This document shows, in pieces, positions 1 to 64,000 of a stretch of DNA of 64,000 bases (within the stretch, counting starts at the first letter, position 1; the number at the start of each line of letters is the position of its first letter). A program made the position numbers and the translations under genes. Source of the stretch: an uncultured Clostridia bacterium. GTDB taxonomy: Bacteria > Bacillota > Clostridia > Oscillospirales > Ruminococcaceae. The stretch lies in NCBI GenBank assembly GCA_947627235.1, contig CANQVG010000009.1, positions 2,376 through 66,375 of the forward strand, given 5' to 3'. Below the pieces are notes generated by a model. The model was not told the DNA's origin, made no database searches, and saw only the letters and a program-made list of their open reading frames with translations.

Positions 1-342
1 TTGAAAGCATATTTTTCCTTTTCAATGAATTTTGCGTCAGGCTGAGAGAACAGTGAGCCTTCTTTAATCTCAACGATGTATTTCCCATTGTTCAGGGCAG
101 TGAGGTCGGAGCATATTTCGTCTAAAGACGGGTGCCAGTGGGTCAGGCTTATTTCCTTACCGTCCTTTACCCAAAGCATTTCTACATATCCCTCATTTTC
201 ATCAACCGAAGCGCGGAAACAAAGTCCGTTTGGGTGAAGCCAGACGACGGTATTGCTCTCGAGGGTCAGACTGCCTTTCAGTCCGGCTTTAGTTAAAGCT
301 TGATACAGCTCCGGCGCATTTTTGGGAGCAAAATCGTCCAAG
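1..342 (-). CDS. hypothetical protein (3' end cut by window edge)
   Basis: Open minus-strand frame from TTG at 342-340, preceded by AAGGAG (plus-strand ctcctt 351-356). Translation starts (M)DDFAPKNAPELYQALTKAGLKGSLTLESNTVVWLHPNGLCF. No family recognised. Confidence 0.45.
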
Positions 343-366
343 GCACTTACCTCCTTGCTAAAAAAG

Positions 367-1644
367 TCAGATTCCGAGAAGTTTCTCAGCCGTCGCGGCC
401 TTTACCGCCACGCAGAAAATCTCCATCGCGGCTTTAAGTTCTTCGAGCGACGGGTAGGTCGGGGCAATTCTTATGTTTCTGTCCTCGGGGTCGATGCCGT
501 AGGGGAAAGTCGCTCCGGCAGCGGTGAGGGTAACTCCCGCCTCCTTGCATAGCTCTACGATGCGCTTTGCAGTGCCGCCTATGCCGTTGAAGCTCACGAA
601 GTAGCCTCCGCGCGGTCTCGACCATTCCGCTACGCCGAGCGGCGCGACCTCTTTATCGAGCGCGTCGAGAACCGCCTCAAACTTCGGCTTTATTATCGCG
701 CGGTGCTTTTTCATATGTTCAAGGATTCCTTCATAGGTCTTGAAGAACTTCGCGTGTCTGAGCTGATTAAGCTTGTCGTAGCCTATGGTCTGATATGCCA
801 TCTGGGCTTTCATAAAGTTTATGTTTTCCTCGCTCGCGCCGATTATCGCGACTCCCCCGCCCGGGAAGCTTATCTTTGAGGTGGAAGCGAAGATGATTAC
901 CATATCGGGGTTGCCGGCGTGTTTGCACTCGTCGAGGATATTGAGAATACTCGGCACCTCGTCGTCAAGGCTGTGGACGCAGTAGGCGTCGTCCCAGAAG
1001 ATGCGGAAGTCCTTGGCGGCGGGTTTTAGGTTGGCAAAGCGGGTGATGACCTTATCCGAGTAGACCACGCCGGTCGGGTTGGCGTAGCGCGGGACGCACC
1101 ATATGCCCTTGATATCGGGGTCGGAGCTGACAAGACGTTCGACCATATCCATATCGGGACCGTCGTAAAGCATCGGGACTGTTATCATTTCGATGCCGAA
1201 CGCCTCACAGATGGCAAAATGGCGGTCGTAGCCCGGCGCGGGGCAGAGCCACTTGACCTTTTCGCAGCGGCACCACGGTTTTTCGCTTCCCTTTACGCCG
1301 AGAAGCATCGCCTTTGCAAGGACGTCGTACATCATCTGTAAACTCGAGTTTCCCCCGATGATGATTTCCCAGCGTCCTACGCCGATCATCTTCATAAAGA
1401 GGCGCTTTGCTTCGTATATGCCGTCCAGAACGCCATAGTTGCGGCAGTCCACGCCGTTTTCCGAGATGTGGTCGCCGTCGAGACAGTGTGTGAGCATTTC
1501 GTTGGAGAGGTCGAGCTGCTCGGGCGAGGGCTTTCCTCTCGACATATCAAGCTTAATTCCGCGGCTCTTGTACCCGTCGAGAAGCCTGTACTGCTCTTTC
1601 AAAAACGCGGAAAGCTCCTCTTTTGAATATTCGGAAAGGGTCAT
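367..1644 (-). CDS. PLP-dependent aminotransferase (fold type I, class I/II)
   Basis: 425-aa ORF. It has an FASTSKISFPGGG motif (PLP-lysine context) and an aspartate-aminotransferase-like length and layout. Confidence 0.75.
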   Translation of the reverse strand: MTLSEYSKEELSAFLKEQYRLLDGYKSRGIKLDMSRGKPSPEQLDLSNEMLTHCLDGDHISENGVDCRNYGVLDGIYEAKRLFMKMIGVGRWEIIIGGNSSLQMMYDVLAKAMLLGVKGSEKPWCRCEKVKWLCPAPGYDRHFAICEAFGIEMITVPMLYDGPDMDMVERLVSSDPDIKGIWCVPRYANPTGVVYSDKVITRFANLKPAAKDFRIFWDDAYCVHSLDDEVPSILNILDECKHAGNPDMVIIFASTSKISFPGGGVAIIGASEENINFMKAQMAYQTIGYDKLNQLRHAKFFKTYEGILEHMKKHRAIIKPKFEAVLDALDKEVAPLGVAEWSRPRGGYFVSFNGIGGTAKRIVELCKEAGVTLTAAGATFPYGIDPEDRNIRIAPTYPSLEELKAAMEIFCVAVKAATAEKLLGI

Positions 1645-1689
1645 TTTAATTACTCCTTATCATAGTATTGCAGTCTTGTTCTATATTAT

Positions 1690-1719
1690 ATTATACCGGC
1701 GGGAAAAATGCAAGTGCAA
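1690..1719 (-). promoter_or_regulatory. candidate sigma-A promoter for the aminotransferase gene
   Basis: The minus strand reads TTGCAC (1719-1714), an 18-nt spacer, then TATAAT (1695-1690). Confidence 0.4.
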
Positions 1720-1860
1720 ATTGTGTATCCTGCAAAATTCCCGCCTTTTGCACTACAAGGCGGCATTTTTCGAGTAAAAAATAACTAAGTTGCACTATGA
1801 AAATGCAGTAAGGCGTGCTTCTAAGGTATACTGCCTGCGGCTTTGGGATGCAAAGGCAGC

Positions 1861-2004
1861 TTTTGCGCCTTGACGGGCGAAGCCCACCCGCACGGCTTCG
1901 CCGTGCGGGTTTCACAGGCGAAGCGGTTTCGCCGCCCCGCCTGTGAAAAGCCCGTCCCTCGCAGGAGGGACGGGCTTGGGCTTCGCCCTCACCAAGGAGC
2001 AAAA
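1861..2004. repeat. GC-rich multi-hairpin element A (terminal inverted repeats enclosing three hairpins)
   Basis: The left end ttttgcgccttgacgggcgaagccc (1861-1885) is the inverted complement of the right end gggcttcgccctcaccaaggagcaaaa (1978-2004). Internal perfect stems lie at 1887-1909, 1911-1947 and 1948-1977. The GCGAAGC/GCTTCGC mini-hairpin core recurs. Confidence 0.7.
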
Positions 2005-2033
2005 TTTTATAGGTTTGATACCCGCCGAACAGG

Positions 2034-2849
2034 TCAGAGGTGCTTTTCAATGAGCATCTTCACTTTTTCCACGCTGCGGCTCAGCGCTTCAAGGTCAGGG
2101 ACGCCGTCGGTGGTGAACGAGTTTGCTTCTACGGTGAAGTCTCCAAGGTACCCGACCTTTTTAAGCCCCGAAAAGACGCCGTTAAAGTCCACTTCCCCCT
2201 CGCCGATATTCAGCGCGCGTATGCTCGACCAATCTCGGTAACCGCCCGCGCGGTCGTTTAGGTGCATATGCCTGACGTTTTGCCAGATATGCAGGTTTTC
2301 CTCGGAAAACGCCTTTTCGTTTTCAAGGTCAAACTGCGCCATTTTTGTGTCGTAGGTAAGACAGGCGTCGGGGTAAGCTTCGAGCAGGCGTTTGCAAAGC
2401 GCGAGCGGACTCGAAGAGTGCGCGATGACGTTTTCTGCGGTTAGAACAAGTCCATAGCGCTCGGCGACGTGCGCAAGCTTTGGGTACGCCGAGAAGTTAG
2501 CTTCGATGTTTGTATCGGAAATGATGCCGTTCCAAAGGTGAAGAATGAGTATTTTTGAACCTATGCTCTGTGCAACGAGGCAGTTTGCCTCAAATTTTTC
2601 GAGCGCCTCGTCAAATTTCTCCTGAGCAAGCAGCTCGCCTATCTTTTTTTCACAGTGAAAGGTCGGAAAACCGATACCGAGCGTCGTAAGAAAGTCGGAA
2701 ATCTCTTTTTCCAAGCCGTACCAGTCCTCGTAAAACATAAGCTCAAAGCCGTCGCAGCGGACTTTGGGCGCAAGCTCCCCTATCAGCCTGAAATCTCTGC
2801 CGTTCGGACGCCCTATAAAAGCGCCCGTAGAGGCAAATACTCTGTGCAT
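2034..2849 (-). CDS. sugar phosphate isomerase/epimerase (xylose-isomerase-like TIM barrel)
   Basis: 271-aa ORF with an AP-endonuclease-2/TIM-barrel-like sequence (FELMFYEDWY..., ILHLWNG, HLNDR). Confidence 0.65.
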   Translation of the reverse strand: MHRVFASTGAFIGRPNGRDFRLIGELAPKVRCDGFELMFYEDWYGLEKEISDFLTTLGIGFPTFHCEKKIGELLAQEKFDEALEKFEANCLVAQSIGSKILILHLWNGIISDTNIEANFSAYPKLAHVAERYGLVLTAENVIAHSSSPLALCKRLLEAYPDACLTYDTKMAQFDLENEKAFSEENLHIWQNVRHMHLNDRAGGYRDWSSIRALNIGEGEVDFNGVFSGLKKVGYLGDFTVEANSFTTDGVPDLEALSRSVEKVKMLIEKHL

Positions 2850-2853
2850 AGAA

Positions 2854-3672
2854 TCATCCTTTCCTGAGAGTGACCGATACGACTTCGGGACGGTTGTTTA
2901 TCCTTGCGGGCAGAAAGCTGTTACCGAGTCCGCGGCTGATGACGGTAGCGCCTTGTGCAAAACGGTGGAGTCCCTCGTAGTATTTCGGAAAGAAAAACTG
3001 GTCGGGAGCTATTATACCCCCCACAAACGGCAGACGCGCCTGCCCGCCGTGAGCGTGTCCCGAAAAAGTAAGGTCAAAACCCGCTTCGGCGTATGCGGCG
3101 GCATACTGCGGACGGTGGTTTATGAGAATGTTGAAAGAGCCGTCCGATGTGAGTTTTCGAGCCTCGGAAACGGTAAAATATTCGCTGTCCTTAAATCCCG
3201 CGATATTCACCGAGACGCCGTTGTAAACAAGCGCTTCGGAATTGCCGTCGAGAATGTGCGCGCCAAGGGCCGAAATGTTTTCCATAGCCGAAATGTAAAG
3301 CTCGCGGGACAGGCGTTCCTCGTGATTGCCGGTGACGTAGTATACGGGCGCTATCGGCACAAGCTTTGCGATAAGCTCATACGCCGCGTCGGGGTCGGGT
3401 CGGCGTGAGTCGATGAGGTCCCCCGAGATAACGATTATATCGGGAGACTGCTCCTCAACAAGCTTAACAAGCCGCGAATTTTCCTTGCCGAAGCGCTTTC
3501 CGTGGACGTCGGAAAGGTGGACCGCTTTAAAGCCGTCAAGCTCCTGAGACACTTTGTCCGAGTGATATTCGTATTCGGTTAGAACGATGGCGTTGTTTTC
3601 AAAGGCGATATACGCCGACGCTGTGAGCAACGCCGCTGCGGCGCATACGCAGAGTGTAGCTTTGTGTTTCAT
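2854..3672 (-). CDS. membrane-anchored metallophosphoesterase
   Basis: 272 aa with an N-terminal hydrophobic segment. It carries the calcineurin-like motifs HLSDVHG, GDLID, GNHE and GHAHGG. It lies 4 nt upstream of the next minus-strand gene. Confidence 0.8.
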   Translation of the reverse strand: MKHKATLCVCAAAALLTASAYIAFENNAIVLTEYEYHSDKVSQELDGFKAVHLSDVHGKRFGKENSRLVKLVEEQSPDIIVISGDLIDSRRPDPDAAYELIAKLVPIAPVYYVTGNHEERLSRELYISAMENISALGAHILDGNSEALVYNGVSVNIAGFKDSEYFTVSEARKLTSDGSFNILINHRPQYAAAYAEAGFDLTFSGHAHGGQARLPFVGGIIAPDQFFFPKYYEGLHRFAQGATVISRGLGNSFLPARINNRPEVVSVTLRKG

Positions 3673-3873
3673 TTTACCTCTCCTTTAGAAAAAAGTCTGT
3701 CAGGACGATTCTATCATAAAACGGCGTGGCAGTCAAGGAAGCAAAGCTCTGTAATATTCCGCTCCTAAGTCAAAACTTTCCCCGCAAAAGCTCCAATATT
3801 TCCTGCAATGCGGTCGATGCCCGGGCTTCCCTTCCTTTTCCGCAAAAAATTCCGAAAAATTCCCGAAAAGGGC

Positions 3874-3902
3874 TTGACAACGTACTTTGGGCGTGATAAA
3901 AT
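3874..3902 (+). promoter_or_regulatory. sigma-A promoter upstream of rpmG-secE-nusG
   Basis: TTGACA 3874-3879, a 17-nt spacer with TG at -15/-14, then TAAAAT 3897-3902. Confidence 0.6.
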
Positions 3903-4107
3903 AACCTTACCTCTTTGCGGGGTGTTTTTTTGGTACGCCTTTTTTGCGTCCACCCGCAAATCGCCGTAATTAAGGCGGCGGGCTTTGTTTGCCGGCGGTC
4001 AGTTGCCGGGCGGCTCTGCCTCGGAGGGAGGCAAAGTATCCCGAACGGATACGGACAACGCTTTTAATTTACCCGTAAAAGCGTAAATTTTGTCAGGAGG
4101 TGCCGAA

Positions 4108-4257
4108 ATGAGGGTTAAAATCACACTCGCATGCACTGAGTGCAAGCAAAGAAACTACTGTACCAAAAAGAACAAGAAAAACGATCCCGACAGGCTTGAA
4201 ATGAATAAGTACTGCAAGTTCTGCCGCAAACACACTCTCCACAGAGAGACAAAGTAA
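4108..4257 (+). CDS. rpmG: 50S ribosomal protein L33
   Basis: A 49-aa ORF absent from the ORF track: [49 protein letters not shown]. It has the CxxC...CxxC zinc-ribbon pattern, a GGAGG RBS, and the conserved position before secE. Confidence 0.9.
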
Positions 4258-4272
4258 GAGGGGGAGAGTAAA

Positions 4273-4494
4273 ATGGCAAAAGAAAAAAAGAATATCTTCG
4301 CGCGCTTTTTCGGCGCAATCGGCAAGTTCTTCCGCGACCTCTTGGCTGAGGTCAAAAAGGTGGTCTGGCCGAGCAAGAAGCAGGTGCTCAATAATTCGGC
4401 GATAGTGCTGGTTTTGTGCGTCATCTGCGGAGTCATCCTCGTTGCGGCGGATTCCGTGTTTATGCTTCTTAACGAGCTTCTCTTCGGAGCCTGA
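4273..4494 (+). CDS. secE: preprotein translocase subunit SecE
   Basis: 73 aa with a single C-terminal TM and the motif EVKKVVWPSKKQV. Conserved synteny rpmG-secE-nusG. Confidence 0.88.
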   Translation: MAKEKKNIFARFFGAIGKFFRDLLAEVKKVVWPSKKQVLNNSAIVLVLCVICGVILVAADSVFMLLNELLFGA

Positions 4495-4537
4495 TTCCAT
4501 TCGCAAAGGCGACTGAAACGAAAGGAAAACGTGTATT

Positions 4538-5077
4538 ATGGATTCTGAGCTGAGCGCCAAGTGGTACGTCGTCCACACATATTCGGGCTACGAAAACAAA
4601 GTGGCGCAGAATATCGAAAAGGTTGTTGAAAACCGCAGGCTTCAGGACACCATTCAGCAGGTGCGCGTTCCGGTGGAGATAGTCGAGCAGACAGACTCAA
4701 ACGGAAACAGGAAAGAAGCCGAATCTAAGCTTTTCCCGAGCTATGTTCTGGTCAAGATGGTTATGACCGACGAAAGCTGGTATATCGTCAGGAATACCCG
4801 CGGGGTCACGGGTTTTGTAGGCCCCGGTTCCAAGCCGGTTCCGCTCTCCGATAAAGAGGTTGCGGCGCTCGGAGTGGACATAAGAAAGGTTCAGACCAGC
4901 GTAAACTTCAAGGCGGGCGACGAAGTCACCGTTTCGGGCGGTCCGTTCGACGGTTGGGTAGGCACCGTGAAGGCTATCAATCTCGAAGAACAGACTGTGG
5001 ACATCGTGGTTTCGATGTTCGGTCGCGAGACTCCCGCCACTCTGCCGGTTTCCCAGGTCAAAAAGCTGGAGGATTAA
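4538..5077 (+). CDS. nusG: transcription termination/antitermination factor NusG
   Basis: 179 aa with a [16 protein letters not shown]-terminus and a C-terminal KOW region ([18 protein letters not shown]). Confidence 0.95.
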
Positions 5078-5162
5078 GCAAATTCGCACCGAGAGGTGCG
5101 AAAGTGGGAGAACCGAAATTTTTAGCGGTTCATCATTTACCACATATTTTGGAGGTTTAATT

Positions 5163-5588
5163 ATGGCACAGAAAGTGACAGGCATTATCAAATTGCAGAT
5201 TCCCGCGGGCAAAGCCACTCCCGCACCGCCTGTAGGCCCCGCTTTGGGTCAGCACGGCGTAAACATCGTGGCATTCACCAAGGACTTCAACGAAAGAACC
5301 AAAAACGATATCGGTCTTATAATCCCCGTAGTCATCACCGTCTACGCCGACCGCTCGTTCACCTTTATCACCAAGACTCCTCCGGCGGCAGTGCTTATCA
5401 AGAAGGCCTGCGGCATCGAGAGCGGTTCGGGCGTACCCAACAAGAACAAGGTTGCAACCATCACCAAGGAGCAGGTAAGAGCAATCGCCGAGCAGAAGCT
5501 TCCCGACCTCAATGCGGGTTCCGTGGAAGCCGCTATGAGTATGATAGCCGGCACCGCTCGTTCGATGGGCGTTACCGTAGTCGACTGA
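5163..5588 (+). CDS. rplK: 50S ribosomal protein L11
   Basis: 141 aa containing [27 protein letters not shown]. Confidence 0.97.
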
Positions 5589-5690
5589 CGGCTTGAATAA
5601 TCAAAAAGTGGGAGGAATATCCTTTTCCGCTATGCCGCGGGTTTTTCGCGCGGCGATACCACACCTTAAATTGAAGGAGATTATATTACT

Positions 5691-6386
5691 ATGAAACACG
5701 GAAAGAAATATATTGACAGCTTAAAGACTGTTGACAAAACAAAATTCTATGATTCCGTCGAGGCTTGCGAGCTTGCCGCCGCAAACGCCAAGGCAAAGTT
5801 TGACGAGACCATCGAGGTTCACATCCGTCTGGGCGTCGACTCCCGTCACGCCGACCAGCAGGTTCGCGGCGCCGTAGTTCTTCCCAACGGCACCGGCAAG
5901 ACCGTCCGCACCCTTGTTTTCTGCAAGGAAGACAAATATGAGGCGGCAAAGGAAGCCGGAGCGGATTATGTCGGCGGTATGGAATATGTCGATAAGATTA
6001 TGAAGGAAAACTGGATGGACTTCGATGTGGTCATTGCCTCGCCCGATATGATGGGCATTGTCGGACGTCTCGGTAAGGTTCTCGGTCCTCGCGGACTTAT
6101 GCCTAACCCGAAGGCGGGTACGGTTGCTCCCGACGTGGCGAAAGCCGTCACCGAAGCTAAAGCCGGTAAGATTGAATACCGTCTCGATAAGACCAACATC
6201 ATTCACTGCCCGATAGGCAAGGCTTCCTTTGGCAAGGATAAGCTCGCCGAGAACTTTGAGACTCTCGTCGAGGCCGTTGTAAAGGCAAAGCCCGCCGCAG
6301 CGAAGGGTCAGTACCTCAGAAGCATCGTGATTTCGTCGACTATGGGCGTCGGCATCAAGTGCAACACCGCCAAGTACGGGGTCTGA
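5691..6386 (+). CDS. rplA: 50S ribosomal protein L1
   Basis: 231 aa containing [23 protein letters not shown]. Confidence 0.97.
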
Positions 6387-6406
6387 TACACAAAATATCA
6401 TAAATC

Positions 6407-6436
6407 AAAAGCAGGTACGTTGTGCCTGCTTTTTTG
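6407..6436 (+). terminator. Rho-independent terminator after rplA
   Basis: Hairpin agcagg...cctgct followed by a T6 run. Confidence 0.7.
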
Positions 6437-6508
6437 CTGTCGGTATTTTATCCCGCGCAGTACGATGGCAGCTTCGGGCTTCACCGAGGAGAAGCGAGAA
6501 CTTAAAAA

Positions 6509-6724
6509 TTGAGTGTCCTTCAAGAGCGTAAAACAAAAAGTTTTCGGTCGAGCCTTTTTCAAAAGGCTCGCAGGGTCGAGGGGCGCCGCCCCTCGGCGCA
6601 GCCCGCAGGCTGCGAAATCCTTGCGCAGCGAAGCGCAGGAGGGTAGGTAAAACAGTCCGGCGGACTGTTTTACCGTAGGGAACCCTCGCCGGGGGTTCCC
6701 TAAATTACACCGTGTGGACACTAT
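6509..6724. mobile_element. 216-bp MITE-like multi-hairpin insertion with 8-bp target-site duplication
   Basis: It is flanked by the direct repeat CTTAAAAA (6501-6508 and 6725-6732). Removing 6509-6732 restores the unit junction seen in the neighbouring repeat copies (gcgagcatttaaaagcagcgcagcc). The imperfect terminal inverted repeats are tgagtgtcc / ggacactat, with six internal perfect hairpins. There is no ORF. Confidence 0.7.
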
Positions 6725-6736
6725 CTTAAAAAAGCA

Positions 6737-6756
6737 GCGCAGCCGTAAGGCTGCGC
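6737..6756 (-). terminator. third copy of the rplL terminator hairpin
   Basis: gcgcagcc-gtaa-ggctgcgc, followed on the minus strand by tgctttttt. Confidence 0.6.
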
Positions 6757-6859
6757 CACAATCCAACGTTATTAAGAGAAAGCGAAGTAAAATTACTTGA
6801 TTTCCACAGTAGCACCGGCAGCTCGGGCTTCACCGAGGAGAAGCGAGCATTTAAAAGCA

Positions 6860-6879
6860 GCGCAGCCGTAAGGCTGCGC
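6860..6879 (-). terminator. second copy of the rplL terminator hairpin
   Basis: An identical 8-bp stem hairpin followed by tgctttt on the minus strand. Confidence 0.6.
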
Positions 6880-6983
6880 CACAATCCGACGTTATTAAGA
6901 GAAAGCGAAGTAAAATTACTTGATTTCTACAGTAGCGCCGGCAGCTCGTGCTTCGCCGAGGAGAAGCGAGCATTTAAAAAGTA

Positions 6984-7003
6984 GCGCAGCCGTAAGGCTG
7001 CGC
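6984..7003 (-). terminator. primary rplL terminator hairpin
   Basis: gcgcagccttacggctgcgc followed by tacttttt on the minus strand, 37 nt after the rplL stop. Confidence 0.75.
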
Positions 7004-7039
7004 CACATTTCAAAGTTGTTAAGCACAGGAAAGTAAAAA

Positions 7040-7408
7040 TTACTTGATCTCGACGGTAGCACCGGCAGCTTCGAGCTTCTCCTTGAGTTCATCAGCCTCA
7101 GCCTTGGAAGCGCCTTCCTTGACAGCCTTAGGAGCAGCTTCGACAAACTCCTTGGACTCCTTGAGTCCGAGACCGAGAATGTCCTTGACAGCCTTGATAA
7201 CGCCCATCTTGTTGTCGCCGAAGGAAGCGAGGATAACGTCGAACTCGGTCTTCTCAGCGGCAGCGGGAGCAGCACCGGCAGCGGGAGCAGCGGCTATAGC
7301 TGCGGTAACGCCAAATTCCTCCTGAATCGCGTCAACAAGCTCCTTGAGCTCGAGAACGGAAAGAGCCTTGATGTCTTCTACAAACTTTGTAATCTTTTCG
7401 GAAGCCAT
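7040..7408 (-). CDS. rplL: 50S ribosomal protein L7/L12
   Basis: 122 aa with an Ala-rich hinge ([16 protein letters not shown]) and the C-terminus [14 protein letters not shown]. Confidence 0.97.
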
Positions 7409-7493
7409 AATAGTAAATCTCCTTTTTGTAATATGTTTTGATGATTTTACGCCGCGTATACTTTATGCGGCTGCTTTTGAATCCGAGAAGCGC

Positions 7494-7994
7494 TTAGGCG
7501 GCTTCTTCGTTCTTGTCCGCGACGGCCTGAAGGGTAGCCGCGAGCTTCTGAATCGGACCCTGAAGGGAACCGACGAGCTGTGCGAGAAGAGTGTCCTTTG
7601 AAGGAATCTTCGAGAGAGCGACGACGCCTGCGGCATCGTAAAGCTCGGTGCCGATAAAGCCCGCCTTAAGCTCAAAATGGTCGTGTTCCTCGGCGTATTT
7701 GCCAAGGATACGGGCGGCGGCGGTTTCGTCGGACGAAACGGCAATGGCGGTAGCGCCAGAGAGGACGTCGGTCAGACCGTCGAGACCGGCGTTCTGCATA
7801 GCGAATCTGAGGAGAGTGTTCTTCTCGACCGTATACTTTACGCCCGCTTCGCGAAGCTCTTTGCGGAGCTTTGTGTCGTCCTCGACCGAGATTCCCGAAT
7901 AATTGACCAATACGCCGGAAGTGGCGTTCTTGAGCATTTCGGTTATCTCCGCGACCTTCTGCTTTTTCTCGTTGAGAATGTTCTGGTTTGGCAT
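7494..7994 (-). CDS. rplJ: 50S ribosomal protein L10
   Basis: The ORF track begins at 8003, but that codon lies inside the RBS GAGGTG. The ATG at 7994 (MPNQNILNEKKQKVAEI...) has 7-nt spacing from the RBS. Confidence 0.93.
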   Translation of the reverse strand: MPNQNILNEKKQKVAEITEMLKNATSGVLVNYSGISVEDDTKLRKELREAGVKYTVEKNTLLRFAMQNAGLDGLTDVLSGATAIAVSSDETAAARILGKYAEEHDHFELKAGFIGTELYDAAGVVALSKIPSKDTLLAQLVGSLQGPIQKLAATLQAVADKNEEAA

Positions 7995-8134
7995 TTGTTT
8001 CACCTCTTTAAGACGGAATTATGCCCCGAATCAAAAATCCCTTTTCACATAAAGAGAAAAGGGACGTGAAAGTCATATAAAACCCTTTCCTCGGTTGGAC
8101 TTACCTTTATGCCAACTGTCTTTAGACCGGTGCA
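7995..8134 (-). promoter_or_regulatory. probable L10 (rplJ) leader with intrinsic attenuator
   Basis: A ~140-nt 5' UTR lies between a consensus promoter and rplJ. It contains the hairpin tcccttttc...gaaaaggga followed by TTTTTG just upstream of the RBS. This matches the layout of the Firmicutes L10 leader. Confidence 0.5.
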
Positions 8135-8140
8135 AAAGGG

Positions 8141-8169
8141 ATTATATCACATATAAAATCGGTTGTCAA
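8141..8169 (-). promoter_or_regulatory. consensus sigma-A promoter of rplJL
   Basis: The minus strand reads TTGACA (8169-8164), a 17-nt spacer with an extended TG, then TATAAT (8146-8141). Confidence 0.75.
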
Positions 8170-8184
8170 GAAAAATTTAAAAAT

Positions 8185-8724
8185 TCAGACAAACTTTTTT
8201 GCGCGAATGATCGCAAGCTGAGTTTTTGCGTCGGGCAGCTCGCCGCGCTGAACCATTCGGCAGGCATCACTGAACGGCAGCTTTACCACATCGAGAAACT
8301 CCTCGGGGTCGAGGCTCTGCTTTGAGAAATGAAGTCCACGCGCGAGGTACATATAAATTACTTCGGTGTCGTAGGCGACGGTCGGATACATCTTTCCTAA
8401 AAACATAACCTCGTCCGCCGAGGCTCCGACCTCCTCTTTAAGCTCGCGTATGCCGCAGTCGATGGGGTTTTCGCCCGCTTCAAGCTTGCCCGCAGGCGCT
8501 TCGAGCAGAACCGTGCCGAAAGCATAGCGGAACTGCTTCACCATATACACGTTGCCGTCGCCGTCAATCGGCAGGACGCATACCCCGCCGGGGTGCTTTA
8601 TTACCTCGCGGATTGTCTTCTCGCCGTTTTCGAGAATGACCTCGTCGCGGTATAGCTTGACCACCCTGCCGTCGAAGAGCTGTTCGCTCGAAACCGTCTC
8701 CTCGAATAAATGCCTGTCGTCCAT
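8185..8724 (-). CDS. nudF: NUDIX hydrolase, ADP-ribose pyrophosphatase-like
   Basis: Nudix box GKLEAGENPIDCGIRELKEEVG. The start is moved to the ATG at 8724 (MDDRHLF), which has GGGAGGA 7 nt upstream. Confidence 0.72.
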   Translation of the reverse strand: MDDRHLFEETVSSEQLFDGRVVKLYRDEVILENGEKTIREVIKHPGGVCVLPIDGDGNVYMVKQFRYAFGTVLLEAPAGKLEAGENPIDCGIRELKEEVGASADEVMFLGKMYPTVAYDTEVIYMYLARGLHFSKQSLDPEEFLDVVKLPFSDACRMVQRGELPDAKTQLAIIRAKKFV

Positions 8725-8743
8725 TCCGATTCCTCCCAAACGG

Positions 8744-9334
8744 TCAGTCTATGTATCTCAGCACAGCCACTACCCTGCCGAGAACCGAGACCTCGTCGAG
8801 GATAATCGGCTCCATCGAGTCGTTTTCCGGCTGCAAGCGGAAGTGACCGTGTTCGCGGTAGAAGCGCTTGACGGTAGCCTCACCGTCGGCTGTCAGCGCG
8901 ACGATTATCTCACCGTTTTCGGCATAGGGCGTTTGCTCGACGATGACGGTATCGCCGTCTAAAATTGCGGCGTTTATCATAGATTCGCCCCGAACCCTGA
9001 GCGCAAAAAGCTCGCCGTCGTAGTGCTTTTTCGGTCTGAAGCCGAGGTACCCCTCGATATGCTCGATTGCCGTTATCGGCTGACCTGCCGTGACCGTCCC
9101 GAGGATAGGTACCCTCACGCTTTCGCTTCCGCGCAGCCTTATCGCGCGGTTGAGGTTGCTGCCCTGCTTTTCTATCAGTCCGGCTTCTACGAGCCTTTCA
9201 AGGCAGCGATGCGCAGTTGAGGTCGAACGGAAGCCGAGTTCCTGACAAATCTCCCTCACCGACGGCGTGTAGCCGTCGCCGATTCTCGATTTGACAAATT
9301 CGTAGACCGCCTTGTCCTTTTCATTGAGTTCCAT
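8744..9334 (-). CDS. lexA: LexA repressor
   Basis: 196 aa with an N-terminal winged HTH (SVREICQELGFRSTSTAHRCLERL), an Ala-Gly cleavage context (VTAGQP) and an S24 peptidase domain (VRGESM). Confidence 0.9.
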   Translation of the reverse strand: MELNEKDKAVYEFVKSRIGDGYTPSVREICQELGFRSTSTAHRCLERLVEAGLIEKQGSNLNRAIRLRGSESVRVPILGTVTAGQPITAIEHIEGYLGFRPKKHYDGELFALRVRGESMINAAILDGDTVIVEQTPYAENGEIIVALTADGEATVKRFYREHGHFRLQPENDSMEPIILDEVSVLGRVVAVLRYID

Positions 9335-9354
9335 AATACGTCCTTTCTGTCGAA

Positions 9355-9366
9355 AAACAAACGTTC
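9355..9366. promoter_or_regulatory. candidate LexA (SOS) box
   Basis: The minus strand reads GAACgtttGTTT, one mismatch from the Firmicutes GAAC-N4-GTTC core. It lies 21-32 nt upstream of the lexA ATG. Confidence 0.4.
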
Positions 9367-9375
9367 ACATTTATT

Positions 9376-10758
9376 TTAGCAGATTCCGTTCTTTTTTTCA
9401 AGTGCTTTTGCGAGTCTTTTTGCAACCTTGTAAATATCCCCGCAGCCGAGAGTGATAACGAGGTCGCCGTCGCAGACGTGTCCCGCAAGGTAGTCTACGC
9501 ACTCGTCGAAGGTCGGGGTGAGGGTGCAGTTGGGGGTTATAGCGGCGAGGTCGCTTGAATGAATATTATAGATATTTTTCTCGCGCGAGCCCATAATCTC
9601 GGTCAGGACTGCCTCGTCGGCAATCGAAAGCGCCTTGGCGAAGTCGTCGAGCAGGCGGTAGGTGCGCGAATAGGTAAACGGCTGGTGTACCGCGATTATC
9701 CGTTTAAAGCCCAACTCCTTTGCGGCGGTGAGTGTGGCGTTAAGCTCTGCCGGGTGATGGGCGTAGTCGTCGGCTATCGTTACGCCGTTTATCTCGGCGA
9801 TTTTTTCAAACCGCCTTATGACGCCGTTGAAGTGCGAAATTCCCTCGGCGGCTTTCTCTGCTTTAACGCCGACGTATTCTGCGGCGGCTATCGCGGCTAC
9901 GGCGTTGAGTACGTTATGCCTCCCCGCGACGTGAATCTGAGTTTCGAGGAGCTTTTTGCCCCTGAAGTACACTTCAAACCGAGTGGAAAGTCCTTTGTGA
10001 TACAGAATCACGGGATAGTAGTCGTTAGAGCTTTCCCAACCGAAAGTTATGAGGTCCTTGCCCGAGATGCCCTCAAGCGCTTCGAGGGTGTTTTTGTCGC
10101 CGCCGTTGTAGATGACGCACTTCGAGGCGTTTTCCGCAAATTTCCGGAAGGATTTCTTCATATTTTCCATAGTCTTGAAGTAGTCGAGGTGGTCGGCGTC
10201 GATATTGAGTATAACAGCGATGTCGGGGCTGAGCTTTAAAAACGTGTCGACAAATTCGCAGGATTCGCACACCATAATGTCCGAGCTGCCGACGCGTCCC
10301 GAACCGCCTATAAGCGGAAGCTTTCCGCCGATAAAGCAGCCGATGTCCTCGCCCGCCTCGCAGAGAATCTGGGCGGTCATAGCTGTGGTAGTGGTTTTTC
10401 CGTGGGTGCCGGCTACGCATATAGCGTTATCGTACCATGTCGTGACAAGTCCCAGAAGCTCCTTGCGTTCGAGAACCTCCGCGCCCGACGCCCTTGCCGC
10501 AATAAGCTCGGGGTTATCGGCCATTATCGCGGCGGTGTAGACAATGAGGTCGGCGTCGCCGATGTTTTCCGCGCGCTGACCGATATATACCGGTATTCCC
10601 ATATCGCGGACAGCCTGAAGGGTTTCGGTTTCGTTGTTGTCCGAGCCGGTCAGGTAAAATCCCTTTTGGTGGAGAATCTGCGCGAGCGGATACATTCCGC
10701 TTCCGCCGATGCCGATAAAGTGTATATGTTTTTTGCCGCTGAGAATATCCTTATTCAT
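9376..10758 (-). CDS. murC: UDP-N-acetylmuramate--L-alanine ligase
   Basis: The start is taken at MNKDILSGKKHIHFIGIGGSGM (ATG 10758), and the 39-aa upstream extension in the ORF track is discarded. Mur ligase motifs are present (GTHGKTTTT). Confidence 0.92.
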   Translation of the reverse strand: MNKDILSGKKHIHFIGIGGSGMYPLAQILHQKGFYLTGSDNNETETLQAVRDMGIPVYIGQRAENIGDADLIVYTAAIMADNPELIAARASGAEVLERKELLGLVTTWYDNAICVAGTHGKTTTTAMTAQILCEAGEDIGCFIGGKLPLIGGSGRVGSSDIMVCESCEFVDTFLKLSPDIAVILNIDADHLDYFKTMENMKKSFRKFAENASKCVIYNGGDKNTLEALEGISGKDLITFGWESSNDYYPVILYHKGLSTRFEVYFRGKKLLETQIHVAGRHNVLNAVAAIAAAEYVGVKAEKAAEGISHFNGVIRRFEKIAEINGVTIADDYAHHPAELNATLTAAKELGFKRIIAVHQPFTYSRTYRLLDDFAKALSIADEAVLTEIMGSREKNIYNIHSSDLAAITPNCTLTPTFDECVDYLAGHVCDGDLVITLGCGDIYKVAKRLAKALEKKNGIC

Positions 10759-10902
10759 AACAAAAATCAACCTCACAAAAAATTCGCTGTATACAGTATA
10801 TTCCGATTTTGCGGATTTTACCGCATTTGTTGCATAAATACGGAACGTTCTGCCAAAAATATGATTACCCAACACTGATTTGCAGAAAGGAAAGAACTAA
10901 AA

Positions 10903-11175
10903 ATGACGATTACTAACATCAAAGTGAGAAAAATCATCCCCGAAGGCAGGCTGAAAGGAATAATCAGCGTGACCTTTGACGACGCTTTTGCCGTCCACGA
11001 TATAAAAGTGGTGCAGGGCGACGACAGGCTTTTTGTTGCGATGCCCTCCCGCCGCGACGATTCGGGCGCTTTCCGCGACATAGTCCACCCGATATCCGCC
11101 GAGGTGCGCGAAAAAATAGAGGGAGAGATACTCTCCGCTTATTACCGCGCGCTAAGCGAGGTCGCGCCGAGCTAA
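10903..11175 (+). CDS. spoVG: septation protein SpoVG
   Basis: 90 aa: MTITNIKVRKI..GRLKGIISVTFDDAFAVHDIKVVQG...FVAMPSRR. Confidence 0.9.
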   Translation: MTITNIKVRKIIPEGRLKGIISVTFDDAFAVHDIKVVQGDDRLFVAMPSRRDDSGAFRDIVHPISAEVREKIEGEILSAYYRALSEVAPS

Positions 11176-11233
11176 ACAAAAAGCCGTCCGTGACCGCCGA
11201 ATCGCGCGGCACTGACGGCTCTCAGACCTAAAG

Positions 11234-11638
11234 CTATGCGATTACCGCCCTTGCCTTGCTGACAATGCTCTTGTCGTTTTCGTAGGTCAATACGTTCTGG
11301 GCTCTGTCGATCTCTATCCAGCGTATATCTGCGATCTCCTCTTCCTGAGGGACATAATCGGTATTTTTGGCTTTGGCGAGAAAATACACGACCACCTTTT
11401 GAGTCCCGCGCTTCGGGGAATAGCTCACCGTTTCGCGGAAGCTTGAGTCGATGATGACGTCGATACCCGTTTCTTCAAGAATTTCGCGGTGCGCGGTCTG
11501 AACCTCGGTCTCGCCGGCCTCTACATGTCCCTTTGGAAAAGACCAGTGACCGCTGTTGATATGCTTGATCAAAAGAATCTCGGTATTGCCGTGAAACTTG
11601 CGGTATACGATTGCTCCGCAGGATTTTTCGTGCAGCAT
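11234..11638 (-). CDS. NUDIX hydrolase (Ap4A-hydrolase-like)
   Basis: 134 aa with the Nudix box GHVEAGETEVQTAHREILEETGI. Confidence 0.7.
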   Translation of the reverse strand: MLHEKSCGAIVYRKFHGNTEILLIKHINSGHWSFPKGHVEAGETEVQTAHREILEETGIDVIIDSSFRETVSYSPKRGTQKVVVYFLAKAKNTDYVPQEEEIADIRWIEIDRAQNVLTYENDKSIVSKARAVIA

Positions 11639-11867
11639 TATTTATCCTTCCTGAAAGCCGTCTTTTACGCGAGGCTTTCTGATATGATATATTCATATTT
11701 ATTGTATCACAAATAACTCGTTTTTGCAAGTTTTATTTCAAATAAATCTTGGAAACGCCGAAATTCGTTGCACTTTTGCCGCAGCGGCTCATAATTCCGC
11801 CCGCGCCTCTGCTATAGCAGGGGCTTTTTCGGCTTTAGACAATTCGGAAAATTTTTGGGAAAAGCCC

Positions 11868-11897
11868 TTGACATTTTTCACCGGGGGGGGGTACAAT
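11868..11897 (+). promoter_or_regulatory. sigma-A promoter with a G9 homopolymer inside the spacer
   Basis: TTGACA 11868-11873, an 18-nt spacer containing nine consecutive G (11883-11891), then TACAAT 11892-11897. It lies 78 nt upstream of the surface-protein gene. Confidence 0.6.
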
Positions 11898-11974
11898 GAA
11901 AATGTAAAAAATATTTTGTCGTAATCGGAACAAATGCGTTTTGTTTTGCGACTTATATTACAGAGGTGTATTAA

Positions 11975-13021
11975 ATGAAAAAATTTCTTGTTTTGGCACT
12001 GTCTTTGGCTTTGACCCTTTCGGCTCTCTGCGTTCCCGTTTTCGCCGACGAAAACCCCGCAGACCCTTCGGACGGATATACCGAAATGGGAACGTTTTCA
12101 GTCCTTGCTTCTCAGTGCAACAGAGGTATGGTGTATACCGACGTCTATTTCGGCACCGCCGACCCGCCCGCTTGCGTTTGCGGAGATTTCAGAATATACG
12201 AAGGCGAGTGCGAAGTCGTAAGCGACGGCTCCCCCGAGGGCGAAGCCGCCCTCGAATACTATACCGAGACGGGGCTTATCCCCGCCGGGACCGCGGCGAC
12301 GATTTATTTCGCCGCCGGTGCTTCTCTGCCCGATGACCCTGACGACGAGATACCTGCCGCAACGGAGACTTATATATCCCTTTCCTCTGTCAAAAAAATA
12401 GCCCTCGGCGCTCCGACGGAGCTTACCGAGGAGGCCTGCGAGCTTATGTTCCGAGTGCTGAACGAGGCGCGCAACTTCGAGTGGGACGCGCTTATACAGT
12501 TCCGCTACAGCCTTGACGACGGAAAGCTCAGCTCCGAAATTTACACCCTCCAGCCCGAGGAGTATATGCCCTGCGTAGATAACCTGACGGTTCTTTCCTG
12601 CGAGCACCGCGATGACGGCTCCGTAAAAATAATACTTGAGGGGACTGACGAAAACGGCAGGTACTTTGGGCATATCGTCGAGCTTGCCGACGCGGGCAAT
12701 ATTGCAACTCCCGACGACGGCACACCCGATGGAAGAGCTAAAGGCGAGCTTTACCGCAACAGCTATTCCATCGAGCCGGGAACGGTCGTAAAGCTGGTGC
12801 TTTTCTATAAATCGTCGGCAAACGGCGTTCATATCGACGGCGACGAAGTTTACGGAATAATGTTCTATGGCGAGAGCGCGGATATCAGTGCCGAGGAAAT
12901 CAAAGCGGGGCTGGACCGCTTTAAGGTTGAAACCTCCGCGCCCGACACCGGCATCGCGCTCTGCATACTGCCTGCGGTTTTGTCGCTGGCAGCTATCGCA
13001 GTCACAAAAAAGAAAAAATAA
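11975..13021 (+). CDS. secreted surface protein with C-terminal APDTG + TM + KKKK sorting-like signal
   Basis: 348 aa with the signal peptide MKKFLVLALSLALTLSALCVPVFA. The C-terminus is SAPDTGIALCILPAVLSLAAIAVTKKKK. No family recognised. Confidence 0.6.
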   Translation: MKKFLVLALSLALTLSALCVPVFADENPADPSDGYTEMGTFSVLASQCNRGMVYTDVYFGTADPPACVCGDFRIYEGECEVVSDGSPEGEAALEYYTETGLIPAGTAATIYFAAGASLPDDPDDEIPAATETYISLSSVKKIALGAPTELTEEACELMFRVLNEARNFEWDALIQFRYSLDDGKLSSEIYTLQPEEYMPCVDNLTVLSCEHRDDGSVKIILEGTDENGRYFGHIVELADAGNIATPDDGTPDGRAKGELYRNSYSIEPGTVVKLVLFYKSSANGVHIDGDEVYGIMFYGESADISAEEIKAGLDRFKVETSAPDTGIALCILPAVLSLAAIAVTKKKK

Positions 13022-13098
13022 TTTTCATTTTCGCGGAACTTTTCGGCGTCTTTTGACGTCTATATAAGTGAAAGCCCCGCAAGAAGTGGTTTTTATAT

Positions 13099-13136
13099 AA
13101 AAATCCGCCCCGACCGAAATCGGGACGGATTTTTTC
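13099..13136. terminator. bidirectional terminator between convergent genes
   Basis: aaaaatccgccccga...tcgggacggattttt, flanked by A and T runs. Confidence 0.7.
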
Positions 13137-14106
13137 AGTTCTGATAATGTATCTGCTGTCCGGTGACGAGCGGGCAGCTCACAAGCTCGGAGCCGTCGAG
13201 GTTTACCTTGTGCATATCAACGGCGGTTATCTGGCTGTTTCCGTAGGTGGTGTAGTAGTAGACGCCTCTGTCGGTATTGCAGCAGCTCGAATAAATGGTG
13301 TATTCAAATGCGTGTCCGACGCGGCAGCAGCCCTTTTGCTGAGCAACCGAGCCCAGTATGTGGAAGAACTGGCTTATGCTCTCGCTCTCCGACTCGCCGC
13401 AGACGGAATTGAGCTTTGTAAACGCCGCCTTGACGAATCTCGAAGCGCTTGAAAGGTCGCCCGGGATACCTATGCCGCCCATTCCGCGGCTGAAAGGCGT
13501 GAGCTCATACCCTTCCGCAAAGCGGCTGACCGCCTCCTCGCGGGTGCAGTTGAGGTAATTCGCGAGGTTGAGCATATGATAATCAAACGGCGGGTTGTTG
13601 GTGAGTACCCCGACGGGGTTCTCCCAAATTTTCAGCCCCTCTTTGACCGATTCCACAACCAGCGACTCGTTTTTGTCGGAGATTATCCAGTGAAGCGGCG
13701 ACGCCGGAAGCTCGGCGCTGAAATCTATCTTTGCTATGTTGATTTTCGCGAGCAGCTTTCTTGCGTCCGAAATGTCCGCGCACTGCGAAAGCACCCACGG
13801 TATAAACTCAAACGGCGCTATGTTGTCCTTGCCGGAGACTTCGGGCTTGTAGTCGGCAAATGTCGGGAAATTCAGTCCCGCCATCGAAAGCCCTTTTTCG
13901 TTGGTGCAGTCGTAATACAGCGGGTAGCCGCCCGCGACGTAAGCCATACCGATGAGCGCGTAGTGCGACTTCATCCCGCCCGCCTTGCGGAAATTAAAGG
14001 GGAAATTGCGCGGGGTGACGGTCACGGTCTCGTTGTAGGAAAATTCAAGGTCCAAGTTTCTGCCAAAGTAGTGGTCCTGAGTTTTAAAGGATATTGCCGT
14101 ACACAT
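13135..14106 (-). CDS. choloylglycine hydrolase family protein (bile salt hydrolase / penicillin V acylase type Ntn hydrolase)
   Basis: 323 aa with the N-terminus MCTAISFKTQDHYFGRNLD, giving a nucleophilic Cys2 after Met removal. Confidence 0.8.
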   Translation of the reverse strand: MCTAISFKTQDHYFGRNLDLEFSYNETVTVTPRNFPFNFRKAGGMKSHYALIGMAYVAGGYPLYYDCTNEKGLSMAGLNFPTFADYKPEVSGKDNIAPFEFIPWVLSQCADISDARKLLAKINIAKIDFSAELPASPLHWIISDKNESLVVESVKEGLKIWENPVGVLTNNPPFDYHMLNLANYLNCTREEAVSRFAEGYELTPFSRGMGGIGIPGDLSSASRFVKAAFTKLNSVCGESESESISQFFHILGSVAQQKGCCRVGHAFEYTIYSSCCNTDRGVYYYTTYGNSQITAVDMHKVNLDGSELVSCPLVTGQQIHYQN

Positions 14107-14118
14107 AATGACTCCTCC

Positions 14119-14802
14119 TTAAAAGTATTTATCGTTTGTAATGTCCCCGTCTCCGCTTACCGGTATAGCATCACCGAGATATTTCGGCTCCGGTCTGACT
14201 ATCGAGGTCAGAAAGTCCTTGCAGCGCGCGAGTACCTCTCTGACATCGCGCTTAAGCTGTCCCCGGTAGGTTTCGAGGTCGGAATCAACGCCGACAGCTT
14301 CGAGCCCGAGGCTATTTGCTATATAAAGCGCACGGTAGAGGTGGTAGCGCTGGGTCACGATGACTACCTTTTTTGCACCGAAAACTTCCTTTGCGCGGTA
14401 GACGGTCTCATAAGTCGAAAAGCCCGCGTGGTCCATAAACACGTCGGAGGACGGAACTCCCCTGTCGACGGCGAAGTGTTTCATAGTGCCGACTTCGTTG
14501 TAGTTTTGCCTGCCGTGGTCGCCGCTCATGATTATTTTCGGCGCCGCGCCGAGGTTGTATAGTTCTACGCCGCGCGTAAGCCTGTCGCGGAGCATATCCG
14601 ATGGTTCGCCGCTGTCCCTGACCTTGCAGCCGAGTACGACTATGCAGTCGGCTCCGAAGCTTTTTGCCTCCTCCGGGGAGACGATCCGGTTTTCCGTTGA
14701 CCCTACGACGTGGGTATTTATCCCGAACACCGCTGCTATACCCGCCGCCGCTGCCGCGGCTAAAACGGCTATCAGCGGTCGGGGATTAAATCTGAGTTTC
14801 AT
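14119..14802 (-). CDS. SanA/YdcF (DUF218) family envelope protein
   Basis: N-terminal TM, then CIVVLGCKV...IIMSGDHG...VIVTQRYHLYRALYIA. The start is taken at the ATG at 14802 (MKLRF). Confidence 0.72.
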   Translation of the reverse strand: MKLRFNPRPLIAVLAAAAAAGIAAVFGINTHVVGSTENRIVSPEEAKSFGADCIVVLGCKVRDSGEPSDMLRDRLTRGVELYNLGAAPKIIMSGDHGRQNYNEVGTMKHFAVDRGVPSSDVFMDHAGFSTYETVYRAKEVFGAKKVVIVTQRYHLYRALYIANSLGLEAVGVDSDLETYRGQLKRDVREVLARCKDFLTSIVRPEPKYLGDAIPVSGDGDITNDKYF

Positions 14803-14994
14803 TTGCACCACTTCCGAAAATTAAGATTATAACTATTTTATCACTAAGCTGCACCGGTGTCAAGGCGGGAGGATATTAAGCTTTCTTAAGAAAATCTTAA
14901 TTTTATTTTAAGAAAAATCCCCTTTACGCTTAATTTTTCGACGGATATCATATAAAAGTCGCAAAATTCTGTAAGGGGAAGCGTAAAGCTCAGA

Positions 14995-15675
14995 ATGAAA
15001 AGGTACAATAAAATTATCACGGCGGCGTATGTATTTTTGGTTGCACTGGCTGTGTTCGGCTGTCTGAACAGCGTCTTCGTAAAAATCAGACCGAGAGGAA
15101 AAATAATCGCCTTCTGTCAGAACCCGGAGTGGCCGACGGGCTGCGAGAGCGTCTCGCTTTACATACTTCTCAATTACTACGGCGTCGAGGCGTCGGTGCG
15201 CGACATAGCCGACGCGCTTCCGCGGGAGCTTCTGCCGTGGGAGGAAAACGGAACGGTATACGGCGGAAATCCCGAGCGCGGATTTGTGGGCTCGCCCTCC
15301 GATTCGGATTCCTACGGCGTTTTCAACGGGCCGATAGCCGCCGTCGCAAATAAATTCAGGGAGGGCGCGGTCGCGGAAAGCGGACTTGATGTTCGGGATA
15401 TCGAAGAAATCCTCCGAGAGAGGATACCTTTGATCGCCTGGGTGAGTATGTACCCCGAACGGGAGCCGAAGATTTCCCACTGGGTCGACTCTGAGACCGG
15501 TGAGGACGTGACTTGGATAGGCGGCGAACACGCGGTGGTGGTTTACGGCAGGGACGGCGAGGATTTTAAAATCTCCGACCCGAAGACGGGAAAGCTCGGA
15601 CTGATGAGCAAAAACGACCTTGCCGTCGGGTTTGAGCGCCACGGCGGCAGAGTGGTATATTATCCGAAAGAATAA
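14995..15675 (+). CDS. membrane-anchored C39-like (papain-fold) peptidase
   Basis: 226 aa with an N-terminal TM. It has a catalytic-Cys context (NPEWPTGCESVSLYILLNYYG) and a GGEHAVVVYG His context. Confidence 0.55.
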   Translation: MKRYNKIITAAYVFLVALAVFGCLNSVFVKIRPRGKIIAFCQNPEWPTGCESVSLYILLNYYGVEASVRDIADALPRELLPWEENGTVYGGNPERGFVGSPSDSDSYGVFNGPIAAVANKFREGAVAESGLDVRDIEEILRERIPLIAWVSMYPEREPKISHWVDSETGEDVTWIGGEHAVVVYGRDGEDFKISDPKTGKLGLMSKNDLAVGFERHGGRVVYYPKE

Positions 15676-15699
15676 AGCCCCCATTGGATTGGGGGCTTT
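15674..15699. terminator. bidirectional terminator
   Basis: aaagccccc-attggatt-gggggcttt, lying between convergent genes. Confidence 0.7.
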
Positions 15700-15707
15700 A
15701 AATTAAA

Positions 15708-17474
15708 TTACTGTATCCTTTCCCTGATTTCCTTTGTAATCTTTTCGACAAATTCATCAAGGGTCATAGTTTCCGTGGCGGTGGAGTCGAGCCTGCGGAT
15801 TGAAACGGTGCCTTCGTCGGCTTCCTTCTGCCCCACGATTACCATATACGGCACCCTGTCGACGACCTGAGCTTCTCTTATCATATAGCCAATTTTCTCG
15901 TTTCTCGCGTCAAGCTCGGTTCTGACTTTCGCGGCTCTGAGAGCCTCGTAGACCTTATTTCCGTAGTCGGCGCACTTCTCCGAAACCAAGAGAACCTTTG
16001 CCTGAACAGGCGCGAGCCAGGTCGGGAACTTGCCGGCGTAGTGTTCGGTGAGGATTCCGATGAACCGCTCGATTGAGCCGAAGACAACGCGGTGAATCAT
16101 AATCGGACGCTGAGGCTTGCCGTTCTCGTCGATATATTCAAGTCCGAAGTTGAGCGGCATCTGGAAGTCGAGCTGAATGGTGCCGCACTGCCATGTCCTG
16201 CCGAGGGAGTCTTCGAGGTGGAAGTCTATCTTCGGGCCGTAGAAAGCTCCGTCGCCCTCGTTTACCGTGTATGGCAGATTGAGCTTTTCAAGCGCGAGCT
16301 TCAGACCGTTTGTGGCGGCTTCCCAGTCCTCGTCGGAACCCATTGAGTTCTCGGGGCGCGTGGAAAGCTCGACAAAATATTTGAAGCCGAATTTTGTGTA
16401 CACTTCATTTATAAGACTTACTACGCCTATAATTTCGTCGGTAATCTGCTCGGGACGCATAAAGATGTGCGCGTCGTCCTGAGTGAAGCATCTCACGCGG
16501 AAGAGTCCGTGCAGAGTGCCCTTTAGCTCGTGGCGGTGGACAAGTCCGAGCTCTCCTACTCTCATAGGCAGGTCGCGGTAGCTGTGGGGCTGTGAGCGGT
16601 AGACCATAACTCCGCCGGGACAGTTCATCGGCTTGACGCAGTAGATTTCGTCGTCAATGACCGTTGAATACATATTGTCCTTATAGTGGTCCCAGTGTCC
16701 CGAGGTCTCCCACAGATGCCTGTTCATAATCATCGGGGTCTGAACCTCTACATAGTTATCGCGGGTGTGAATGTCGCGCCAGTAATCTATGAGGGCGTTT
16801 TTGATCTGCATACCTTTCGGGAGGAAGAACGGGAACCCGGGTGCCTCCTCGGCGAGCATAAACAGTCCCATTTCCTTGCCGATGCGGCGATGGTCGCGCT
16901 TTTCGGCTTCTTCAAGGAGCTTAAGATAGTCGTCAAGCTCCTGCTGCGTGCGGAAAGCTATACCCTTGATTCGGGTGAGCATCTTGTTGTCCTTGTTGTT
17001 CTTCCAGTAGGCGCCCGATACCGCCGTAAGCTTGAAAGCCTTGAGCGCTTTGGTATAGGTGATATGCGGACCTACGCACATATCAACATAGTCGCCCTGC
17101 TTGTAGAAGCTGATTACGGCGTCCTCGGGGAGGTCGGCTATATGCTCGACCTTATACTTTTCGCCGCGCTCCTGCATATAAGCGACGGCTTCCTCGCGTG
17201 GGAGAATAAACGGACGGATAGGCAGATTTTCCTTGACGATCTTTTTCATCTCCGCCTCGATTGCGCCGAGGTCATCTTCGGATACTGTTTTGTCGCCGAG
17301 GTCTACGTCGTAGTAGAAGCCGGTTTCGTTTGCGGGCCCGTAGGCGAATTTTGCCTCGGGGTACAGTCTTGAGATTGCCTGCGCCATAATGTGGGCGGCA
17401 GAGTGCCGCAGAATGTGAAGCTCCTCCTCGGGAGCGCACTCGCCGACCGTTCCGTTTGAGTAGATTACTTTCAT
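15708..17474 (-). CDS. thrS: threonine--tRNA ligase (short form, TGS domain largely absent)
   Basis: 588 aa with HILRHSAAHIMAQAI already at residues 28-42, class II aaRS motifs, and a GGAGGA RBS. Confidence 0.94.
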   Translation of the reverse strand: MKVIYSNGTVGECAPEEELHILRHSAAHIMAQAISRLYPEAKFAYGPANETGFYYDVDLGDKTVSEDDLGAIEAEMKKIVKENLPIRPFILPREEAVAYMQERGEKYKVEHIADLPEDAVISFYKQGDYVDMCVGPHITYTKALKAFKLTAVSGAYWKNNKDNKMLTRIKGIAFRTQQELDDYLKLLEEAEKRDHRRIGKEMGLFMLAEEAPGFPFFLPKGMQIKNALIDYWRDIHTRDNYVEVQTPMIMNRHLWETSGHWDHYKDNMYSTVIDDEIYCVKPMNCPGGVMVYRSQPHSYRDLPMRVGELGLVHRHELKGTLHGLFRVRCFTQDDAHIFMRPEQITDEIIGVVSLINEVYTKFGFKYFVELSTRPENSMGSDEDWEAATNGLKLALEKLNLPYTVNEGDGAFYGPKIDFHLEDSLGRTWQCGTIQLDFQMPLNFGLEYIDENGKPQRPIMIHRVVFGSIERFIGILTEHYAGKFPTWLAPVQAKVLLVSEKCADYGNKVYEALRAAKVRTELDARNEKIGYMIREAQVVDRVPYMVIVGQKEADEGTVSIRRLDSTATETMTLDEFVEKITKEIRERIQ

Positions 17475-17499
17475 GGTGTATCCTCCTATTTATATAGTA

Positions 17500-18305
17500 T
17501 TAAACTTTTCTCAAAACATACAGTGTGGTTATGGTTCCTATATCAATACCCACACGCTCGGCCTGTTTGCCGAACTCGTTGTCGGTTTTATCCCATTTGT
17601 GATAGTACGACTTATCGCAGGATTCGATTTCAAATCCGCACTTTATAAACTTCTCTTTCCATGTTTCGCCGGGCTCGTCGTCGTAGGGCTTCCACAACGG
17701 CGTTTCCCACGAAGCATAGACCTTTTTGACCGCTTCAATATCCGCCCAGCCGTCGCTTTCAATAGCGACAAACCTGCCGCCGTCTTTTAAAACGCGGCGG
17801 ATTTCCTTCAGCGCTTTTAGCTGACCCTCTTTGCCCGCCCTCGTTGAAGAAACTCCGATGAAGCTTGTAACATTTTCAAAAGCGCCGTCGACAAGCGGAA
17901 TATCCAAGACGCTGAATTGAGCGAGACTGATGCTTAAGTCGCGCAGATTCATGTTTATATACTCGCGCCAAGACTTGATAAGTATTGAGCAGGCGTCTGT
18001 TGCCAAACAGCTTTCGGGTTGCTGCCTAAAATTATCGGAGCAAGACCCATTCCCGGGCCGCAGGCGATCTCCAGAAACGGCGCGGACACGTCGGAAAACA
18101 GTCTGCGGACTTCGTTGAAAATCTCTGCGTGGACGGGACTTTCATGTTGCTTATACTGCCATGTGTTACGGAAGTTACCGCCGAGCCAATAATCGCGGTT
18201 CTCTTCATCAAATTGGTCGCCGTCGGCGTCGGCGCCGTAGTAGTAATCGCCGCAAATCACTTTTGCGGGCCGGCGGCTGAATAAACCGCAAAATAAATCG
18301 TTCAT
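17500..18305 (-). pseudogene. class I SAM-dependent methyltransferase interrupted by a 1-nt frameshift
   Basis: The N-terminal ORF (ATG 18305, motif I LEIACGPGMGL) and the C-terminal ORF (17500-18006) overlap in different frames. Adding one T to the T3 run (plus-strand aaa 18005-18007) gives the continuous sequence NPKAVLATDACSILIK. Confidence 0.6.
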
Positions 18306-18340
18306 CGCGCAGCCTCCTCTTTGGTGACAGCAGGGAAACA

Positions 18341-18562
18341 AAAACGCCCCGCAAGCTTTTGGCTCACGGGGCGATAAGATCGCGGTTCCACCCGAATTTA
18401 TAACTCAAGGGCCCTTAACGCGGGCTTACGGCGCCGATTAAGACGCACTCGGGGGCGGTATCCTTTATGCCGTGAAATCCGCGCCGCTCGCAGCCTGCGC
18501 GGCACTCTCTGAAGAATTTCTACGGACGGGCTTCCCCGTCATCGTGTTTAAACTAAGTTTTC
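18341..18562 (-). promoter_or_regulatory. T-box leader, probable Thr (ACC) specifier
   Basis: On the minus strand there is a GATGA K-turn half and a CAGAGAG motif. The candidate specifier is GGAUACCG (ACC = plus 18457-18459). The T-box sequence AAATTCGGGTGGAACCGCG is at plus 18381-18399. The terminator cgccccg...cggggcgtttt is at 18341-18373. Confidence 0.75.
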
Positions 18563-18568
18563 GCTAAT

Positions 18569-18597
18569 AGAATACCATCGGCGGTTCGAAATGTCAA
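18569..18597 (-). promoter_or_regulatory. promoter of the T-box operon
   Basis: The minus strand reads TTGACA (18597-18592), a 17-nt spacer, then TATTCT (18574-18569). Confidence 0.55.
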
Positions 18598-18656
18598 GAG
18601 GAAAATTATTTTCGACAATAAATTCGGGTAAAAATCGGCGTTTTCAAAAATTATTC

Positions 18657-18685
18657 TTGACAGAAACAAAAAACAAGTATAAAAT
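18657..18685 (+). promoter_or_regulatory. promoter of rny
   Basis: TTGACA 18657-18662, a 17-nt spacer, then TAAAAT 18680-18685. Confidence 0.55.
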
Positions 18686-18777
18686 ATAATCGTATATTGC
18701 ATTATTATGCTTATATGACCCTAATCTTATACCATTAAATAGATGCGTATTTAAAAATCTATGAAAGGAGAATGTCG

Positions 18778-20337
18778 ATGACCTTATTGGACATCATACT
18801 GCTTTTGGTCGCTGTTGCGGCGGCTGTTGTATCAGGAATAGTATTCTATAAGCTCGGATATAACGATAGAAAGAAAAAAGCAGAGGCTCAGATCGGCTCG
18901 GCGGAGCAGGAAGCTTCGAGGATAGTCGAAGAGGCGAAAAAGAACGCCGATTCGCTTAAAAAAGAAAAGTTGATCGAAACCAAGGACGAAATTTACAAGG
19001 CCCGTCAGGAGGCCGAACGCGAAATCAAGGAGCGCCGCTCCGAGGTTACACGTCAGGAAAGAAGAATTCAGCAGAAAGAGGAAACTCTTGACAAGAAGCT
19101 TGATAATGTGGAGCGCAAAAACGATCTCGTCGCGCAGAAGCTTGCTCAGGCGGACGCAAAACTCAGCGAAGCGGAAGAGGTACGCCGCGGACAGATAGAA
19201 ATGCTCGAAAGGATATCTCAGTTCACCGTGGAACAGGCAAAGGAATACCTTTTAAAGCAGCTTGAAGACGAGCTTGTTCACGAAAAAGCCGTCAAGATTC
19301 TCAATTATGAACAGCAGACTAAGGAGGAATGCGAAGCCAAGGCAAGGCAGCTTATCTCTTTGGCAATCGCAAGATGCGCCGCCGATCAGGTCTCCGAATC
19401 TGCGGTAAGCGTGGTCCCGCTGCCGAACGACGAGATGAAGGGAAGAATCATCGGACGCGAGGGAAGAAATATCCGCGCGATAGAGCAGCTCACCGGCGTC
19501 GACCTCATCATCGACGATACGCCCGAAACCATCACCCTCTCCTGCTTCGACCCCGTAAGACGCGAGGTCGCAAGAATCGCTCTCGAAAAGCTGATTCAGG
19601 ACGGCAGAATCCACCCGACGAGAATTGAGGAGATGGTGGACAAGGCAAGACGCGAAGTCGAACAGGTGATAAAGAGCGAGGGCGAACGCGCTATCCTCGA
19701 AGCTAACATCCACGGTCTCAACCACGAGCTTGTCAAGCTCATAGGACGCCTCCATTACCGCACAAGCTACCGTCAAAACGTTTTGAACCACTCGATTGAG
19801 GTCGCTCACCTCGCGGGAATGATGGCTTCGGAACTCGGCGTAGACCCGACGCTCGCCCGCAGAGCAGGTCTTTTGCACGATATCGGCAAGGCGCTTTCAC
19901 ACGAAATCGAGGGCTCGCATGTCCAGATAGGCGTGGACGTCTGCAAAAAATATAAGGAGTCGCCGGACATCATACACGCCATTGAAGCTCACCACGGCGA
20001 CGTCGAGTGCCACAGTGTGATAGCTGCTCTCGTTCAGGCGGCGGACGCTATCTCGGCGGCAAGACCCGCGGCGAGAAGCGAAAACTTTGAAAATTACATC
20101 AAACGCCTCGAAAAGCTTGAGGAAATCTGCTCGGGCTTCGAGGGAGTAGAAAAATCCTTCGCGATTCAGGCGGGCAGAGAAGTCAGAATAATCATAATGC
20201 CCGAAAAGGTAAGCGACGAGCAAATGGTTATCGTCGCAAGAGAAATCTCGAAAAAAATCGAGGACGAGATGGATTATCCCGGCCAGATAAAAATAAATCT
20301 TATAAGAGAAACAAGAGCTGTAGACTATGCAAAATAG
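18778..20337 (+). CDS. rny: ribonuclease Y
   Basis: N-terminal TM, a long coiled-coil, a KH domain ([15 protein letters not shown]) and an HD domain (LLHDIGK). The start is taken at the ATG at 18778, 7 nt after GGAG. Confidence 0.93.
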
Positions 20338-20522
20338 TTAAAATTCAACAACAATCGGCGGCTAAAAGAGGCTGCCGATTGTGCATTTCTTACAAAATAA
20401 GAAAATATAAATATTTTTTGCAACAATTTGAGCCGAGTCTGACACTATTTAGACAGCGGGAAGCAAAGATGAGCTTAACCGCGGCGGAATTTTCAGCTTT
20501 TGCCAAAAAAACAGGAAAAGGG

Positions 20523-20551
20523 TTGACAAATCCGCCGGACTGTGTTATACT
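20523..20551 (+). promoter_or_regulatory. strong sigma-A promoter of the 512-aa surface-protein gene
   Basis: TTGACA 20523-20528, a 17-nt spacer, then TATACT 20546-20551. Confidence 0.65.
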
Positions 20552-20639
20552 GCTTGTGTCTTGGATTCCCGAGACAAATCAAAATTCCTATACCCGTATA
20601 GGAAAAACCTATCCAAATTTTATAAGGAGGAAAATTACT

Positions 20640-22178
20640 ATGGCAAAGAAAATTTTGGCAGTCGTTCTGGCTGTCATGATGGCTCTCTCTGCAATGGCCA
20701 TCACTGCGTTCGCCGATGATATTATCATCGATCTTTATAATGCTAACCAGAACCTCAACAAAGCCAACAACACCGTTACCGTAACCTTTGACATTCCTGT
20801 TTATGGTCTTTACGGCTATCTCACTGCGGGTGACTACTTCACCCTCGAACTGCCGAGATACTTCGGCGGCGAAGTTCCGGCAGATAAGACCATCAAATGG
20901 TCTGTTGTTGTTGACTCCACTTCTTGGACTCTCAAGAGCGACACGACCACCAGCTCTGTCGCTGTTTCCGATCCCAAGCAGGTTGTTATTTCTTACTGGG
21001 GCCACAACTATGACGGCACCAACACCGCTGTTCCTCAGGCCACCGGTTACAACCAGACCTCTTCTATCAGAGTAGTTGCTACCATTGAGAACGTCCCGCT
21101 CGTTGGCGGTTGGAAGACTCCTTCCGTTGACGCCACCTCGCTGTTCGTTACTCGCGGCTGGACCGGCCCTGAGTACGGCGATCAGCCTTCTCCGGTAAAG
21201 GCTCAGTGGTACACCAACAACGAAGCCATTAACGGCAACGTCAGCTATGTTATGCAGTGGAGTCCTGCCGCTTCCACCAATGACACCACTAAGGCGGGCG
21301 AATACAACTTCGTAAGCGCTGAGTGGACCAGCAGCCTTCAGGGCACCATTCCCGGTACTGAAGATACGGCTCCTTGGACCGGCAATGGCAGTGCAGCAGG
21401 CGATGCCGCTTACCCGCTCACTTGGGACCACACCATGAAAAACAGAGGCGATATCTACAGCTACGCCGGCACTACCGTTGAGCTCGTAGTTGAGCTTAAA
21501 AAGCCTATCATAGGCCAGGCAACTTACACCCTCTATGCCAAGGGCGGAGATACCCCCTACACCTACAACCAGTCTTACTGGTGGCAGTATAGCAACCAGA
21601 GAAAGTATATCACTCAGCAGACTGTTGTCGGCAAGGCAAACGAACTGGTCTTCGAAGTTCCGATCGAGGTTCTTCTTGACGGCACTTACGGTGCTTTCAA
21701 TACCGAGTTCGCTATCTGCGAGAACATCACCCTCCTCAACGCCAACACTATGAAGGACTACCTCAATGTTGACCGTGCCAAGGTTGGCAACGGCGACGGC
21801 AAATACGGTCCTATTTCTTGGAGAGGTTGGACCGATCGTATCCAGTACAACAACGAAGATGTCAACTATGCTAAGACCGGTGTTGCCGGAACTCTCGGCG
21901 CCGATGTAACCGCTACGAAGATCTATCTCCGTCTTCCCGAAATCGATACCGGCGACAGCAACGTTGATATCGACAATCCTCAGCAGGATACCGGCAACGT
22001 TACCGACGATCCCGCCGACGGCGATGAGATGAACGCCGGCGATCAGACCGAAGATCCCAAGGAAGAAGACAACACTCCCGCTCCCTCGGAGTCGGAGAAC
22101 CCTCCTACGGGCATCGCTCTTGCGGTCATCCCGATGATTCTTGCCGCTGCTGCTGCAGTTGTTGCTAAGAAGCACTAA
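20640..22178 (+). CDS. orphan major-surface-protein candidate with C-terminal NPPTG + TM + KKH sorting-like signal
   Basis: The start is taken at MAKKILAVVLAVMMALSAMAITAFA (ATG 20640, AAGGAGG RBS). It has a T/N/Y/W/G-rich beta-type sequence and an acidic linker. The C-terminus is ENPPTGIALAVIPMILAAAAAVVAKKH. No family recognised. Confidence 0.6.
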   Translation: MAKKILAVVLAVMMALSAMAITAFADDIIIDLYNANQNLNKANNTVTVTFDIPVYGLYGYLTAGDYFTLELPRYFGGEVPADKTIKWSVVVDSTSWTLKSDTTTSSVAVSDPKQVVISYWGHNYDGTNTAVPQATGYNQTSSIRVVATIENVPLVGGWKTPSVDATSLFVTRGWTGPEYGDQPSPVKAQWYTNNEAINGNVSYVMQWSPAASTNDTTKAGEYNFVSAEWTSSLQGTIPGTEDTAPWTGNGSAAGDAAYPLTWDHTMKNRGDIYSYAGTTVELVVELKKPIIGQATYTLYAKGGDTPYTYNQSYWWQYSNQRKYITQQTVVGKANELVFEVPIEVLLDGTYGAFNTEFAICENITLLNANTMKDYLNVDRAKVGNGDGKYGPISWRGWTDRIQYNNEDVNYAKTGVAGTLGADVTATKIYLRLPEIDTGDSNVDIDNPQQDTGNVTDDPADGDEMNAGDQTEDPKEEDNTPAPSESENPPTGIALAVIPMILAAAAAVVAKKH

Positions 22179-22224
22179 TTCCTCCTATTAAAGAAGGATA
22201 AACCGTTACTAAACGGGTAAACAG

Positions 22225-22258
22225 CCCCCGCCTGATGCAGACAGGCGGGGGATTTTTT
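22225..22258 (+). terminator. Rho-independent terminator
   Basis: cccccgcctg-atgcaga-caggcggggg followed by a T6 run. Confidence 0.85.
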
Positions 22259-22378
22259 GTGTAAATTTAAAATACGGCATAGGGATTCGGAAACGGAGAA
22301 AAAAACGGTGAAGTGCCGAAGCGCGTCAAAAAAATTAAGGGAAAGGCAAAAAAATTTGTGAAAATCGCGTGTAGGGAC

Positions 22379-22407
22379 TTGACACTAACCTTTCACTTTG
22401 CTATAAT
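22379..22407 (+). promoter_or_regulatory. perfect consensus sigma-A promoter at the head of the 20-kb locus
   Basis: TTGACA 22379-22384, a 17-nt spacer, then TATAAT 22402-22407. Confidence 0.75.
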
Positions 22408-22561
22408 ATAGACGATAAATCGCGATAATCTCAACTGAATATCTGCTTGTGAGAGCAAATATTTATTTTCCGTTTGTGAAAATAGTATTTGCTTAAACTC
22501 GTTTATGAGGTTTGCACTATTGATTTGTGCAGATTGCACAAACACGCCCTGTGGAGGAAAG

Positions 22562-23239
22562 ATGGCAGAAATACTTACGGCCCGAAACGTTGTTCGGGAT
22601 TTTATCATCGGCGACGGAAGCGTGGTTCACGCGCTGAAAGGTGTGAACATTGATGTTGCCGAGGGCAGGCTGACGATTTTAAAAGGACGTTCCGGTTCCG
22701 GCAAGACAACGCTTATAAATATGCTCGGCGCGCTCGACAGACCGACCTCGGGCGAGGTCATCTTTGACGGGCAGGATATCACAAAGCTCAGCGATTCAAA
22801 GCGCGATGAGATAAGACGCTATCAGATGGCTTTTGTGTTCCAGTCGGTGGCGCTTATGAGCTCGATGACGGCTTATGAAAACGTCGACTTCGGGCTGCGT
22901 CTCGCGGGATTCCCTCTCGACAAAAGAAAGGAACGCGTCACGAAGTGTCTTGAAGAAGTCGGACTCGCAAAGAGAATGAATCACCGACCCGGAGAGCTTT
23001 CTGGCGGCGAACAGCAAAGAGTCGCAATAGCGCGCGCTCTTGCCCACGAGCCGAAGATAATCTTTGCCGACGAACCTACCGCCGAGCTTGACTCGGGTAC
23101 GAGTCACCACATCGTCGAGCTTTTCAAGACGCTCGTCCTCGACGAGCATATGACAATAGTAATGACCACGCACGACGTGAGCCTTTTGGAAATCGCCGAC
23201 CGCGTTTATACTCTGGAGGACGGTGAGATAGTTGAGTAA
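22562..23239 (+). CDS. ABC transporter ATP-binding protein (LolD/MacB/FtsE class)
   Basis: The start is taken at [11 protein letters not shown] (GGAGGA RBS). Walker A is [10 protein letters not shown], the signature is [15 protein letters not shown] and Walker B is IIFADEPT. Confidence 0.88.
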
Positions 23240-24194
23240 AAAGAAGCAGAAAAAGCTCGAACACGAGCAGGAACTCATCGCCGAAAGCGAATACGCGATA
23301 GAATGTGAGAACCTCGTAAAAATTTACAAGACCGACCAGATTGAGGTCGTGGCGCTTCAGGGACTCGATTTGCAGGTCAAAAAGGGCGAGCTTGTCGCGA
23401 TAGTAGGCACATCGGGCTCCGGCAAATCGACGCTTCTGAATATGCTCGGCGGGCTCGACAAGCCCTCCGCGGGAAGCCTCACCGTAAACGGCAGGAATCT
23501 TCTGAAATTCACCGAGGAAGACTACATGATTTATAAGCGCAACACCGTCGGATTCGTCTGGCAGAACAATGCGCGAAACCTCGTACCGTATCTGACTGCC
23601 GTGCAGAACGTCGAGCTGCCGATGCTTTTGCAGGGGCAGAAAGAGAGAAGGGCGAGGGCGCTCGAGCTTCTCGAAGCCGTGGGACTCTCGAACAGAATAA
23701 ATTCCCGTCTCGACCAGATGTCGGGCGGCGAGCAGCAAAGGGTCGCGATTGCGATTTCGCTCGCGAATAACCCCGCGATTCTTTTGGCGGACGAACCTAC
23801 GGGTTCGGTGGATACGAAAACCTCTGACCAGCTTTTGCAGGTCTTTAAGGATATAAACGAAAAGCGCGGCGTGACCGTGGTCATAGTTACCCACGACCTG
23901 CGCCTCGCAAAGCAGGTCAACCGTGTTGTCGCCATTCGCGACGGCAGAACTTCGAGCGAGATAATCAAAAAATCTCACGCCGAGATAATGAGCGAATCGA
24001 AGGGCTGGAACAGCGGTGATGCGCAGGAAACCGAGGAGCAGGAGGTTTCGGAGGAGTTGGTTGTTCTGGACAGAACAGGACGCCTGCAAATTCCGAAAGA
24101 GTACCTCGAAGCGCTTGACATCAAGGGCGGCTCTAAGGTAAAGGCGGATCTTGATCTTGAGCAGGAGCGAATTTATATCCACAAAGCTCAATAA
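23232..24194 (+). CDS. ABC transporter ATP-binding protein (LolD/MacB class) with ~90-aa C-terminal extension
   Basis: The TTG start overlaps the upstream gene by 8 nt. Motifs are [25 protein letters not shown] and ILLADEPT. The C-terminal tail has an acidic linker followed by an AbrB/SpoVT-like segment (VVLDRTGRLQIPKEYLEALDIKGGSKVKA). Confidence 0.85.
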   Translation: MSKKKQKKLEHEQELIAESEYAIECENLVKIYKTDQIEVVALQGLDLQVKKGELVAIVGTSGSGKSTLLNMLGGLDKPSAGSLTVNGRNLLKFTEEDYMIYKRNTVGFVWQNNARNLVPYLTAVQNVELPMLLQGQKERRARALELLEAVGLSNRINSRLDQMSGGEQQRVAIAISLANNPAILLADEPTGSVDTKTSDQLLQVFKDINEKRGVTVVIVTHDLRLAKQVNRVVAIRDGRTSSEIIKKSHAEIMSESKGWNSGDAQETEEQEVSEELVVLDRTGRLQIPKEYLEALDIKGGSKVKADLDLEQERIYIHKAQ

Positions 24195-24262
24195 CATTCT
24201 TTATAACCCTAAAAACGGAGAAAATATATCGCACTCCAAATACAACGAAAGGTGGAATTACA

Positions 24263-27181
24263 GTGAAAGACAAAATGTTCAGGCGTCTGGTGTCGCTCGT
24301 TCTGGTTTTGGCGATGACAGTGCCGACATTGGGAACTGTTTACGCGGACGACAGCGCGTCTGCGGCCGCACAGCCCGTCAGAGAAACATCGGCGCAGTCG
24401 CTTGACGACGAAAACAGAGCCCGCACCTACAGCACCTATTATGACAAGCACGTAGACGACCCGAGACCTAGCGGTCAGTTCGTCATTAAGGGAACCGACT
24501 ATGTATCGGTTTCGGATGATTCCGGAGCCTACGTCGGCGAACTTGAGGGCAGAGAGGCGCTTATATGGCCCGAGGCTACCGGCACAGTGGAATATACTGT
24601 TAATATCGACACTGCCGGAGTTTACGCGATGAAGATGGATTACTGCGCCATTCCGAGCGCGGCGAACAATATCGAGTTCGGCGTGCTGATAGACGGCGAA
24701 AGCCCGTTCGACACCGCGACCCGTATCTCGCTCAGCAAGGTATGGGTAGGTTCGGAGAAGTCGTATGAATACGACGATGCCGGTAATCGCGTCTTTAAGA
24801 AAGACTCCCACGGCAACCAGATAAGACCTACCCTCGCCGAGGGCAGCGGTTGGCAGACCTCTTACTTCAAGGACGGCGACGGTCTGTTTATCGGCCCTCT
24901 GGGCTTCCACTTCACAAAGGGTACTCACACCATCACAATAACCTCCGAAAAAGCGAGATTCGCCATCGGTGAAATCGTGATAGGCAACCCCGAAGAGCTT
25001 AAGCCTGCCGCGAGCGCAGAAAACGTTACCGCGGATGAATCCAAGGCGTCGCAGTCTACCGGAATCTTCGTCTCGATTGAGGGCGAGGATCCCCTGAGCG
25101 CGTCAGATATCACACTTTATCCCACCTACGACCGTTCTACATACCTGACCTCCCCTTCCGACCCCACCAAGATGATTTACAACACCATCGGCAAGGAAAA
25201 CTGGAAGGATTCGGGTCAGAGCGTAACTTGGAATTTCAAGATGGATAAAGCCGGCTGGGTCAAGATAGGCATAAGAGCCAAGCAGGACCAGATGCGCGGT
25301 CTCTATTCCAACCGTACCCTTTACATCGACGGAAAGATCCCCTGCAAGGAAGCGGAACAGATTAAGTTCTACTACTCTACTGTCTGGGATTGCGTATCTC
25401 CCACCGATGCCGACGGCAACGTCCTTTACTTCTATCTTGACGCCGGCGACCACACCCTCACCCTTGAGGCTATGCCGGGAGAGATAGGCGATATCATGCG
25501 TCAGCTTGACGACATCGTCTATTATCTCAACAGCTATTACAGACAGATACTCCAGATAACCAGTCCGTCCCCCGACGAAAACAATACATATATGGTTCAC
25601 AAGCAGATCAACGGTCTTCTTGAGGACTTTGAAAAGTATGCAAATCTTCTTCGCAGCCTTAAGTCGGAGATAGAGGTTCTCGCAGGAACCGAGGGTACCG
25701 AGGCGGTTTCGCTCGATACTATGGCGAAGCTTCTCGAAAGGCTTGTAAAGCGTCCCGACGACATTCCGAGCTGTCTGGGTCAGATAAAGGATAATATTTC
25801 ATCCCTTTCTCAGTGGATGACCGACTACAGAAGCCAGTATCTCGAGGTCGACGTTATCGAGCTTGTCTCTGCCGACAACGATTTCAGCCCTGTCAAGGAA
25901 AAGGGCTTGCAACAGCTCAAGTTCAGCTTCCTTTCTTTCATCGGCTCCTTCTTCGAGGATTACAACGTCCTTTCGGACGAGGATAAATCCGCCCTCAACG
26001 TCTGGGTTTCGCTCGGACGCGATCAGGCGCAGATAGTCAAAGAGCTCGTCGATTCCTACTTTGTCGAGGATACCGGAATAGCGGTCAGCATCAACCTTGT
26101 TCAGGGCGGTATACTTGAATCCACCCTCGCAGGCAAGGGACCTGACGTCGTACTCTTCGTCGGAGGCGACCTCCCGATTCAGCTCGCTGCCCGTGACGTT
26201 TTGGTCGATATCTCCAAGTTCCCCGACTACAAGGAGGTCACAAAGAGATTCGCGCCCAACGTTATGACGCTCTACACTTATCAGGACGGCGTCTACGGTC
26301 TGCCCATTTCTCAGGGCTTCTCGATGATGTTCACCCGCGACGATATCCTCCAGTCCTTCGGCTTTGAAAAGGGTCCGGACACTTGGACGGAGCTTATTGA
26401 TATGCTTCCTACTTTCCAGAGAAGCTATATGGGCGTCGGCTTTAATTTCGACGTCTTCGGAACCTTTATGGTTCAGCGCAATATGGGCTACTACAACTCT
26501 AACAAGACCCAGACGATATTCGATTCTCAGCCGGCGGTAGAGGCGTTCGAGATGTGGACCAAGTTCTACACCACCTACAGCTTCGAGCAGACGTTTGACC
26601 AGTTCACACGTTTCCGCACCGGTGAGTATCCGATAATCATTACCGGCTATACTTTCTATAACCAGCTCTATATGGCGGCTCCCGAAATCCGCGGTCTTTG
26701 GAGCTTCAACCTCATCCCCGGCACTCTCGAGGAGGACGGCACACTTAACCGCTCCACCACCTCTTCTTCTTCCGGCGGAATCATCTTCTCCAAGCTTAGC
26801 GAGGAACAGCAGGCAGATGCTTGGGAGCTTATCAAATGGTTCACCAGCGCCGAGACGCAGTCGGAATACGGCCGCTCGATAGAGGCTCTGCTCGGTCCTC
26901 TCGGACGATTCGACACCGCCAACGTCGAGGCTCTCGGTCAGCTTGCTTGGAGTCAGTCGGAGCTTGCGCTTATCCACGAACAGATGAGCTACACCGTGGA
27001 TATAGACATAATCCCCGCGACATATATCGTAACGAGAGGCATTACCAACGCTTTCAGAGAGACGGTAAACCTCAGTACGAACCCGCGCGATACACTCATT
27101 CAGTATAACCGCGATACAAACGATGAAATCATCAGAAAATATGAGGAACTCGGTATAGATATCGAGATTCCGGAGGAATAA
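24263..27181 (+). CDS. 972-aa secreted fusion: two CBM6/35-like modules + helical region + family-1 extracellular solute-binding domain
   Basis: GTG start with an AAAGGTGGA RBS. The signal peptide ends VYA/DD and has no lipobox Cys. CBM-like blocks are GTVEYTVNIDTAGVYAMKMDYCAIP and SIEGEDP...SVTWNFKMDKAGWVKIGIRAKQ. The C-terminal ~400 aa resemble a sugar SBP (LNVWVSLGRDQAQIVKELV...YQDGVYGLPISQ). Confidence 0.65.
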   Translation: MKDKMFRRLVSLVLVLAMTVPTLGTVYADDSASAAAQPVRETSAQSLDDENRARTYSTYYDKHVDDPRPSGQFVIKGTDYVSVSDDSGAYVGELEGREALIWPEATGTVEYTVNIDTAGVYAMKMDYCAIPSAANNIEFGVLIDGESPFDTATRISLSKVWVGSEKSYEYDDAGNRVFKKDSHGNQIRPTLAEGSGWQTSYFKDGDGLFIGPLGFHFTKGTHTITITSEKARFAIGEIVIGNPEELKPAASAENVTADESKASQSTGIFVSIEGEDPLSASDITLYPTYDRSTYLTSPSDPTKMIYNTIGKENWKDSGQSVTWNFKMDKAGWVKIGIRAKQDQMRGLYSNRTLYIDGKIPCKEAEQIKFYYSTVWDCVSPTDADGNVLYFYLDAGDHTLTLEAMPGEIGDIMRQLDDIVYYLNSYYRQILQITSPSPDENNTYMVHKQINGLLEDFEKYANLLRSLKSEIEVLAGTEGTEAVSLDTMAKLLERLVKRPDDIPSCLGQIKDNISSLSQWMTDYRSQYLEVDVIELVSADNDFSPVKEKGLQQLKFSFLSFIGSFFEDYNVLSDEDKSALNVWVSLGRDQAQIVKELVDSYFVEDTGIAVSINLVQGGILESTLAGKGPDVVLFVGGDLPIQLAARDVLVDISKFPDYKEVTKRFAPNVMTLYTYQDGVYGLPISQGFSMMFTRDDILQSFGFEKGPDTWTELIDMLPTFQRSYMGVGFNFDVFGTFMVQRNMGYYNSNKTQTIFDSQPAVEAFEMWTKFYTTYSFEQTFDQFTRFRTGEYPIIITGYTFYNQLYMAAPEIRGLWSFNLIPGTLEEDGTLNRSTTSSSSGGIIFSKLSEEQQADAWELIKWFTSAETQSEYGRSIEALLGPLGRFDTANVEALGQLAWSQSELALIHEQMSYTVDIDIIPATYIVTRGITNAFRETVNLSTNPRDTLIQYNRDTNDEIIRKYEELGIDIEIPEE

Positions 27182-27197
27182 GGAGGGAGGAATAAAT

Positions 27198-28145
27198 ATG
27201 GCAAAGGAAAAAACCGCAGAAAGAAAGAAGCCCATTGAACCGGGCAGCTGGCGCCACACTCTCCACGAAATGAAGATGAATCAGGCGTGCTACTGGATGA
27301 TGCTTCCTTTCTTCGCACTCTTCACATTCTTCACAGTCATACCGGTCGTCATGTCACTGCCTCTCGGTCTGACCAGCTTCAACCTCGTTCAGTTCCCGCG
27401 CTACATAGGTCTTCAGAATTTCTATTCGCTCTTCGTAAACGACGACGTCTTCCTTATAGCTGTAAAGAATACGCTCATCTTTGCGATATTCACGGGTCCG
27501 TTCTCCTATGTGCTCAGCTTTATACTCGCGTGGCTCATTAACGAGATGAATCCTTTCCTGAAGGTATTCTTCACCTTCGTCTTCTATGCCCCGTCGATGA
27601 CCCCGTCGGCATTCGTTATCTGGCAGCTCGTCTTCTCGGGCGACTCCTACGGATACCTTAACTCGGTGCTTCTCGACCTCGGCATAATCAACACCGCCAA
27701 ACAATGGCTTACCGACGTTACCTATATGATGACAGTTGTCATCATAGTCCAGCTTTGGACTTCAATGGGCGCGGGCTTCCTTGCTCTGCGCGCCGGATTC
27801 CAGGGAATCGACACCTCGCTTTACGAGGCGGGCGCCATCGAAGGAATCCAGAACCGGTTCCAGGAGCTGTTTACCATCACAATCCCCGCGATGGGTCCCT
27901 CGCTTCTGTTCGCCGCCGTTCTTGCGATTTCCGGAGCGTTTACTGTCGGCTCGGTCGGCGCTGCCCTCTGCGGAATGCCGTCTACCGCCTACGCGGTTCA
28001 CACCATTATGAACCACGCGCAGGACTACGGCTCAATACGTTACGAGATGGGTTACGCCTCGGCAATATGCTTCGTACTGTTCGCGGTAATGCTTATATGC
28101 AATAAGATAATCCGCGGAGTGCTGAGCAAATACACCGATAACTAA
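27198..28145 (+). CDS. carbohydrate ABC transporter permease (MalF/LplB-like)
   Basis: 315 aa with six TM segments and an EAA-loop context (YEAGAIEGIQNRFQELFTITIP). Confidence 0.85.
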   Translation: MAKEKTAERKKPIEPGSWRHTLHEMKMNQACYWMMLPFFALFTFFTVIPVVMSLPLGLTSFNLVQFPRYIGLQNFYSLFVNDDVFLIAVKNTLIFAIFTGPFSYVLSFILAWLINEMNPFLKVFFTFVFYAPSMTPSAFVIWQLVFSGDSYGYLNSVLLDLGIINTAKQWLTDVTYMMTVVIIVQLWTSMGAGFLALRAGFQGIDTSLYEAGAIEGIQNRFQELFTITIPAMGPSLLFAAVLAISGAFTVGSVGAALCGMPSTAYAVHTIMNHAQDYGSIRYEMGYASAICFVLFAVMLICNKIIRGVLSKYTDN

Positions 28146-28160
28146 AGGAGGGGAATATAA

Positions 28161-29138
28161 ATGGCTGAAACTTTAGTAAACAACGCCGCGATTACCGACT
28201 CGCTTGAAGCCGAGAACGCAAAGGCGTTAAAGAGGCTGAGAAAGCGTCAGAAGAAAAGAGGAAGCATAGAAAAAGCGAAAGTCAAGAAGTCAAAGGGCAA
28301 GCACATAAACGGCTCCCTCGGCGGCGATATCGCGATATTCATTCTCCTTGCGCTTCTGGGAATTTTCATGCTCTTCCCGCTCTATTATTCGATAATCCAG
28401 TCTTTCAAACCGATAAGCGAGCTGTTCGTATTCCCGCCCAAGCTCTACGTGCTTTCTCCTACGGGAGAAAACTTCTCGAACCTCTTTAAAGTTGCGGGCA
28501 ACCTCTGGGTTCCGTTCTCGAGATACGTGTTCAACTCGGTGTTCATCACCATAGTCATCACGCTTATGCACGTGTTCGTAGTTTGCTGCTGCGCATACTG
28601 CCTCTCGAAGTGCCGCTTCCCGGGATACAACTTCCTTAACCAGCTCATCGTAACCTCGATGCTCTTCACTTCGACCGCGACGTGGATTATGCAGTTCGTC
28701 GTTATGGCGAAAATGCATATGATCAATACCTACTGGGCGCTGATTCTTCCTTCCGTCGCCACTTCGATGGGACTTTACCTGATGCGTCAGAATATGTCGA
28801 CCATCAACGACGCCATAATCGACGCGGCAAAGGTCGACGGCGCGGGCGCGTTCCGCACCTGCTGGCAGGTTGTCATACCCAACCAGAAGCCTGCTATCGC
28901 AACCCTGATAATCTTCGTCTTCCAGGGCGCTTGGAACGTTCAGGGCGGCGCGCTGGTCTACAAAGAAGACCTCAAGACCCTGCCGACAATTATGTCGCAG
29001 ATAGCGGCCTCGGGTATCGCGAGACAGGGCATTATCTACGCATCCGCCGTCGTACTTATGATTCCTCCGCTTGTCATATTCCTCATTGCCCAGAGCAACG
29101 TTATGGAAACCATGGCCAACTCAGGTATGAAGGATTGA
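28161..29138 (+). CDS. carbohydrate ABC transporter permease (MalG-like) with ~55-aa basic N-terminal tail
   Basis: 325 aa. The EAA loop is IDAAKVDGAGAFRTCWQVVIP. The N-terminus is ...KALKRLRKRQKKRGSIEKAKVKKSKGK. Confidence 0.85.
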   Translation: MAETLVNNAAITDSLEAENAKALKRLRKRQKKRGSIEKAKVKKSKGKHINGSLGGDIAIFILLALLGIFMLFPLYYSIIQSFKPISELFVFPPKLYVLSPTGENFSNLFKVAGNLWVPFSRYVFNSVFITIVITLMHVFVVCCCAYCLSKCRFPGYNFLNQLIVTSMLFTSTATWIMQFVVMAKMHMINTYWALILPSVATSMGLYLMRQNMSTINDAIIDAAKVDGAGAFRTCWQVVIPNQKPAIATLIIFVFQGAWNVQGGALVYKEDLKTLPTIMSQIAASGIARQGIIYASAVVLMIPPLVIFLIAQSNVMETMANSGMKD

Positions 29139-29175
29139 TTCTTAAAACCAAAAATACAAAGAAAGGTGATAAGCG

Positions 29176-30846
29176 GTGAGAAAAATGAAAATCAAAAAGC
29201 TACTTAGTATACTGCTCGCTGCGGTTCTTGCCGTTATTATGATGTCGGCAACAGTAAGCGCGGTCGACCCGTATACCACATACAACTACGACGCTTGGTC
29301 CAACGCAATTCCCTCGCAGGCGGGCTATGAGGTAATAGCCACCTATAACGCGGGTACTATGCATCTTGAGCAGCTTTCCGACCCCGAGAGCGAGTTATTC
29401 ATCAGCGAAAATGAGCCGGCAAACCTGTCGGATATGAAGGACTTCTTCCTCTCGCCCAACAACGAATTTTATATAGTAGATACCGGCAACAACCGTGTAA
29501 TCAAAACCGACCTTGAATTTAACCTTCTTGCGTGCTACAAGACCTTCCCCGGAAGCACTTCAAAGCATATAGTGATTGACGAAGAAGGCAACGAAGTCGA
29601 GGTCGACGCCGATGAGCTCAAGTCTCCGTACGGAATCTTCGTCGACGAGAACGACGTAATGTATATCGCCGATAAAGACAATCAGCGCATAGTAAAGTGC
29701 GTTGAGGAGACAAAGACGAGCGCGAGAATACTCAACGAGTACTACCGTCCGGATACCGAGCTTTACGACTCAGTTTCATTCTACTGCACCAAGGTTCTGG
29801 TAGACGCCGCGAAGAACGTCTATGTAATCTGCCCCGCGGTCAACAAGGGCGCTATCATGTTCTCCGATTCCGGCTCTTTCATCGGCTACTACGGCGCCAA
29901 CCGAGTTGAGGTTACGGCCGAGGTCATAAGAAACAAGATCTGGAGAAAGATAGCCTCGGAAGAGCAGCTTGCCTCTCTGATAAGGACTACGCCTGTCGAA
30001 TACGCCAACTTCGATATTGATAAGGAAGGCTTCATCTGGACCGTAACCGAGGTCGCCAACGCCACTACCGACGCCGTCAAAAAGATGAACCCCGCAGGCT
30101 ACAACATCCTTGAAAGAACTGCCGACAATAACCAGTTCGGCGATCAGGTGTCTGTAACCTACAACGGCTCCACCTACGCCACCCGTCTGACAGATATATC
30201 TGTGTCGGACGAGGGATTTGTCAACATTCTCGACTACACCTCGGGCAGAATCTTCCAGTATGACGAACGCTGCAATCAGCTTCTGATATTCGGTTTCGAT
30301 CAAGAAGAACAGCGCGGCGGCTTCTACAACCCCAACGCCATTGAATCCTACGGAGACAATATATACATCCTCGACGGCAGAAACAACGATATCACGGTCT
30401 TCGGTCTGACCGAGTTCGGCAGATATGTACACGAAGCGATTGCGCTTCACAACAAGGGCCTTTACGAGGAAGCGTATGACATCTGGCAGGAGGTTCTCAA
30501 GCGCGACGGCGGCTACTATATGGCGCTCGTCGGAACCGCCAAGGCTCTCTACAATCAGGGCGATTACGAAGGCGCTATGAAATACTCGAAGCTCGCCTTC
30601 ACGGATACCGACTACGACAAGGCTTTTGAAGCCAACCGTCAGGAATCCCTAAGAAAGAACTTCACACTCTACGTTGTCATAATAATAATCGTTGCCATTG
30701 CGTGGATCACGATAAACATTCTCAAGAAAAAGAAAAAGATTCCCGAAAAGCTTATAGCTACGGGCGTTTCCAAAGTCGCTGAAAAGGGCAAAACCTTGAT
30801 TCAGAATATTGCAGAAAACGCTAAGAAAGGGGGCAAGGGTAAATGA
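29176..30846 (+). CDS. type-I membrane protein: signal peptide, NHL-repeat beta-propeller, TPR, C-terminal TM and basic tail
   Basis: NHL-like repeats (FYIVDTGNNRVIKTD, MYIADKDNQRIVKC, IYILDGRNNDITVF). A TPR-like region (YEEAYDIWQEVLKRDGGYYMALVGTAKALYNQGDYEGAMKY). The TM is FTLYVVIIIIVAIAWITINIL, followed by KKKKK. Confidence 0.55.
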   Translation: MRKMKIKKLLSILLAAVLAVIMMSATVSAVDPYTTYNYDAWSNAIPSQAGYEVIATYNAGTMHLEQLSDPESELFISENEPANLSDMKDFFLSPNNEFYIVDTGNNRVIKTDLEFNLLACYKTFPGSTSKHIVIDEEGNEVEVDADELKSPYGIFVDENDVMYIADKDNQRIVKCVEETKTSARILNEYYRPDTELYDSVSFYCTKVLVDAAKNVYVICPAVNKGAIMFSDSGSFIGYYGANRVEVTAEVIRNKIWRKIASEEQLASLIRTTPVEYANFDIDKEGFIWTVTEVANATTDAVKKMNPAGYNILERTADNNQFGDQVSVTYNGSTYATRLTDISVSDEGFVNILDYTSGRIFQYDERCNQLLIFGFDQEEQRGGFYNPNAIESYGDNIYILDGRNNDITVFGLTEFGRYVHEAIALHNKGLYEEAYDIWQEVLKRDGGYYMALVGTAKALYNQGDYEGAMKYSKLAFTDTDYDKAFEANRQESLRKNFTLYVVIIIIVAIAWITINILKKKKKIPEKLIATGVSKVAEKGKTLIQNIAENAKKGGKGK

Positions 30847-31478
30847 TTTATGATATGAAACCGTGGCAATGGGTAAAGCACGTTATCTTCCACCCGACCG
30901 AGGGCTATGAGGATATGAGATGGAAAAAAGCCGGCTCGCTCAAAATCGCTTTCTTCATCGTTTTCCTGCTCTTCTGCTCTCAGGTATTCTCCTCGAGATA
31001 CGGCGGATTTGCCTATAATATGAAGGCTTATTCCGACGTGTTCAATATCGTCCCGATTCTCGTGCAGTCGGTTGCCTACTACGCCACATGGGTAGTCGCC
31101 AACTGGAGTATCTGCACCCTGTTCGACGGCGAGGGAAATATGCGCAGAGTAGCCATTTACACAGCATACGCTCTGGTTCCGTACATCGTCTGCAACTTCC
31201 TTGCGACCCTTGTATCCTACGGAATCACACTCGACGAAAGCATCTGGTATACCGCGATATCCCAGCTCGGACTGTGGTGGTCGGTGATTCTGATGGTCTT
31301 CGGAATGAAGGCGTGCCATCAGTACAGCTTCACAATGACCATCGTAAGTATGATTTGCACCGTGCTCGGTATGGTGCTTATCCTCTGCCTGTTGGCACTG
31401 GTTATGTCGCTCTTCCAGCAGGTATATGTTTTCTTCGTAACGATTTACACCGAAATACTCTACAGAGTTAGAAGCTGA
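30843..31478 (+). CDS. Yip1-domain-like polytopic membrane protein
   Basis: 211 aa with about five TM segments and a 4-nt ATGA overlap with the upstream gene. The sequence pattern resembles bacterial YIP1 family proteins; this is from recall, not a search. Confidence 0.5.
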   Translation: MIYDMKPWQWVKHVIFHPTEGYEDMRWKKAGSLKIAFFIVFLLFCSQVFSSRYGGFAYNMKAYSDVFNIVPILVQSVAYYATWVVANWSICTLFDGEGNMRRVAIYTAYALVPYIVCNFLATLVSYGITLDESIWYTAISQLGLWWSVILMVFGMKACHQYSFTMTIVSMICTVLGMVLILCLLALVMSLFQQVYVFFVTIYTEILYRVRS

Positions 31479-31500
31479 CACAGCAGAAAGTGAGTAAATT

Positions 31501-34065
31501 ATGAAAAACGTATTTCTAAGATTACTGGCTTGCCTGCTTGCGGCGGCAATCCTGATATCAGTAGCGGCAATTCCCGCTTTTGCCGATGAAAACGAAGCGG
31601 GCGCGGACGCTCAGGCAGATTCTGCCGATGTCCCCGAAGAAGAAGCCGACGGTGAAGAAAACGCTCCTGCCGACGGGGAAACCCCTCCGGTCGGAGAAGG
31701 TGAAGAACCCGCCGACGGCGAAGCTCCGGCTGAAAACGGCGAAGCTCCCGAAGGCAGCGAAGAAACCCCTGCGGACGGTGAAGAAGCTCCCGCAGAGGAC
31801 GAAGCTCCTGCCGATGAGACAGTAGGCGAGGAAGGAAGCGATTTCGAAGCCACGTCGGCTCTCATCACCGACGAGGAGGCTATGGCTTCCTGCCAGGTAG
31901 CAGCCGAGAACGACAGCTTTATCCTCTACTACGACCCCGGAGTTGAGGACGCGGAAATAGAAAGAATCGGAATTTATGTCAAGTCTACCGGCGAGATTAT
32001 CTGGACCAACCCGATAAACGCGCTCGCCGACAGCTCCACCGAAAAGTCGAGCCTCCGTGAAAACCGTCTCTCCAATATTTCCTACAAGTACGGCAACGCC
32101 ACCGACCTTATCACCTCCTCGGCGTTCCTGTACTCATACCGTCAGTCCACCTCACGCGGCAATACCAAAATGGAACCCGTAGACGGCGGACTCAAGGTCA
32201 CCTACAGGCTCCAGACCGCAAACGCCACCGTTCCCGTATACTTTATGCTTGAGGACGGTTACATCGACGTCTACGTCAACACCAACGAGATAAAGGAATC
32301 CAGCGGTTACGACCCGGAGATCGAGGACGACCAGTCGAAATCAAGCGACACCATTATCCTCACCGAGCTGGGTATTCTGCCCTATGTCGGCGCAGCCACA
32401 ACCGACGATGAAGGCTATATGCTTATCCCCGACGGTTCCGGCGCGGTTATCAAGCTCAATAACGGAAAGGGCAATTATTCGGATTATTCCCAGCCTGTCT
32501 ACGGGCGCGACATTACTCAGGTAAGAGAAAACGCTCCCGACCAGACTGAGCAGTCGAATCTTCCGGTAATGGCAATGGTCAAGGGCAAGACCGGTCTTGT
32601 CACGATAGCCGCCTACGGCGACACTTTCGCCAACGCGAACGCCTCGGTTGCCTATTCCAAGAGCGAGAACTCGTGGTATAATAACTGCTACTTTTCCTTT
32701 ACGCTCCGCTCAAACGACAACTACTATATGACCGGTGATTCCACCGCGATCATAGTCTTTGAAAAGGGCGACGGAACTATAGGCGTACCGAAGGTAGGCG
32801 TAAGGCTCTATCCCGTTGTTGCCAAGGGCGACACCGTCACCGTTGCTGAGATAGCCGACGTTTACAGAAACTACCTCATTGAGGAAAAGGGTCTTAAAAA
32901 GCAGGATTCGGCTTCCGAACCCGCGCTGTATATCGACTTCTATGGCGGCACCCGCAAGTCGAAGTCGATACTCGGTATCCCGATAGGACTCAAAACCGCC
33001 TTTACCTCCTTTAACGACGCCGCCGACATAGTCGCGCGTCTTCAGGAACTCGGAGTCGACAGTCTGGTTGTCAACTATAACGACTGGTCCGACGATTCGA
33101 TGGGCAAGAAGGTAGACACAGGTTCGTCGATAGCTTCCGTACTCGGCGGAAAGAGTGACTACAAGAAGATGCTCAAGGCGTTTTCCGATACCGGCGTCGA
33201 TTACTACGCCACCGTTTCGGGCATCACCTTCAGCTCTAACGGCAACGGCTTCTGGACTTTGTTCAACACCGCTTACAGAGTTTCAAAGTCCTATTCGAGA
33301 CAGTATACCTATAATATAGCCTACGGCACTCCCGACTCGGGTATAGCTCCCGCGCTTCTCAGCCCGAGGTCGATTGAAAAACTGTCGGAAAAAGTCACCA
33401 AGAACCTCGGAAAATATGAGCAGGGCGCAGGTCTCGGACTTGTTTCCAACACTCTCTGGAGTGACTTTTCCAATAAATACCGCACCAACCGTTATGCAAC
33501 CGCTCAGTACATAATCGACTACTATAAAGCGGCGGCAGAGTCGAACGGCAAGGTCATAGCGGACGCGCCGAATGCCTATATTATCCCGTATGTCAACAGA
33601 GTCAAAAACCTGACCCTCCAGTCGAGCCAGTTCAAGGTGAGCGACTACGATGTTCCGTTCTATCAGATGGTTCTTCACGGATATGTAGACTATGCTTCGG
33701 AAGCCGTGAACGGCACACCCGACACCACGGCGGCGGTTCTCAAGGCTATAGCGGCGGGCTCGAACATCCACTTTGATTTCATCAACGAAGACGCGACCGA
33801 GCTTGTCAATACCGATTATGTAGACCTGTTCTACTGCACCGCTAACGGATGGCTCGACGAAGCAGCCGGAGCATACAAGCTCGTCAAAGAGGTTCTGACT
33901 CCTGCCACAGGCGCTACCATTACCGATTACACCGTTGACGGCAGTGTGATTACCACCACCTACTCCAACGGCTATAAGACCGTTGTTGATCTCGGCGCCG
34001 GAAACATAACCGCCGGCGGCAAGACCTATAACTACACCGAATACGTCAAAGGAGGTAAGGACTAA
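31501..34065 (+). CDS. 854-aa secreted protein with acidic low-complexity linker; DUF5696-like (from recall)
   Basis: The signal peptide ends AFA/DE. Residues ~30-115 are E/A/P/G/D-rich with a recurring PADGE motif, followed by a ~730-aa globular region. There is no anchor motif. Confidence 0.4.
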   Translation: MKNVFLRLLACLLAAAILISVAAIPAFADENEAGADAQADSADVPEEEADGEENAPADGETPPVGEGEEPADGEAPAENGEAPEGSEETPADGEEAPAEDEAPADETVGEEGSDFEATSALITDEEAMASCQVAAENDSFILYYDPGVEDAEIERIGIYVKSTGEIIWTNPINALADSSTEKSSLRENRLSNISYKYGNATDLITSSAFLYSYRQSTSRGNTKMEPVDGGLKVTYRLQTANATVPVYFMLEDGYIDVYVNTNEIKESSGYDPEIEDDQSKSSDTIILTELGILPYVGAATTDDEGYMLIPDGSGAVIKLNNGKGNYSDYSQPVYGRDITQVRENAPDQTEQSNLPVMAMVKGKTGLVTIAAYGDTFANANASVAYSKSENSWYNNCYFSFTLRSNDNYYMTGDSTAIIVFEKGDGTIGVPKVGVRLYPVVAKGDTVTVAEIADVYRNYLIEEKGLKKQDSASEPALYIDFYGGTRKSKSILGIPIGLKTAFTSFNDAADIVARLQELGVDSLVVNYNDWSDDSMGKKVDTGSSIASVLGGKSDYKKMLKAFSDTGVDYYATVSGITFSSNGNGFWTLFNTAYRVSKSYSRQYTYNIAYGTPDSGIAPALLSPRSIEKLSEKVTKNLGKYEQGAGLGLVSNTLWSDFSNKYRTNRYATAQYIIDYYKAAAESNGKVIADAPNAYIIPYVNRVKNLTLQSSQFKVSDYDVPFYQMVLHGYVDYASEAVNGTPDTTAAVLKAIAAGSNIHFDFINEDATELVNTDYVDLFYCTANGWLDEAAGAYKLVKEVLTPATGATITDYTVDGSVITTTYSNGYKTVVDLGAGNITAGGKTYNYTEYVKGGKD

Positions 34066-35093
34066 TGGCTGAAACCAACAATGCGGCTGTCGAGACTGCT
34101 CCCGAGGTCAAGGCTGAAAAGGTAAAGACCCCAAAGGCTCCTAAGCCCGCAAAAGCCGAAAAGGCTCCCAAAGAGCCAAAGGTCAAAAGTCAGAAAGGTC
34201 TTCGTATTCCATATGAAAAGCGTAAAGCGCTGTACGCTTACGGCTTTCTGGCAATCTGGATCATCGGTTCTCTGTATTTCTTCATAAGGCCGCTCCTCGT
34301 ATCGCTTTGGTATTCATTTAACGAAACCGCGGTTAAGCTGGGCTATATGGAAACAAAGTTCATCGGTATCCGGAACTACATCTCGGCATTTCGTGAGAAC
34401 ACCGAATACACCGAAGCCCTCCTTGCGGTTCTCTCAAATACCGCTTGGAAGACCCCGCTTATAATCATCTTCTCGATATTCATAGCGGTAATACTTAACC
34501 AGAAGTTCCGCGGCAGAACCTTTGCCCGTGCGGTATTCTTCCTCCCCGTTATCATAGCGACCGGTCCTGTTTTAAGCATAATCAACGGCGATATGGACAC
34601 GTCGGGATATTCGGGAGGCGCCGAGCAGTTCTCCACGATGTTCGAGACGGATATGACGGGCGCTCTGTTCAACTTCCTCGGAGTTTACAACATAAGCGAT
34701 AAAGTCACGGATATGATTTCAACGGTCACCTCCAACGTCTTCAATCTTGTGTGGAACTCCGGTATCCAGATAATTATATTCCTTTCGGCATTGCAGAATA
34801 TACCTTATTCGGCTAAGGAAGCCGCCTCCATTGAGGGTGCAACCGCTTGGGAGTTCTTCTGGAAAATCACTATCCCATACATCAGCCCGATGATAGTTAC
34901 CAACCTTATCTACACCATAGTCGACTCCTTCATTGACCCGAACAACAGCGTTATGACGCTGGTTCTGGATAGGGCGTCAAAATGGTATCACGGGCAATCG
35001 GCGGCAATGGCGTGGGCATACTTTTTGATAGTAATTCTCGCGCTCTGCATAGTTTTGCCGATAATCAACAAATTTGTTTACTACGAAGTATAA
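34065..35093 (+). CDS. carbohydrate ABC transporter permease (MalF-like) with K/P/A-rich N-terminal tail
   Basis: 1-nt overlap with the upstream stop. The N-terminus is KAEKVKTPKAPKPAKAEKAPKEPKVKSQK. It has six TM segments and the EAA context KEAASIEGATAWEFFWKITIP. Confidence 0.82.
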   Translation: MAETNNAAVETAPEVKAEKVKTPKAPKPAKAEKAPKEPKVKSQKGLRIPYEKRKALYAYGFLAIWIIGSLYFFIRPLLVSLWYSFNETAVKLGYMETKFIGIRNYISAFRENTEYTEALLAVLSNTAWKTPLIIIFSIFIAVILNQKFRGRTFARAVFFLPVIIATGPVLSIINGDMDTSGYSGGAEQFSTMFETDMTGALFNFLGVYNISDKVTDMISTVTSNVFNLVWNSGIQIIIFLSALQNIPYSAKEAASIEGATAWEFFWKITIPYISPMIVTNLIYTIVDSFIDPNNSVMTLVLDRASKWYHGQSAAMAWAYFLIVILALCIVLPIINKFVYYEV

Positions 35094-35107
35094 GGGAGGG
35101 ATATTGA

Positions 35108-36265
35108 ATGGCAACCGCAAAAGAAGAAAGACTGTTCGCCAAAGAGCGTGAAAAAGCTCTTAAAGAGCGCGCTAAGGCTTATAAAGCAGCCAAAAAGGCG
35201 GGTACTCTTGACGAACGCATTATCTCGCCCGAGCATATCAGATATATGCGCCGCAGAGCGATTATCAGCAAGGTTTGGCCCTTCTTCCGTTTCCTGATAC
35301 TGTTCGGCCTCTGCTTCGTAATTCTCTATCCCCTTATCTACATGTTTTCCACGGCATTCAGACCCAACGTTCAGATGAACGACCCGTCGGTCATCTGGCT
35401 GCCTAAGTCGTTTACCATCAGCAACATGATAGATGTCTGGGAGACTATGGACTTCGGTCCCACCCTCTGGAACACCATTAAGCTCAACATCGTCTGCTCA
35501 CTTCTCTCGGTAGTTGTATGCGCGCTCACCGGCTACGGTCTCGCGAGATTCAACTTCAAGGGAAAAGGTATCTGCTTCGCGCTGGTCATTATGCAGATAA
35601 TCGTTCCTCCGCAGATAACCGTTATACCTCTTTATCTGCAATATGCCTTCTTCAAGGGCTTCGGTCTTATAAAGCTTCTGCACGTTCTCGGTCTGAAACA
35701 GATTGTTTACAGCGCATCTCAGCAGCCCAAGCCCATTCAGGAGATTATGGATCCCGTAACCAACGCTGGTACGGGGCAGTGGTACGTTTCGCTCATCAAT
35801 ATTCCGATAGTTATGTATGCCCCCGCGATTTTCGCAAACGGCATCAAGTCGGGTCTGTTTATCTTCATCTTCCGTCAGTTCTTCCGCGGACTGCCGATAG
35901 AGCTTGAAGACGCCGCCTATCTCGACGGCTGCGGCCCGTTCAAGACATTTATCAGAATTATGGTTCCTAACGCTTCCACTTCGTTCCTCACGGTCTTCCT
36001 CTTCGCAATAGTCTGGTACTGGAACGACTTCTACGTGAGTTCGACGTTCTTCACGAGTAACCATACCGTCGCGCTTCAGCTGCGAAAGCTTTCGGATTCG
36101 CTCGACCAACGACTGTTCAGCGGTCAGCAGGTCGGCACGAGAAAGAAAATCGTCTGGCTTGAGTCAGGATGTCTTTTGTCAATAGCGCCGATTCTCGTTA
36201 TGTATGTGTTCTTGCAGAAATACTTCACCGAGGGTCTTGCAAGGTCCGGTCTTACCGGTATGTAA
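35108..36265 (+). CDS. carbohydrate ABC transporter permease (MalG-like) with basic N-terminal tail and an enlarged extracytoplasmic loop
   Basis: 385 aa. The N-terminus is KEERLFAKEREKALKERAKAYKAAKKAG. The EAA context is LEDAAYLDGCGPFKTFIRIMVP. Confidence 0.82.
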   Translation: MATAKEERLFAKEREKALKERAKAYKAAKKAGTLDERIISPEHIRYMRRRAIISKVWPFFRFLILFGLCFVILYPLIYMFSTAFRPNVQMNDPSVIWLPKSFTISNMIDVWETMDFGPTLWNTIKLNIVCSLLSVVVCALTGYGLARFNFKGKGICFALVIMQIIVPPQITVIPLYLQYAFFKGFGLIKLLHVLGLKQIVYSASQQPKPIQEIMDPVTNAGTGQWYVSLINIPIVMYAPAIFANGIKSGLFIFIFRQFFRGLPIELEDAAYLDGCGPFKTFIRIMVPNASTSFLTVFLFAIVWYWNDFYVSSTFFTSNHTVALQLRKLSDSLDQRLFSGQQVGTRKKIVWLESGCLLSIAPILVMYVFLQKYFTEGLARSGLTGM

Positions 36266-36278
36266 ATTTCAGTTTGCA

Positions 36279-36309
36279 AAGCCTGCCGTCTTTTACGGGC
36301 GGCAGGCTT
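36279..36309 (+). terminator. internal hairpin (weak terminator or processing/stabiliser site)
   Basis: A 10-bp stem (aagcctgccg / cggcaggctt) followed only by taaaatctt, with no clean T-run. Confidence 0.35.
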
Positions 36310-36350
36310 AAAATCTTAATATGGAAAAGTCTGCGGGAGTGTTGTTTAAA

Positions 36351-37949
36351 ATGAATAGATTTATAATAATGCTCCTCTGCGGGCTTATTTTGCTGTCGGG
36401 ATGCTCTTACGAAACTCCTTTGCAGACCGGCGCCGGCGAATTGTCGGACGCTGCATCACAAAGCCGGTCTGAAAGTGTCGGGCAAACAACGGTTTCAGAA
36501 TATCAAAGCACGTCGGAAACAACCGTTTTGCCGGAGCCGCAGGTCCCGCACTATCAGGAGATAGCGGCAGTTAAGGTCGACTACGAACAGACGGAGGTTC
36601 GTCAGTTCATTGAGGCTGAGGACGGAATCATAGGCGGCGGCGCCGAAAAGACCGACTCCCGCGAGGGGTATTCGGGCAGCGGATGCGTCTTTGGAATATT
36701 CGGCGGCGGAAGCGTTGTGCTTGAAGCACAGATACCCGCGCCGCAGCATTACAGCATAACCGTAAGGGCTGCGTCCGACACGCAGGCGTCCGCGAGCTTC
36801 ACGGTAAACGGCGTATCCCGAGGAGAATTTACGGTCTCGGGCAGCGGCGACTTCGAGGCGGTAAGGTTTGACAACATCTACCTGACAAAGGGGACCGTGC
36901 AATTCGGCTTTACGGATTTCAGCGCCGATATATACCTTGACTGCATACTGATCGAGGATTCGGAGGACGTTCTGAATCTGAGCTATAAGACAGGCGGCGC
37001 GCTCTCTAACAGGTATAGCGACGAAAGCGCAAAAAAGCTTTACGGCTACCTGATGTCCTGCTATGGAAGCAGGGTTTTAAGCGGGCAGCAGTGCTCGCAG
37101 GGCAGCAATTCCGAGCTTGACGCCGTGTATGAGTTGACAGGAAGATACCCCGCGATACGCTTCGGCGAGCTTATGGACTATACTGTCGGCGGCGACACGG
37201 GAGACATCGAGCTTGCGCTTGACTGGGCAAAGTCGGGAGGAATAGTAGGCTATGTCTGGAACTGGCCGATGGCAGGTTCGGTATATCAGAGCCGTACCGC
37301 TTTCGACCTTGAAAAGGCGGTTACTTCTTTAGACATCGCCGCTATGGAAGACGGCGCTCTCGCTATGAGGTATGACGCCGGAGACATTTCCGCGGAGACC
37401 CTCGCTGTGATAGACGGTATCGACAGGGTTGCCCGGCAGCTTTTGAGACTGCATGATGCGGGAGTTGCGGTGATTTTCAGACCGCTGCCTGAGGCGAGCA
37501 GCGGGCAGTTCTGGTGGTCAAAGAGCGTCGAAAGCTATCTTTGGCTTTATCGCCTCATATATGAGCGTATGACCCTTTACTGGGACCTCGGCAATCTTAT
37601 CTGGGTCTGGAACGGTCAAAACGCAGAATGGTACGTCGGCGACAGTTTTGCCGACATAATTTCGCTCGACATTTATTACCCCGAGAGCGAAGCTCCCGCT
37701 CAGCCGAGCGGAATAAACTTTATGCTCGCGGCTGCAAAGATTTCAGCCGAAAAGCCCGCAGCCATAAGCGAATGTTCCGACCTGCCGAACCCCGACAGCA
37801 TCGCCGTTGACAGGGCATACTGGAGCTTCTGCTCCGCTTGGACCGGCGACTATGCAGTCGGCGGTAAATATATGCAGGACAGCGAGTGGGTGCAGTTTTA
37901 CAACAGCGAAATAGTTATCGCTAAGGATGAAATTGAATACAATGGGTAA
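36351..37949 (+). CDS. lipoprotein: CBM6/35-like module + GH26-like catalytic domain
   Basis: The start is taken at MNRFIIMLLCGLILLSGC (lipobox). The CBM-like block is FIEAEDGIIGGGA...GYSGSGCV...HYSITVRAAS. GH26-like motifs are VIFRPLPEASSGQFWW, LIWVWNGQ, ISLDIYYPE and AISECS. Confidence 0.6.
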   Translation: MNRFIIMLLCGLILLSGCSYETPLQTGAGELSDAASQSRSESVGQTTVSEYQSTSETTVLPEPQVPHYQEIAAVKVDYEQTEVRQFIEAEDGIIGGGAEKTDSREGYSGSGCVFGIFGGGSVVLEAQIPAPQHYSITVRAASDTQASASFTVNGVSRGEFTVSGSGDFEAVRFDNIYLTKGTVQFGFTDFSADIYLDCILIEDSEDVLNLSYKTGGALSNRYSDESAKKLYGYLMSCYGSRVLSGQQCSQGSNSELDAVYELTGRYPAIRFGELMDYTVGGDTGDIELALDWAKSGGIVGYVWNWPMAGSVYQSRTAFDLEKAVTSLDIAAMEDGALAMRYDAGDISAETLAVIDGIDRVARQLLRLHDAGVAVIFRPLPEASSGQFWWSKSVESYLWLYRLIYERMTLYWDLGNLIWVWNGQNAEWYVGDSFADIISLDIYYPESEAPAQPSGINFMLAAAKISAEKPAAISECSDLPNPDSIAVDRAYWSFCSAWTGDYAVGGKYMQDSEWVQFYNSEIVIAKDEIEYNG

Positions 37950-38019
37950 ATGATATTTATTATATTACTTACCGTATAAATATATTTTACAATATTCGCC
38001 GCGGAATATAAATCAGCTA

Positions 38020-38048
38020 TTGATTTATTCCGGAATTTCTGGTAAAAT
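38020..38048 (+). promoter_or_regulatory. candidate internal promoter in an AT-rich gap, overlapped by palindromes
   Basis: TTGATT 38020-38025, a 17-nt spacer, then TAAAAT 38043-38048. The inverted repeat ggaatataaatca / tgatttattcc (38003-38031) and the palindrome ttccggaa (38028-38035) overlap the -35 element. Confidence 0.45.
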
Positions 38049-38095
38049 AAAAATAATTTCAATATGGTCGTTTTACTTTATTTAGGAGGAACGTT

Positions 38096-39145
38096 ATGAA
38101 ACTGTCAAGGATTGTTTCGCTCGCGCTCGCTGCGGCGTTTGCGCTGACTGCGCTGAGCGGCTGTTACTTTCTGCCCGAGGAAGAGGAGCTTTTGGAGGCT
38201 CCCGTCGTAAAGGCGAGCGAAGTGTCATACACCACAACCACCGCCGAGCTGAAGGACATCACCCGTCAGGTGCTGACTCCGGGAACAATAGCTTCCGGTA
38301 CCAAATACGACGCCCGTTTTTCCGATGTCGGCGGCAATATTAAAGCGGTATACGTCTCTGCCGGAGATATGGTCGAGAAAGGGCAGCTTCTTGCCGAGTT
38401 CGATACATACGAGCTTGACCAGCAGATTAAGCTTATGGAGATGCAGATTACCCGCGAAAAGCTTGAATACGAGATTGCCGTTGAAAAGCACGAGTCTGAG
38501 AACGTGAAGGCAAAAGAGCAGCTCGACGTAGACCTTATGCAGCTCGACCTTGACAAGCTCTATGCCGAAAAGGAGGCAGCGAAGCTTTATTCGCAGGTTT
38601 CGGGAACGGTTTCTTATGTGATGACCTGCTCTCCGGGCGACTGGGTCAACCCCGGTGTGACCGTCGTGACTGTAATAGACATAACCGACCTCTATATTGA
38701 GATAAATCCCAACAACGAAGTTCCGGAATTTCTCATAGGCAGACCTATAACCATTCGCTACAACGGCGAATACTTCGACGGCACAATTGTTAGGAACAAG
38801 ACCGGACGTCAGTGGGACGCCGAAGCTAAAGGCGCCCTGACAGACGATGCGGGCGAGGATATTCTTGCCGAGCAGTCCGAGTCGATAGTCGTCAAGTTCA
38901 ACGACATAATCCCCGAGTCCTCCGCTGTCGGAAATATAGCGGATACTATTCTGATACTTGACAAGCGCGAGAACGTCATCGTAATCTCCGCAAACCTCGT
39001 GAAAAAGGTGGATGGGGTTGATTGCGTATATGTATTCAAGGACAACGAAAGAATAAAGGTCAACGTTACTCTGGGTCTCAAGAGCGGGTCGCTCGTTGAA
39101 ATAACCTCCGGTCTGGAGCCCGGCGATGAGGTTATCATTCGCTGA
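38096..39145 (+). CDS. lipoprotein membrane-fusion (HlyD/MacA-type periplasmic adaptor) protein
   Basis: Lipobox LTALSGC. It has a biotinyl-lipoyl-like hairpin (VSAGDMVEKGQLLAEFD), a coiled-coil segment and a C-terminal beta-barrel region. Confidence 0.72.
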   Translation: MKLSRIVSLALAAAFALTALSGCYFLPEEEELLEAPVVKASEVSYTTTTAELKDITRQVLTPGTIASGTKYDARFSDVGGNIKAVYVSAGDMVEKGQLLAEFDTYELDQQIKLMEMQITREKLEYEIAVEKHESENVKAKEQLDVDLMQLDLDKLYAEKEAAKLYSQVSGTVSYVMTCSPGDWVNPGVTVVTVIDITDLYIEINPNNEVPEFLIGRPITIRYNGEYFDGTIVRNKTGRQWDAEAKGALTDDAGEDILAEQSESIVVKFNDIIPESSAVGNIADTILILDKRENVIVISANLVKKVDGVDCVYVFKDNERIKVNVTLGLKSGSLVEITSGLEPGDEVIIR

Positions 39146-39193
39146 CCGTTACAATACGACATCCCTTTGCCGACCATTTCAGGAGGACACTAA

Positions 39194-42013
39194 ATGCTGA
39201 CACTATTACTGCGGAAAATGCGGAATACAAAGTGGATGGTCATATGTCTGTTAATCGGCTTCATTATGGCCACCGCTATGACCAGCACAATTCCGATATA
39301 TATGCATGCGTCGCTTCAGCGCATGCTCATCAAGGATATGCAGGCATATCAGGAAGATAAAGGTGAATATCCCGGCGTTTATGCCGTTTCCAAGACGATA
39401 CTCGGCGGAACAAGCCCGAAAAATCAGCGTGCAAACGTCAACAACGTATATGCCCGCGCGGCGAACCGCTTCAACGACCTTTTGGTGCCTTATCTCACCT
39501 ATAAGTGCTTTACCTGCGACTCTTATCTGTATGTCTCGAATATAGAGAGCGAATCGGGAGAGGTCTCGATGCTCAAGCTCGGTGCGATGACCGATATTGC
39601 CGACCATATCAAAATAGTTTCGGGCAGAATGTTTGAACCGGGACAGGACGAGAACGGCGTATATGAGGTCATCTGTACCGAACGCGCTCTTCAGCTCGGT
39701 CAGGTTACGACCGATCAGGTCTATGAGCTTAAGAATATGATTGAGAAAGACAGGGGCAGTGTAAAGGTAAAAATAGTAGGCGTTTTCGAGATAGCCAACG
39801 AGACCGATACATACTGGTCGGAGGGAATGGGCGACTATGAAAATACCGTTTTCTGCGACTTTAACAACCTCATAGACGAGATGATTTTCACGGGAGCCGT
39901 CAGCCTTAACTCGGTGGACTGCCGCTTTATCATCGACTATCAGAATATAGACATGAACCTCATCGAGCATGTGCGCAACTGCTTTAAGTCTCAGAAAGAG
40001 GTCTACAGCGAAGAAAACACCACTTTTGAAGTCCCCGCTCAGGAGGTTCTGGAGGAATACGCCGGCAAGGCAGCTTCCTTAAGATATATCCTTCTGATGC
40101 TCGACATACCCGTTGTGCTGATGCTGGTATTTTACCTGTTTATGGTTTCACAGCTCAATATCGAGTCGGAGCGCAATGAAATAGCAATGCTCAAATCTCG
40201 CGGCGCTTCTTCGTGGCAGATTATGCGAATCTATGCCTATGAGACCCTTATTCTCGGAGCGATTTCCGCGATTGTAGGACCGTTTGTCGGACTTGGGCTC
40301 TGCAATATACTTGGCGTCTCCAACGGCTTTATGGAATTTGTCAACCGTCCCGCGCTTCACGCGAAGCTCTCGTGGGCGCCGTTTGTCTACGCGATAGCCG
40401 CCGTTGCGGTGTTCTTCGTAACCACCCTCGTGCCGATAATTCCCGCGTCCCGCGTTTCGATAGTAGCGCATAAGCAGTCGAAGGCTCACGAGCAGAAAAA
40501 GCCTTTCTGGCAGCGCTCCTTCCTCGACGTTATCTGCGTTGTACTGCCGGTAGTCTGGCTCTGGTGGTACAACAAAACCAACGAAAATCTCATTCGTCAA
40601 GGCATCGTCGATACTTCCTCGACTATGAACCCGCTGATGTTCGCGGCTTCAACGGTGTTTATCCTCGGCGCGGGTCTTCTGTGCGTGAGGATTTACCCCT
40701 ACTTTATCAGACTCGTCTACGCTATAGGCCGCAAGAGATGGTCTCCCGCGGCGTATATCTCGCTCAATAACATCGGCCGCTCCTCAACAGGGCGTGAGAA
40801 GTTTATAATGATATTCCTCATACTCACGGTTGCTCTCGGAATCTTCTCGGCAAACACCGCCCGAGCGATCAACCGCAATACCGAAGAGAGAATCCGTTAT
40901 AACCTCGGCGCCGACGCGGTTATCACTGAGGCTTGGAAGACCAGCCGCGTCAAGATATATGACGAGGAAGCCGGCGAGGAAACCTCGACCACTCAGTATA
41001 CCGAGCCGGAATTTGAGCGTTATTCGAGTCTTCCGGGCGTGGAGCTTGCGACTCCCGTCTTCCAGCGCGACACCGTCCAGTTGAGATTCAACGACTCAAC
41101 CCAGACCGACGTCCACCTTATGGCGATAGTCCCGGACCAGTTTGCGCAGGTCGCGTGGTTCCGCTCCGACCTCCTGCCGGTACACATAAACTACTACATC
41201 AACGCTTTGAGCGAGTGTCAGGACGGCGTAATCATCTCAAAGTCCTACGCCGACAAGAAGAAAGTGTCGCTCGGCGACGTAATCGAGGTCAAGTGGGCGC
41301 GCAACGGTTGGTTTGAGGCGACCGTCGTCGCGGTAGTTGAATTCTGGCCGAGCCTCAATCCCTACGAAAAGAACTCTGCCGGCGATTACAGAGACTTCGT
41401 GGTGATGAACTACGACTACGTCAACATAATGACGATAACCGAACCGTACGAGGTCTGGCTTGACCTTGAGGATAATGCGGACATCGGGGCGTTCTATCAG
41501 GGAGTTGTAGACAACGACATCACCGCGACCCGTCTTGACGTTGCTTCTCAGCTCATAGTATCGTCCAAGACCGATGCCGTGCTTCAGGGCGTGAACGGCG
41601 CGCTGACTCTCGGCTTCATCACGATAATGGCGATGTGCTTTATAGGCTTCCTCATCTACTGGATACTCTCCATAAAGGGCAGAACACTGCAATTCGGTAT
41701 CCTTAGGGCTATGGGTATGTCGTTCAGAGAGATTATTTCGATGATAATTTACGAGCAAGTGCTCGTTTCGGGAGTTTCGATATTCCTGTCCATCATCATC
41801 GGCGGCATAGCTTCGGACATCTTTGTGCCGCTCTTCCAGGTTCTTTACAACGTCACCGATCAGGTACCGCCTTTCAAGGTTGTGTCCCAGAGGAGCGACT
41901 ACTACAAGCTTTATGCCATTGTAGCGGTAATGCTCATCGTCGGATTTGTTGTAATCGCGAGACTCATCAAGCAAATCAATATCAACAAGGCTCTTAAACT
42001 CGGTGAGGATTAA
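39194..42013 (+). CDS. 939-aa ABC permease with two FtsX domains (MacB/YbbP-like, internally duplicated)
   Basis: Two FtsX signatures (MLKSRGASSWQIMRIYAYETLILG and ILRAMGMSFREIISMIIYEQVLVSG), each preceded by a large extracytoplasmic domain. Confidence 0.82.
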   Translation: MLTLLLRKMRNTKWMVICLLIGFIMATAMTSTIPIYMHASLQRMLIKDMQAYQEDKGEYPGVYAVSKTILGGTSPKNQRANVNNVYARAANRFNDLLVPYLTYKCFTCDSYLYVSNIESESGEVSMLKLGAMTDIADHIKIVSGRMFEPGQDENGVYEVICTERALQLGQVTTDQVYELKNMIEKDRGSVKVKIVGVFEIANETDTYWSEGMGDYENTVFCDFNNLIDEMIFTGAVSLNSVDCRFIIDYQNIDMNLIEHVRNCFKSQKEVYSEENTTFEVPAQEVLEEYAGKAASLRYILLMLDIPVVLMLVFYLFMVSQLNIESERNEIAMLKSRGASSWQIMRIYAYETLILGAISAIVGPFVGLGLCNILGVSNGFMEFVNRPALHAKLSWAPFVYAIAAVAVFFVTTLVPIIPASRVSIVAHKQSKAHEQKKPFWQRSFLDVICVVLPVVWLWWYNKTNENLIRQGIVDTSSTMNPLMFAASTVFILGAGLLCVRIYPYFIRLVYAIGRKRWSPAAYISLNNIGRSSTGREKFIMIFLILTVALGIFSANTARAINRNTEERIRYNLGADAVITEAWKTSRVKIYDEEAGEETSTTQYTEPEFERYSSLPGVELATPVFQRDTVQLRFNDSTQTDVHLMAIVPDQFAQVAWFRSDLLPVHINYYINALSECQDGVIISKSYADKKKVSLGDVIEVKWARNGWFEATVVAVVEFWPSLNPYEKNSAGDYRDFVVMNYDYVNIMTITEPYEVWLDLEDNADIGAFYQGVVDNDITATRLDVASQLIVSSKTDAVLQGVNGALTLGFITIMAMCFIGFLIYWILSIKGRTLQFGILRAMGMSFREIISMIIYEQVLVSGVSIFLSIIIGGIASDIFVPLFQVLYNVTDQVPPFKVVSQRSDYYKLYAIVAVMLIVGFVVIARLIKQININKALKLGED

Positions 42014-42034
42014 CCTTATAAAGGGCGTAATATA

Positions 42035-42457
42035 ATGCTTTCTAAAATCACCTACTTATCAGACCGGCACCCTGTCGCTTTCGGCTTTGCGCTTTTCGGT
42101 ATGCTGAGCATTGTGCCGGAGCTGGCGATGCTGGCGGCGTCGCTCGTAGGTCTCGATATCACATACGTAATAATCGCCTATGCCTTCGCGCTTCAGCTTC
42201 TTTTGTGCTTCGCCGTTGAGCGAACAATTCACCTGATGCTGCCGTTTATAGTCTGTATAATCAGCTTTGTTTTAATGGACGTTTTCTACTTTGCGTCGAT
42301 GATGCTTAGCGGTGTGGTTCCTCCGGGAATAGCTGCGCTTATTATGGCGTTGGGAATGAGCGGCGGAGAGGTCTTTGTGACCGAGGTCATCGGAATAGTG
42401 GCGTCGCTGATATTCTATGCGGTGTTTGTATTCATAAGGGCGCTTTTCAGAAGATAA
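42035..42457 (+). CDS. small 4-TM membrane protein, unknown function
   Basis: 140 aa, almost entirely hydrophobic, and the last gene before the terminator. Confidence 0.45.
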   Translation: MLSKITYLSDRHPVAFGFALFGMLSIVPELAMLAASLVGLDITYVIIAYAFALQLLLCFAVERTIHLMLPFIVCIISFVLMDVFYFASMMLSGVVPPGIAALIMALGMSGGEVFVTEVIGIVASLIFYAVFVFIRALFRR

Positions 42458-42497
42458 AAATAAATCGGGAACTGCTTTCGGCGTTCCCGATTTATTT
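42456..42497. terminator. bidirectional terminator closing the 20-kb locus and the convergent two-component genes
   Basis: aaaaataaatcgggaac...gttcccgatttatttt. Confidence 0.8.
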
Positions 42498-42526
42498 TAC
42501 ATATTGTAATTTTTACTCTAATTATA

Positions 42527-43969
42527 TCAGCTTGTAGTGTAATTCTCGTCCGAAATCTTGATTTCAAACCAGAAGGTCGAACCTTTGTTGACCTCCGACT
42601 GAACCCCGAAGCGCATACCGTGGAGCCGAAGGATTTCCTTGACTATGGACAGTCCGAGTCCCGTGCCGGTGACGTCGCGCTTGGTTCGCTCGTCACGGTA
42701 GTAGCGGTCGAAGACGAGTGGCAGCTTTTCTTTTTCAATCCCCACGCCGAAATCAATCACCTCAATTCTCACGGTTTGTTCGAGGTTGCGCTGACGGATT
42801 ATGATTCTGCGGGAGTCGCCCGAGTAGTTTACGGCGTTGTCGATGAAGTTTCGCAGCACCTGTTCGAGGCGCTGTTCGTCTCCGATGCAGAGAACGTCGG
42901 CGTCATGCTCGATTTCAAACTCGTATCCCTCACGCTCGGACAGAACCTGATACCGCGAAACGGTGTCGTCTATGAAATCGTTGACCGAAAACTGCGTCCG
43001 CTTAAGCTCGATGCTTCCGTTCTGGAGCTTTGAAAGCTCAAGCAGGTTGCTCACAAGAGCCGAGAGCCTGTCGGTCTCGTCGATAATTACCTTGAGGTGG
43101 GCGCTGCGCTTTTCGGGGTTGTCGCCCGATAGATCGCGAATCATTTCGGCATAGGCTTTTATCATTGTGAGAGGGGTTCTCAGGTCGTGCGAGACGTTAG
43201 CTATGAGGTCGTTTCTTAAGGAATCTACCTTTGATATCTCCGAGCCGGCGTAATTGAGCGCGTCGGAAAGCTCATTTATCTCGGCATAGCTTCCGCCCTC
43301 AAAGTGAGTGGTATAGTCGCCCGAGGCAAGACGCTCGGCTGCTGCCGTGATGTGTTTGAACGGCCGCGAAAGGCGGTTTGACAGCAGGAACGTTATGAAA
43401 AGCCCGAGGAAGAAGGTTATCAGAGAGATGAAGACAAGCTGTTCCTTTATTACCTCCGCAACGGGGCCTATCGGTTCCAAGGATGTATTTATGAAGACAA
43501 GGTAGTCATCCTTGAGCCTGCCGCCGTATACAAATTCTGTGGTGTGGAAACGCTCGTTGGTGGTGACGGACAGAAAATACCCCGTCTCGCTGGAGATGAC
43601 GTCCGAACGGAAATCGAAGAGCTTGTAGCCGTTGTAAGCGGTGAGAACCGAAAAGCCGCCCATAAAGTCTGCGGAAATTACGGGATTTCCGTTGAGGTCG
43701 GTCACGACTACCGTCATAGTATTGCTGTGGGCGAGGTCTTCAATCAGAGTGCGGTTTGAGAGCGGACGCTCGTCGTCAAATCCCGACGAAATTGCGGAGG
43801 CTATTCGGAATATCTTTGAGCGGGTAGTCGCCTCGTAGTACTTATCGAGAGTGAAGACCTGAAAGAACCACACAAGGCAGAGAATAACCACCGTGAAAAC
43901 GGCGAAATACACCCAGATTGTGGAGCGCAGGGTGAGTACTCTCCTTTTTTTGCTATCTGATGTTGTCAA
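42527..43969 (-). CDS. sensor histidine kinase (two TM, ~130-aa extracytoplasmic domain, HAMP, HisKA, HATPase)
   Basis: H-box VSHDLRTPLT, N-box FIDNAVNYS and G-box GTGLGLSIV. Confidence 0.9.
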   Translation of the reverse strand: MTTSDSKKRRVLTLRSTIWVYFAVFTVVILCLVWFFQVFTLDKYYEATTRSKIFRIASAISSGFDDERPLSNRTLIEDLAHSNTMTVVVTDLNGNPVISADFMGGFSVLTAYNGYKLFDFRSDVISSETGYFLSVTTNERFHTTEFVYGGRLKDDYLVFINTSLEPIGPVAEVIKEQLVFISLITFFLGLFITFLLSNRLSRPFKHITAAAERLASGDYTTHFEGGSYAEINELSDALNYAGSEISKVDSLRNDLIANVSHDLRTPLTMIKAYAEMIRDLSGDNPEKRSAHLKVIIDETDRLSALVSNLLELSKLQNGSIELKRTQFSVNDFIDDTVSRYQVLSEREGYEFEIEHDADVLCIGDEQRLEQVLRNFIDNAVNYSGDSRRIIIRQRNLEQTVRIEVIDFGVGIEKEKLPLVFDRYYRDERTKRDVTGTGLGLSIVKEILRLHGMRFGVQSEVNKGSTFWFEIKISDENYTTS

Positions 43970-44627
43970 ATTTATATCCCATTCCTCTCAGAGTTACAAT
44001 GAGGTCGCGGTAAGGACCGAGGCTGTTGCGCAGCATTTTGATGTGAGTGTCTACGGTGCGGTCGTCTCCGTAGAAGTCGAAGCCCCAGACCTCCTCAAGG
44101 AGCTTCTCGCGCGACATCGCGATGTTCATATTCTTTGCGAGGAAGAATAAAATGTCGTATTCTTTCGGGGTCATCTGAACCCGCTTGCCGTCGATGATTA
44201 CATCGCGTGCGGCGAAGTTTATCACAAGACCTTTGTAGGTGATGATATCTTCTACCGGTTCGCGGGAGTTTCTCTTGATGGCAACCTTGATTCTCGCCAT
44301 AAGTTCCTTCGGGGAAAATGGCTTGACCACATAGTCGTCTATCCCGACCTCAAAGCCGAAGAGCTTATCGTATTCCTCGCCGCGCGCCGAGAGCATAATA
44401 ACGGGAATGTTCTTGATTTTCTTTATCTCCTTGCAGGCAGAGTAGCCGTCAAGCTTGGGCATCATAATGTCGAGAATTATGCAGTCAAAGTCGTGATCGG
44501 CTCTCACCTTTTCGACGGCTTCCATTCCGTCCGCCGCCTCGACTACCTCGTAGCCCTCAAAAGCGGCGTATTCCTTTACGACTTCGCGAATCTTCGCCTC
44601 GTCGTCGACGATAAGTATTTTTGCCAT
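43953..44627 (-). CDS. OmpR-family response regulator
   Basis: Receiver domain (ILIVDDE...ILDIMMPKLDG) plus a winged-helix domain (LTPKEYDILFFL...RGMGYKF). It overlaps the kinase gene by 17 nt. Confidence 0.92.
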   Translation of the reverse strand: MAKILIVDDEAKIREVVKEYAAFEGYEVVEAADGMEAVEKVRADHDFDCIILDIMMPKLDGYSACKEIKKIKNIPVIMLSARGEEYDKLFGFEVGIDDYVVKPFSPKELMARIKVAIKRNSREPVEDIITYKGLVINFAARDVIIDGKRVQMTPKEYDILFFLAKNMNIAMSREKLLEEVWGFDFYGDDRTVDTHIKMLRNSLGPYRDLIVTLRGMGYKFDNIR

Positions 44628-44742
44628 AACAAATCCCTCCGAATATGTTTTCCATAACTCTATTATATATCAAAATCGGGCGGTAAGTGTGTCCGAATTA
44701 TGAAATTTTGCAGAATTATTGGCGTATTGCCGCTGATAACGG

Positions 44743-44771
44743 TTGAAAAATCCGTCGGCAAATGTTAAAAT
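44743..44771 (+). promoter_or_regulatory. candidate promoter of mtnN operon
   Basis: TTGAAA 44743-44748, a 17-nt spacer, then TAAAAT 44766-44771. Confidence 0.5.
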
Positions 44772-44804
44772 AAGTATAACAGCTTTGCGGAAAGGTATGA
44801 GAAA

Positions 44805-45491
44805 ATGAAAATCGGAATGATAGTAGCTATGGCGAGCGAGATTGAGGCGCTGCTTCTGAAAATAGGCGCGCCGCTCGGCGCTGAAAGCTTCGGCGGATAC
44901 GAGGTCAAGTCCTATCGCATAGGCAAAAACGAGCTTTACGTCGTAAAAAGCGGCGTGGGGGAGATTTACGCCGCCTCCGCCACGCAGATGCTCATAACGA
45001 AATACGGCGTCGGAATGATAGTCAATTTCGGAATCTGCGGCGGGCTTTCATACGATATGACTCTCACAAGAGCCGTCGTCGTCGAGAAAGTCGTTCACTA
45101 CGACTTCGATACCTCCGAGATCGACGGCTGGGAGGCAGGACGGTATCCGGATTACCCCGACGTGTATATTCCCGCTTCAAAGGAACTCGTCGATGCCGCA
45201 ATCGAGGCGGAGCCGTCGCTTACGGGAGTGATATGCGCTTCGGCGGACAAGTTTGTCGGTTCGCCGGAAAGAAAGCGAGAGCTTAACCGTCTCTACGGCG
45301 CCAAGATATGCGAAATGGAAGCCGCCGGTATACTTCTCACCGCCAACCGCGCGGGAGTTCCCGCGCTGCTCATAAAGGCGGTGTCGGACGGCGTGGACGC
45401 GGGAGCGGAGGAATTTGAAAAAACGGTGTCTGAGGCGGCGGAAAGCTGCGTCGGAGCGATGCTCAGGGCGCTTGAAAAAATAGGCGGGTGA
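44805..45491 (+). CDS. mtnN: 5'-methylthioadenosine/S-adenosylhomocysteine nucleosidase-like (PNP_UDP_1 family)
   Basis: 228 aa containing MKIGMIVAMASEIEAL, VKSGVGEIYAA and CEMEAAG. Confidence 0.78.
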   Translation: MKIGMIVAMASEIEALLLKIGAPLGAESFGGYEVKSYRIGKNELYVVKSGVGEIYAASATQMLITKYGVGMIVNFGICGGLSYDMTLTRAVVVEKVVHYDFDTSEIDGWEAGRYPDYPDVYIPASKELVDAAIEAEPSLTGVICASADKFVGSPERKRELNRLYGAKICEMEAAGILLTANRAGVPALLIKAVSDGVDAGAEEFEKTVSEAAESCVGAMLRALEKIGG

Positions 45492-45495
45492 GCGC

Positions 45496-45984
45496 GTGAC
45501 GCTGGGCTTTTCATATATCGGGCTGATATGGCTAATCGGACTGTTTGTCCCGAATATAATCTGGATAAAAAACAGACCGAATGGCTATGAGAACCTCCCT
45601 AAGGAGGACAGAACCCTTGGCATACTTGAGCGCATAGGCGAAGTCGGGGTTACGATGATATCGCCGATTTACCGCGAATTTAACCCGCAGGGCTTGAGCC
45701 CTTGGCTCGGGTGGCTAATAGCTTCGGCGGCGTGCATGATACTCTACGAGCTTTGGTGGGTACGCTATTTCAGGAGCGAAAGGCGGCTTGAAGACTTCTA
45801 TTCGAGCCTTTTCGGGATACCCGTCGCGGGGGCATCGCTTCCCGTCGCGGCGTTCGCGTTTCTGGCGATTTACGGCAGAAATACTCATCTTGCGCTCTTT
45901 GTCATCCCCTTGGCGATAGGTCATATAGGTATACATCTTAATCATTTGAAGGAAATAAAATCGGATAAAGAAAGCGAGGAATAA
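45496..45984 (+). CDS. polytopic membrane protein, unknown function
   Basis: GTG start, 162 aa, about four TM segments. It sits 4 nt after mtnN and 2 nt before the next gene. Confidence 0.45.
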   Translation: MTLGFSYIGLIWLIGLFVPNIIWIKNRPNGYENLPKEDRTLGILERIGEVGVTMISPIYREFNPQGLSPWLGWLIASAACMILYELWWVRYFRSERRLEDFYSSLFGIPVAGASLPVAAFAFLAIYGRNTHLALFVIPLAIGHIGIHLNHLKEIKSDKESEE

Positions 45985-45986
45985 TT

Positions 45987-47552
45987 ATGACAACATTCGG
46001 CGAGCGCTTAAGAAAGGCGCGCAAGCGCAAGGGGCTTTCGCAGATGGACGTTTTTGACGCCCTCGGCATTTCAAATAAGTCGCTCTCGAGATACGAAAAC
46101 GGCGATACCGCTCCCAACCCCGAGACCTTAAAGCGTCTCATCAGGCTTTACGACGTTTCAAGCGAGTACATTCTCGGGCTGACCGCCGAAATGGGTCACT
46201 CGGCGGACAACGCGTCTTCGGACGGCGAAAATCTCATAGATATGACCGACAACCGTTCGAGCGCCGAAAAACTCACGGCGTTTATAGCCGCCTCTCCGAC
46301 GCCGTTCCACGCGGTCGACAATATCGTCCGCAAGCTCTCTAACGAGGGATTTACGCAGCTTGGCGAGTGGGAGGACTGGCAGGTATTGCCGGGCGGGAAG
46401 TATTTTGTCACGCGAAACGGTTCGGCAGTATTGGCTTTTAAGGTGGGCGAGGGCGATCCGCAGGGGTTCAACATTTACGCCGCTCACTGCGACAGCCCCA
46501 CATTCAAGCTCAAGCCCGACGCCGAGTTGGAGACCCTCGGACGCTATATCCGCCTCAACACCGAGGCTTACGGCGGCGGGATAATGTCGTCGTGGCTTGA
46601 CAGACCGCTTTCGATTGCGGGCAGAGTGGCGGTTTCGATTCCCGGAGGGGTGAAGACCCAGCTTGTCTGCCTTGAAAATACGACAGTCGTGATTCCGAAT
46701 GTCGCGATTCATATGCAAAAGGGCGTGAACGACGGCTTTGCATTTAATCCGCAGGTCGACACAATTCCGCTTTTCGGCTCGGAAAAATCAAAGGGGACGC
46801 TTATTCGGAGCGTTGCCGCGGCGGCGGGCGTCCACGAGAAGGACGTCCTTGGGGCTGACCTCTATCTTTACAACAAGACCGCAGGAACGGTCTGGGGCGT
46901 TGACGGAGAGTATGTCTCGTCACCGAGGCTCGACGATTTGCAGTGCGCCTACGCCGGCTTGCAGGGATTTTTGCCGGGCGGCAGCCGCGACACCGTCTCG
47001 CTCCTCGCGATATTTGACAACGAGGAGGTCGGCAGCAGGACGATTCAGGGAGCGGATTCCGACTTTTTGACGACTTCTGTGGAGCGCATCTGTTCGGCTC
47101 TCGGAAAGAGCAAGGCGCAGATGCTTTCACAAAGCTTTGCGATATCGGCGGACAACGCCCACGCCGTCCACCCGAACCACCCCGAATACGCCGACCCCGT
47201 AAACCGTCCGTTTATGAACGGCGGGATAGTTCTGAAATTCAACGCACGGCAATCCTACGCGACCGACGCCGTGTCGGCGGCGATATTCAGGCGCATCTGC
47301 GCGGCTGTGGGGGTTCCGGTGCAGACCTTTGCCAACCGTTCCGACAAGCCGGGCGGCGGCACCCTCGGCAATATTTCGGCGACGCGTCTTTCGGTGCCGA
47401 CCGCGGATATAGGTCTTGCGCAGCTCGCGATGCATTCGAGCTACGAGACGGCAGGCTCGATGGATACTCTTTATCTTGAGCGCGCGGCTGCGGAGTTCTT
47501 CCGCACGAAGATTACCCGCACCTCCGACGGCGGGTACGCTCTCGAAGCGTAA
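45987..47552 (+). CDS. fusion of an XRE-type HTH domain to an M18-family (aspartyl) aminopeptidase
   Basis: Residues 1-65 are ERLRKARKRKGLSQMDVFDALGISNKSLSRYENGDTAPNPETLKRLIRLY. From ~residue 90 the sequence is M18-like: FIAASPTPFHAV, AAHCDSPTFKLKP, IFDNEEVGS and MHSSYE. Confidence 0.72.
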   Translation: MTTFGERLRKARKRKGLSQMDVFDALGISNKSLSRYENGDTAPNPETLKRLIRLYDVSSEYILGLTAEMGHSADNASSDGENLIDMTDNRSSAEKLTAFIAASPTPFHAVDNIVRKLSNEGFTQLGEWEDWQVLPGGKYFVTRNGSAVLAFKVGEGDPQGFNIYAAHCDSPTFKLKPDAELETLGRYIRLNTEAYGGGIMSSWLDRPLSIAGRVAVSIPGGVKTQLVCLENTTVVIPNVAIHMQKGVNDGFAFNPQVDTIPLFGSEKSKGTLIRSVAAAAGVHEKDVLGADLYLYNKTAGTVWGVDGEYVSSPRLDDLQCAYAGLQGFLPGGSRDTVSLLAIFDNEEVGSRTIQGADSDFLTTSVERICSALGKSKAQMLSQSFAISADNAHAVHPNHPEYADPVNRPFMNGGIVLKFNARQSYATDAVSAAIFRRICAAVGVPVQTFANRSDKPGGGTLGNISATRLSVPTADIGLAQLAMHSSYETAGSMDTLYLERAAAEFFRTKITRTSDGGYALEA

Positions 47553-47561
47553 TAAATACAG

Positions 47562-47587
47562 AAAAAGAGGGGCTTGACCCCTCTTTT
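47562..47587. terminator. bidirectional terminator
   Basis: aaaaagagggg-cttga-cccctctttt. Confidence 0.8.
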
Positions 47588-47615
47588 GTCATATTTTCTA
47601 TACTGTTCGTATAAT

Positions 47616-48242
47616 TCACACTACCGTGTGATAGGTTATACTGCAAGTATAATTACCGTTGTCAAAAGATATAATGAATTCCGTCGTCCAGTGTCCGTTT
47701 ATTTCGAGCGGCTGATCGGCTTTCGGTTCGATTACAAATCCGTCGATACTGCATGTATATGACCCGCTGCCGAGCGCTTCATACCATTCCTCGGCGGTCT
47801 TCAGGTCGGCGCCGGTTTTTTCGTTTTTGCTGCTTGCAAGAACCGTTTTCCCGTTCGAGTCGCTGATGGTATAGCTCAGCGGCTTTATTTTGCAGCCGTC
47901 AAGAATCATATTTGATTCGGGGTCGGTCTTTTCGACCGCAAGCTCGGGACCGCTCTCGTTAAAGCCGATGACGCTGACCTTAAAGTCGTCGGTCGCGTCG
48001 CCGACATATTCCTGACCGGTTACCGTGCCGAAGATGTTTTTGATGTCGATAAGCCCGCCGCCCGCCGCGACAGCCGTCGCCATAGCTCCGCACAGCGCTA
48101 TTGCAGCAGCCGCAATCGCGATTTTAGGCATCCTGCGGCTCTTTACTTCGGCTTTGTCTCTTGCCGAGGCGGTCTCCGCGACCGAGCCCTCGGAAATGTT
48201 GTCTATAGCTTTGCTAAGTATTTCTTTATTCATATTATACAC
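47616..48242 (-). CDS. single-pass membrane protein, anti-sigma-factor candidate
   Basis: 208 aa with a 13-nt overlap with the sigma gene. It has a short cytoplasmic N-terminus, one TM (IAIAAAAIALCGAMATAVAA) and a ~140-aa external domain. No zinc anti-sigma motif was seen. Confidence 0.35.
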   Translation of the reverse strand: MYNMNKEILSKAIDNISEGSVAETASARDKAEVKSRRMPKIAIAAAAIALCGAMATAVAAGGGLIDIKNIFGTVTGQEYVGDATDDFKVSVIGFNESGPELAVEKTDPESNMILDGCKIKPLSYTISDSNGKTVLASSKNEKTGADLKTAEEWYEALGSGSYTCSIDGFVIEPKADQPLEINGHWTTEFIISFDNGNYTCSITYHTVV

Positions 48243-48787
48243 TCCTTTTCAAGATAAGCTTTCAGACTCAGACGTGCGCGTCTGAGCAGGGTTTTCGCGT
48301 TCGTCACGCTGATTCCGAGATATTTCGCGACGGCTTTTACGGAGTCGCAGAAATAGTAGCGCCCCACGAACGCTTGCCGCTGTATGGGCGGTAGGGTCTG
48401 AAGCCAATCGTTTATCGCCGACGTGAGAAGCTCAAGCTCGACCTCGCGCTCTGGGGTATTGCCGTCGGAGAGGCTTATATCGAGTTCCTCAAGCGAAACG
48501 GAATACTCAGTTGACCTGCGTTTTTTGCGCGTGCGCTTTCTCAGCGCGTCCACCGCGCAGCGTCGGGTGAGCATAACAAGGTATGTGCGAAGATCGTCGG
48601 GTTTCCGGGGAGGAATCGAGTTCCAAGCCCGAAGAAGCACGTCGTTCAGACACTCCTCGCTGTCTTCAAAGTCGCCGAGAATATTATAGGCGGTCTTTTT
48701 GAGATAGCCGCCGTATTTTTGCCGTGCTTCCGACAGCGATGCTTCATCGCGCCGCAAAAACAGCTCCACTATTTGTCGGTCCTGCAT
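48230..48787 (-). CDS. ECF-type sigma-70 family factor
   Basis: Region 2 (DSEECLNDVLLRAWNSI) and region 4 (PIQRQAFVGRYYFCDSVKAVAKYLGISVTNAKTLLRRAR). The start is taken at the ATG at 48787. Confidence 0.8.
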   Translation of the reverse strand: MQDRQIVELFLRRDEASLSEARQKYGGYLKKTAYNILGDFEDSEECLNDVLLRAWNSIPPRKPDDLRTYLVMLTRRCAVDALRKRTRKKRRSTEYSVSLEELDISLSDGNTPEREVELELLTSAINDWLQTLPPIQRQAFVGRYYFCDSVKAVAKYLGISVTNAKTLLRRARLSLKAYLEKECII

Positions 48788-48987
48788 AAACATCTCCTAT
48801 CTTTTGATTTTTTCAGGCGCCTAACTTATATATCGTCAAAATCGCGAAAAAGTTGCACAGAAATAAATATTATCAGAAAGCAAAGCGAATGTAAAGTTTG
48901 GTTGCGCTCTTGAAAACCCGCGTTGATTGACACTTTGCCGCCCGGGTGGTAAAATCGGGTCAGAAAATCACAAAGGAGGTCATAATA

Positions 48988-49569
48988 ATGACTACATCGG
49001 AAAAGCTTCAGAAAATACGCCGCAGAGAGGGGCTCACTCAGGAGCAGTTCGCCGAAAAAATAGGCGTTTCGCGGCAGGCGCTCTCGAAGTGGGAGAGCGG
49101 CGATGCCCTGCCCGACGCCGTAAACCTTATGAGCATAAGCCGCATTTTTAACGTGAGCATCGACAGGCTCTTAAACGACTCCCTCGACCTCGACGAGCCC
49201 GCGCCCGACTCGGGTTGGAAGAAGAATCGGGAAAACAGTAAGAAGTTTATTCTAAGGATAGTCGGCGCGTTTATGATGATAAATCCGGCGTTTGTAATTC
49301 TGATCACGGCGGTCTACGCCTCGCTAACCAAGGCGACCTGGGTCGAAGATGTCGCGAGCGGAATGAGCGGAAACAGCTTTTTCGGTACTGTGGCAGACGG
49401 CGCAAGCGTGAGGATATATACCGGTCTGAAAGCGCTACTATATGAGTATAACCTTTGGTGGTTCTTCTGGCTGCTGATAGCGATCGCAGTTGCGGGAGCT
49501 GTGGTCTGCGCGCTCCCCGAAATAAAGAAGCTTTGGGGCAAAAGGAAAATATTGCGCGGGCGGAATTGA
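48988..49569 (+). CDS. XRE-family HTH protein with C-terminal transmembrane region
   Basis: The start is taken at MTTSEKLQKIRRREGLTQEQFAEKIGVSRQALSKWESG (GGAGG RBS). Hydrophobic segments occupy the C-terminal half. Confidence 0.7.
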   Translation: MTTSEKLQKIRRREGLTQEQFAEKIGVSRQALSKWESGDALPDAVNLMSISRIFNVSIDRLLNDSLDLDEPAPDSGWKKNRENSKKFILRIVGAFMMINPAFVILITAVYASLTKATWVEDVASGMSGNSFFGTVADGASVRIYTGLKALLYEYNLWWFFWLLIAIAVAGAVVCALPEIKKLWGKRKILRGRN

Positions 49570-49602
49570 CAAGCGCTGAAAAAAGTGATATTATAACTGC
49601 AC

Positions 49603-49686
49603 GCGGGTGTGGCGGAATTGGCAGACGCGCCAGATTTAGGTTCTGGTGGCAACCCCGTGCAGGTTCAAGTCCTGTCACCCGCACCA
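49603..49686 (+). tRNA. tRNA-Leu (anticodon UAG), CCA encoded
   Basis: Acceptor GCGGGTG/CACCCGC and D-arm GTGGCGGAATTGGCAGACGCGC. The anticodon stem-loop is CCAGA-TTTAGGT-TCTGG (TAG at 49637-49639). It has a long variable arm, the T-arm GCAGGTTCAAGTCCTGT, and ACCA. Confidence 0.93.
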
Positions 49687-49718
49687 AAATAAAAGCACCC
49701 AATGGGTGCTTTTATTTT
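49687..49718 (+). terminator. terminator after tRNA-Leu
   Basis: aaaataaaagcaccc-aat-gggtgcttttatttt. Confidence 0.8.
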
Positions 49719-49917
49719 GGCATGAGACAGATCGCGAAGCTGCACTCAAAGCGCTAACGAAGTTTGGAAAATCGCGAAATCAAAACAACATCAATGCTTT
49801 TATTTGTCACGAATGTACGAGCGCTTTGAATCATGGACGCGATTGCTTTCCCGTGAGACGACCGAGCCGATCTGGCATGGCGAGGGAAGTCGAACGGCTG
49901 AAAGCAACGCTTCCATT

Positions 49918-49945
49918 GAGGTTACAAGTCCTGTCACCCGCACCA
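49918..49945 (+). repeat. duplicated 3' end of tRNA-Leu (att-like direct repeat / tRNA fragment)
   Basis: gaggttacaagtcctgtcacccgcacca compared with gcaggttcaagtcctgtcacccgcacca at 49659-49686. No matching 5' acceptor strand lies upstream. Confidence 0.75.
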
Positions 49946-49980
49946 TTATCCCCAACACCCCAGTGGGGTGCTGGGGATAA
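49946..49980 (+). terminator. hairpin immediately after the tRNA fragment
   Basis: ttatccccaacacccca-gtg-gggtgctggggataa, a near-perfect stem of about 15 bp. Confidence 0.5.
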
Positions 49981-50029
49981 TCCAAGTGTAGAAAGGGTGA
50001 CTGCGGTTTCGCAAAAAGCCTGAAAAACG

Positions 50030-50251
50030 CCGCTTGAATTTCAAAGCGGTTAAAACGCAGGCAGTGTCGGGAAACCGCCAAGCCAAAAGCCTTTAGAGCT
50101 TTTGGCTTGTCACCACGCACCACGTCGCGGCAAGCCAAAAGGGCTTGCAGCTCCTTTTCCCCAAAACGCTTCGCTTTTCGGGGACCCCTATTTTTCTTTC
50201 CGTACTCTTCTCCCAGACGAAAACCCAAGAATCCGCATATGCGGATTTTTT
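50030..50251. repeat. cluster of five unrelated short hairpins (element C)
   Basis: Stems lie at 50030-50049, 50079-50109, 50130-50148, 50159-50183 (with a gcttcgc core) and 50230-50247 (plus a T-run). Confidence 0.5.
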
Positions 50252-50335
50252 CTTTGGTGTGCATAAACGCGATTATTTCTCCGTGAGCCAAGCCGCCGCG
50301 TTTTAAGGCTGCGCATAAATTGTGTTCCCGACTTC

Positions 50336-50365
50336 AAAAAGCATCGGTTATAACCGATGCTTTTT
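50336..50365. terminator. bidirectional terminator after the ABC exporter gene
   Basis: aaaaagcatcggtta-taaccgatgcttttt. Confidence 0.8.
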
Positions 50366-50397
50366 CTTTAACCGATTTTTTGCTCCACTGACTTAGT

Positions 50398-52326
50398 TCA
50401 CACTTCGGCGTTTATGTATCTTGCCGCCTGCGTCGAGAACAGCTCGTAATAGATGCCCTCTTTTTTCATCAGCTCGGAGTGGGTGCCGATTTCGGCGAGA
50501 ACCCCGTTTTCGAGGACGAGTATCTTATTCGCAAGAGTGGCGCTCGAGAGCCTGTGCGACACAAAGAAAGTCGTTTTGTCCTTGCGCAGGCGGTCGAACT
50601 GGTTGAATATCTCCTGCTCGGCTATGGCGTCGAGCGAGGCGGTAGGCTCGTCGAGAATCAGTATATCCGAGTCGGAATAGAACGCTCTCGCGATGGCGAG
50701 CTTCTGCCACTGCCCTATCGACGGTTCAATTCCGTTCTGCTCAAACACTCTCATAAGCGGAGTATTGTATCCGTCGGGCAGATGGGTGATGAATTCGTCG
50801 GCGGCGCTGGCGGTCGCGGCGGCTTTGATGTTCTCCTGATTCATAGGCTTTGAAATCTCACCGAATGAGATGTTCTCGTTGACGGTAAAGGCGTATTTTC
50901 CGAAGTCCTGGAAGATTACGCCGTACATCGCGTAAAGCTCGTCGATGTCGTAATTTCGGATATCCTGACCGTCAAGGAGTATAGTCCCCTGAGTCGGGTC
51001 ATATAGACGCGTAAGAAGCTTTAAAAGCGTGGTCTTTCCTGCGCCGTTTAGTCCGACAAGCACAACGGTGTCTCCCGGGTTGATAATAAAGCTTATATTT
51101 TTAAGCACGTCTCTTTCGGTGCCGGGGTAGCGGAAATATACGTTTCTGAATTCTATGGTGTGACCGATGTGGCGGGTGACGTGGAGCGGCTTCTCGGCAA
51201 TAGAGACAATATGCTTTTTCTCGTTCATAAAGACAATCATATTGTCGATGAACAGCGTACCCTCATAGATGCTTGAGCTTGTGGCGACGAGTCCCGCGAC
51301 GCAGTTCGCGATGGAAGTCAGAGCGCCGGTATAGAGAGAATAGTCGCCTATCTGCCCGCTGCCGACCGTCACCGTATATGCGATGAAGAAGAACAGAGCG
51401 CAGTTGACCGAGGTGGTCACCAGCGAAATAGCTATGTTCCAGACGCCCTCAACGGTTATAAGACGGCGGATACCCGCGAAGTAGCGCTCAAAGACCTTTT
51501 TGTAGTTGAAGATAAATGTGTCGGAAAGACCGAAAAGGCGTATTTCCTTGACCATATCCTTGTTGACAAGCATATCCGAGTAGTAGGACATCTGCCTGCG
51601 CTCTTTTGAGTGGCGGCGCATATAGCGGAAGTTTTTGCGGCGGTATGAGAAGGTGATTATCGCGCTCGGGACGGAGAGAATGATGACTATAAGAGGCGCG
51701 AACCACGCGACCGCTGACAGAATCAAAATGAAGCTGACCGCTGAGATAAGTGTGCTGACGATGCCGAAGGTTGAGCGGATGACCTCTATCGGACGGGAAC
51801 CCGCCTCGCGGTTGGCATTTTCAAATTTTTCGTAGAACTCCGGCATATCGAAAGAGGCTATATCTATCTCTTTCGCCTTGTTCATTATCTTGCATTTGAC
51901 GTGGTTTGTGACTACTTCGCTTGAGGTTCTGGTTATCATATTGCTGATAACGTTGATGAGGTTGACGAAGAACATATATCCGAACTGCATAAGCATCGCT
52001 GGGAGCAGGGTGGAGGTGATGAGCGAAATACCGGGCGAATCCAGGGTCAGAACCAAGGCTATGTGGTTGAGAAGATTCGCCGAGATATATGCCGATATGA
52101 CGGGCGATACGCCGTTGAATACCGCCATAAAGACCATCATAAGCAGCAGGGATTTTTTAGCCTCCCACACGAGGCGGATTATGTATGTCAGCCTTGAGAA
52201 GAAACCGCCGAGCCGCCGGCGCAGATAATCGGGGACCTCTTTGAGATTTTTCGGCGGCGGTTCTTTCAGCTTTTCCGTCGCACTGCCGGGCGGGCCCCAG
52301 AAGCCCATAGGCGCATATGCTGCCAT
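50398..52326 (-). CDS. type-I ABC exporter, fused permease/ATPase (MsbA/multidrug-like half transporter)
   Basis: 642 aa with six N-terminal TM segments. Walker A is GLNGAGKTTLLK, the signature is SIGQWQKLAIARA and Walker B is ILILDEPT. Confidence 0.88.
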   Translation of the reverse strand: MAAYAPMGFWGPPGSATEKLKEPPPKNLKEVPDYLRRRLGGFFSRLTYIIRLVWEAKKSLLLMMVFMAVFNGVSPVISAYISANLLNHIALVLTLDSPGISLITSTLLPAMLMQFGYMFFVNLINVISNMITRTSSEVVTNHVKCKIMNKAKEIDIASFDMPEFYEKFENANREAGSRPIEVIRSTFGIVSTLISAVSFILILSAVAWFAPLIVIILSVPSAIITFSYRRKNFRYMRRHSKERRQMSYYSDMLVNKDMVKEIRLFGLSDTFIFNYKKVFERYFAGIRRLITVEGVWNIAISLVTTSVNCALFFFIAYTVTVGSGQIGDYSLYTGALTSIANCVAGLVATSSSIYEGTLFIDNMIVFMNEKKHIVSIAEKPLHVTRHIGHTIEFRNVYFRYPGTERDVLKNISFIINPGDTVVLVGLNGAGKTTLLKLLTRLYDPTQGTILLDGQDIRNYDIDELYAMYGVIFQDFGKYAFTVNENISFGEISKPMNQENIKAAATASAADEFITHLPDGYNTPLMRVFEQNGIEPSIGQWQKLAIARAFYSDSDILILDEPTASLDAIAEQEIFNQFDRLRKDKTTFFVSHRLSSATLANKILVLENGVLAEIGTHSELMKKEGIYYELFSTQAARYINAEV

Positions 52327-52591
52327 AATAGTTACCTCCCAAATTCATTTTCACATCGCGGATTTATTAACTCATTATTGAATTATACCACACCGCTTAT
52401 TTGTTTTCAACAGTTTTTACGAAATAATGACGCGATAAATATGGTCAAAAGACCGAAATTTATCGGTGAAACTTGCGATTTGTCATATATCCCCCTCAGC
52501 GGCTTTGACGTCTGCGAATCCGCTTGCAAAGAAAGCGGCGCTATGTTAAAATAGATACAAGTTTACCGGACATTATAACGGAGGATTTGAT

Positions 52592-53905
52592 ATGATAATT
52601 AAGTTTTTAAGACTTACCGCCCTTTTGGTTGCCCTTGTACTGTCGTTCACTCTTGCCGGGTGTTCGGACGGTGAAAAGAAGATAAGAGACGACGACCTGT
52701 TTGTGCCGGACCTGACCGGCGCGCAGGAGGGGGAAGCCGTGGAGGTAGACCTTGACACCGAATACCAGACTATTAAGGGCTTCGGAGGTATCAACTATCC
52801 CGGCTGGATAGAAGACCTGTCGCAGAAGCAGCGCGAGACGGCGTTTTTAAACGGTGAGGACCAACTCGGTTTTACAATTTTAAGGATACACGTCGACCCG
52901 AACAGGAATAACTGGGAAAAGGAGCTTGAAACAGCAAAATACGCTCAGAAGCAGGGCGCACTGATATTTGCGTCTCCTTGGAACCCGCCCGACAGTATGA
53001 CGGAAAAATTCAACCATAACGGCAACGCGAACGCTCAGCGTCTGAGGCACGACAAATACGCCGAATACGCTCAGCACCTCAACGACTTTGTCACTTTTAT
53101 GCGCGAGGGCGGAGTTGAGCTCTACGCTATTTCGATTCAGAACGAGCCGGACTTTGCCGACGAATGGACCTGGTGGTCGACCGAGGAGATAATAGACTTC
53201 ATCGTGAATTACTCCGACGCTATAGACTGTCGGATAATGTCGCCCGAGGCTTTCCAGTACAGAAAGGACTTTTACAACGCCATTATCAACAACGAGGAGG
53301 CTCTCTCGCGGGTCGACGTTTTCGGCACGCACTTCTACGGAACTCAGAAGCAGGATATGGCGTATCCGCTCTTTGAGGAGAAGTGCGGTGATAAGGAGCT
53401 GTGGATGACGGAGGTATACGTCCCCAACAGCTCGAGCGACGCCGACACATGGCCCGAAGCGATAGAAGTTGCCGTTAATATGCACGACGGTCTTGTGACA
53501 GGCAATATGCAGGCGTATGTCTGGTGGTATATCCGGCGCTTCTACAGTCCGATGAAGGAGGACGGAAGCATTTCTAAACGCGGTTATATGATGGCGCATT
53601 ACTCGAAGTTTGTCCGCCCGGGATTTATAAGGGTGGATATAAAGGAGTCGCCGACTTACGGGGTGAGTCTGTCGGCATACAAAGGCGAGGGTCAGACCGT
53701 GATAGTTGCGATTAACAACACCTTTGCCGACTATGCGCAGGAGTTCAGCCTGAAAGGCGCGGGCGATATCGGGTACATAGAAGCATATACCACCGATGCC
53801 TCAAGAAATCTGGAGCGCACCGGCAACATAGCGTTTGACGGCAGCACTTTTGGGTACGTACTGCCGCCGAAAAGCGTGACGACTTTTGTGATTTCCGATA
53901 ATTAA
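52592..53905 (+). CDS. xynC: GH30 glucuronoxylanase-like lipoprotein (XynC-like)
   Basis: Lipobox LAGC. There are long stretches closely resembling my recollection of B. subtilis XynC: GFGGINYPGW, QRETAF, LGFTILRIHVD, FASPWNPP, YAISIQNEPD, LWMTEVY, AYVWWYIRR, KRGYMMAHYSKFVRPG and SVTTFV. Confidence 0.85.
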   Translation: MIIKFLRLTALLVALVLSFTLAGCSDGEKKIRDDDLFVPDLTGAQEGEAVEVDLDTEYQTIKGFGGINYPGWIEDLSQKQRETAFLNGEDQLGFTILRIHVDPNRNNWEKELETAKYAQKQGALIFASPWNPPDSMTEKFNHNGNANAQRLRHDKYAEYAQHLNDFVTFMREGGVELYAISIQNEPDFADEWTWWSTEEIIDFIVNYSDAIDCRIMSPEAFQYRKDFYNAIINNEEALSRVDVFGTHFYGTQKQDMAYPLFEEKCGDKELWMTEVYVPNSSSDADTWPEAIEVAVNMHDGLVTGNMQAYVWWYIRRFYSPMKEDGSISKRGYMMAHYSKFVRPGFIRVDIKESPTYGVSLSAYKGEGQTVIVAINNTFADYAQEFSLKGAGDIGYIEAYTTDASRNLERTGNIAFDGSTFGYVLPPKSVTTFVISDN

Positions 53906-53913
53906 AATAATGA

Positions 53914-54025
53914 GTTTGCGCCTTGGTGCGGGCGAAGCCCGAGCCGCCGAAGGCGGCTGAGCGAGACACAAAGCGTCTCGCTCCCGCGCACTCCGTGCGC
54001 GGCGGGCTTCGCCCTCGCAGCGCGG
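53914..54025. repeat. GC-rich multi-hairpin element D (same family as element A)
   Basis: The left end tttgcgccttggtgcgggcgaagccc (53914-53940) matches both termini of element A. Three internal hairpins lie at 53942-53958, 53960-53982 and 53984-54002. The closing gggcttcgccc is at 54004-54014. Confidence 0.65.
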
Positions 54026-54105
54026 AACTTAAGCTTTGCGCTCTTTTTGCTGACGGCACTTCGGAGCGCGAAATTTTGGAACCATACTTACCAAAGGAGC
54101 GGAAT

Positions 54106-54588
54106 ATGAGCTATATCGAAGTCAGCTACCCCAAACGGCGCGGGGAGGAATTTTATAAAATGCTCAAAGAGCAGCTTGAGCTTTACACCGGCGGCGAGCG
54201 CGACCAAACCGCCGTGCTTGCAAATGCGTCGTCGGTGCTTGCGCAGGCGTTTCCGGAGGCGAACTGGGTCGGCTTTTATCTGGTCGACGCCGGCGAGCTG
54301 AGGCTCGGACCGTTTCAGGGCAGACCCGCCGTTACGAGAATCGGATACGGTCTCGGAGTGTGCGGAAGCGCGTGGAAAAGATGCGAGGCGATAGTTGTAG
54401 ATGAGGTGGAGTGCTTCGAGGGACACATCGCCTGCGACTGCAATACCCATTCGGAAATCGTCGTACCGCTCAAAAGCGACGGCGAAATATGGTGTGTAAT
54501 GGATATGGACAGCGTGATACCGTCGCATTTTACAGAGGAGGACAGAGCGGGACTTGAGGGCTGCCTCGATCGGCTTTTGCGCCGATAA
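54106..54588 (+). CDS. msrC: GAF-domain protein, free methionine-(R)-sulfoxide reductase-like
   Basis: The start is taken at MSYIEVSY (AAAGGAG RBS). Motifs are NWVGFYLV, GPFQGRPA, GVCGSAW, HIACDCNTHSEIVVPL. Confidence 0.72.
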   Translation: MSYIEVSYPKRRGEEFYKMLKEQLELYTGGERDQTAVLANASSVLAQAFPEANWVGFYLVDAGELRLGPFQGRPAVTRIGYGLGVCGSAWKRCEAIVVDEVECFEGHIACDCNTHSEIVVPLKSDGEIWCVMDMDSVIPSHFTEEDRAGLEGCLDRLLRR

Positions 54589-54837
54589 ATCCGCTGTGTA
54601 AGACCCTTTGACAGACAAACCCGCCGACGTCTGCTATACCGGGGCCAAGTTGAAATGCCTATGAGACTTCGGAACAAAATATTAAATCTGCGGGCGAATA
54701 TGGGGTTTGCAGTAAAGCTTGCCGACGAGGTTTATGTCACCCTTGAGACCGCCTCGAACCGTAAAACAAGGGATCTGTTCGGCGCGCGGTAAAAAATATC
54801 GGCAGAAGCGGCATCGCTGAAAGCTGATTTTCTTTCT

Positions 54838-54866
54838 CTTGACAATATTTTCCCGTTGGAGTATAC
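54838..54866 (+). promoter_or_regulatory. sigma-A promoter of the lipoprotein-MBOAT-DHHW operon
   Basis: TTGACA 54838-54843, a 17-nt spacer, then TATACT 54861-54866. Confidence 0.6.
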
Positions 54867-54959
54867 TTATTTAGCTAAAATTTTTGTGTTATGCAATATT
54901 TTGGGCATCTAAAACGTATTATAAGTGCAGACGCAAAAAACATAAAAAGGAGAAACAAA

Positions 54960-55676
54960 ATGAAAAAATTACTCGCAATTATTCTTACACTCGCTATGAT
55001 TCTTTCGCTCGCTGCCTGCGGCGAAACCGCCCCTACTCCCGGTCCCGATTCGTCCGAAACGACCGCCGCCCCCGACGGTGAAGAGTCGGTTACTCCGGAG
55101 GAGGACAGTGCCGAGCAGGAGAGCGCGCTCGAAACGCTCACAAGAATATGGGACGCCTATCCCGCCGACGAGGAAGGCAACAAGTTTATGACCTTCGGCG
55201 GCGACTACCACGAGGAAAATCAGGTTGAAAACGCCCCCGGCTGGCACAGCATCGACACCGCCGAGGACGCGGAATCTCTGGATACAAACTTCGGTCTTCC
55301 CGCATCTATGGTTTCGTCGGTCTCAAGAGTAGCCTGCATACGCCATATGCTCAATGCCAACACCTTCACCTGCTCGGCTTATGAGGTCATTCAGCCCGAA
55401 AACGCCGACGTCGATAACGTACAGGCTGTTGCCGACGCCCTCAGAGACGGTCTTATGAACCGCGCCTATATGTGCGGCTGGCCGGAGCAGCTCGAGGTCT
55501 ACTCGGTGGGAAAGAGCACCGTTGTATGCTTCTTCGGCGCGCTGGATATCGTGAACGCCTTCAAGGACGCGCTTGTAAGCGTTTACGGCGACGACTGTGC
55601 GCAGCTTTACGAAGAGGATATGTCTGAAGCCGGCGGCGACAACACTTTCGGCTTCCCTGTTCCCGAGCTCGGATAA
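54960..55676 (+). CDS. lipoprotein, unknown function
   Basis: The start is taken at MKKLLAIILTLAMILSLAACG (lipobox). 238 aa with an acidic N-terminal linker. Confidence 0.5.
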   Translation: MKKLLAIILTLAMILSLAACGETAPTPGPDSSETTAAPDGEESVTPEEDSAEQESALETLTRIWDAYPADEEGNKFMTFGGDYHEENQVENAPGWHSIDTAEDAESLDTNFGLPASMVSSVSRVACIRHMLNANTFTCSAYEVIQPENADVDNVQAVADALRDGLMNRAYMCGWPEQLEVYSVGKSTVVCFFGALDIVNAFKDALVSVYGDDCAQLYEEDMSEAGGDNTFGFPVPELG

Positions 55677-55737
55677 ACTTTCAGAAAAGCGCCCCTGCTT
55701 TGAAACCGCAGGGGCAGTACTTTATGAGGACAATACA

Positions 55738-57141
55738 ATGGTATTTTCAAGCATACCCTTTCTTTATTACTTCCTGCCGGCGGTAATCGCGGTATACTTT
55801 ATAGCGCCGAAGCGTCTCAAAAACGCGGTGCTGCTGATTTTCAGCCTTGGATTTTACGCTTGGGGCGAGCCGAGATTCGTATGGTTTATGCTTATTTCAA
55901 TCGCGCAGGGCTATATCCTCGGGCTGCTGATTGAGCGCTTTCGTGAAAAAAAGGCTCTTTCCCGGCTCTTTATGATTCTCTCCTGCCTGATAAGTCTCGG
56001 GCTTCTTGTTTACTGCAAATACGCCGACTTCTTCATCACCAATTTCAACGTCCTGACAGGTCTGTCGCTGCCTCTCCTCGGAATCGCCCTGCCGATAGGA
56101 ATAAGCTTTTACACGTTCCAGATACTCAGCTACACCGTCGACGTTTGGCGGGGAACGGTTTCGGCGCAGAAAAACCCGATAGACCTCGGCGCTTATGTCG
56201 CGATGTTCCCGCAGCTTATAGCCGGACCAATCGTCCGCTATTCCGACATAGCCGATCAGCTCAGGGAGCGCACCGTTTCTCTTGAAAAGATATCCGCCGG
56301 CGCGCGTCGGTTTGTTATCGGTCTTGCCAAAAAGGTACTGATAGCGAATCAGCTCGGCGAGCTTATAAGCGTCTTCAAGGCTTCGGGGGATAAATCGGTG
56401 CTGTATATGTGGATATACGCGGTTGCGTATTCGATTCACATTTACTTCGACTTCTCGGGCTACTCCGATATGGCTATCGGTCTCGGAAAGATTTTCGGCT
56501 TCGACTTCCCCGAAAATTTCAACTATCCGTTTATATCAAAAAGCGCGACGGAGTTCTGGCGGCGCTGGCATATGACCCTCGGCGGCTGGTTCCGCGACTA
56601 CGTCTACATCCCGATGGGCGGCAATCGCGTTTCAAAGCCGCGCTGGTTCCTCAACATCTTCACCGTCTGGTTCCTAACCGGCTTCTGGCATGGCGCCGCG
56701 TGGACGTTTATCGTCTGGGGACTTTTCTTCGCGGTGCTTCTTGTGGCTGAAAAGCTCTGCTACCTTAAATACCTCGAAAAATCGAAATTCCTTGCGCACA
56801 TTTATAAGATACTGTTCGTGGCGGTGAGTTTCACCCTCTTCGACTCGGCGTCGCTTTCGGAAGCCTTCCGAAATATAGGCGCGCTGTTCGGAGCGGGAGG
56901 TCTGCCGCTCGTGTCGGCGGAGGCGTTCTACAATCTGAGAAGCTACGCGGTCATACTGATTATAGGAATAATAGGTTCTACTCCGTTGATAAAGAAGCTT
57001 CTTGCAAGATTTGCGGCTTCGCCGAAGCGCGAAAAGCTTCTTAACATTGCAGAACCGATAGCGCTGGTTGTGCTTCTCGCGATGAGCACCGGATATCTTG
57101 TGGACGGCTCCTTTAACCCGTTCCTTTACTTCAGATTCTGA
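55738..57141 (+). CDS. MBOAT-family O-acyltransferase (AlgI/DltB/PatA-like)
   Basis: The start is taken at MVFSSIPFLYYFLP. It contains FWRRWHMTLGGWFRDYVYIPMGGNR and FLTGFWHGAAW (conserved His). Confidence 0.88.
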   Translation: MVFSSIPFLYYFLPAVIAVYFIAPKRLKNAVLLIFSLGFYAWGEPRFVWFMLISIAQGYILGLLIERFREKKALSRLFMILSCLISLGLLVYCKYADFFITNFNVLTGLSLPLLGIALPIGISFYTFQILSYTVDVWRGTVSAQKNPIDLGAYVAMFPQLIAGPIVRYSDIADQLRERTVSLEKISAGARRFVIGLAKKVLIANQLGELISVFKASGDKSVLYMWIYAVAYSIHIYFDFSGYSDMAIGLGKIFGFDFPENFNYPFISKSATEFWRRWHMTLGGWFRDYVYIPMGGNRVSKPRWFLNIFTVWFLTGFWHGAAWTFIVWGLFFAVLLVAEKLCYLKYLEKSKFLAHIYKILFVAVSFTLFDSASLSEAFRNIGALFGAGGLPLVSAEAFYNLRSYAVILIIGIIGSTPLIKKLLARFAASPKREKLLNIAEPIALVVLLAMSTGYLVDGSFNPFLYFRF

Positions 57142-57154
57142 GGAGGCGGAAAAT

Positions 57155-58255
57155 ATGAATACCAGAATAAAAAACGCGGTAGTCGCGGCGCTGTGCGGGC
57201 TATGGATATTCGGCTTTGCGCTCTGGGGACTGATTGAGCCTGACCGTGAAATTTCGGTGAGCGAGCGCCGCAAGCTTGCGCAGATGCCCAAGATGAGCGC
57301 GGAATCGCTTCTCGACGGCAGCTTTACTTCGAGCTTTGAAAAGTATTCTGCCGACCGTTTCCCCCTGCGCGACAGCTTTCGGCGCATAAAATCGGTGAGC
57401 GAATACTATGTGTTCAAGCAGCTCGACTCCAACAATATCTACCTTATAAACGGCTATGCCTCGCAGCTTGAGTATCCGCTCAAGGAAAGCTCGGTGGAAA
57501 ACGCCGCGAAGCGTTTCGGGTATCTCTACGACACCTATCTTAGGGACTCGGGCGGAAAGGTTTACCTCTCAATCATACCCGACAAGAATTACTTCCTCGC
57601 CGAGGAGGGCGGCTATCCCCACATCGACTTTGACGAGATGATATCCTCGCTTCGCGAAAAGGTCGACTTCGCGGAATACATCGACATTATCCCGACGCTC
57701 GACATCTCAGACTATTACCGCACCGACACCCACTGGCGTCAGGAAAAGCTCGAAGACACCGCAAAGGCGCTTGCCGAGGGACTTGGGGTGGAACTGAAGC
57801 TTGAATACGAGCAAAAAAAGCACGAAAAACCGTTTTACGGGGTCTACTACGGACAGTCGGCGCTGCCGCTTGCGGGGGAGGATATGTATTATCTCGACAA
57901 CGAGCTGTTTGATTCGGTAAAAGTCTATAACCTCGAAGCTCAGGACTATACGCCTGTTTACGACCTTGAGCGTGCGGACGGCTATGACCCCTACGAGATT
58001 TATCTTAGCGGACCGCGTTCGGTTATGGTTATCGAGAATCCGAACGCCGATACCGACCGCAGGCTTGTCATCTTCCGCGACTCCTTCGGTTCCTCTATAG
58101 CTCCGTTCCTTATTGAGGCTTACTCGAAAATAACGCTCGTAGACATAAGATATCTTGCGAGTCCGATGCTTAAGAACTTCGTAGACTTTGAAAACTCTGA
58201 CGCGCTGTTTTTATACAGCACGCTCGTCCTCAACAACAGTGAGACGTTTAAATAA
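57155..58255 (+). CDS. DHHW-motif (AlgJ/AlgX-N-like SGNH) protein, partner of MBOAT
   Basis: The start is taken at MNTRIKNAVV (GAGGAGG RBS). It has an N-terminal TM and the DHHW-type motif YYRTDTHW. Confidence 0.7.
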   Translation: MNTRIKNAVVAALCGLWIFGFALWGLIEPDREISVSERRKLAQMPKMSAESLLDGSFTSSFEKYSADRFPLRDSFRRIKSVSEYYVFKQLDSNNIYLINGYASQLEYPLKESSVENAAKRFGYLYDTYLRDSGGKVYLSIIPDKNYFLAEEGGYPHIDFDEMISSLREKVDFAEYIDIIPTLDISDYYRTDTHWRQEKLEDTAKALAEGLGVELKLEYEQKKHEKPFYGVYYGQSALPLAGEDMYYLDNELFDSVKVYNLEAQDYTPVYDLERADGYDPYEIYLSGPRSVMVIENPNADTDRRLVIFRDSFGSSIAPFLIEAYSKITLVDIRYLASPMLKNFVDFENSDALFLYSTLVLNNSETFK

Positions 58256-58270
58256 AACGGCCGTATATTC

Positions 58271-58310
58271 AAAAAAGCGCCCTTAAGTTTGGCTTAAGGA
58301 CGCTTTCGTT
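58271..58310. terminator. bidirectional terminator
   Basis: aaaaaagcgcccttaag-tttgg-cttaaggacgctttcgttt. Confidence 0.7.
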
Positions 58311-58858
58311 TATTTTATCATTCTGTCGGCGAGCGGACGCAGTTTTACCGCGAGAGCTGACGCCGCAATTATTTTGAGGACGTCGCCTATAAGAAAAGGC
58401 GTCACACAGGTTAAAAGCGCCGGAATTATCTTTGAACCGGTGAGCAGACAGAACCACGCCGTCCCGAAAGCGTAGAGCAGAGCTGTTCCGAGCGTCATTC
58501 CGACGGGGTACGCCCACGCCTTTTTGAATTTATCGGCAAAAAGTCCGGTGATGTACGCACAGGGTATGTAGCCTACCATATAGCCGCCGGTGGCTCCGAA
58601 AAGCCGTTGGATTCCTCCCGCAAAGCCCGAAAATACCGGCAGACCTATAAAACCGAGCAGCAGGTAAATCATAACCGCAGTCCCGCCGAGCTTTTTTCCC
58701 AGTACCGCTCCCGAAAGATAGACCGCAAATGTCGCAAGCGTTACGGATATCGGTCCCACCGGCACTGCAAAGGGTGAAATTATGCACATAAACGCCGCGA
58801 AGATTCCCGCGGCGGTCATATGCCGCAGCGCCGACGCGGATTTTTCCTTGATAGTCAT
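58310..58858 (-). CDS. bioY: biotin transporter BioY (ECF S-component)
   Basis: 182 aa with six TM segments, containing PFAVPVGPISVTLATFAVYLSGAVLG and GATGGYMVGY. Confidence 0.85.
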   Translation of the reverse strand: MTIKEKSASALRHMTAAGIFAAFMCIISPFAVPVGPISVTLATFAVYLSGAVLGKKLGGTAVMIYLLLGFIGLPVFSGFAGGIQRLFGATGGYMVGYIPCAYITGLFADKFKKAWAYPVGMTLGTALLYAFGTAWFCLLTGSKIIPALLTCVTPFLIGDVLKIIAASALAVKLRPLADRMIK

Positions 58859-58860
58859 AG

Positions 58861-59991
58861 CTATACCTCCGAATAATTGCCAAGGAATTTGAAGCTTTCG
58901 CAGGTCTGCTCAAGGCTTTCGAGCATCGCGGCAATTCTCGGGTCGCGTACCGAACCCTGCATCTCGAAGAAGAACATAAACTGAAAGTCCTGCCCGACTA
59001 TCGGACAGCTTTCGAGCTTTATGAGGTTTATTTCGAGAGCCGTCAGCTTGGCGAGAATCTCGTAGAGCGCGCCGGGACGGTGCTTTAGTGCGAGTATAAG
59101 GCTGATTCTGTCCGCGCCGGGGTAAATCTCGGCGTCCTTGGAGAGACAGATGAAGCGGGTATAGTTGTTGTCGCTGTTCTGGATTCTGGTGGCTATCGGG
59201 ACAAGTCCGTAGAGTTCGCAGGCGGAGTGAGAGGCTATAGCCGCTATATCGCCGAATTCGCTTCTTGCGGCAAGCTCAGCCGCCATAGCGGTGTTTGGAC
59301 AGGGCTGAATCCTGACCCTGCTTCCGAGGCTTTTCAGAAACTCGGAACACTGTCCGAGAGCCTGCTCGTGAGAGCGTATTTCGCGTATGTCTTCGAGTTT
59401 TGCGCCCGGCTTTGCCAGAAGCTCGTGACTCACAAAGAGCCTCTCGCTCCTCACGATTCTCAGGTTTTTGCGGTTTAAAAGCTCGTAATTCGCTCTTACC
59501 GAGCCGTTTGAGCTGTTCTCTATCGGCACGACGCCGAAACGGCAGAGTCCGTTTTCGACGGCGTCAAAAACCGCCTCGAAGCTCTTGAAGAACATAAGAT
59601 TTCCACGCGGGAACATTCTGTCGGCTGCCATCTGGGCATAAGCGCCCTCGACGCCCTGCACGGCGACGGTTCCGCTCTGCGGAAATTCTCCGCAGTTTTT
59701 TGAAAGCGCGTCCTTAAGCTCGGCTTTTACCTTTGCGCCGACGGGATTCTTACACTCGCGGTAAGCGCGTCCAAGCTCGAAAAGCGAGCTGTAAAACCTG
59801 TGTATATACGGCTCCATATCGCCGCTGCGTTCTTCCGCCCACCTTAGCATCTCGCGCTCGCGGGACTTTATCTCCGCGGGAGAAAGCGGGGCTTCGGACG
59901 CCATTGCCGAAAGCTCCATACGTTTTAAAATCAGCGGCAGAAGCTCGCGGTCGAGTTCGTCTATATTGTTTCTTATCTCGTTAAGCTCCAT
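58861..59991 (-). CDS. pheA: bifunctional chorismate mutase / prephenate dehydratase
   Basis: 376 aa with an N-terminal CM helix bundle (IDELDRELLPLILKRMEL). The PDT domain has VAVQGVEGAYAQMAA and TRF. A C-terminal ACT domain is present. Confidence 0.87.
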   Translation of the reverse strand: MELNEIRNNIDELDRELLPLILKRMELSAMASEAPLSPAEIKSREREMLRWAEERSGDMEPYIHRFYSSLFELGRAYRECKNPVGAKVKAELKDALSKNCGEFPQSGTVAVQGVEGAYAQMAADRMFPRGNLMFFKSFEAVFDAVENGLCRFGVVPIENSSNGSVRANYELLNRKNLRIVRSERLFVSHELLAKPGAKLEDIREIRSHEQALGQCSEFLKSLGSRVRIQPCPNTAMAAELAARSEFGDIAAIASHSACELYGLVPIATRIQNSDNNYTRFICLSKDAEIYPGADRISLILALKHRPGALYEILAKLTALEINLIKLESCPIVGQDFQFMFFFEMQGSVRDPRIAAMLESLEQTCESFKFLGNYSEV

Positions 59992-60004
59992 TTTCAGACC
60001 TCCG

Positions 60005-61015
60005 TTACTGCGAATCTCTTACGGCTGCGCGTATACGCTCAAGCCTGCGGCAAAGCCCGCTGAAAGCGTCGGGTCTGAGCGACAGCGGACCGTCGCACAT
60101 AGCGTGCGCGGGGTCCTGATGCACCGCGATTATAAGTCCGTCGGCGCCCGCCGCGACGGCAGCTTCCGAAAGCGGCGCGACAAGCTGCGCTCGGCCCGAG
60201 GAATTACTCGGGTCCACAATCACCGGTAGGTGTGAAAGCTGCTTCAAAACAGGTACCGCCGTTATATCAAGGGTTTGGGCGGTGTGGTTCTCAAAGGTGC
60301 GGATGCCTCTCTCGCAGAGTACGACGTTTTCGTTCCCTTCCGACATTATGTATTCGGCGCTCATCAGAAGCTCCTCATAGGTCGAGGAGACGCCGCGCTT
60401 TAAGAGTACAGGCTTATCCGAAGCCCCGAGAGCTTTTAAAAGCTCGTAATTCTGCATATTCCTGCCCCCGACGATTATCATATCGACGTCGTCAAACAGC
60501 CCGAGCTGAGACATATCCGTCACCTCGGCGGCTATCGGCAGTCCCGACGCTTTTTTTGCCTCGCAAAGATACTTAATTCCCTCGCCGCGAAGTCCCTGAA
60601 ACGAATATGGCGAAGTCCGCGACTTGAACGCCCCGCCCCACAGAATCTGTGCGCCGGCGTTTTTAAGCTCAACGGCGAGCGAACACATCTGCTCCGCCGA
60701 CTCCACCGAGCCGGGTCCCGCTATCACCGCAAGACTCCCTCCGCCTATTTCGGCGTTTCCTGCCTTTACGACGGTATCGGCGGGATGAAATTTGCGGTTG
60801 GCGTTCTTATAAGGCTCCTGCACCCTGCGTACAGCCTCTACTATGTCGAGCGCGGATATCAGGTCTATGTCGAGGGCGGAGGTGTCCCCGACAAGTCCCA
60901 GAATAGTCTGCTGCGCTCCGACGGTAGTATGAACGCTCACTCCCTTTGATTCGAGCCACGTCATCAGGCTTCTTAACTGAGCCTTATCGGGGTTCTGTTT
61001 TAAAATAACTACCAT
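60005..61015 (-). CDS. aroF: 3-deoxy-7-phosphoheptulonate synthase, type I-beta with N-terminal regulatory domain
   Basis: 336 aa with a ~65-aa N-terminal ferredoxin-like domain and a KDO8P/DAHP-synthase barrel (GAFKSRTSPYSFQGL, VIVDPSNSSG). Confidence 0.85.
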   Translation of the reverse strand: MVVILKQNPDKAQLRSLMTWLESKGVSVHTTVGAQQTILGLVGDTSALDIDLISALDIVEAVRRVQEPYKNANRKFHPADTVVKAGNAEIGGGSLAVIAGPGSVESAEQMCSLAVELKNAGAQILWGGAFKSRTSPYSFQGLRGEGIKYLCEAKKASGLPIAAEVTDMSQLGLFDDVDMIIVGGRNMQNYELLKALGASDKPVLLKRGVSSTYEELLMSAEYIMSEGNENVVLCERGIRTFENHTAQTLDITAVPVLKQLSHLPVIVDPSNSSGRAQLVAPLSEAAVAAGADGLIIAVHQDPAHAMCDGPLSLRPDAFSGLCRRLERIRAAVRDSQ

Positions 61016-61032
61016 TTTCGGTCATCTCCGGT

Positions 61033-61782
61033 TTATTCGTAATCCACAACGTTTACCCAGTTGAGCAGAAATTCGCGTTCGCGTTCGTTGCCCTTTACCG
61101 ATTGCGACGCCGCGACTATCGGCATCCACTTCTGCACGTACTGGCGCGCCGTGTCGCTCTTTTTGCAGAAGAGGTCGAGATACTGCTTTGCGGTCTCAAA
61201 CTCGCCGTCGAGGCAGAACAGAAGATAGGTTCTTGCGGCGTCGGCGGAGGCGTTGCCCTGAGTGGCGTGCGCCCAGTCGAGAATATATTTTTCGCCGCTA
61301 TCCGTAATTACCACGTTTGATGGGTTAAAGTCGCCGTGGCAGACCTTTTTGTGGTTAGGCATGCTCTCGAGACGGGTGTGAAGCTCGTAGCGGGTGGTAG
61401 CGTCGAGCTTGGTCTGACTTATTTTTGAATTCATCTTGTCCTTGAGCTTGGTGAGCATCGGGCAGGTTTTCGACTGCACCTGTAGCTGAAGCTCCACAAA
61501 CTCCTCAAGATACTCCTGCTTCTTTTCGGGGTGTTCAGCCATAAGCTCGGCGAGGGTTCTGCCCTCGATATACTCCGAGACGAGCGCCCACCTTCCGTTT
61601 ACGGTGGTCACTTCGAGAATCTTCGGGATATTCAGACCGGTTTCCTCGATTCTCGCCTGATTCAGCGCTTCGTTGAGAATCAGCGCTTTTGAGTATCCCT
61701 CATTAAAAAGCTTTATGCATAGGTCTTTGTCGCGGTAAACGGTCTTATTCGCCCTTACGGCGACAACATTGTCAAGATTCAT
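61033..61782 (-). CDS. APH/choline-kinase-family phosphotransferase
   Basis: 249 aa with a Brenner-type motif (VCHGDFNPSNVVI) and DWAHATQGN. Confidence 0.65.
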   Translation of the reverse strand: MNLDNVVAVRANKTVYRDKDLCIKLFNEGYSKALILNEALNQARIEETGLNIPKILEVTTVNGRWALVSEYIEGRTLAELMAEHPEKKQEYLEEFVELQLQVQSKTCPMLTKLKDKMNSKISQTKLDATTRYELHTRLESMPNHKKVCHGDFNPSNVVITDSGEKYILDWAHATQGNASADAARTYLLFCLDGEFETAKQYLDLFCKKSDTARQYVQKWMPIVAASQSVKGNEREREFLLNWVNVVDYE

Positions 61783-61786
61783 AGGT

Positions 61787-64000
61787 TCAGACCTCCTTGT
61801 TTTCGCCGTAGTAGGCGTTAAGATACATCTGCTTTATCTCGCTCATAAGAGGATAGCGCGGGTTGGCGCCTGTGCACTGGTCGTCAAAGGCGTTTTCGGT
61901 CATTTCGTCGAGTGTCTTTAAAAACGCCTTTTCGTCGGGGACATAATCTCTTATCGTCGGTTTTATGCCTATTCTTTGCTTGAGTTCATCGACGGCTTTA
62001 ATGAGGTTTTCGACCTTTTCGGCGTCGTCCCTGCCCGATATGCCGAGGCTGTCGGCTATCTCGGCGTATCTCGCCCTCGCGTGCGGATAGGCGTACTGCG
62101 GGAATGTACCCATCTTGCGGGGAGTTTCGGAGGAATTATAGCGTATCACCTCGTCTATGAGGAGCGCGTTGGCTACGCCGTGGGCGATGTGGTGATAGGC
62201 TCCGAGCTTGTGCGCCATCGAGTGGCAGACGCCCAAAAACGCGTTTGCGAACGCCATACCCGCCATTGTTGCGGCGTTTGCCATCTTTTCGCGGGCGATT
62301 CTGTCGCCGCCGTTTTCGTATGCTCTCGGCAGATATTCAAATATTATCTTCAGAGCCTGAAGCGCGAGACCGTCGGTGTAGTCCGTAGCCATAACCGAGA
62401 CGTAAGCCTCAAGCGCGTGGGTTACTGCGTCTATTCCCGAAGCAGCCGTGAGACCCTTCGGCGCGGTCATATGAAAGTCGACGTCTATTACCGCCATATC
62501 GGGCAGAAGTTCATAGTCGGCAAGGGGATATTTCACGCCGGTTTTTCCGTCGGTGATGACGGCGAACGGAGTTACTTCAGAGCCGGTTCCCGCAGATGTC
62601 GGAATCGCTGTGAAGTACGCTTTTCTGCCAAGCTCAGGGAACGGACAGATTCTTTTTCTTATATCGGAAAATCTCATTGAGATGTCGGCAAAATCGGTGT
62701 CGGGATACTCGTATAACAGGTGCATTATCTTAGCCGCGTCCATAGCCGAGCCGCCGCCGAGCGCTATTATCGCGTCGGGTTCAAAGCTTCGCATAGCCTT
62801 TGCGCCTGCCTCCGCACTCGCGAGTGTAGGATCCGGTTCGACGTCGTAAAAGACGGTGTAAACCGCTCCGAGCGATGAGAGCTTATCCTCGACGGGCTTT
62901 GTATGACCGTTTTTATAGAGAAAGCTGTCGGTCACGATAAATACGCGTTTTTTGCCCGAACCGACAAGTTCTTCGAGCGCGGTGGGCAGACAGCCCTGTT
63001 TGACATAGATTTTTTCGGGTGTGCGGAACCAGAGCATGTTTTCTCTCCTTTCGGCGACGGTCTTGATGTTGAGAAGATGCTTAACGCCGACGTTTTCGCT
63101 CACAGAGTTGCCGCCCCAAGAGCCGCATCCGAGGGTGAGCGACGGCGCGAGCCTGAAGTTGTAGAGGTCGCCTATGCCGCCCTGCGACGACGGCGTGTTG
63201 ACAAGTATTCGGCAGGTCTTCATTCTCTCGGCAAAGGCGGCGAGCTTTTCGCGCTCGGTGTCGGCGTTGAGATATATCGAGGACGTGTGTCCGAAGCCGC
63301 CGTCTGCTATCAGGCGTTCCGCTTTGGAAAACGCTTCTTCAATGTCCTTTGCGCGGTACATCGCCAGCACCGGCGAAAGCTTTTCGTGGGCAAACTCCTC
63401 GGAAAGTTCCACGCTTTCAACCTCGCCTATCAGAATCTTTGTATCCTTCGGGACGCTTATTCCGCAGATTTCGGCGATCTTCGGCGCGCACTGCCCGACT
63501 ATCTTTGCATTGAGAGAGCCGTTGATTATCATAGTGTGCCGGACGGCGTCTGTCTCGTCGGGGTTCAGAAAATAGCAGCCCCTGCGGGCAAATTCCGCTT
63601 TTACGGCGTCGTATACGCCGTCGAGGACTATTACCGACTGCTCCGAGGCGCATATCATTCCGTTGTCGAAGGTTTTTGAGTGGATTATCGAGTTGACCGC
63701 GAGCAGAATATCGGCGGAATCGTCGATTATCGCGGGGGTGTTGCCCGCGCCGACGCCGAGGGCCGGCTTTCCACTCGAATACGCCGCCGTAACCATTCCC
63801 GCGCCGCCCGTTGCGAGGATAATATCAGCTTCGCGCATTAAAAGGTTCGTCATTTCGAGGGTGGGAACGTCTATCCACGCGATAATGCCCTCCGGCGCTC
63901 CCGCCTCGACGGCGGCTTCAAGGACAGTCTTAGCGGCTTCTATCGTGGACTTCTTAGCGCGCGGGTGCGGACTGATTATTATTCCGTTTCTCGTTTTCAG
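61787..64000 (-). CDS. adhE: bifunctional acetaldehyde-CoA/alcohol dehydrogenase (5' end beyond window)
   Basis: The frame stays open to the window edge (ISPHPRAKKSTIEAAKTVLEAAVEAGAPEGIIAWIDVPTLEMTNLLM...). It has ALDH-domain motifs (ATGGAGMV, GVGAGNTP) and a C-terminal Fe-ADH domain (GGGSAMDAAK, His cluster). Confidence 0.93.
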   Translation of the reverse strand: MKTRNGIIISPHPRAKKSTIEAAKTVLEAAVEAGAPEGIIAWIDVPTLEMTNLLMREADIILATGGAGMVTAAYSSGKPALGVGAGNTPAIIDDSADILLAVNSIIHSKTFDNGMICASEQSVIVLDGVYDAVKAEFARRGCYFLNPDETDAVRHTMIINGSLNAKIVGQCAPKIAEICGISVPKDTKILIGEVESVELSEEFAHEKLSPVLAMYRAKDIEEAFSKAERLIADGGFGHTSSIYLNADTEREKLAAFAERMKTCRILVNTPSSQGGIGDLYNFRLAPSLTLGCGSWGGNSVSENVGVKHLLNIKTVAERRENMLWFRTPEKIYVKQGCLPTALEELVGSGKKRVFIVTDSFLYKNGHTKPVEDKLSSLGAVYTVFYDVEPDPTLASAEAGAKAMRSFEPDAIIALGGGSAMDAAKIMHLLYEYPDTDFADISMRFSDIRKRICPFPELGRKAYFTAIPTSAGTGSEVTPFAVITDGKTGVKYPLADYELLPDMAVIDVDFHMTAPKGLTAASGIDAVTHALEAYVSVMATDYTDGLALQALKIIFEYLPRAYENGGDRIAREKMANAATMAGMAFANAFLGVCHSMAHKLGAYHHIAHGVANALLIDEVIRYNSSETPRKMGTFPQYAYPHARARYAEIADSLGISGRDDAEKVENLIKAVDELKQRIGIKPTIRDYVPDEKAFLKTLDEMTENAFDDQCTGANPRYPLMSEIKQMYLNAYYGENKEV

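Follow-up and report, generated by a model that had tools for sequence, protein, structure and literature searches.

A probable MITE-like element with a conserved five-hairpin core, inserted at a duplicated rplL terminator in an uncultured Clostridia bacterium

Introduction

In the genome of an uncultured Clostridia bacterium, the ribosomal protein genes rplA and rplL face each other across a spacer that holds a short tandem array, and one unit of this array is interrupted by 216 bp of sequence built largely from hairpins. What is this interrupting sequence, how did it come to lie beside a transcription terminator, and what might account for its structure? A sequence-only reading of the window (the whole 64,000-nt stretch of contig CANQVG010000009.1 that was analysed, to which all coordinates without a contig name refer) had proposed a MITE-like mobile element. 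Here we follow this proposal through the assembly from which the window comes (1.65 Mb in 37 contigs, 97.6% complete), through the genus, and through wider samples of public genomes.

Results

An insertion with a target duplication and an empty site

The genes rplA (Ribosomal_L1, 5691-6386, + strand) and rplL (Ribosomal_L12, 7040-7408, - strand) converge on a spacer of 657 bp, most of which is filled by a tandem array whose unit consists of the last ~55 nt of rplL and the rplL terminator. Three terminator hairpins lie in the array region (6458-7080), at 6734-6757, 6857-6880 and 6981-7004. The outermost array unit reads ...gcgagaaCTTAAAAA[216 bp]CTTAAAAAagcagcgcagcc, while the two intact units read gcgagcaTTTAAAA(A)gcagcgcagcc, with the empty junction gcgagcaTTTAAAAgcagcgcagcc / gcgagcatttaaaaagtagcgcagcc. 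Because the intact units have neither the 216 bp nor the second 8-mer, both are extra: 6509-6724 was inserted and 8 bp of target were duplicated, the site hit being the T-tract that follows the outermost of the duplicated rplL terminators. The features of the insertion are as follows.

6501-6508, no strand: target-site duplication, left copy, CTTAAAAA (direct reading; the paralogous intact units have a single TTTAAAA(A))
6509-6724, + strand: inserted element, 216 bp, non-autonomous, non-coding (direct reading; BLAST 100% self-match)
6512-6518, + strand: left terminal inverted repeat AGTGTCC (reverse complement of 6716-6722, 7 bp, perfect)
6716-6722, + strand: right terminal inverted repeat GGACACT
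6725-6732, no strand: target-site duplication, right copy, CTTAAAAA (minus-strand T-tract of the terminator hairpin 6759-6734)
6729-7079, - strand: 123-bp tandem array, 2.8 units, 89% matches (TRF and terminator scan)

The insertion, its 8-bp duplication and the empty-site comparator inside the window had all been claimed in the sequence-only reading, and each can be read directly from the letters; the second CTTAAAAA is no part of the ancestral repeat unit. The termini had been described as imperfect inverted repeats. An inverted repeat is indeed present, and it measures 7 bp and is perfect. We considered whether the 123-bp array could itself be a long target duplication, or footprint, of the element, and rejected this: only 8 bp adjoin both ends, and the next repeat of the element's left flank lies ~115 nt further right.

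The element had also been said to contain no ORF. A frame of 122 aa on the minus strand (6398-6766) does cross the whole element; it has no Pfam match, and core lengths among the copies cover all three classes modulo 3, so we judge it not to be coding. No promoter was found at the window copy. The element has a folding energy of -119 kcal/mol on the + strand and -112.5 kcal/mol on the - strand (z = -9.2 against shuffles for both).

Gene order around the spacer

Here and in the related genome G016, rplJ-rplL is inverted relative to rplK-rplA (window 5691-8003), which makes rplA and rplL converge. The canonical co-directional order rplA-rplJ-rplL was seen in all other same-contig cases examined in the genus, and in G005 rplL lies 10 kb away. 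The inversion breakpoint coincides with the element-bearing spacer. The rplA-rplL spacer of G016 (contig C66) has no tandem array and holds a reversed element copy with a ~200-bp interruption, and this copy adjoins the same rplL terminator T-tract (cttacaaaaaacagcgc); it may reflect an inversion or a separate insertion event at that terminator. Among the genomes examined, the 123-bp rplL array is specific to this genome.

A multi-copy family with a patchy distribution

A covariance-model search of the 1.65-Mb genome returned 11 matches, comprising seven full copies, three cut by contig ends and one degenerate copy. In BLAST comparisons, the six other full copies are 93-95% identical to the window copy over its positions ~21-196. 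Of the 41 congeneric species, 18 carry the family, and copy numbers in the dozens are frequent; the species count is inferred from extra matches per genome, 12 genomes having been scored directly as carrying the element (11 of 24 other species, and this genome). The sequence-only reading had held that a single copy genome-wide would speak against mobility, and these counts show the opposite. Outside the genus, the family was found in two of ~165 sampled genomes, one of 16 from other families of the order and one of 149 in a class-wide sample of other genomes. An exact-pattern scan of public genomes gave at least 119 loci; the matches listed were all from gut or rumen MAGs (goat, rabbit, human), labelled Acutalibacteraceae, Oscillospiraceae, Clostridia and similar.

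Four contig ends of this assembly lie inside element copies (C33:1, C13:1, C17:1 and C9:67053), and many contigs of related MAGs likewise terminate in them. The element thus breaks short-read assemblies, and all copy numbers given here are lower bounds. The practical effect is that repeats of this element fragment MAG assemblies.

Insertion footprints at other copies

Other copies in this genome have direct repeats of their own, at constant offsets 27-31 nt outside the core anchors and 6-16 bp long: AATGAGCA at C13 (8 bp), AAAAATT at C11 (7 bp), CTTTTT at C3 (6 bp) and TTTTTGTTTTCTGTTT at C6 (16 bp). The copy at C20 has none. Across 78 copies drawn from many genomes, an exact 8-mer is common to the left and right flanks in 32, compared with 9.2 +/- 2.7 in mismatched-flank controls. 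Copies favour the 3´ ends of genes (26 between convergent genes, 23 and 13 in the two co-directional arrangements, 6 between divergent genes), and they occur in both orientations relative to their neighbours.

The sole pristine empty site is the paralogous one inside the window. The C3 site in G052 is without the element. The C13 and C6 sites in the sister species G005 and G016, with gaps of 46-68 nt, were considered as clean empty sites and rejected, as the gaps hold collapsed remnants (GGGGAATTCCCGAAAT...; GGTCAAGC..GTTTTGCC..GTTCCCT). Given the decay at these sister sites, the majority of copies may be old. The copy that G016 carries at C20 belongs to another core sublineage and differs in its borders, an arrangement that speaks for repeated hits on a hot spot. 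A search of this genome for solitary ends without a core yielded only one stray right-end-like sequence; this solitary GTGTCCACACAGTGCGCATTT (C16:4723-4754 of this genome, G000) has no core and may be a decayed remnant.

Sister subfamilies with other ends

The same core is common to subfamilies that differ in their ends and in their insertion footprints. Subfamilies T2/T3 come from LOHA11, SUG1305 and goat MAGs; their ends are GGTTCATCACGG...CCGTGAGGAGCG or GGTTCTTCACGGAAAGTTGGGG, their terminal repeats measure 12-25 nt, and they show the perfect 8-bp duplications ACAAAAAT, AAAATTTT, AATAAATC, CCTTTTTT and GAAAAAAA. Perfect 8-bp duplications flank five of ~10 complete sister-subfamily copies, and two more are near-perfect. 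Subfamily T1, seen in the rabbit MAG Lapin-022 among others, has the ends CAGTCTGTCGATAAAC...TTTTTCTACACGCTG. All the T1 copies examined lie between duplicates of an entire terminator hairpin (19-33 bp), and one T1 copy is nested within a hairpin of another. Together with the multiple copies in this genome and their own direct repeats, the 8-bp duplications of the sister subfamilies bear out the earlier proposal of a MITE-like mobile element.

A second GC-rich hairpin repeat type, CCCCTCCC...GGGAGGGG, adjoins element copies in several genomes (loci L060 and L229, the latter in G005:C13, and the CANQYD loci L122 and L178). These repeats look like a second repeat family.

A five-hairpin core with near-pure Watson-Crick pairing

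The interior of the element was aligned in 124 copies with a covariance model of 175 positions and 51 pairs. The features found in the window copy are as follows.

6530-6544, + strand: weak 5-bp hairpin
6532-6705, + strand: conserved five-hairpin core (match to covariance model R1, 204.8 bits)
6549-6570, + strand: helix 1, 10-bp stem (97.7% of cells paired; 9 of 10 pairs change on both sides)
6577-6595, + strand: helix 2, 8-bp stem (97.0% paired; 8 of 8 pairs covary)
6598-6613, + strand: helix 3, 6-bp stem with conserved CGCA loop (98.7% paired; 5 of 6 covary)
6622-6637, + strand: helix 4, 5 bp, lineage-specific (69.5% paired; not conserved in the family)
6632-6643, + strand: unpaired motif AGCGCAGGAGGG (the AGCGCAGGA part is invariant in 47 diverse copies)
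6646-6674, + strand: helix 5, 13-bp stem (98.7% paired; 12 of 13 covary)
6677-6701, + strand: helix 6, 9-bp stem with TCGCCGG loop (98.5% paired; 9 of 9 covary)

Six perfect hairpins with stems of 6-13 bp had been described in the sequence-only reading; all six are perfect, with stems that measure 5-13 bp. Across copies, the core is 165-174 nt long and its five helices are at least 97% paired. Standard pairs occupy 95.4% of cells (79.3% in shuffles and 36-52% with slid partners), and double-sided changes occur at 47 of the 51 pairs, in 804 cells compared with 198 in shuffles. The AGCGCAGGA motif lay outside the pattern used to search for copies.

The composition of the pairs bears on the level at which the structure acts. 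The five conserved helices contain 4669 Watson-Crick pairs, 38 G:T, 25 A:C and 62 others, such that wobble accounts for 0.8% of cells and neither strand is favoured (G:T 38 vs A:C 25). Near-pure Watson-Crick pairing with no strand bias points to DNA-level palindromes or to a fold that forms in either orientation, and argues against a functional RNA of one strand; on these sequence comparisons, a DNA-level or either-orientation structure fits the core better than a one-strand RNA. Minimum-energy folds had seemed to prefer the + strand (76 of 91 copies; G:U 408 vs 134). This signal comes from pairings outside the conserved helices, and given the balance of G:T and A:C within them we make no strand call. 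A long-range helix predicted by RNAalifold on a MAFFT alignment proved spurious, hairpin 1 having been misaligned, and was superseded by the covariance-model alignment. Rfam gave no match to the element in the window region among hits up to E = 10, and none at the gathering score for 17 loci covering all subfamilies.

Ends and core differ in conservation

Within this genome, the cores are 95-98% identical, and a sharp boundary separates them from ends of 24-31 nt that are only 63-65% identical (shuffled baseline 46-48%). This reverses the textbook pattern of MITEs, as conservation is lowest at the ends. When copies from any one of the other genomes are compared, they share 73-91% identity, and sublineages are common to several species. 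Either the cores in this genome were homogenised or selected after old insertions, or transposition itself scrambles the ends.

Promoters beyond the right ends

A sigma-70-type site (at least 10 of 12 consensus positions) lies beyond five of the eight right ends in this genome (C13:34302, C6:52885, C20:21905, C11:1070 and C33:1), always in the same orientation and reading away from the element, compared with a background of 1.9% of random 110-nt windows. The -35 box begins 36-42 nt past the core end, or 7-9 nt past the duplication. The promoters at C13, C6 and C20 are also present in sister species and therefore belong to the host. In other genomes, copies are associated with terminators instead.

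The search for a partner transposase

The sequence-only reading had suggested looking for a partner transposase with the same terminal repeats. None was found: Pfam searches for six families (ISL3, IS256, rve, Y1, IS1595 and IS6) gave no match in this genome. Among the 41 genomes, the IS256 type (PF00872) is present in 12, all of them among the 18 carriers of the element. ISL3 occurs in two genomes, both non-carriers, IS1595 in two, and IS6 in one, as a weak match; Y1_Tnp (PF01797) occurs in nine, of which seven are carriers, leaving 11 of the 18 carriers without one; and rve occurs in 20, with no pattern with respect to carriage. IS256-family elements typically make 8-9-bp duplications. The co-occurrence of IS256 with the element is a lead rather than an identification, and it is confounded by shared ancestry.

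No longer or autonomous element with the same ends was found in the loci examined, in this genome or in G006, and a search of the loci examined and of this genome for terminal-repeat pairs 0.4-4 kb apart gave nothing convincing. A copy in G006 with its left and right halves 3.8 kb apart was considered as a composite or autonomous form and rejected: each half has its partner only ~40 nt away, and what distinguishes G006 is no more than an additional internal hairpin. G011 contains an intact IS256-like copy of 1512 bp with the 8-bp duplication GATTTTAT and the tips GAGTCTGA.../GGTTCCGA..., which recall those of the window's own type (GAGTGTCC) and of T2/T3 (GGTTC), with a match at the tips only. 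The element copies of G011, however, have ends that differ from those of this IS256-like copy.

A separate insertion sequence of 1.06 kb (L244-L251, in G005, G054, G024 and G006) has TGT...ACA ends and encodes a 360-aa transposase with HTH, rve and rve_3 domains (IS3/IS481-like). Its target duplications are unusually long (24-26 bp), and six of its eight copies are followed immediately by the -35 box of a consensus promoter directed away from the insertion sequence. Its end TGTAAGTTTGTCAATGATC matches the T1 end CAGTCTGTCGATAAAC at 11 of 16 positions.

Discussion

We conclude, with a probability of about 0.8, that the insert at 6509-6724 represents a MITE-like transposable element of the non-autonomous type. 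The sequence shows that the 216 bp entered the A/T tract CTTAAAAA beside the outermost duplicated rplL terminator hairpin and that 8 bp of target were duplicated, the footprint left by a staggered cut and gap repair. A DDE-type transposase supplied in trans probably made the insertion. An IS256-family enzyme is the candidate, being the only 8-bp-duplicating type common in carrier genomes; no such enzyme is assembled in this genome, and the copies here are therefore probably stranded. The element consists of two weakly conserved ends of 24-31 nt around a strongly conserved five-hairpin core of 165-174 nt, which may work as a DNA structure or as a fold that forms whichever strand is transcribed. 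At gene ends the core might, for example, block transcription in both directions or act as an insulator. A core of this kind would make insertions between terminators and promoters tolerable, which would explain its retention while the ends decay.

The nearest class of known elements is the bacterial MITEs, such as Correia/NEMIS of Neisseria and MITEAba12 of Acinetobacter (PMC6382973; reviewed in PMC3184786). Like them, the element is small (216 bp, where such elements stay below about 500 bp), non-coding and intergenic, has terminal inverted repeats, a fixed-length target duplication and a stable fold, and occurs in multiple dispersed copies with patchy presence. Unlike them, it has no matching parent IS that we could find, its 7-bp terminal repeats are far less conserved than its interior, and that interior is a covarying five-hairpin module common to subfamilies with unrelated ends. 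Several observations count against our reading: the ends, which a transposase would recognise, are the least conserved part, the C20 copy has no duplication, no parent element was found, the six transposase families searched have no match in this genome, and the C13 and C6 sites of sister species hold decayed remnants.

In a different account, which we regard as possible but doubtful, the core is a module maintained by the host (a transcription insulator or a nucleoid-protein site, for example), the copies in this genome are old and kept alike by gene conversion or selection instead of recent transposition, and only the ends record ancient insertions. The sharp boundary between cores at 95-98% and ends at ~64% identity would fit such a module, as would the finding that sister species have either a remnant or a copy in the corresponding intergenic spaces (C13, C6 and C20), the lack of a detected transposase in this genome and the fixed distance at which five of eight right ends lie upstream of strong promoters. 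However, the 8-bp duplication of the window copy is perfect and its paralogous empty site is clean, the different sublineage and borders at the C20 site in G016 favour repeated insertion, and other genomes show no homogenisation, with within-genome identities of 73-91%. Host maintenance accounts for the persistence of the copies, not for their origin.

We consider it improbable that the sequence is a structured non-coding RNA gene or a cis-regulatory RNA that was duplicated by chance and is not mobile. The very stable fold (z = -9.2), the strong covariation and the conserved unpaired AGCGCAGGA are what such an RNA would show, yet target duplications and terminal repeats are present, and copies can point either way with respect to the genes beside them. 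Moreover, G:U at 0.8% of cells with no strand bias is unusual for a functional RNA, no subfamily has an Rfam match, and the window copy has no detected promoter. Least probable of all is a palindrome of the REP/BIME or REPIN type moved by a Y1 enzyme (RAYT or IS200-type) on single-stranded hairpins, for although the GC-rich, intergenic cluster of perfect palindromes, the Watson-Crick-only pairing that suits DNA hairpins and the Y1_Tnp genes of seven carrier genomes are compatible with it, Y1 transposition leaves no target duplication, this genome has no Y1_Tnp match and 11 of 18 carriers have none either.

Returning to the MITE-like element, in its behaviour we find it closest to bcr1 and the related Group A repeats found in the Bacillus cereus group, as these are summarised in PMC3184786 (from Okstad 2004, Klevan 2007 and Kristoffersen 2011). 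According to that summary, bcr1 shares a length of ~155-220 bp, a Firmicutes host, short direct repeats, an uneven distribution among relatives, compensatory structure changes and the lack of an identified transposase. It differs in its 5-bp repeats and in being reported as transcribed, with structure at the RNA level, whereas the present element has an 8-bp duplication and Watson-Crick-only pairing without strand bias; the two have no sequence similarity.

Terminators are known targets of other elements. The T1 subfamily duplicates whole terminator hairpins (19-33 bp), a behaviour reported for IS1630 of Mycoplasma fermentans (IS30 family), to judge from the title of Calcutt et al. 1999 as cited in PMC7648426 and PMC3317919; the account in PMC3317919 gives duplicated junctions of 16-26 bp. 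In contrast to IS1630, the 8-bp duplication of the window copy lies beside the hairpin and not across it. IS1272/TnSha1 (IS1182 family) targets terminator hairpins without sequence specificity and re-hits them in both orientations (PMC4923244), and the element copies at the rplL terminator of this genome and at that of G016 likewise point in opposite directions. IS1272, however, causes a partial loss of the hairpin, not a duplication, and both IS1630 and IS1272 encode a transposase, which the element does not. The GC-rich clusters of perfect palindromes at gene ends also recall the REP/BIME/REPIN sequences of Proteobacteria (PMC3337134; PMC3184786), whose plausible roles in termination, mRNA protection and protein binding offer a model for what the core might do. 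REPs owe their mobilisation to RAYT tyrosine transposases and have no target duplication; the element has duplications, in a genome without a Y1 match.

The presence of one core within several kinds of ends invites a broader and more tentative idea, to which we would not give even odds: the core may be a portable functional module that is carried by at least three MITE frameworks with different transposition systems and is selected as a strand-symmetric insulator. The frameworks are the following.

Framework 1: GGTTC...CACGG ends, 8-bp duplications
Framework 2: AGTGTCC ends, 8-bp duplications
Framework 3: CAGTCTGTCGATAAAC ends, whole-hairpin duplications of 19-33 bp

In such a scheme, a strand-symmetric DNA or RNA structure would insulate neighbouring transcription units, and insertions between terminators and promoters would be harmless or even useful. 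If this is true, small transposons of gut Clostridia spread a ready-made regulatory or structural cassette.

Taken alone, the element is one more MITE family in uncultured gut bacteria and of an ordinary kind, with the merit of a clean insertion whose empty site lies in the same window, and terminator T-tracts are again seen to serve as landing pads. More can be gained from following up the conserved five-hairpin core, which is almost free of mismatches, occurs with several end types and insertion footprints and, in this genome, usually lies at a constant distance upstream of strong promoters. If the core is functional, whether in insulation, termination or protein binding, it would offer a natural system in which to study how transposon cargo can tame its own insertions, and a source of compact two-way structural modules.

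Follow-up and report, generated by a model that had tools for sequence, protein, structure and literature searches.

The 64,000-nucleotide stretch of DNA analysed here (the window) corresponds to C9:2376–66375 in a 1.65-Mb genome of 37 contigs and 51% G+C (label G000). It contains an open reading frame (ORF) for a 348-residue secreted protein, preceded by a promoter whose −35/−10 arrangement reads cccTTGACAtttttcaccGGGGGGGGGTACAATg and followed by a probable two-way terminator and a convergent gene of the choloylglycine hydrolase (CBAH) family (Table 1). The positions of the two hexamers, TTGACA and TACAAT, bear out the original prediction that they are 18 nt apart, and the nine consecutive G residues that it placed within the spacer are present; as it also held, the window has no comparable homopolymer, all others being at most 7 nt long. 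In a consensus scan the promoter scored 11 of 12, the top value between positions 10500 and 13500, and it is the sole strong promoter candidate in the sequence upstream of the ORF, which has a GAGG 8 nt before its ATG at 11975. The hairpin immediately upstream may insulate the promoter against upstream transcription. The predicted promoter thus laid out has the exact architecture of a promoter-spacer homopolymer switch.

Table 1 Features of the G9 promoter locus and the three G-run promoters of the genome (positions without a contig label are those of the window)
Feature	Position	Strand	Basis or remark
Terminator-like GC-rich hairpin and T run, directly upstream of the promoter	11805–11834	+	8-pair stem with 6 GC pairs, then TTTTTCGGCT
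−35 hexamer TTGACA (consensus)	11868–11873	+	Sequence; CCC before the hexamer kept in 9/9 orthologous promoters
Non-repetitive spacer half TTTTTCACC, 9 nt	11874–11882	+	Exactly 9 nt in 23/38 genus G-tract promoters
G9 homopolymer, flush with the −10 hexamer	11883–11891	+	Total spacer 18 nt; G8 would yield the preferred 17 nt
−10 hexamer TACAAT	11892–11897	+	Sequence and consensus scan
Initial transcribed region and leader	11898–11974	+	GAGG at 11963–11966; putative transcription start near 11904
ORF of the 348-residue secreted protein	11975–13021	+	N-terminal signal peptide; C-terminal APDTG, hydrophobic helix and KKKK
Conserved motif AAGAAGTGGTTTTTATATAAAAA, just before the terminator	13081–13103	+	Single copy in the genome; orthologous locus of nine species
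Hairpin and T run, probable two-way terminator	13109–13134		Shared with the convergent CBAH gene
CBAH (choloylglycine-hydrolase-family) gene, convergent	13135–14106	−	Neighbour of the 348-residue protein gene
G7 promoter TTGACA-N9-G7-TATAAT	C9:1615		Spacer 16 nt
Window promoter TTGACA-N9-G9-TACAAT	11868–11897		Spacer 18 nt
G9 promoter TTGACA-N9-G9-TATAAT	C16:9893		Spacer 18 nt

The 348-residue protein begins with MKKFLVLALSLALTLSALCVPVFA, a typical signal peptide, and ends with SAPDTGIALCILPAVLSLAAIAVTKKKK, in which SAPDTG is followed by a hydrophobic segment and KKKK. The sorting motif, APDTG rather than LPXTG, appears to be of the sortase type. Twelve ORFs of the genome carry xPxTG tails, this one included, two of the others also with APDTG, and four genes match the sortase domain PF04203. 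With a signal peptide, an APDTG sorting signal and genomic sortases, the label 'surface protein' that the product had been given is well founded. The protein is a near-orphan, with two homologue clusters (97% and 66% identity) among 5.8 billion proteins; a Pfam search matched no family, and a search of genome contigs returned no relatives. AlphaFold models of three sequences, at a pLDDT of 36, were unusable. The sorting signals of the 12 ORFs are unusual (NPPTG, APNTG, APDTG, SPETG, NPETG, NPKTG and one LPHTG) and are spread over contigs C1, C3, C4, C5, C6, C7, C9, C14 and C22. Several come after PAADET-type repeats, and one such ORF lies on the plus strand of the window near 20120–22180.

A single G9 run is by itself not improbable, as an independent-base model expects about 10 G/C runs of 9 nt or more in a 1.65-Mb genome. 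Genome-wide, the observed counts for run lengths 5 to 10 are 727, 48, 4, 2, 4 and 1, a strong depletion up to 7–8 nt followed by a bump at 9–10 nt, and A/T runs reach at most 8 nt. The steep avoidance and the subsequent bump suggest that long G runs are retained. The placement of the run in the window, flush with the −10 hexamer and 9 nt past a perfect −35 hexamer, is clearly non-random. Three of the 11 genomic runs of at least 7 nt share one design, TTGACA-N9-G(7 or 9)-TAnAAT (Table 1), and all three promoters would have a 17-nt spacer at G8. Four other long G runs, at C8:53000 (G10), C14:4660 (G8), C3:26906 (G9) and C34:13433 (G9), lie outside canonical promoters; two of them form GC-rich hairpins with C runs, a third is located 20 nt after a degenerate −35 hexamer and the fourth is 68 nt away from the end of its contig.

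Spacing in the ordinary promoters of the genome is strongly centred: among 162 TTGAC(A/T)-N-TAnAAT sites, the spacer is 17 nt in 114. Ordinary strong promoters bear the Firmicute T-R-T-G motif at −17 to −14. Apart from the G7, G9 and G9 promoters of Table 1, none of the strong promoters in the genome has a G run longer than 3 nt flush with the −10 hexamer, and G richness before the −10 hexamer was therefore rejected as a general promoter habit. The predominance of 17 nt, together with the lack of flush G runs elsewhere, indicates that spacing matters and that the G-run promoters form a distinct class.

This class extends across the genus. In a set of 41 species genomes, in which two sister species are rabbit-gut metagenome-assembled genomes (MAGs), the pattern TTGAC-N8-12-G7+-N0-5-TANAAT matched 38 promoters in 18 species, whereas the reversed control pattern and the C-run version each gave 0 matches across the genus. 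The run is flush with the −10 hexamer at 33 of the 38 sites. Its length is 7 nt at 9 sites, 8 at 4, 9 at 14, 10 at 10 and 11 at 1, and the spacers are dispersed over 15 nt (3 sites), 16 (7), 17 (4), 18 (11), 19 (11) and 20 (2). The 17-nt spacer, found in 4 of the 38 G-run promoters, accounts for 114 of the 159 ordinary promoters of this genome (Fisher p = 3e-12, a value overstated because the genus counts include sites from related, non-independent genomes). By one crude signal-peptide rule used for both groups, the downstream ORF is signal-peptide- or lipoprotein-like at 14 of 23 genus G-run sites, against 21 of 118 sites with ordinary promoters in this genome (p = 6e-5). A wider scan, with a single genome for each bacterial species, demanded G9 or more, so that its spacer distribution is biased and was left unused; it gave at least 120 loci, mostly in gut Clostridia and Bacilli. 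The matches listed also include Treponema, Streptococcus, Helicobacter, Moraxella and Streptobacillus, and among those listed 69 of 100 downstream ORFs are signal-peptide-like.

The promoter at C16:9893 precedes a lipoprotein gene within a tandem paralogue array. This array (G000:C16:7897–12241, outside the window; L186) comprises four tandem paralogues of a lipoprotein family of approximately 365–440 residues, which is present in 27 of the 41 species, often in arrays of 3–6 genes. Each array has one G-tract promoter, positioned before different paralogues in different species, an arrangement reminiscent of variable lipoprotein families. In three other species, G7–G8 promoters with 15–16-nt spacers (L024 in G001, L025 in G044 and L041 in G048) precede the gene of a very basic protein of about 80 residues containing RKRYYAKT, WTEEE and LEHSIPDSELS. 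Long G runs (9 nt or more) are unevenly distributed in the genus, with none in 11 species, 43 in G022, 32 in G006 and 24 in G051. In the last of these species, 17 of 20 inspected G9–G12 runs (L229–L248) are flanked by C before and TA after the run and have no canonical −35 hexamer; an upstream sequence resembling AAATTTCCGC is frequent, one run is G22, and several runs precede genes or fall within what appear to be polysaccharide-synthesis clusters (C20, C32 and C38).

The orthologous G9/G10 promoter is conserved in nine species, beside the 3′ end of a convergent gene that is mostly of the choloylglycine hydrolase family. The G run is uninterrupted in 9/9 orthologues, although almost no similarity is left in the other spacer half. 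G000, G024 and G053 have a G9 tract, and G005, G016 and G052 have G10; the tract of G054, G022 and G014 is G9, placed after a first spacer half of 10 nt, compared with 9 nt in G000. For the lipoprotein promoter, G005 has a G9 tract and its close relative G016 a G7 tract.

Within the species, 14 assemblies from 14 samples and several studies all carry the tract uninterrupted. It is G9 in 13 of them, among which are about eight strains that are only 98.7–99.3% identical to the window. The strain-to-strain difference in tract length that phase variation would produce appears once in this set, in a strain (99.1% identity) with G8 and hence a 17-nt spacer, on a contig at 2.5x coverage where a read error is possible. 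All six sequences of the sister species G024, the reference and five assemblies with coverage of up to 10x, have G9. G9 prevails in the species, and variants are rare at the consensus level. A scan of JGI metagenomes for the exact flanks with G6–G12 gave 0 matches, as did a scan of the same collection for the conserved 3′ motif.

These assemblies also bear on whether sequencing or assembly generated the run (through two-colour poly-G or a mis-join), or whether a run and a promoter-like sequence coincide by chance, possibilities to which we attach a very slight probability. Some long G runs in the genus lie at contig ends or are clustered and may be sequencing artefacts, and the low-coverage contig L016 breaks exactly at the tract. 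Against this, the sequence is found in 14 independent assemblies from several studies and has orthologues in eight other species, which effectively refutes an artefact, and chance would have to contend with the reversed and C-run controls, both of which are 0. Contig L016 (ENA ERZ27249685 NODE_20294; 3.4x coverage) comes from the same strain and is identical from window position 11894 onward. Its first 93 nt are an unrelated AT-rich sequence that replaces everything through the G run, TTGCCAATTTATCACC being joined directly to AATGAAAATG at a junction that faulty assembly probably created where coverage lapsed across the poly-G.

A protein gene lies behind the orthologous promoter in G000 only. 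It is absent in the eight other species, at L040 (G016:C5), L038 (G005:C6), L047 (G024:C7), L045 (G052:C13), L037 (G054:C4), L042 (G022:C60), L043 (G014:C13) and L034 (G053:C1). In G005 and G016 the leader, 84–87% identical, is joined to the last ~15 codons of the ORF, which reads as a clear deletion of the gene; in the six others the promoter is followed by 60–200 nt of poorly conserved DNA. All nine orthologous loci carry the conserved motif AAGAAGTGG-TTTTTATATAAAAA and then the two-way terminator, and in G014 and G053 this promoter–motif–terminator unit adjoins other convergent genes. The retention of the −35 hexamer, a pure G9–10 run and the −10 hexamer next to no surface gene argues for a function of the promoter itself. 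Since eight gene-less species keep it, it is under a selection that the surface protein does not explain, and its role is not simply that of a switch for this protein. The retained promoter may drive a short RNA or antisense read-through; the gene-less loci could represent a unit for a short RNA, or else a conserved 'expression site' in which genes come and go.

Taken furthest, these observations would make the conserved unit mainly a short non-coding transcription unit (promoter, 60–200 nt, motif and terminator) and the 348-residue protein gene a lineage-specific passenger, so that the target of the switch would be a small RNA, or read-through that runs antisense to the convergent choloylglycine-hydrolase-family gene. 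We regard this as improbable. It agrees with the sharing of promoter, motif and terminator by nine species when the ORF is confined to one, with the leader and C-terminal remnant in G005 and G016 and the absence of any remnant in the six others, with the different convergent genes in G014 and G053, and with the single copy of the motif in the genome. It is also in line with the position of the homologue with 66% identity, which sits elsewhere, behind an ordinary promoter that has no G run. However, an Rfam search of the locus and four orthologous loci returned nothing relevant, and the stretch from promoter to motif is so poorly conserved that it resembles decaying DNA. In addition, the motif AAGAAGTGTTTATATAAAAA recurs directly before a terminator hairpin after unrelated genes that have no G-tract promoter, at L270 (G024:C10), L272 and L273 (both G054) and L261 (G055). 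The motif with its hairpin may thus be a terminator type, a recurrence that weakens the motif as the mark of a small-RNA gene specific to the unit; it may instead be a conserved element located just upstream of terminators in the genus. A small peptide encoded at the conserved 3′ motif was rejected, because the reading frame differs between G000 and G016.

On balance, the reading that we favour, and consider somewhat better than even, is that the G9 run provides a sigma-A promoter with its mutable segment and acts as a slippage-prone 'dimmer' of the porA/TP0126 type. At 9 nt, the uninterrupted run is longer than the approximately 7 nt that a homopolymer needs for slippage. Because both hexamers are near-consensus, the strength of the promoter would depend mainly on their spacing. 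The current G9 tract, with its 18-nt spacer, would be a low or intermediate setting; slipped-strand mispairing with the loss of one G would give G8, a 17-nt spacer and a presumably high setting, and the gain of one G would give G10, a 19-nt spacer and a presumably off state. This ranking is drawn from the 17-nt preference of the ordinary strong promoters (114/159). Switching of this kind would be reversible and of high frequency within populations, although MutS and MutL are intact in the genome, so that slippage would be repaired and rates should be moderate. With G on the non-template strand and the run directly abutting the −10 hexamer, a change in length would displace the −35 hexamer alone and hold G at −14 and −16. 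As the run is always G and flush, these two positions would stay G at any length, in keeping with the extended −10 motif T-R-T-G. This maintenance of G at −14 and −16, which a C run would not provide, is the simplest explanation of the strict G polarity and of the flush position.

The 38:0 strand bias and the flush position show that the identity of the base matters as well as the length of the run, and they also fit a fixed, strand-specific promoter element, the length of which drifts between species with no useful switching within populations. Such an element could replace the extended −10 motif, or serve as a stiff GC-rich spacer that renders the promoter weak, supercoiling-sensitive or factor-dependent. 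We consider it a real but doubtful possibility. Besides the excess of 38 G-run over 0 C-run promoters and the flush position of 33 of the 38, it would account for the near-invariance of the consensus tract within two species, which counts directly against a dimmer, for the intact mismatch repair, and for the retention of the promoter where there is no surface gene to vary. The C-G(n)-TA flanks common to the 17 G051 runs, which have no canonical −35 hexamer, hint at recognition of the sequence itself. A fixed element should, however, prefer one length, whereas spacer lengths are spread over 15–20 nt with a deficit at 17 nt, the length that the polymerase otherwise prefers, and orthologous tracts of close species are one or two G apart. 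Helical geometry offers little help: on a rough estimate, an A-form helix is worth less than 0.5 bp, and it was rejected as the cause of the 18–19-nt spacers. Moreover, irrespective of purpose, the rate of slippage is raised in a G9 tract, and every slip alters the spacing.

A mutable, selected tract, as in the dimmer that we favour, predicts scattered spacer lengths, a shortage of 17-nt spacers, tracts that change from one species to the next and a bias towards secreted products. All four are difficult to square with a fixed element, which should favour a single length. The run-length spectrum, the retention in nine species and the 38 sites against 0 in the controls likewise point to long tracts being kept by selection. 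The proposal of phase variation made in the original prediction therefore stands in part. The spacer architecture, the surface product, the length differences between species, the 15–20-nt spacers and the enrichment for secreted genes speak for it; the scarcity of within-species variation (13/14 G9, and 6/6 in the sister species) and the promoter kept without a gene in eight species speak against it.

A broader proposal, speculative and in our estimate unlikely, is that strand-specific TTGACA-N9-G(n)-TAnAAT promoters constitute multi-locus stochastic switches in commensal gut Clostridia and, more broadly, gut Firmicutes, mostly resting at non-optimal spacings of 16, 18 or 19 nt. At the present locus, the switch would have outlived the surface gene in eight species by serving in addition as the promoter of a short regulatory RNA, or of antisense transcripts that enter the convergent bile-acid-hydrolase-family gene.

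Repeat-driven phase variation at multiple loci is documented almost only in pathogens, and a review asks whether this reflects biology or sampling bias (PMC11868660). A recurrent, strand-specific poly-G promoter design before wall-anchored proteins and lipoproteins of gut Clostridia would, if it operates as proposed, extend the phenomenon to commensals. Reference MAGs would then hide differences in surface-protein expression at the population level, with a bearing on IgA and phage pressure. The gain from the single locus is modest, as the mechanism is known and variation at the G9 site is barely seen. What the G9 case adds is a strand polarity of 38:0, the rarity of 17-nt spacers and the near-fixed G9 within the species, and, less expectedly, the persistence of the promoter in relatives in which the gene is lost.

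Several known systems share parts of this arrangement. In Neisseria meningitidis, a poly-G tract in the promoter spacer of porA, which encodes an outer-surface antigen, sets expression stepwise, as a dimmer rather than an on/off switch, and opc and fetA of Neisseria have poly-C in the promoter spacer. The G9 promoter resembles that of porA in having its homopolymer between the −35 and −10 hexamers of a surface-antigen gene. It differs from the Neisseria promoters, in which G and C runs both occur and lengths vary freely between strains, in that the runs here are G only (38:0) and the tract is nearly fixed at G9. The vlp system of Mycoplasma hyorhinis consists of tandem variable-lipoprotein genes with poly-A in each promoter spacer, and, like these, the G9 promoter on C16 drives one member of a tandem lipoprotein array. 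The tract there is poly-A, with one switch per gene in a wall-less pathogen, whereas here it is poly-G, with one per array.

There is also a likeness with Treponema pallidum, in which poly-G likewise occupies the −35/−10 spacer of sigma-70-type promoters of surface proteins, tp0126 and tpr; that of tp0126, an OmpW homologue, is optimal at 17 nt (PMC7864442, which summarises the promoter work of Giacani et al. 2007 and 2015). The tprL poly-G ranges from 7 to 11 within isolates, with a large majority of 9 (PMC7864442), and a tract that is mostly 9 G with minor variants of 7–11 makes a constant consensus, such as that found here, compatible with switching. In that spirochaete pathogen, heterogeneous tract lengths and their consequences for expression have been measured, whereas the present candidate switch belongs to a gut commensal of Gram-positive type with a product predicted to be anchored by sortase. 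The predicted G9 promoter has the sequence-level features of the porA/tp0126 switch class and is plausibly a candidate, rather than a demonstrated, member of it. Another parallel is Bifidobacterium breve, for which a G-tract ON/OFF switch that operates by replication slippage in sortase-dependent pilus clusters is described (PMC9187656). The two have in common a gut commensal, a Gram-positive envelope, a G tract and a sortase-dependent surface product; unlike the ON/OFF switch described there, the tract of the G9 promoter lies in the promoter spacer and should alter the level of transcription.

Follow-up and report, generated by a model that had tools for sequence, protein, structure and literature searches.

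A 14-gene envelope locus with a conserved, putative glycan cassette nested between the halves of a predicted MacB-type ABC pump

Gram-positive polysaccharide-utilisation loci of the CUT1 type (MalEFGK2/UgpBAEC, with shared MsmX/MsmK) combine a substrate-binding protein (SBP) of the SBP_bac_1/8 class with MalF/MalG-like permeases carrying EAA loops. Glycoside hydrolases, both surface-located and cytoplasmic, are found nearby, and the ATPase is often encoded elsewhere, with UgpC in cis in Paenibacillus. MalK/MsmX-type ATPases encoded in trans are common in Firmicutes. Type VII pumps, such as MacAB and the Bacillus YknWXYZ, combine an ATPase of the LolD/MacB class with a membrane-fusion adaptor and an FtsX-type permease that has an extracytoplasmic domain. 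YknWXYZ additionally requires the Yip1-family protein YknW (PMC4887032). In BceAB-BceRS modules, an FtsX-type ABC permease adjoins an OmpR-type two-component system. The locus analysed here, part of a 64-kb stretch of DNA (the window), resembles all three types in these respects. It consists of three layers and is not one uniform machine: an eight-gene core, a four-part split pump and a GH26 add-on. In our reading, which we hold with middling confidence, the locus is a composite in which two ABC systems are nested and one enzyme has been added. The eight-gene glycan cassette was previously uncharacterised, and we know of no prior description of such a cassette nested between the halves of a MacB-type pump.

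A preliminary description of this DNA had listed 14 + strand genes between a perfect promoter and a bidirectional terminator, and our ORF check of the window found all of them where it had placed them. The 5′ limit of the locus is an intrinsic terminator of the upstream gene (22225..22251, +; 10-bp stem with nine GC pairs, then a T-run). The promoter was a sigma-70 consensus with an extended TG (TTGACA-17-TATAAT, 22379..22407, +). It matched at 12 of 12 positions and was the only perfect copy in the window, with a chance expectation estimated at ~0.02. It was kept in nine related loci, both hexamers being conserved in the loci with the full architecture (class A). The bidirectional intrinsic terminator at the 3′ end (42457..42498, both strands; hairpin of −23.6 kcal/mol, z = −6.2, with a 5′ A-tract and a 3′ T-tract) was missed by a simple terminator scan and found by folding. 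From 5′ to 3′, the junctions measured −8, 68, 16, 15, 37, −4, 22, −1, 14, 55, 146, 48 and 21 nt. The range of −8 to +85 given earlier agrees at its lower end; the +85 came from counting from the second methionine of the GH26 gene. Directly 3′ of the locus, on the opposite strand, lay a histidine kinase (42527..43969, −) with two transmembrane (TM) segments, a ~140-aa extracellular domain and HAMP, HisKA and HATPase domains, and an OmpR-type response regulator (43953..44627, −; Response_reg and Trans_reg_C).

The leader of the first gene, atpA, carried a hairpin (AAGCAAAUA ... UAUUUGCUU, 22453..22495, +), whose arms were invariant in 11 loci and whose loop varied in length; covariation was weak (two pairs). 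It also carried a perfect palindrome (TTTGTGCA-N3-TGCACAAA, 22524..22542, unstranded), the sole copy in the window. In ~20 class A and class B loci the palindrome was present once per locus, 20–130 nt 5′ of the atpA start, with an extra, more distal copy in L023 and L032; in L037 it lay 5′ of the SBP gene. Because the changes in its arms were not compensatory, we read it as a DNA site, a putative operator whose regulator would be encoded elsewhere. The mechanical ORF of atpA begins at 22505. A GGAGG ribosome-binding site, the 225-aa homologues and the conserved leader elements inside the longer ORF make 22562 (Met20) the most likely true start.

The core genes were encoded on one strand in the order SBP, permease, permease, NHL-TPR, Yip1, DUF5696, permease, permease. 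This order was kept in every full-length locus among 79 species-level genome loci. The loci examined cover ~75 species of Oscillospiraceae/Ruminococcus as well as Butyrivibrio and Paenibacillus, and the cassette occurs in hundreds of gut and rumen Firmicutes. Butyrivibrio fibrisolvens pNP243 (29% identity) and a Paenibacillus cellulosilyticus plasmid (22% identity) have the identical order. The adjacency of the eight central genes is thus not a matter of chance, since their conserved order extends to deeply diverged relatives. Pfam and NCBIfam matches confirmed all domain calls of the preliminary description; signal peptides, lipoboxes (GH26 and adaptor) and TM segments agreed with the envelope location it had proposed for the products.

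The first core gene encoded a giant secreted binding protein of 972 aa with a signal peptide (24263..27181, +). In its AF2 model (pLDDT 85), two beta-sandwich domains resembling CBM35 were accompanied by a helical bundle and an SBP of the CUT1 type for oligosaccharides. SBP_bac_1/8 matched residues 591–869 (E = 2e-22 and 1e-14), and by Foldseek and phmmer the domain resembled Lin1841 and MalE-type SBPs (fold match to oligosaccharide SBPs 3e-18). The SBP part of the CBM-CBM-SBP fusion proposed earlier was borne out. The assignment of the two N-terminal domains as CBMs is weak, coming from faint CBM35 matches (E = 2e-4) and the two modelled beta-sandwiches. In all lineages checked, the SBP had a type-I signal peptide and no lipobox; DUF5696 was likewise lipobox-less in all lineages, and ordinary SBPs in the neighbourhood carried lipoboxes.

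All four permeases matched BPD_transp_1: perm1, MalF/UgpA-like, with UgpA matches (27198..28145, +); perm2, MalG/UgpE-like (28161..29138, +); perm3, MalF-like, its start overlapping the DUF5696 stop codon (34065..35093, +); and perm4, MalG-like (35108..36265, +). An EAA motif was recognized in perm2, perm3 and perm4, and perm1 gave no regex match. The two MalFG pairs were strongly diverged (21–29% identity). In its SBP and its permeases with EAA loops, the core has parts of a CUT1 importer. A MalK/UgpC/MsmX-type ATPase, with a C-terminal OB/TOBE domain, was absent from the locus and the whole window; a UgpC with OB_MalK and TOBE domains lay directly 5′ of the Paenibacillus cassette. Cytoplasmic GH95 was found directly 3′ of the cassette in ~14 relatives. 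In Butyrivibrio, a GH43 gene overlapped the SBP start, and a YesM/YesN-type sensor pair was also present. The earlier statement that MalK-type ATPase, cytoplasmic enzyme and regulator are all missing was therefore correct in cis and incorrect beyond it, given the Paenibacillus UgpC, the GH95 and GH43 of relatives and the operator-like palindrome.

Between the permease pairs, the NHL beta-propeller and TPR protein (29176..30846, +) had a signal peptide, NHL and TPR matches, a single C-terminal TM segment (residues 498–516) and a basic cytoplasmic tail. The gene of the polytopic Yip1-family protein (30843..31478, +; E = 1.7e-15) shared its first 4 nt with the end of the NHL-TPR gene, and the two were fused in three lineages (Paenibacillus, L008 and L010). 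Yip1 was kept in every locus, its conservation following the cassette and not the pump.

The secreted DUF5696 protein (854 aa; 31501..34065, +; Pfam E = 2.6e-137) began with a signal peptide and a disordered, acidic linker (residues 22–117) and contained an N-terminal beta-sandwich and a (beta/alpha)8 barrel. Foldseek matched its AF2 model (pLDDT 78, pTM 0.80) to GH129 (9e-25), GH101 (~1e-14) and GH36/GH31 (1e-10 to 1e-8); by structure, the matches were 5opq (9e-25), 5wzp (7e-20) and 2zxq (2e-14). Neither phmmer nor profiles gave a match to PDB chains, and the only Pfam family was DUF5696. D311 and D655 were invariant down to 22% identity. By our reading of the DSSP strand order, D655 follows the fourth strand of the modelled barrel. 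About 60 residues further on, at 715–717, an acidic residue was conserved; D655 and this residue are candidates for the catalytic residues. The protein is probably a retaining glycosidase of the GH101/GH129 fold, as predicted from the fold alone. The overlap or abutment of DUF5696 and perm3 was kept among relatives. The family comprises 5314 clusters at 50% identity, and we found no mention of DUF5696 or PF18952 in the literature searched, in line with the earlier view that the parts had never been tied together functionally. Gram-positive polysaccharide-utilisation loci encode a transporter, a carbohydrate-active enzyme and a regulator together. This locus has the transporter and GH26; DUF5696 is enzyme-like by fold, and in cis there was no regulator gene but a conserved operator-like palindrome.

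The CBM35-GH26 lipoprotein, endo-beta-mannanase-like (36321..37949, +; GH26 E = 2.9e-34 over the full model; lipobox LLSGC), probably starts at 36351. It resembled the CBM35-GH26 mannanase 3zm8 (1e-44, CBM35 included). It was missing from class B and C loci and is a lineage-specific add-on. A small polytopic membrane protein (42035..42457, +) had no family match and was kept in close relatives only.

The preliminary description had taken all 14 products as equal parts of one obligate surface machine, made from a single transcript. The single strand, the tight junctions, the one perfect promoter and the one terminator are in agreement with this, and no terminator was detected 3′ of GH26. All four YknWXYZ component types are present, Yip1 included, and the full architecture recurs, in order, in at least 13 species-level genome loci (class A) and six further metagenome contigs. 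We nevertheless judge such a machine very unlikely. GH26, the adaptor, the double-FtsX permease and the small TM protein were missing from most of the relatives that had the cassette, and L004–L007 had BioY and an acetyltransferase inserted between perm4 and GH26. An internal promoter region was conserved, and Yip1 was kept without pump genes nearby and fused to NHL-TPR, not to a pump part.

The genes flanking the cassette encoded the candidate pump parts. At the head, atpA (22562..23239, +; ABC_tran E = 4e-35, best NCBIfam LolD) was followed by a second LolD/MacB-class ATPase gene, atpB (23232..24194, +), with an AbrB/MazE-like C-terminal tail of ~75 aa. All catalytic motifs were intact in both. 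Their top NCBIfam matches, LolD and MacB, fell under the equivalog cut-offs, with MetN and ProV scoring close behind LolD; no other LolD-like ATPase was found in the window. At the tail were a MacA/YknX-like lipoprotein membrane-fusion adaptor (38096..39145, +; HlyD_D23, Biotin_lipoyl_2 and RND_mfp; lipobox LSGC) and a fused double MacB-type permease (39194..42013, +; FtsX twice, weak ADOP match). The latter, of 939 aa, had two FtsX modules; its TM map showed a pair of extracytoplasmic domains, each of ~250 aa, and MacB_PCD was detected in its homologues. The 146-nt AT-rich gap before the adaptor gene held an internal promoter candidate (TTGATT-17-TAAAAT with an extended −10 TG, 38020..38048, +). 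Class A, B-prime and solo loci all had an equivalent gap of 150–300 nt with TGnTAtAAT before the adaptor gene. Because of this conserved gap with its extended −10 promoter, the adaptor-permease pair appears to be a transcription unit of its own, with its own promoter region in every lineage.

In Paenibacillus the pump was one contiguous unit: atpA′, adaptor, a 971-aa permease and atpB′. The ATPases shared 54% (atpA′ and atpA) and 60.5% identity (atpB′ and atpB, tail included), and the permease 29% over the full length (E = 1e-154). In actinomycetes, atpB-like genes adjoined giant FtsX genes. Among the adaptor-permease units seen in Oscillospiraceae, none adjoined an ATPase gene, and 20 of 21 solo units lacked any ABC ATPase gene over stretches of up to 10 kb. 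With an FtsX 4-TM module bearing a large extracytoplasmic domain, LolD/MacB-class ATPases and a membrane-fusion adaptor, and judged by this orthology, atpA, atpB, the adaptor and the double-FtsX permease are the predicted components of a single four-part pump of MacB/YknXYZ type. The preliminary description had seen no normal MacB module here; a MacB-type pump is recognizable in the locus and contiguous in Paenibacillus.

The orthology also bears on the question of which permeases the ATPases serve. Eighteen class B loci had atpA-atpB with the cassette, no adaptor or FtsX-type permease gene within 8–10 kb, and unrelated flanks. Taken alone, these loci suggest that atpA and atpB power the two MalFG pairs as a non-orthologous replacement for the UgpC type, either exclusively or while also driving the double-FtsX permease. 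A type I importer would then share one LolD-class ATPase pair with a type VII pump. Consistent with this, the two genes lie directly 5′ of the SBP gene, which is the place of UgpC in Paenibacillus, two ATPases would match two permease pairs, and their catalytic motifs are intact. Nucleotide-binding domains of the same sequence class also serve some type I importers, as the near-LolD scores of MetN and ProV recall. However, the orthologues of both ATPases sit in the contiguous MacB-type unit, and the EAA loops of perm2, perm3 and perm4 were alike in loci with and without atpA/atpB. Two loci (L037 and L047) had lost the ATPases and kept the cassette, and we know of no CUT1 permease that uses a LolD-class ATPase. 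We consider this pairing unlikely.

A pump assembled from these parts could also be an ordinary YknXYZ/MacAB-type module for envelope stress or antimicrobial-peptide efflux, interleaved with a sugar operon by rearrangement and functionally uncoupled from it. The adaptor-permease pair, besides its own promoter, travels with a histidine kinase and regulator (kinase adjacent to the permease in L002, L006/7, L011, L014, L015, L020 and L021). It was solo in 21 metagenome loci. The Paenibacillus cassette and pump are separated by 150 kb, and in most cassette-bearing species the pump genes were not near the cassette. Yet in 13 class A and 18 class B loci, across deep divergence, the cassette operon begins with atpA-atpB behind the conserved operator. 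In two separate deep clades, A and B-prime, the cassette directly adjoins the adaptor-permease pair; the B-prime sequences stop short of the 5′ ends of their loci, and ATPases there are presumed from close relatives. In Paenibacillus a sugar-type SBP gene lay 5 nt 3′ of the pump unit, and GH26 recurred beside the adaptor-permease pair in a different arrangement. A complete lack of coupling is, in our view, quite improbable.

The nested-composite reading would work as follows. The eight-gene cassette, of ancient origin, would capture a glycan, trim it and import it. The SBP and DUF5696, secreted without a lipid anchor, would act at the cell surface beside the two MalFG pairs, with the NHL-TPR type-I membrane protein and its Yip1 partner as a possible membrane tether or organiser. 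Such tethering is suggested by the lipobox-less SBP and DUF5696, the NHL-TPR-Yip1 fusions and the gene overlaps of NHL-TPR with Yip1 and of DUF5696 with perm3. Oligosaccharide products would enter via the MalFG permeases, powered, as in many Firmicutes, by a MalK/MsmX-type ATPase; its gene would lie elsewhere in this genome, and Paenibacillus alone has it in cis. The CBM35-GH26 lipoprotein would add mannan backbone cleavage in this lineage. The pump genes are split. The consensus promoter and the palindromic, putative operator precede atpA-atpB, which open the cassette operon, and the adaptor-permease pair stands at the tail as a probable unit of its own adjoining the two-component system. This split would therefore tie pump activity to cassette expression; a physical coupling of the two systems is conceivable.

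A surface role in glycan capture, processing and transport is consistent with the parts. The accessory enzymes (GH26, GH95, GH43) differ between lineages and so do not pin down the substrate. A near-uniform cassette among such varying enzymes could instead remodel or recycle the cell's own envelope or capsule glycopolymer, not dietary glycans. NHL, TPR and Yip1 are atypical for nutrient uptake, the window has no cytoplasmic catabolic enzyme, and some loci were neighboured by PGA_cap, MBOAT and AlgX-like genes. But the hosts are known fibre degraders, the CBM35-like modules go with an oligosaccharide-type SBP, and cytoplasmic GH95/GH43, surface GH26 and the sugar-sensing YesM/YesN pair recur beside the cassette, which makes self-directed use highly improbable.

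Compared with CUT1 loci, the locus has one giant SBP with ~570 extra N-terminal residues and no lipid anchor; Gram-positive CUT1 SBPs are lipid- or TM-anchored, and this one is neither. Its two permease pairs are very divergent, three obligatory extra genes (NHL-TPR, Yip1, DUF5696) lie between them, no regulator is encoded in cis, and ABC ATPase genes of a different class head the operon. Membership in the BceAB-BceRS type was rejected: an adaptor is present, there are two large extracytoplasmic domains instead of one, and the kinase, with its ~140-aa extracellular domain and HAMP, is not intramembrane-sensing. Unlike YknWXYZ and MacAB, the pump has two different ATPases, of which atpB carries an AbrB-like tail, and a fused double-module permease, its genes being split around another operon. 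The likeness of Yip1 to YknW is at the family level only; here the protein belongs to the cassette, persists where no pump genes are close by and in some lineages forms a fusion with NHL-TPR. The DUF5696 model shares with GH129 and GH101 an N-terminal beta-sandwich, a (beta/alpha)8 barrel and a C-terminal beta domain, GH36/GH31 being more distant. It differs from them in having no detectable sequence or profile similarity (9–13% identity in structural alignments) and in being always encoded within a transporter operon, its stop codon overlapping or abutting a permease start.

The locus comprised 14 consecutive ORFs, all on the + strand (22505-42457), as the preliminary description had stated. 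The first of them, the LolD/MacB-class ATPase gene atpA, probably starts at 22562 and not at 22505. The promoter claimed for the locus was recovered at 22379-22407, as TTGACA-17-TATAAT with an upstream TG. It was the sole perfect match in 64 kb, and both hexamers were kept in nine related loci. The preceding gene ended in its own terminator hairpin (22225-22251). A bidirectional terminator had been placed at the other end; it was not picked up by a simple scan and was found by folding, as a hairpin at 42457-42498 (-23.6 kcal/mol, z = -6.2) with A and T tracts on either side. Of the junction lengths, the single 146-nt AT-rich gap stood, but the remaining junctions ranged from -8 to +68 nt, below the upper limit of +85 nt given earlier. 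Each domain call made from the sequence was borne out by Pfam and NCBIfam, and signal peptides, two lipoboxes and transmembrane (TM) maps agreed with an envelope placement of all products except the two ATPases. An Rfam scan across the whole locus gave no family match.

In a protein search, the matches of the DUF5696 protein were all from Oscillospiraceae MAGs, either unnamed or labelled "DUF5696 domain-containing", and we used this protein as the anchor for a neighbourhood comparison. In relatives at 74%, 59% and 56% identity, the gene maps had the whole gene order, with BioY and with or without an acetyltransferase between the last permease gene (perm4) and the CBM35-GH26 mannanase-like lipoprotein (GH26). 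At 35–40% identity there remained only a binding protein (SBP), two MalFG-type permeases (perm1, perm2), NHL(-TPR), Yip1, DUF5696 and two further permeases (perm3, perm4), hereafter the core or cassette. A scan of one genome per species detected a relative in at least 584 species. We kept 79 loci, here designated by L-numbers, and searched all their ORFs with the 14 window proteins. The expected conservation of the neighbourhood held for the eight-gene core, which had the same order in every full-length locus among the 79. The loci fell into class A (13 loci; ATPases, core, GH26, adaptor and double FtsX), class B (18 loci, including Ruminococcus albus AR67; ATPases and core) and class C (29 loci, including R. 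callidus ATCC 27760; core only). In the class A relatives L004-L007, perm4 and GH26 were separated by BioY, which is a component of a biotin transporter, and in some cases by a GNAT acetyltransferase as well; because of these insertions this junction is a soft boundary.

Two annotated plasmids extended the core to other families. On Butyrivibrio fibrisolvens pNP243, a cytoplasmic GH43 overlapped the SBP start, and the cassette was accompanied by a further two SBPs, both lipoproteins, and by a sensor pair of the YesM/YesN type. On the Paenibacillus cellulosilyticus plasmid, a gene for UgpC, one of the usual ATPases of CUT1 sugar importers, lay directly upstream and NHL-TPR was fused to Yip1. 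The carriers include the major fibre degraders R. albus, R. flavefaciens, R. callidus and B. fibrisolvens, as well as abundant human-gut relatives; gut samples yielding relatives came from rabbit, deer, ruminant and human. None of the three signature genes of the cassette has a known role. In the literature searched, we found no account of an eight-gene cassette with two permease pairs, of an anchor-free giant SBP, of NHL-TPR-Yip1 and DUF5696 in such a context, or of pump ATPase genes inside an importer operon. Literature searches on DUF5696/PF18952, Yip1-Ruminococcus, NHL-SBP and GH101/GH129-DUF returned nothing relevant.

Several genes around the locus were also recorded. Upstream, a 599-aa secreted protein (20379-22178) had its own terminator and no Pfam match. 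Its C-terminal end (PPTG, a hydrophobic stretch, KKH) looks like a sortase sorting signal, and class A relatives showed weak conservation of it upstream of their own loci. The gene at 45987-47552 unusually joined an HTH_3 (XRE-type) DNA-binding domain, at the N terminus, to a full M18 aminopeptidase. A choloylglycine (bile-salt) hydrolase family gene on the - strand (13135-14106) fits a gut-dwelling host.

Accessory enzymes came to light when the ORFs on either side of the cassette were clustered. GH95 enzymes without signal peptide were encoded 77-476 nt downstream of perm4 in about 14 loci of classes B and C. These cytoplasmic members of an alpha-L-fucosidase/galactosidase family were found, for example, in L009, L028, L034-L036, L039, L043, L051, L059, L064 and L082. 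Their presence suggests that in the GH95-carrying lineages the imported oligosaccharides bear alpha-L-fucose or alpha-L-galactose. GH26 was found in class A, L009 and L032, and the window GH26 lipoprotein aligned over CBM35 and GH26 with a fungal endo-beta-1,4-mannanase (1e-44). In arrangements other than that of the window, GH26 adjoined the adaptor-permease pair or the cassette (L164-L176, divergent and from metagenomes, L155, L032 and L009), which hints that it is tied to these modules beyond class A. The cassette therefore resembles the central transport unit of a glycan-utilisation locus in which the helper enzymes vary.

The model of the 972-aa giant SBP (pLDDT 85) had two beta-sandwiches (73-240 and 269-403), both with weak CBM35 matches, then a helical bundle and a C-terminal SBP domain, the latter closest to a Listeria beta-1,2-glucooligosaccharide binder and MalE-type proteins. 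A lipobox was absent from the giant SBP and from DUF5696 in every lineage, and present in the ordinary SBPs adjoining the Butyrivibrio cassette. The NHL-TPR protein had a signal peptide, a single C-terminal TM segment and a basic tail. Its gene overlapped that of Yip1 by 4 nt, and the two were fused in Paenibacillus, L008 and L010. The DUF5696 stop codon overlapped or abutted the perm3 start in all loci inspected, indicating translational coupling. From the anchor-free SBP and DUF5696, the overlap and fusions with Yip1, and the coupling to perm3, we infer that NHL-TPR/Yip1 organises or tethers the giant SBP and DUF5696 beside the permeases. Gram-positive cells might in this way keep binding proteins and enzymes that lack an anchor at the membrane.

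For DUF5696 itself, the model (pLDDT 78, pTM 0.80) had an acidic disordered linker at residues 22-117. The closest folds were GH129 (9e-25, 7e-20) and GH101 (~1e-14), followed by GH36 and GH31; sequence and profile searches against solved structures gave no match. D311, D655, R664, Q722, H726, N737 and W784 were invariant out to 22% identity, and an acidic residue at 715-717 was kept. The ~60-residue spacing of the acidic residues resembles, by our reading, the nucleophile-to-acid/base spacing of GH36. Lineage-specific N-terminal extensions replaced the acidic linker in L026, L045 and L090 (~1085 aa) and in class C loci (~930-950 aa), with a FIVAR domain in that of L090; they suggest alternative modes of attaching the enzyme to the surface. 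The family (5314 clusters at 50% identity) would gain a testable, model-based assignment as a GH101/GH129-fold surface glycosidase.

The ~150-nt leader held a conserved hairpin and a perfect palindrome. The hairpin (22453-22495) had arms, AAGCAAAUA and UAUUUGCUU, that were invariant in 11 loci, and a variable loop, sometimes with an insertion. Its covariation was too weak for it to be called an RNA element. The palindrome (22524-22542) was of the form 8-3-8, TTTGTGCA-GAT-TGCACAAA, with an N3 spacer in its general form. In ~20 loci of classes A and B, one copy per locus preceded atpA by 20-130 nt; a second and more distal one was seen in L023 and L032, and in L037 it was placed upstream of the SBP gene. 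No further copy was present anywhere in the window, and chance matches were estimated at ~0.03 per 22-kb locus. Changes in the arms were non-compensatory, which favours a protein-binding DNA site, probably the operator of a regulator encoded elsewhere. A TTGTGCA half-site was seen upstream of the adaptor promoter in L004, L006, L116, L123 and L164, and was absent there in the window.

On the strength of the class B loci, we first assumed that AtpA and AtpB, the two ATPases, power the MalFG pairs. That they do so, in addition to or instead of driving a pump, is still the main rival explanation, and the class B loci speak for it: there the ATPases accompany the core amid unrelated flanks (AdhE, PGA_cap, a dockerin protein, a divergent STAS gene, an Rnf operon). 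In a neighbour-joining tree of six core proteins, A and B formed one clade with class A nested within, and two ATPase losses, in L037 and L047, were secondary. The coupling (EAA) loops of the permeases were, however, essentially identical with and without ATPases, which speaks weakly against a switch of ATPase partner. The hits of the atpB homologue search were taken up by orthologues of 82% identity or more, leaving no outgroup for context. The nearest annotated atpB relative, tail included, lay in Paenibacillus inside a contiguous pump unit. Identities to the window were 54% for atpA', 23% for the adaptor and 60.5% for atpB', and the permease, a 971-aa double FtsX, was 29% identical over its full length (E = 1e-154). 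Actinomycete atpB-like genes likewise flanked giant FtsX genes. Because of the contiguous unit and these neighbours, we regard atpA, atpB, the MacA-like adaptor and the double FtsX as one four-part pump, whose genes in the window are split around the cassette. The orthology of the ATPases to those of the contiguous unit argues against the rival. That unit was 150 kb from the cassette of the same plasmid, which has UgpC.

The Paenibacillus unit (L093; NZ_CP054609.1, 245606-251165; ATPase, adaptor, double FtsX, ATPase) was followed after 5 nt by a 520-aa sugar-type SBP lipoprotein, with no BLAST similarity to the giant SBP. Here, independently of the window, this pump subfamily is for a second time associated with a binding protein. 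The C-terminal tail of atpB (23952-24194) appended an AbrB/MazE-like swapped-hairpin motif (VVLDRTGRLQIPKEYLEAL) to the ABC ATPase. Paenibacillus and Streptomyces orthologues had the tail as well, and dimerisation or regulation is a possible role for it. The double-FtsX permease, searched by sequence and by profile, matched no solved structure.

A metagenome scan with the permease alignment gave 80 loci, 57 with enough sequence to classify. Six were class A-like, 30 had the cassette, then ~260 nt, then adaptor and permease without GH26 ("B-prime"), and 21 were adaptor-permease pairs lacking a cassette over at least 4 kb upstream ("solo"). Cassette proteins of the B-prime loci were 85-93% identical to R. 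albus-group class B loci, and all 30 probably belong to a single abundant species of the human gut. An ABC ATPase was absent from 20 of the 21 solo loci (whole locus, up to 10 kb either side), none of the adaptor-permease pairs seen in this clade had its own ATPase, and the window had no other LolD-like ATPases. Such ATPase-less units also argue against the MalFG pairing and, together with the Paenibacillus unit, led us to demote the first working model. In every class, a 150-300 nt gap with an extended -10 promoter preceded the adaptor gene; therefore the adaptor-permease pair is probably a separate transcription unit, tending to adjoin the cassette. In most class A loci the permease was followed, in either orientation, by a histidine kinase with an extracellular domain and an OmpR-type regulator. 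A Bce-type module was rejected on domain, TM and kinase features.

In the reading we prefer, the cassette would capture, trim and import a glycan, its cognate MalK-type ATPase usually being encoded elsewhere. The ATPase genes of a split MacB/YknXYZ-type pump would stand under the cassette's promoter and putative operator, and the mannanase would be a lineage-specific third part. The analysis demonstrates the anatomy, the conservation, the folds and the pump-part orthology, and from these we infer the tethering, the class of substrate, which ATPase goes with which permease, and any physical coupling. A bolder reading, which we consider unlikely, is that cassette and split pump form one undescribed system, a type I sugar importer and a type VII pump co-regulated and physically coupled at the surface. 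ATP-driven movements of the pump (MacB-type mechanotransmission) would then do extracytoplasmic work for glycan use, such as feeding or releasing polymer, or actuating or positioning the unanchored binding protein. The pump may act on the DUF5696 or GH26 enzymes, by analogy with FtsEX, which actuates wall hydrolases, and a single LolD-class ATPase pair might even serve both permease kinds. If this were true, NHL-TPR-Yip1 would represent a new way of tethering surface proteins that lack a lipid anchor in Gram-positive bacteria.

With MacB-type pump ATPase genes wired into a sugar-importer operon, one may ask whether two ABC classes of different mechanism engage in cross-talk. These ideas can be tested directly in hosts that are cultured and tractable. 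The parts themselves belong to known kinds, namely a CUT1 importer, a MacB-type pump and a GH-D-like fold, and a MacB-type pump linked to a Yip1 protein is already on record in B. subtilis YknWXYZ (PMC4887032).

Follow-up and report, generated by a model that had tools for sequence, protein, structure and literature searches.

The closest described systems to the locus reported here are the CUT1 importers (MalEFGK2, UgpBAEC; TC 3.A.1.1) and the Gram-positive polysaccharide utilisation loci, which in gut Firmicutes and Bifidobacteria consist of a surface glycoside hydrolase and an ABC importer. Individual parts also recall the GH129 and GH101 enzymes (NagBb alpha-N-acetylgalactosaminidase, ZgGH129 3,6-anhydro-D-galactosidase, EngBF/SpGH101) and the Opp/Dpp peptide importers (M. 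tuberculosis OppABCD and DppABCD), whose type I importer also comes with a pair of distinct ATPase genes. YknWXYZ of Bacillus subtilis likewise has a bacterial Yip1 protein encoded with ABC transporter parts, and this protein, YknW, modulates how the complex is assembled (PMC4887032).

The window, by which we mean the whole 64,000-nucleotide stretch of DNA analysed, contains eight consecutive plus-strand open reading frames, all recovered when its ORFs were re-read, that encode a giant solute-binding protein (SBP), a permease pair (A1 and B1), an NHL/TPR protein, a Yip1 protein, a DUF5696 protein and a second permease pair (A2 and B2). A preliminary description of this DNA gave the same gene order, domains and coupled junctions, and the ORF coordinates, Pfam matches and a reading of the junctions bear it out. 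Read directly in the sequence, an ATGA overlap at 30843-30846 joins the NHL/TPR and Yip1 genes, and a TAATG one-base overlap at 34065 joins the DUF5696 stop to the A2 start, with an AGGAGG ribosome-binding site; by coordinates, the remaining intergenic gaps are 14-37 nt.

The order SBP-A1-B1-NHL-Yip1-DUF5696-A2-B2 is colinear without exception in every informative related locus (~70 loci with enough flanking sequence, forming 31 clusters at 70% DUF5696 identity), and the colinear module is also present in Butyrivibrio fibrisolvens and Paenibacillus cellulosilyticus at a DUF5696 identity of 22-29%. The latter two verify a recurrence in Clostridia and Paenibacillus annotations that the preliminary description had mentioned, and rather than being scattered in relatives the genes form a single conserved unit throughout the ~70 loci. 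The module spans three bacterial families, with flanks that are unrelated between loci (ribosomal genes, tRNA synthetases, GH95, GH43, carbamoyl-phosphate synthase), and the distance matrices of the eight genes are mutually correlated (r 0.87-0.96), indicating inheritance as a single block. The module is real and strictly conserved, and is predicted to serve sugar uptake in Firmicutes of gut, rumen and soil; it was previously undescribed, and we found no characterisation of it in the literature, as the preliminary description had supposed. Polysaccharide utilisation loci, in contrast, are usually mosaic, whereas the core content and order here are invariant across families. The module resembles them in that GH26, GH43 and GH95 genes sometimes adjoin it and differs in lacking a consistently associated regulator, sugar kinase or cytoplasmic glycosidase gene across the related loci. 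In the window it lies among housekeeping genes, an unusual context for a catabolic locus; the Butyrivibrio copy has neighbours like those of catabolic loci, namely a sensor kinase/regulator pair and a GH43 gene.

The eight genes do form one unit, as first described, but the operon is larger and starts upstream with a promoter and two ATPase genes. A strong terminator of the upstream gene (22225-22251; a 10-pair stem with 9 G-C pairs) is followed by a plus-strand promoter (22379-22407; TTGACA-17-TATAAT with an extended -10 TG) that matches the consensus at 12 of 12 positions, and then by a structured 5' leader of ~150 nt (22414-22561, plus strand; fold z-score -2.7). The leader includes a conserved hairpin, AGCAAATAT...AGTATTTGCTT, with three covarying pairs across 8 relatives, and a palindrome, TTGTGCA-N3-TGCACAA (22525-22541), that occurs only once in the window and is retained ahead of n1 in nine loci; the leader has no Rfam match and may be regulatory. 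A sequence scan revealed no convincing terminator within the operon, and the single promoter is the one ahead of n1.

The ATPase genes n1 and n2 are also on the plus strand and run directly into the SBP gene. n1 (22562-23239; 225 aa, ABC_tran E 4e-35) has a mechanical ORF start at 22505 and a likely start at the ATG at 22562, which is preceded by a GGAGG site; its Walker A/B, Q-loop, signature and H-loop motifs are intact, and its best NCBIfam and PDB matches are LolD, MJ0796, MacB, YtrE and M. tuberculosis DppD/OppD. n2 (23232-24194; 320 aa, ABC_tran E 5.5e-33) overlaps the end of n1, is 41% identical to it, and has M. tuberculosis OppD Rv1281c (207 bits) and LolD (200 bits) as its best PDB matches. 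Because the class of n1 and n2 includes the type I peptide importer ATPases OppD and DppD, which are among their best solved-structure matches, pairing with type I permeases has precedent. The locus differs from Opp/Dpp in that n2 has a different C-terminal extension (~75 aa, weakly AbrB/MazE-like, with a weak MazE_antitoxin match at aa 279-306), the SBP and permeases are sugar-type (CUT1-like) rather than SBP_bac_5 or OppB/C-type, and permease genes outnumber ATPase genes four to two. It differs from CUT1 importers in that the two ATPases of this lineage are of the LolD/OppD class without a TOBE domain; in Paenibacillus, in keeping with the CUT1 plan, the gene directly upstream of the module encodes a UgpC whose domains include OB_MalK and TOBE. 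n1 is upstream of the module in nine of the 31 clusters. In loci L103, L104, L023, L048, L096 and L011/L015, where the surrounding 7-10 kb contain neither FtsX nor HlyD genes and the module's permeases are the only ones close by, n1/n2 still accompany it. Most lineages lack n1 and n2 beside the module, and in many the locus is without any ATPase gene.

The SBP gene (24263-27181) encodes a giant secreted protein of 972 aa in which Pfam recognises SBP_bac_8/SBP_bac_1 only at aa 590-870. Its AlphaFold model (pLDDT 82) comprises a signal peptide, beta-sandwich I (~aa 70-245), beta-sandwich II (~265-405), a four-helix bundle (407-523) and a MalE-like SBP domain (528-972). Hydropathy supports the N-terminal hydrophobic helix, and the N-terminal region that is modelled as two beta-sandwiches gives CBM35, DUF5077 and Golvesin_C hints. 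The top Foldseek matches are oligosaccharide SBPs (e.g. 5ysb, TM 0.83), with only the C-terminal half aligned. Nearly all of the 1179 homologues are 965-1000 aa long, and there is no lipobox cysteine in the window's protein. The preliminary description does not mention this CBM-like and helical architecture. The MalE-like domain is shared with CUT1 importers, from which the module differs in its SBP size (~970-1080 aa), lack of a lipid anchor, two beta-sandwiches and helical bundle, and in combining one SBP with two permease pairs.

All four permeases match BPD_transp_1 and are UgpA/UgpE/MalF/MalG-like with EAA loops, and the SBP-permease-permease order is that of CUT1 importers. The first pair consists of A1 (27198-28145; MalF/UgpA-like with UgpA and GlcT matches, EAA loop YEAGAIEG...IP) and B1 (28161-29138; MalG/UgpE-like, UgpE E 8.8e-29, EAA loop DAAKVDGAG...IP). 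The second consists of A2 (34065-35093; UgpA-like, with a Lys/Ala/Pro-rich cytoplasmic N-terminal extension) and B2 (35108-36265; MalG-like, BPD_transp_1 E 7.7e-11, extended at the N-terminus and carrying an internal insertion); A2 is only 21% identical to A1, and B2 25-29% identical to B1 over parts. Partial rate covariation, with A1-B1 (r 0.55) and A2-B2 (r 0.65) as positive controls, links DUF5696 to A2 (0.36) and B2 (0.31) and not to A1 (-0.01) or B1 (-0.08), and gives 0.36 for A1-Yip1 and 0.31 for B1-NHL; the SBP covaries with neither pair. By this measure there is a weak pairing of DUF5696 with A2B2 and of NHL/Yip1 with A1B1.

The NHL/TPR gene (29176-30846; 556 aa, Pfam NHL and TPR) encodes a beta-propeller and TPR ectodomain; by hydropathy the protein has an N-terminal signal and one C-terminal transmembrane helix (aa 498-516), which leads into a basic cytoplasmic tail. 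The repeated D-x-x-N-x-R motifs of the NHL part and the TPR residues are conserved in 27 sequences. Its neighbour (30843-31478; 211 aa, Yip1 E 1.7e-15) is polytopic by hydropathy and has a conserved N-terminal HPxEG..D.RWKK motif. These features and the N-terminal helix of DUF5696 fit the earlier view that the genes sandwiched between the permease pairs are extracytoplasmic or polytopic. NHL and Yip1 are fused into a single protein in Paenibacillus and several Oscillospiraceae lines, indicating that the two act as one unit; the fusions are a further feature absent from the preliminary description. This unit has no counterpart in polysaccharide utilisation loci, and with DUF5696 it makes up three obligatory genes that CUT1 importers lack. 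Unlike in YknWXYZ, the Yip1 protein is tied to an NHL propeller and lies between type I importer permeases.

The 854-aa product of the remaining gene (31501-34065), first described as DUF5696-like, is a bona fide DUF5696 member (Pfam E 2.6e-137). An N-terminal hydrophobic helix, supported by hydropathy, and an acidic disordered linker of ~90 aa precede three folded domains: a beta-sandwich in which the PDGSG motif (D311) is invariant, one that is (beta/alpha)8-like, and a beta domain at the C-terminus. Comparison of its AlphaFold model (pLDDT 78, pTM 0.80) with glycoside hydrolase families by Foldseek, as had been proposed, finds a glycoside-hydrolase fold, with GH129 first (5opq, E 4e-27; NagBb, TM 0.72) and then GH101, GH36 and GH31 (for all four families, probability 1.0, target TM-scores 0.68-0.73). 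The GH129/GH101 match spans all three folded domains (E 4e-27 to 1e-14), but the identity is only 10-13%, and HMM and phmmer searches matched the sequence to none of the GH families or solved structures. D311 is present in 100% of members, an acid at 715-717 in ~97% and D655 in 81%, with N or S replacing D655 in the other 19%; no catalytic pair could be mapped, and the most conserved motif, unlike in GH129/GH101, is in the beta-sandwich domain. DUF5696 is thus a predicted surface glycosidase with a fold like that of the retaining alpha-glycosidases GH129, GH101 and GH36. The preliminary description allowed for a known glycoside hydrolase unlinked to the permeases; the protein instead has this fold, belongs to no GH family recognised by sequence and is strictly linked to permease genes, unlike the described GH129 and GH101 enzymes, which are not known to be encoded between such genes. 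A predicted extracellular glycosidase-fold enzyme encoded with a sugar ABC importer is also the plan of polysaccharide utilisation loci.

Further downstream on the plus strand are a HlyD-type adaptor gene (38096-39145, by Pfam) and a gene for a double-FtsX permease of 939 aa (39194-42013, by Pfam, with ten hydrophobic segments), followed by convergent histidine kinase and response regulator genes. The HlyD and double-FtsX proteins are a MacB-like pair with no ATPase gene of their own nearby, and n1/n2 could serve this permease instead of the importer. The pair is downstream of the module in only three of the 31 clusters, and the n1-n2-module-HlyD-FtsX arrangement is found again in a clade that shares only 39% DUF5696 identity with the window.

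On balance we read the locus as a self-contained ten-gene operon for carbohydrate uptake on a CUT1-like type I importer plan with fixed extra parts, and the module is most likely a machine for the surface capture, cleavage and import of a glycan. The giant SBP would capture the glycan at the cell surface by its two CBM-like beta-sandwiches and its MalE-like domain would then bind oligosaccharide, while DUF5696, held to the membrane by its N-terminal helix and long acidic linker, would cleave the glycan in the manner of a retaining alpha-glycosidase. The products would enter by two different permease heterodimers, A1B1 and A2B2, and the NHL/TPR-Yip1 membrane unit may act as a scaffold, retaining beside them the enzyme and the SBP, which has no anchor of its own. 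n1 and n2 would power the system in this lineage, a MalK/UgpC-type ATPase occupying their position in Paenibacillus, and lineages with no ATPase gene in the locus presumably use a shared ATPase. Gene linkage, folds and fusions are the observed basis of this model, and its other steps we infer.

The preliminary description suggested that DUF5696 is a partner of the second permease pair, and in its strongest form DUF5696 would replace the SBP for A2B2, docking and passing a hydrolysis product or bound ligand into the channel, with the giant SBP serving only A1B1 together with NHL/TPR-Yip1. DUF5696 is always directly 5' of A2-B2, the usual position of an SBP gene, and is translationally coupled to A2; the 19% of members without D655 keep the other parts of the fold, which fits a binding role; and the covariation points weakly the same way, but it is modest against controls of only 0.55-0.65 and could reflect shared recombination tracts of adjacent genes. 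The second pair does lack a binding protein gene of its own in the window and the ~70 related loci, as first described, but in Butyrivibrio two ordinary SBP genes directly follow A2-B2, so that A2B2 is probably a conventional SBP-dependent permease. We also know of no SBP-independent type I sugar importer, and consider the docking role unlikely.

Less likely still is that the module builds, remodels or recycles a glycopolymer of the cell's own surface rather than feeding on external glycans, partnering the MacB-like HlyD-FtsX pump much as in YknWXYZ, Yip1 being an accessory subunit and n1/n2 the pump ATPases. All four YknWXYZ component types (Yip1, HlyD adaptor, FtsX permease, LolD-like ATPases) are present in the window operon, and the recurrence of the arrangement at 39% DUF5696 identity, the housekeeping neighbours, the perfect-consensus promoter and the absence of a local sugar regulator or catabolic gene would all fit. 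Against this, the adaptor and FtsX permease are missing from most module loci, including many with n1-n2, neither ATPases nor pump adjoin the module in most lineages, the permeases and SBP are importer-type, and the Butyrivibrio setting is like that of a catabolic locus. That two sugar ABC importers, independent of each other, and three genes unrelated to them are neighbours by chance is very improbable: the permease pairs are old paralogues (21-29% identical), each seemingly complete alone, but identical order and content in 31 clusters with unrelated flanks contradict it, as do the overlapping or closely spaced junctions, the NHL-Yip1 fusions and matrix correlations of at least 0.87.

Between the module and the HlyD gene lies a plus-strand gene (36321-37949) for a lipoprotein of the mannanase family GH26 (Glyco_hydro_26 E 2.9e-34). 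It is present only in the closest clade, where it is 40-69% identical and diverges much faster than its neighbours, and is a lineage-specific add-on outside the core module.

The eight plus-strand ORFs of the core module (24263-36265) lie exactly at the coordinates given in the preliminary description, in the order giant solute-binding protein (SBP)-A1-B1-NHL/TPR-Yip1-DUF5696-A2-B2, where A1/B1 and A2/B2 are the first and second permease pairs. Pfam searches uphold the domain calls for all eight proteins, including BPD_transp_1 in four, NHL and TPR repeats in one, and Yip1 in one. Direct reading of the sequence shows an ATGA shared by two genes at 30843-30846 and, within TAATG, a single shared base at 34065; the remaining intergenic gaps in the core module are 14-37 nt. 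The genes and their order are thus as described, but the operon is larger than an eight-gene unit, as two ABC ATPase genes and a promoter also belong to it at the 5′ end. A strong terminator (22225-22251) at the end of the upstream gene is followed by a perfect TTGACA-17-TATAAT promoter (22379-22407) and the plus-strand genes n1 (22562-23239) and n2 (23232-24194), which overlap; a further 68 nt separate n2 from the SBP gene. No convincing plus-strand terminator was found from the promoter to ~38 kb. Downstream of the module are genes for a GH26 lipoprotein, an HlyD-type adaptor and a 939-aa double-FtsX permease, and then a convergent histidine kinase and response regulator. There is no second SBP gene or sugar-catabolic gene elsewhere in the window, and the remaining genes are housekeeping.

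The leader between promoter and n1 (22414-22561, ~150 nt) folds better than shuffled sequence (z -2.7) and contains a hairpin, AGCAAATAT...AGTATTTGCTT, in which the loop is variable and three pairs covary. A perfect palindrome, TTGTGCA-N3-TGCACAA at 22525-22541, lies 20-40 nt 5′ of the start codon; it is unique in the window and is kept 5′ of n1 in related loci L001, L002, L005, L006, L007, L011, L013, L015, and L103. An Rfam search of 20-43 kb, leader included, returned nothing credible. The palindrome or hairpin may control the operon, either as an operator or as an RNA element.

Four sets of loci were compared, from a genome scan, from distant DUF5696 proteins, from a metagenome scan, and from PLSDB. 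The ten-gene order n1-n2-SBP-A1-B1-NHL-Yip1-DUF5696-A2-B2 is present in all 15 loci of the genome scan, which derive from rabbit- and human-gut Clostridia, Ruminococcus, and Oscillospiraceae MAGs; the nearest relatives are uncultured Clostridia MAGs from rabbit gut ('Lapin'). The eight-gene order also surrounds four further DUF5696 proteins at 35-39% identity, with unrelated flanks. The metagenome scan gave 568 relatives, and in the best 80 of these loci, whose ORFs were mapped by HMMs, the module is colinear in every well-flanked locus (49, 31, and 7 clusters at 90%, 70%, and 50% DUF5696 identity, respectively). PLSDB has two matches only (29% and 22% identity), both annotated records with the same gene order. 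On Butyrivibrio fibrisolvens D1 plasmid pNP243 the order is a GH43 gene, the module, and two ordinary SBP genes, with a divergent sensor kinase/regulator pair 5′ of the module, and in Paenibacillus cellulosilyticus ugpC precedes the module. Searching PLSDB again with the Paenibacillus protein returned the same two records and none further, a viral contig scan found no relatives, and searching the protein collection again with profile A1 extended no further than the first search. The contexts sampled cover the nearer part of the DUF5696 family plus two distant members, in a family of 5321 representatives at 50% identity (E <= 1e-3; 3467 at E <= 1e-30). Because the order is the same in the related loci and in the Butyrivibrio and Paenibacillus records, the earlier statement that this combination recurs in Clostridia and Paenibacillus annotations is verified, the module genes are not scattered in the related genomes sampled, and chance juxtaposition is excluded.

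The 972-aa SBP matches SBP_bac_8 (E 2e-22) and SBP_bac_1 (E 1.2e-14) in Pfam, with the solute-binding domains confined to the C-terminal 40%. In its AlphaFold model (pLDDT 82) the signal peptide is followed by a pair of beta-sandwich domains, then by a four-helix bundle and a MalE-like domain, and the top structural matches to residues 528-972 are oligosaccharide SBPs (e.g. 5ysb, TM 0.83). The beta-sandwich region gives signals to CBM35, DUF5077, and Golvesin_C, all weak, and a permissive Pfam scan of the N-terminal half (E up to 10) found no GH family there. Because an A-x-A site with an invariant A28 closes the signal peptide and the lipobox cysteine is absent, the SBP is probably set free from the membrane, and its retention by a monoderm would then require some other means. 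All four permeases belong to BPD_transp_1, with NCBIfam assignments to UgpA/UgpE, MalF/MalG, and GlcT/GlcU, and the EAA coupling loop (EAA-G-...-IP) can be read from each of the four translations. Identity is 21% between A1 and A2 and 25-29% between B1 and B2, and to judge from their sequences the two pairs are old and distinct, with no recent duplication. The operon thus has a MalE-like (class B/D) SBP fold and, twice over, the two EAA-loop BPD_transp_1 permeases expected of a CUT1 importer. A MalK/UgpC/MsmX-type ATPase with C-terminal OB/TOBE domains is present in the Paenibacillus locus (OB_MalK and TOBE_2 in UgpC) but not in the window, and since the window ATPases lack these domains we class the operon as CUT1-like and not as a canonical CUT1 member.

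The n1 and n2 products are 41% identical, and the catalytic motifs are intact in both. Their top matches are LolD, MacB, MJ0796, YtrE, and Mycobacterium tuberculosis OppD and DppD, with no MalK-type ATPase among them, and neither contains an OB_MalK/TOBE domain. The MalK-type UgpC in Paenibacillus occupies the position held by n1-n2 in the window, such that the energising subunit appears to be interchangeable. Among the best 80 of the 568 metagenome loci, n1-n2 lie 5′ of the module in nine of the 31 clusters, down to 30% DUF5696 identity, and in a rough NJ tree of DUF5696 the lineages with n1-n2 branch as a basal grade and a single large derived clade is without them. Most likely, n1 and n2 encode the module's own ATPases in these lineages. 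A less likely explanation is that the module was inserted into a MacAB-like operon and that n1-n2 simply belong to HlyD-FtsX. The HlyD adaptor and double-FtsX permease (38096-42013) lack an ATPase gene of their own; the only ones nearby are n1 and n2, which lie 14 kb upstream and are transcribed in the same direction, and the bracketing of the module by n1-n2 and HlyD-FtsX recurs in the L026-L044 group at 39% DUF5696 identity. However, HlyD-FtsX is 3′ of the module in only three of the 31 clusters (best 80 of 568 loci), and n1-n2 remain with the module where there is no FtsX gene within 7-10 kb; in L103 and L104, where the complete surroundings could be viewed, the ten-gene unit is on its own over that distance. 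The genes 3′ of the module are unrelated in L023, L048, L096, and L011/L015, and the basal position of the n1-n2 state in the DUF5696 tree also argues against an insertion. The n1 and n2 ATPases may additionally serve the window's FtsX permease. The convergent kinase and regulator genes after the FtsX gene, which with HlyD-FtsX lie within 38096-44627, encode a HAMP histidine kinase and an OmpR-type regulator, as in peptide-antibiotic sensing modules.

Of the proteins encoded between the permease pairs, NHL/TPR comprises a signal peptide followed by an ectodomain, a single transmembrane helix, and a basic tail, and Yip1 (Pfam Yip1, E 1.7e-15) is a polytopic protein whose cytoplasmic N-terminus carries a conserved motif. 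Fusions of NHL/TPR with Yip1 occur in Paenibacillus (719 aa) and several Oscillospiraceae lines (681-715 aa), indicating that the two act as one unit. In a Ruminococcus-like clade (L008, L009, L010, L014, and L022) the NHL/TPR ORF is ~690 aa rather than ~555 aa, but Yip1 is still separate (211 aa), which differs from the fusions.

The 854-aa protein (31501-34065) is a full-length member of DUF5696 (PF18952; E 2.6e-137; 459 bits, Pfam gathering threshold 25.6; aligned over positions 3-607 of the 612 in the model). In its AlphaFold structure (pLDDT 78, pTM 0.80) an N-terminal helix leads through a disordered acidic linker of ~90 aa to a body with the three-domain fold of GH129 and GH101, i.e. 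an N-terminal beta-sandwich, a (beta/alpha)8 domain, and a C-terminal beta domain. Foldseek matches are at probability 1.0 (5opq, E 4e-27, target TM 0.68; 5wzp, target TM 0.72) and rank GH129 first (NagBb, target TM 0.72), followed by GH101, GH36, and GH31, all of which are families of retaining alpha-glycosidases. The fold comparison proposed in the preliminary description therefore yields a GH129-like fold, but one without glycoside hydrolase membership at the sequence level: Pfam finds no GH family in the sequence, also when the C-terminal half is scanned at E values up to 10, and PDB sequence searches with the protein alone and with a 35-sequence profile returned low-complexity noise and no real match. 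Among 141 diverse family members D311, in a PDGSG motif of the beta-sandwich domain, is the only invariant acid (100%), and an acid is present at 715-717 in ~97%. D655, in an otherwise well aligned L-Y-S-D-F motif, is present in 81%, with N, S, H, or another residue in the other ~19%. Taken with the predicted fold, DUF5696 is probably an enzyme family, some members of which may be non-catalytic. Long members of the family include no fusions to transporter parts, and their N-terminal extensions are FIVAR or unassigned.

Rate covariation among the module proteins over 36 lineages, with the shared signal removed, is highest for the known heterodimers (A2-B2, 0.65; A1-B1, 0.55), followed by SBP-DUF5696 (0.42) and SBP-NHL (0.41). 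DUF5696 covaries with A2 (0.36) and B2 (0.31), A1 with Yip1 (0.36), and B1 with NHL (0.31), whereas values for DUF5696 and the SBP against A1/B1 are near zero or negative. This is weakly suggestive of DUF5696 pairing with A2B2 and NHL/Yip1 with A1B1, the effect sizes being modest, the Mantel p-values being at their floor for many pairs, and shared recombination of adjacent genes being a possible contributor. Values for n1 and n2 (20 lineages) are of mixed sign and uninterpretable: n1 covaries with B1, B2, and NHL, whereas n2 does so with DUF5696 and the SBP and has a negative value against B2.

We somewhat favor the view that the module is a surface system for capture, cleavage, and import of a glycan, in which a scaffold in the membrane and an embedded protein of glycosidase fold are added to a CUT1-like importer. 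The sharper proposal of the preliminary description, that the DUF5696 protein is a surrogate delivery partner for the second permease pair, finds some encouragement in its weak covariation with A2 and B2, but it is weakened by Butyrivibrio, where SBP genes of 501 and 536 aa lie directly 3′ of A2-B2 (L101, the pNP243 locus, 15853-19283). This is the sole locus with extra SBPs among those examined and is relevant to the question of whether A2B2 depends on a classical binding protein; we regard surrogate delivery as rather unlikely. More doubtful still is an extended arrangement in which DUF5696 would replace the binding protein of a type I importer, dock on A2B2, and feed its product into the channel, while the NHL/TPR-Yip1 scaffold would tether the unanchored SBP to A1B1. 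Such a supercomplex would be an enzyme-gated ABC importer without a classical SBP, and to our knowledge enzyme-gated substrate delivery has not been described for ABC importers. A role in the cell envelope tied to a YknWXYZ-like pump (PMC4887032) seems to us the least probable. A Yip1-family protein is encoded with a transporter here, and HlyD/MFP, FtsX, and LolD-like ATPase genes are all in the window, but they are not conserved with the Yip1 gene, and the rarity of HlyD-FtsX (3 of 31 clusters) means that the pump genes are usually absent near the module.

Sugar ABC importers that work with a surface glycosidase are already known as a general kind of system. The novelty lies in the fixed architecture, with two permease pairs, a giant secreted SBP, an NHL/TPR-Yip1 unit, a predicted GH129/GH101-like enzyme outside recognised families, and interchangeable ATPase classes. 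In the library of papers searched there is no mention of DUF5696/PF18952 or of the YIP1 family, NHL repeat, and solute-binding protein combination, and no description of the module or of any of the three accessory proteins; public annotations label the genes singly. The hosts include prevalent human-gut, rabbit-gut, and rumen Oscillospiraceae and Ruminococcus, as well as Butyrivibrio and Paenibacillus; for the gut and rumen Oscillospiraceae and Ruminococcus, one 90% cluster numbers 956 sequences. If the glycan capture, cleavage, and import reading is correct, DUF5696 would found a new glycoside hydrolase family, fold kin of GH129 and GH101, and the module would be a widespread glycan harvesting device of Firmicutes with a fixed architecture. 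It also bears on how two permease dimers relate to one binding protein, on retention of an unanchored SBP in a monoderm, on the role of bacterial Yip1 proteins, and on whether the same permeases can be driven by MalK-type as well as LolD/OppD-type ATPases. Cultivable hosts for experiments are P. cellulosilyticus KACC 14175, B. fibrisolvens D1, and R. flavefaciens.

The GH26 lipoprotein gene (36321-37949; lipobox LLSGC) looks like a lineage-specific add-on under different selection, as judged by its sequence, since its product is 40-69% identical in genomes where the permeases are 80-97% identical, and it is missing from more distant loci. The gene 5′ of the operon (20379-22178, with a likely start near 20640) encodes a 599-aa protein, probably ~512 aa, with a signal-like N-terminal helix, an acidic Pro/Glu-rich stalk, and a C-terminal transmembrane anchor, which matches no family in Pfam or NCBIfam. 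This surface protein was considered and rejected as a part of the module, as it has its own promoter-like site (20523-20551) and strong terminator, and homologues were seen only upstream of the modules of the closest relatives. Further away, a choloylglycine (bile salt) hydrolase family protein is encoded on the minus strand (13135-14106), which fits a gut origin, and a plus-strand pair (55597-58255) coding for an MBOAT O-acyltransferase and then a DHHW protein suggests acylation of a surface polymer.
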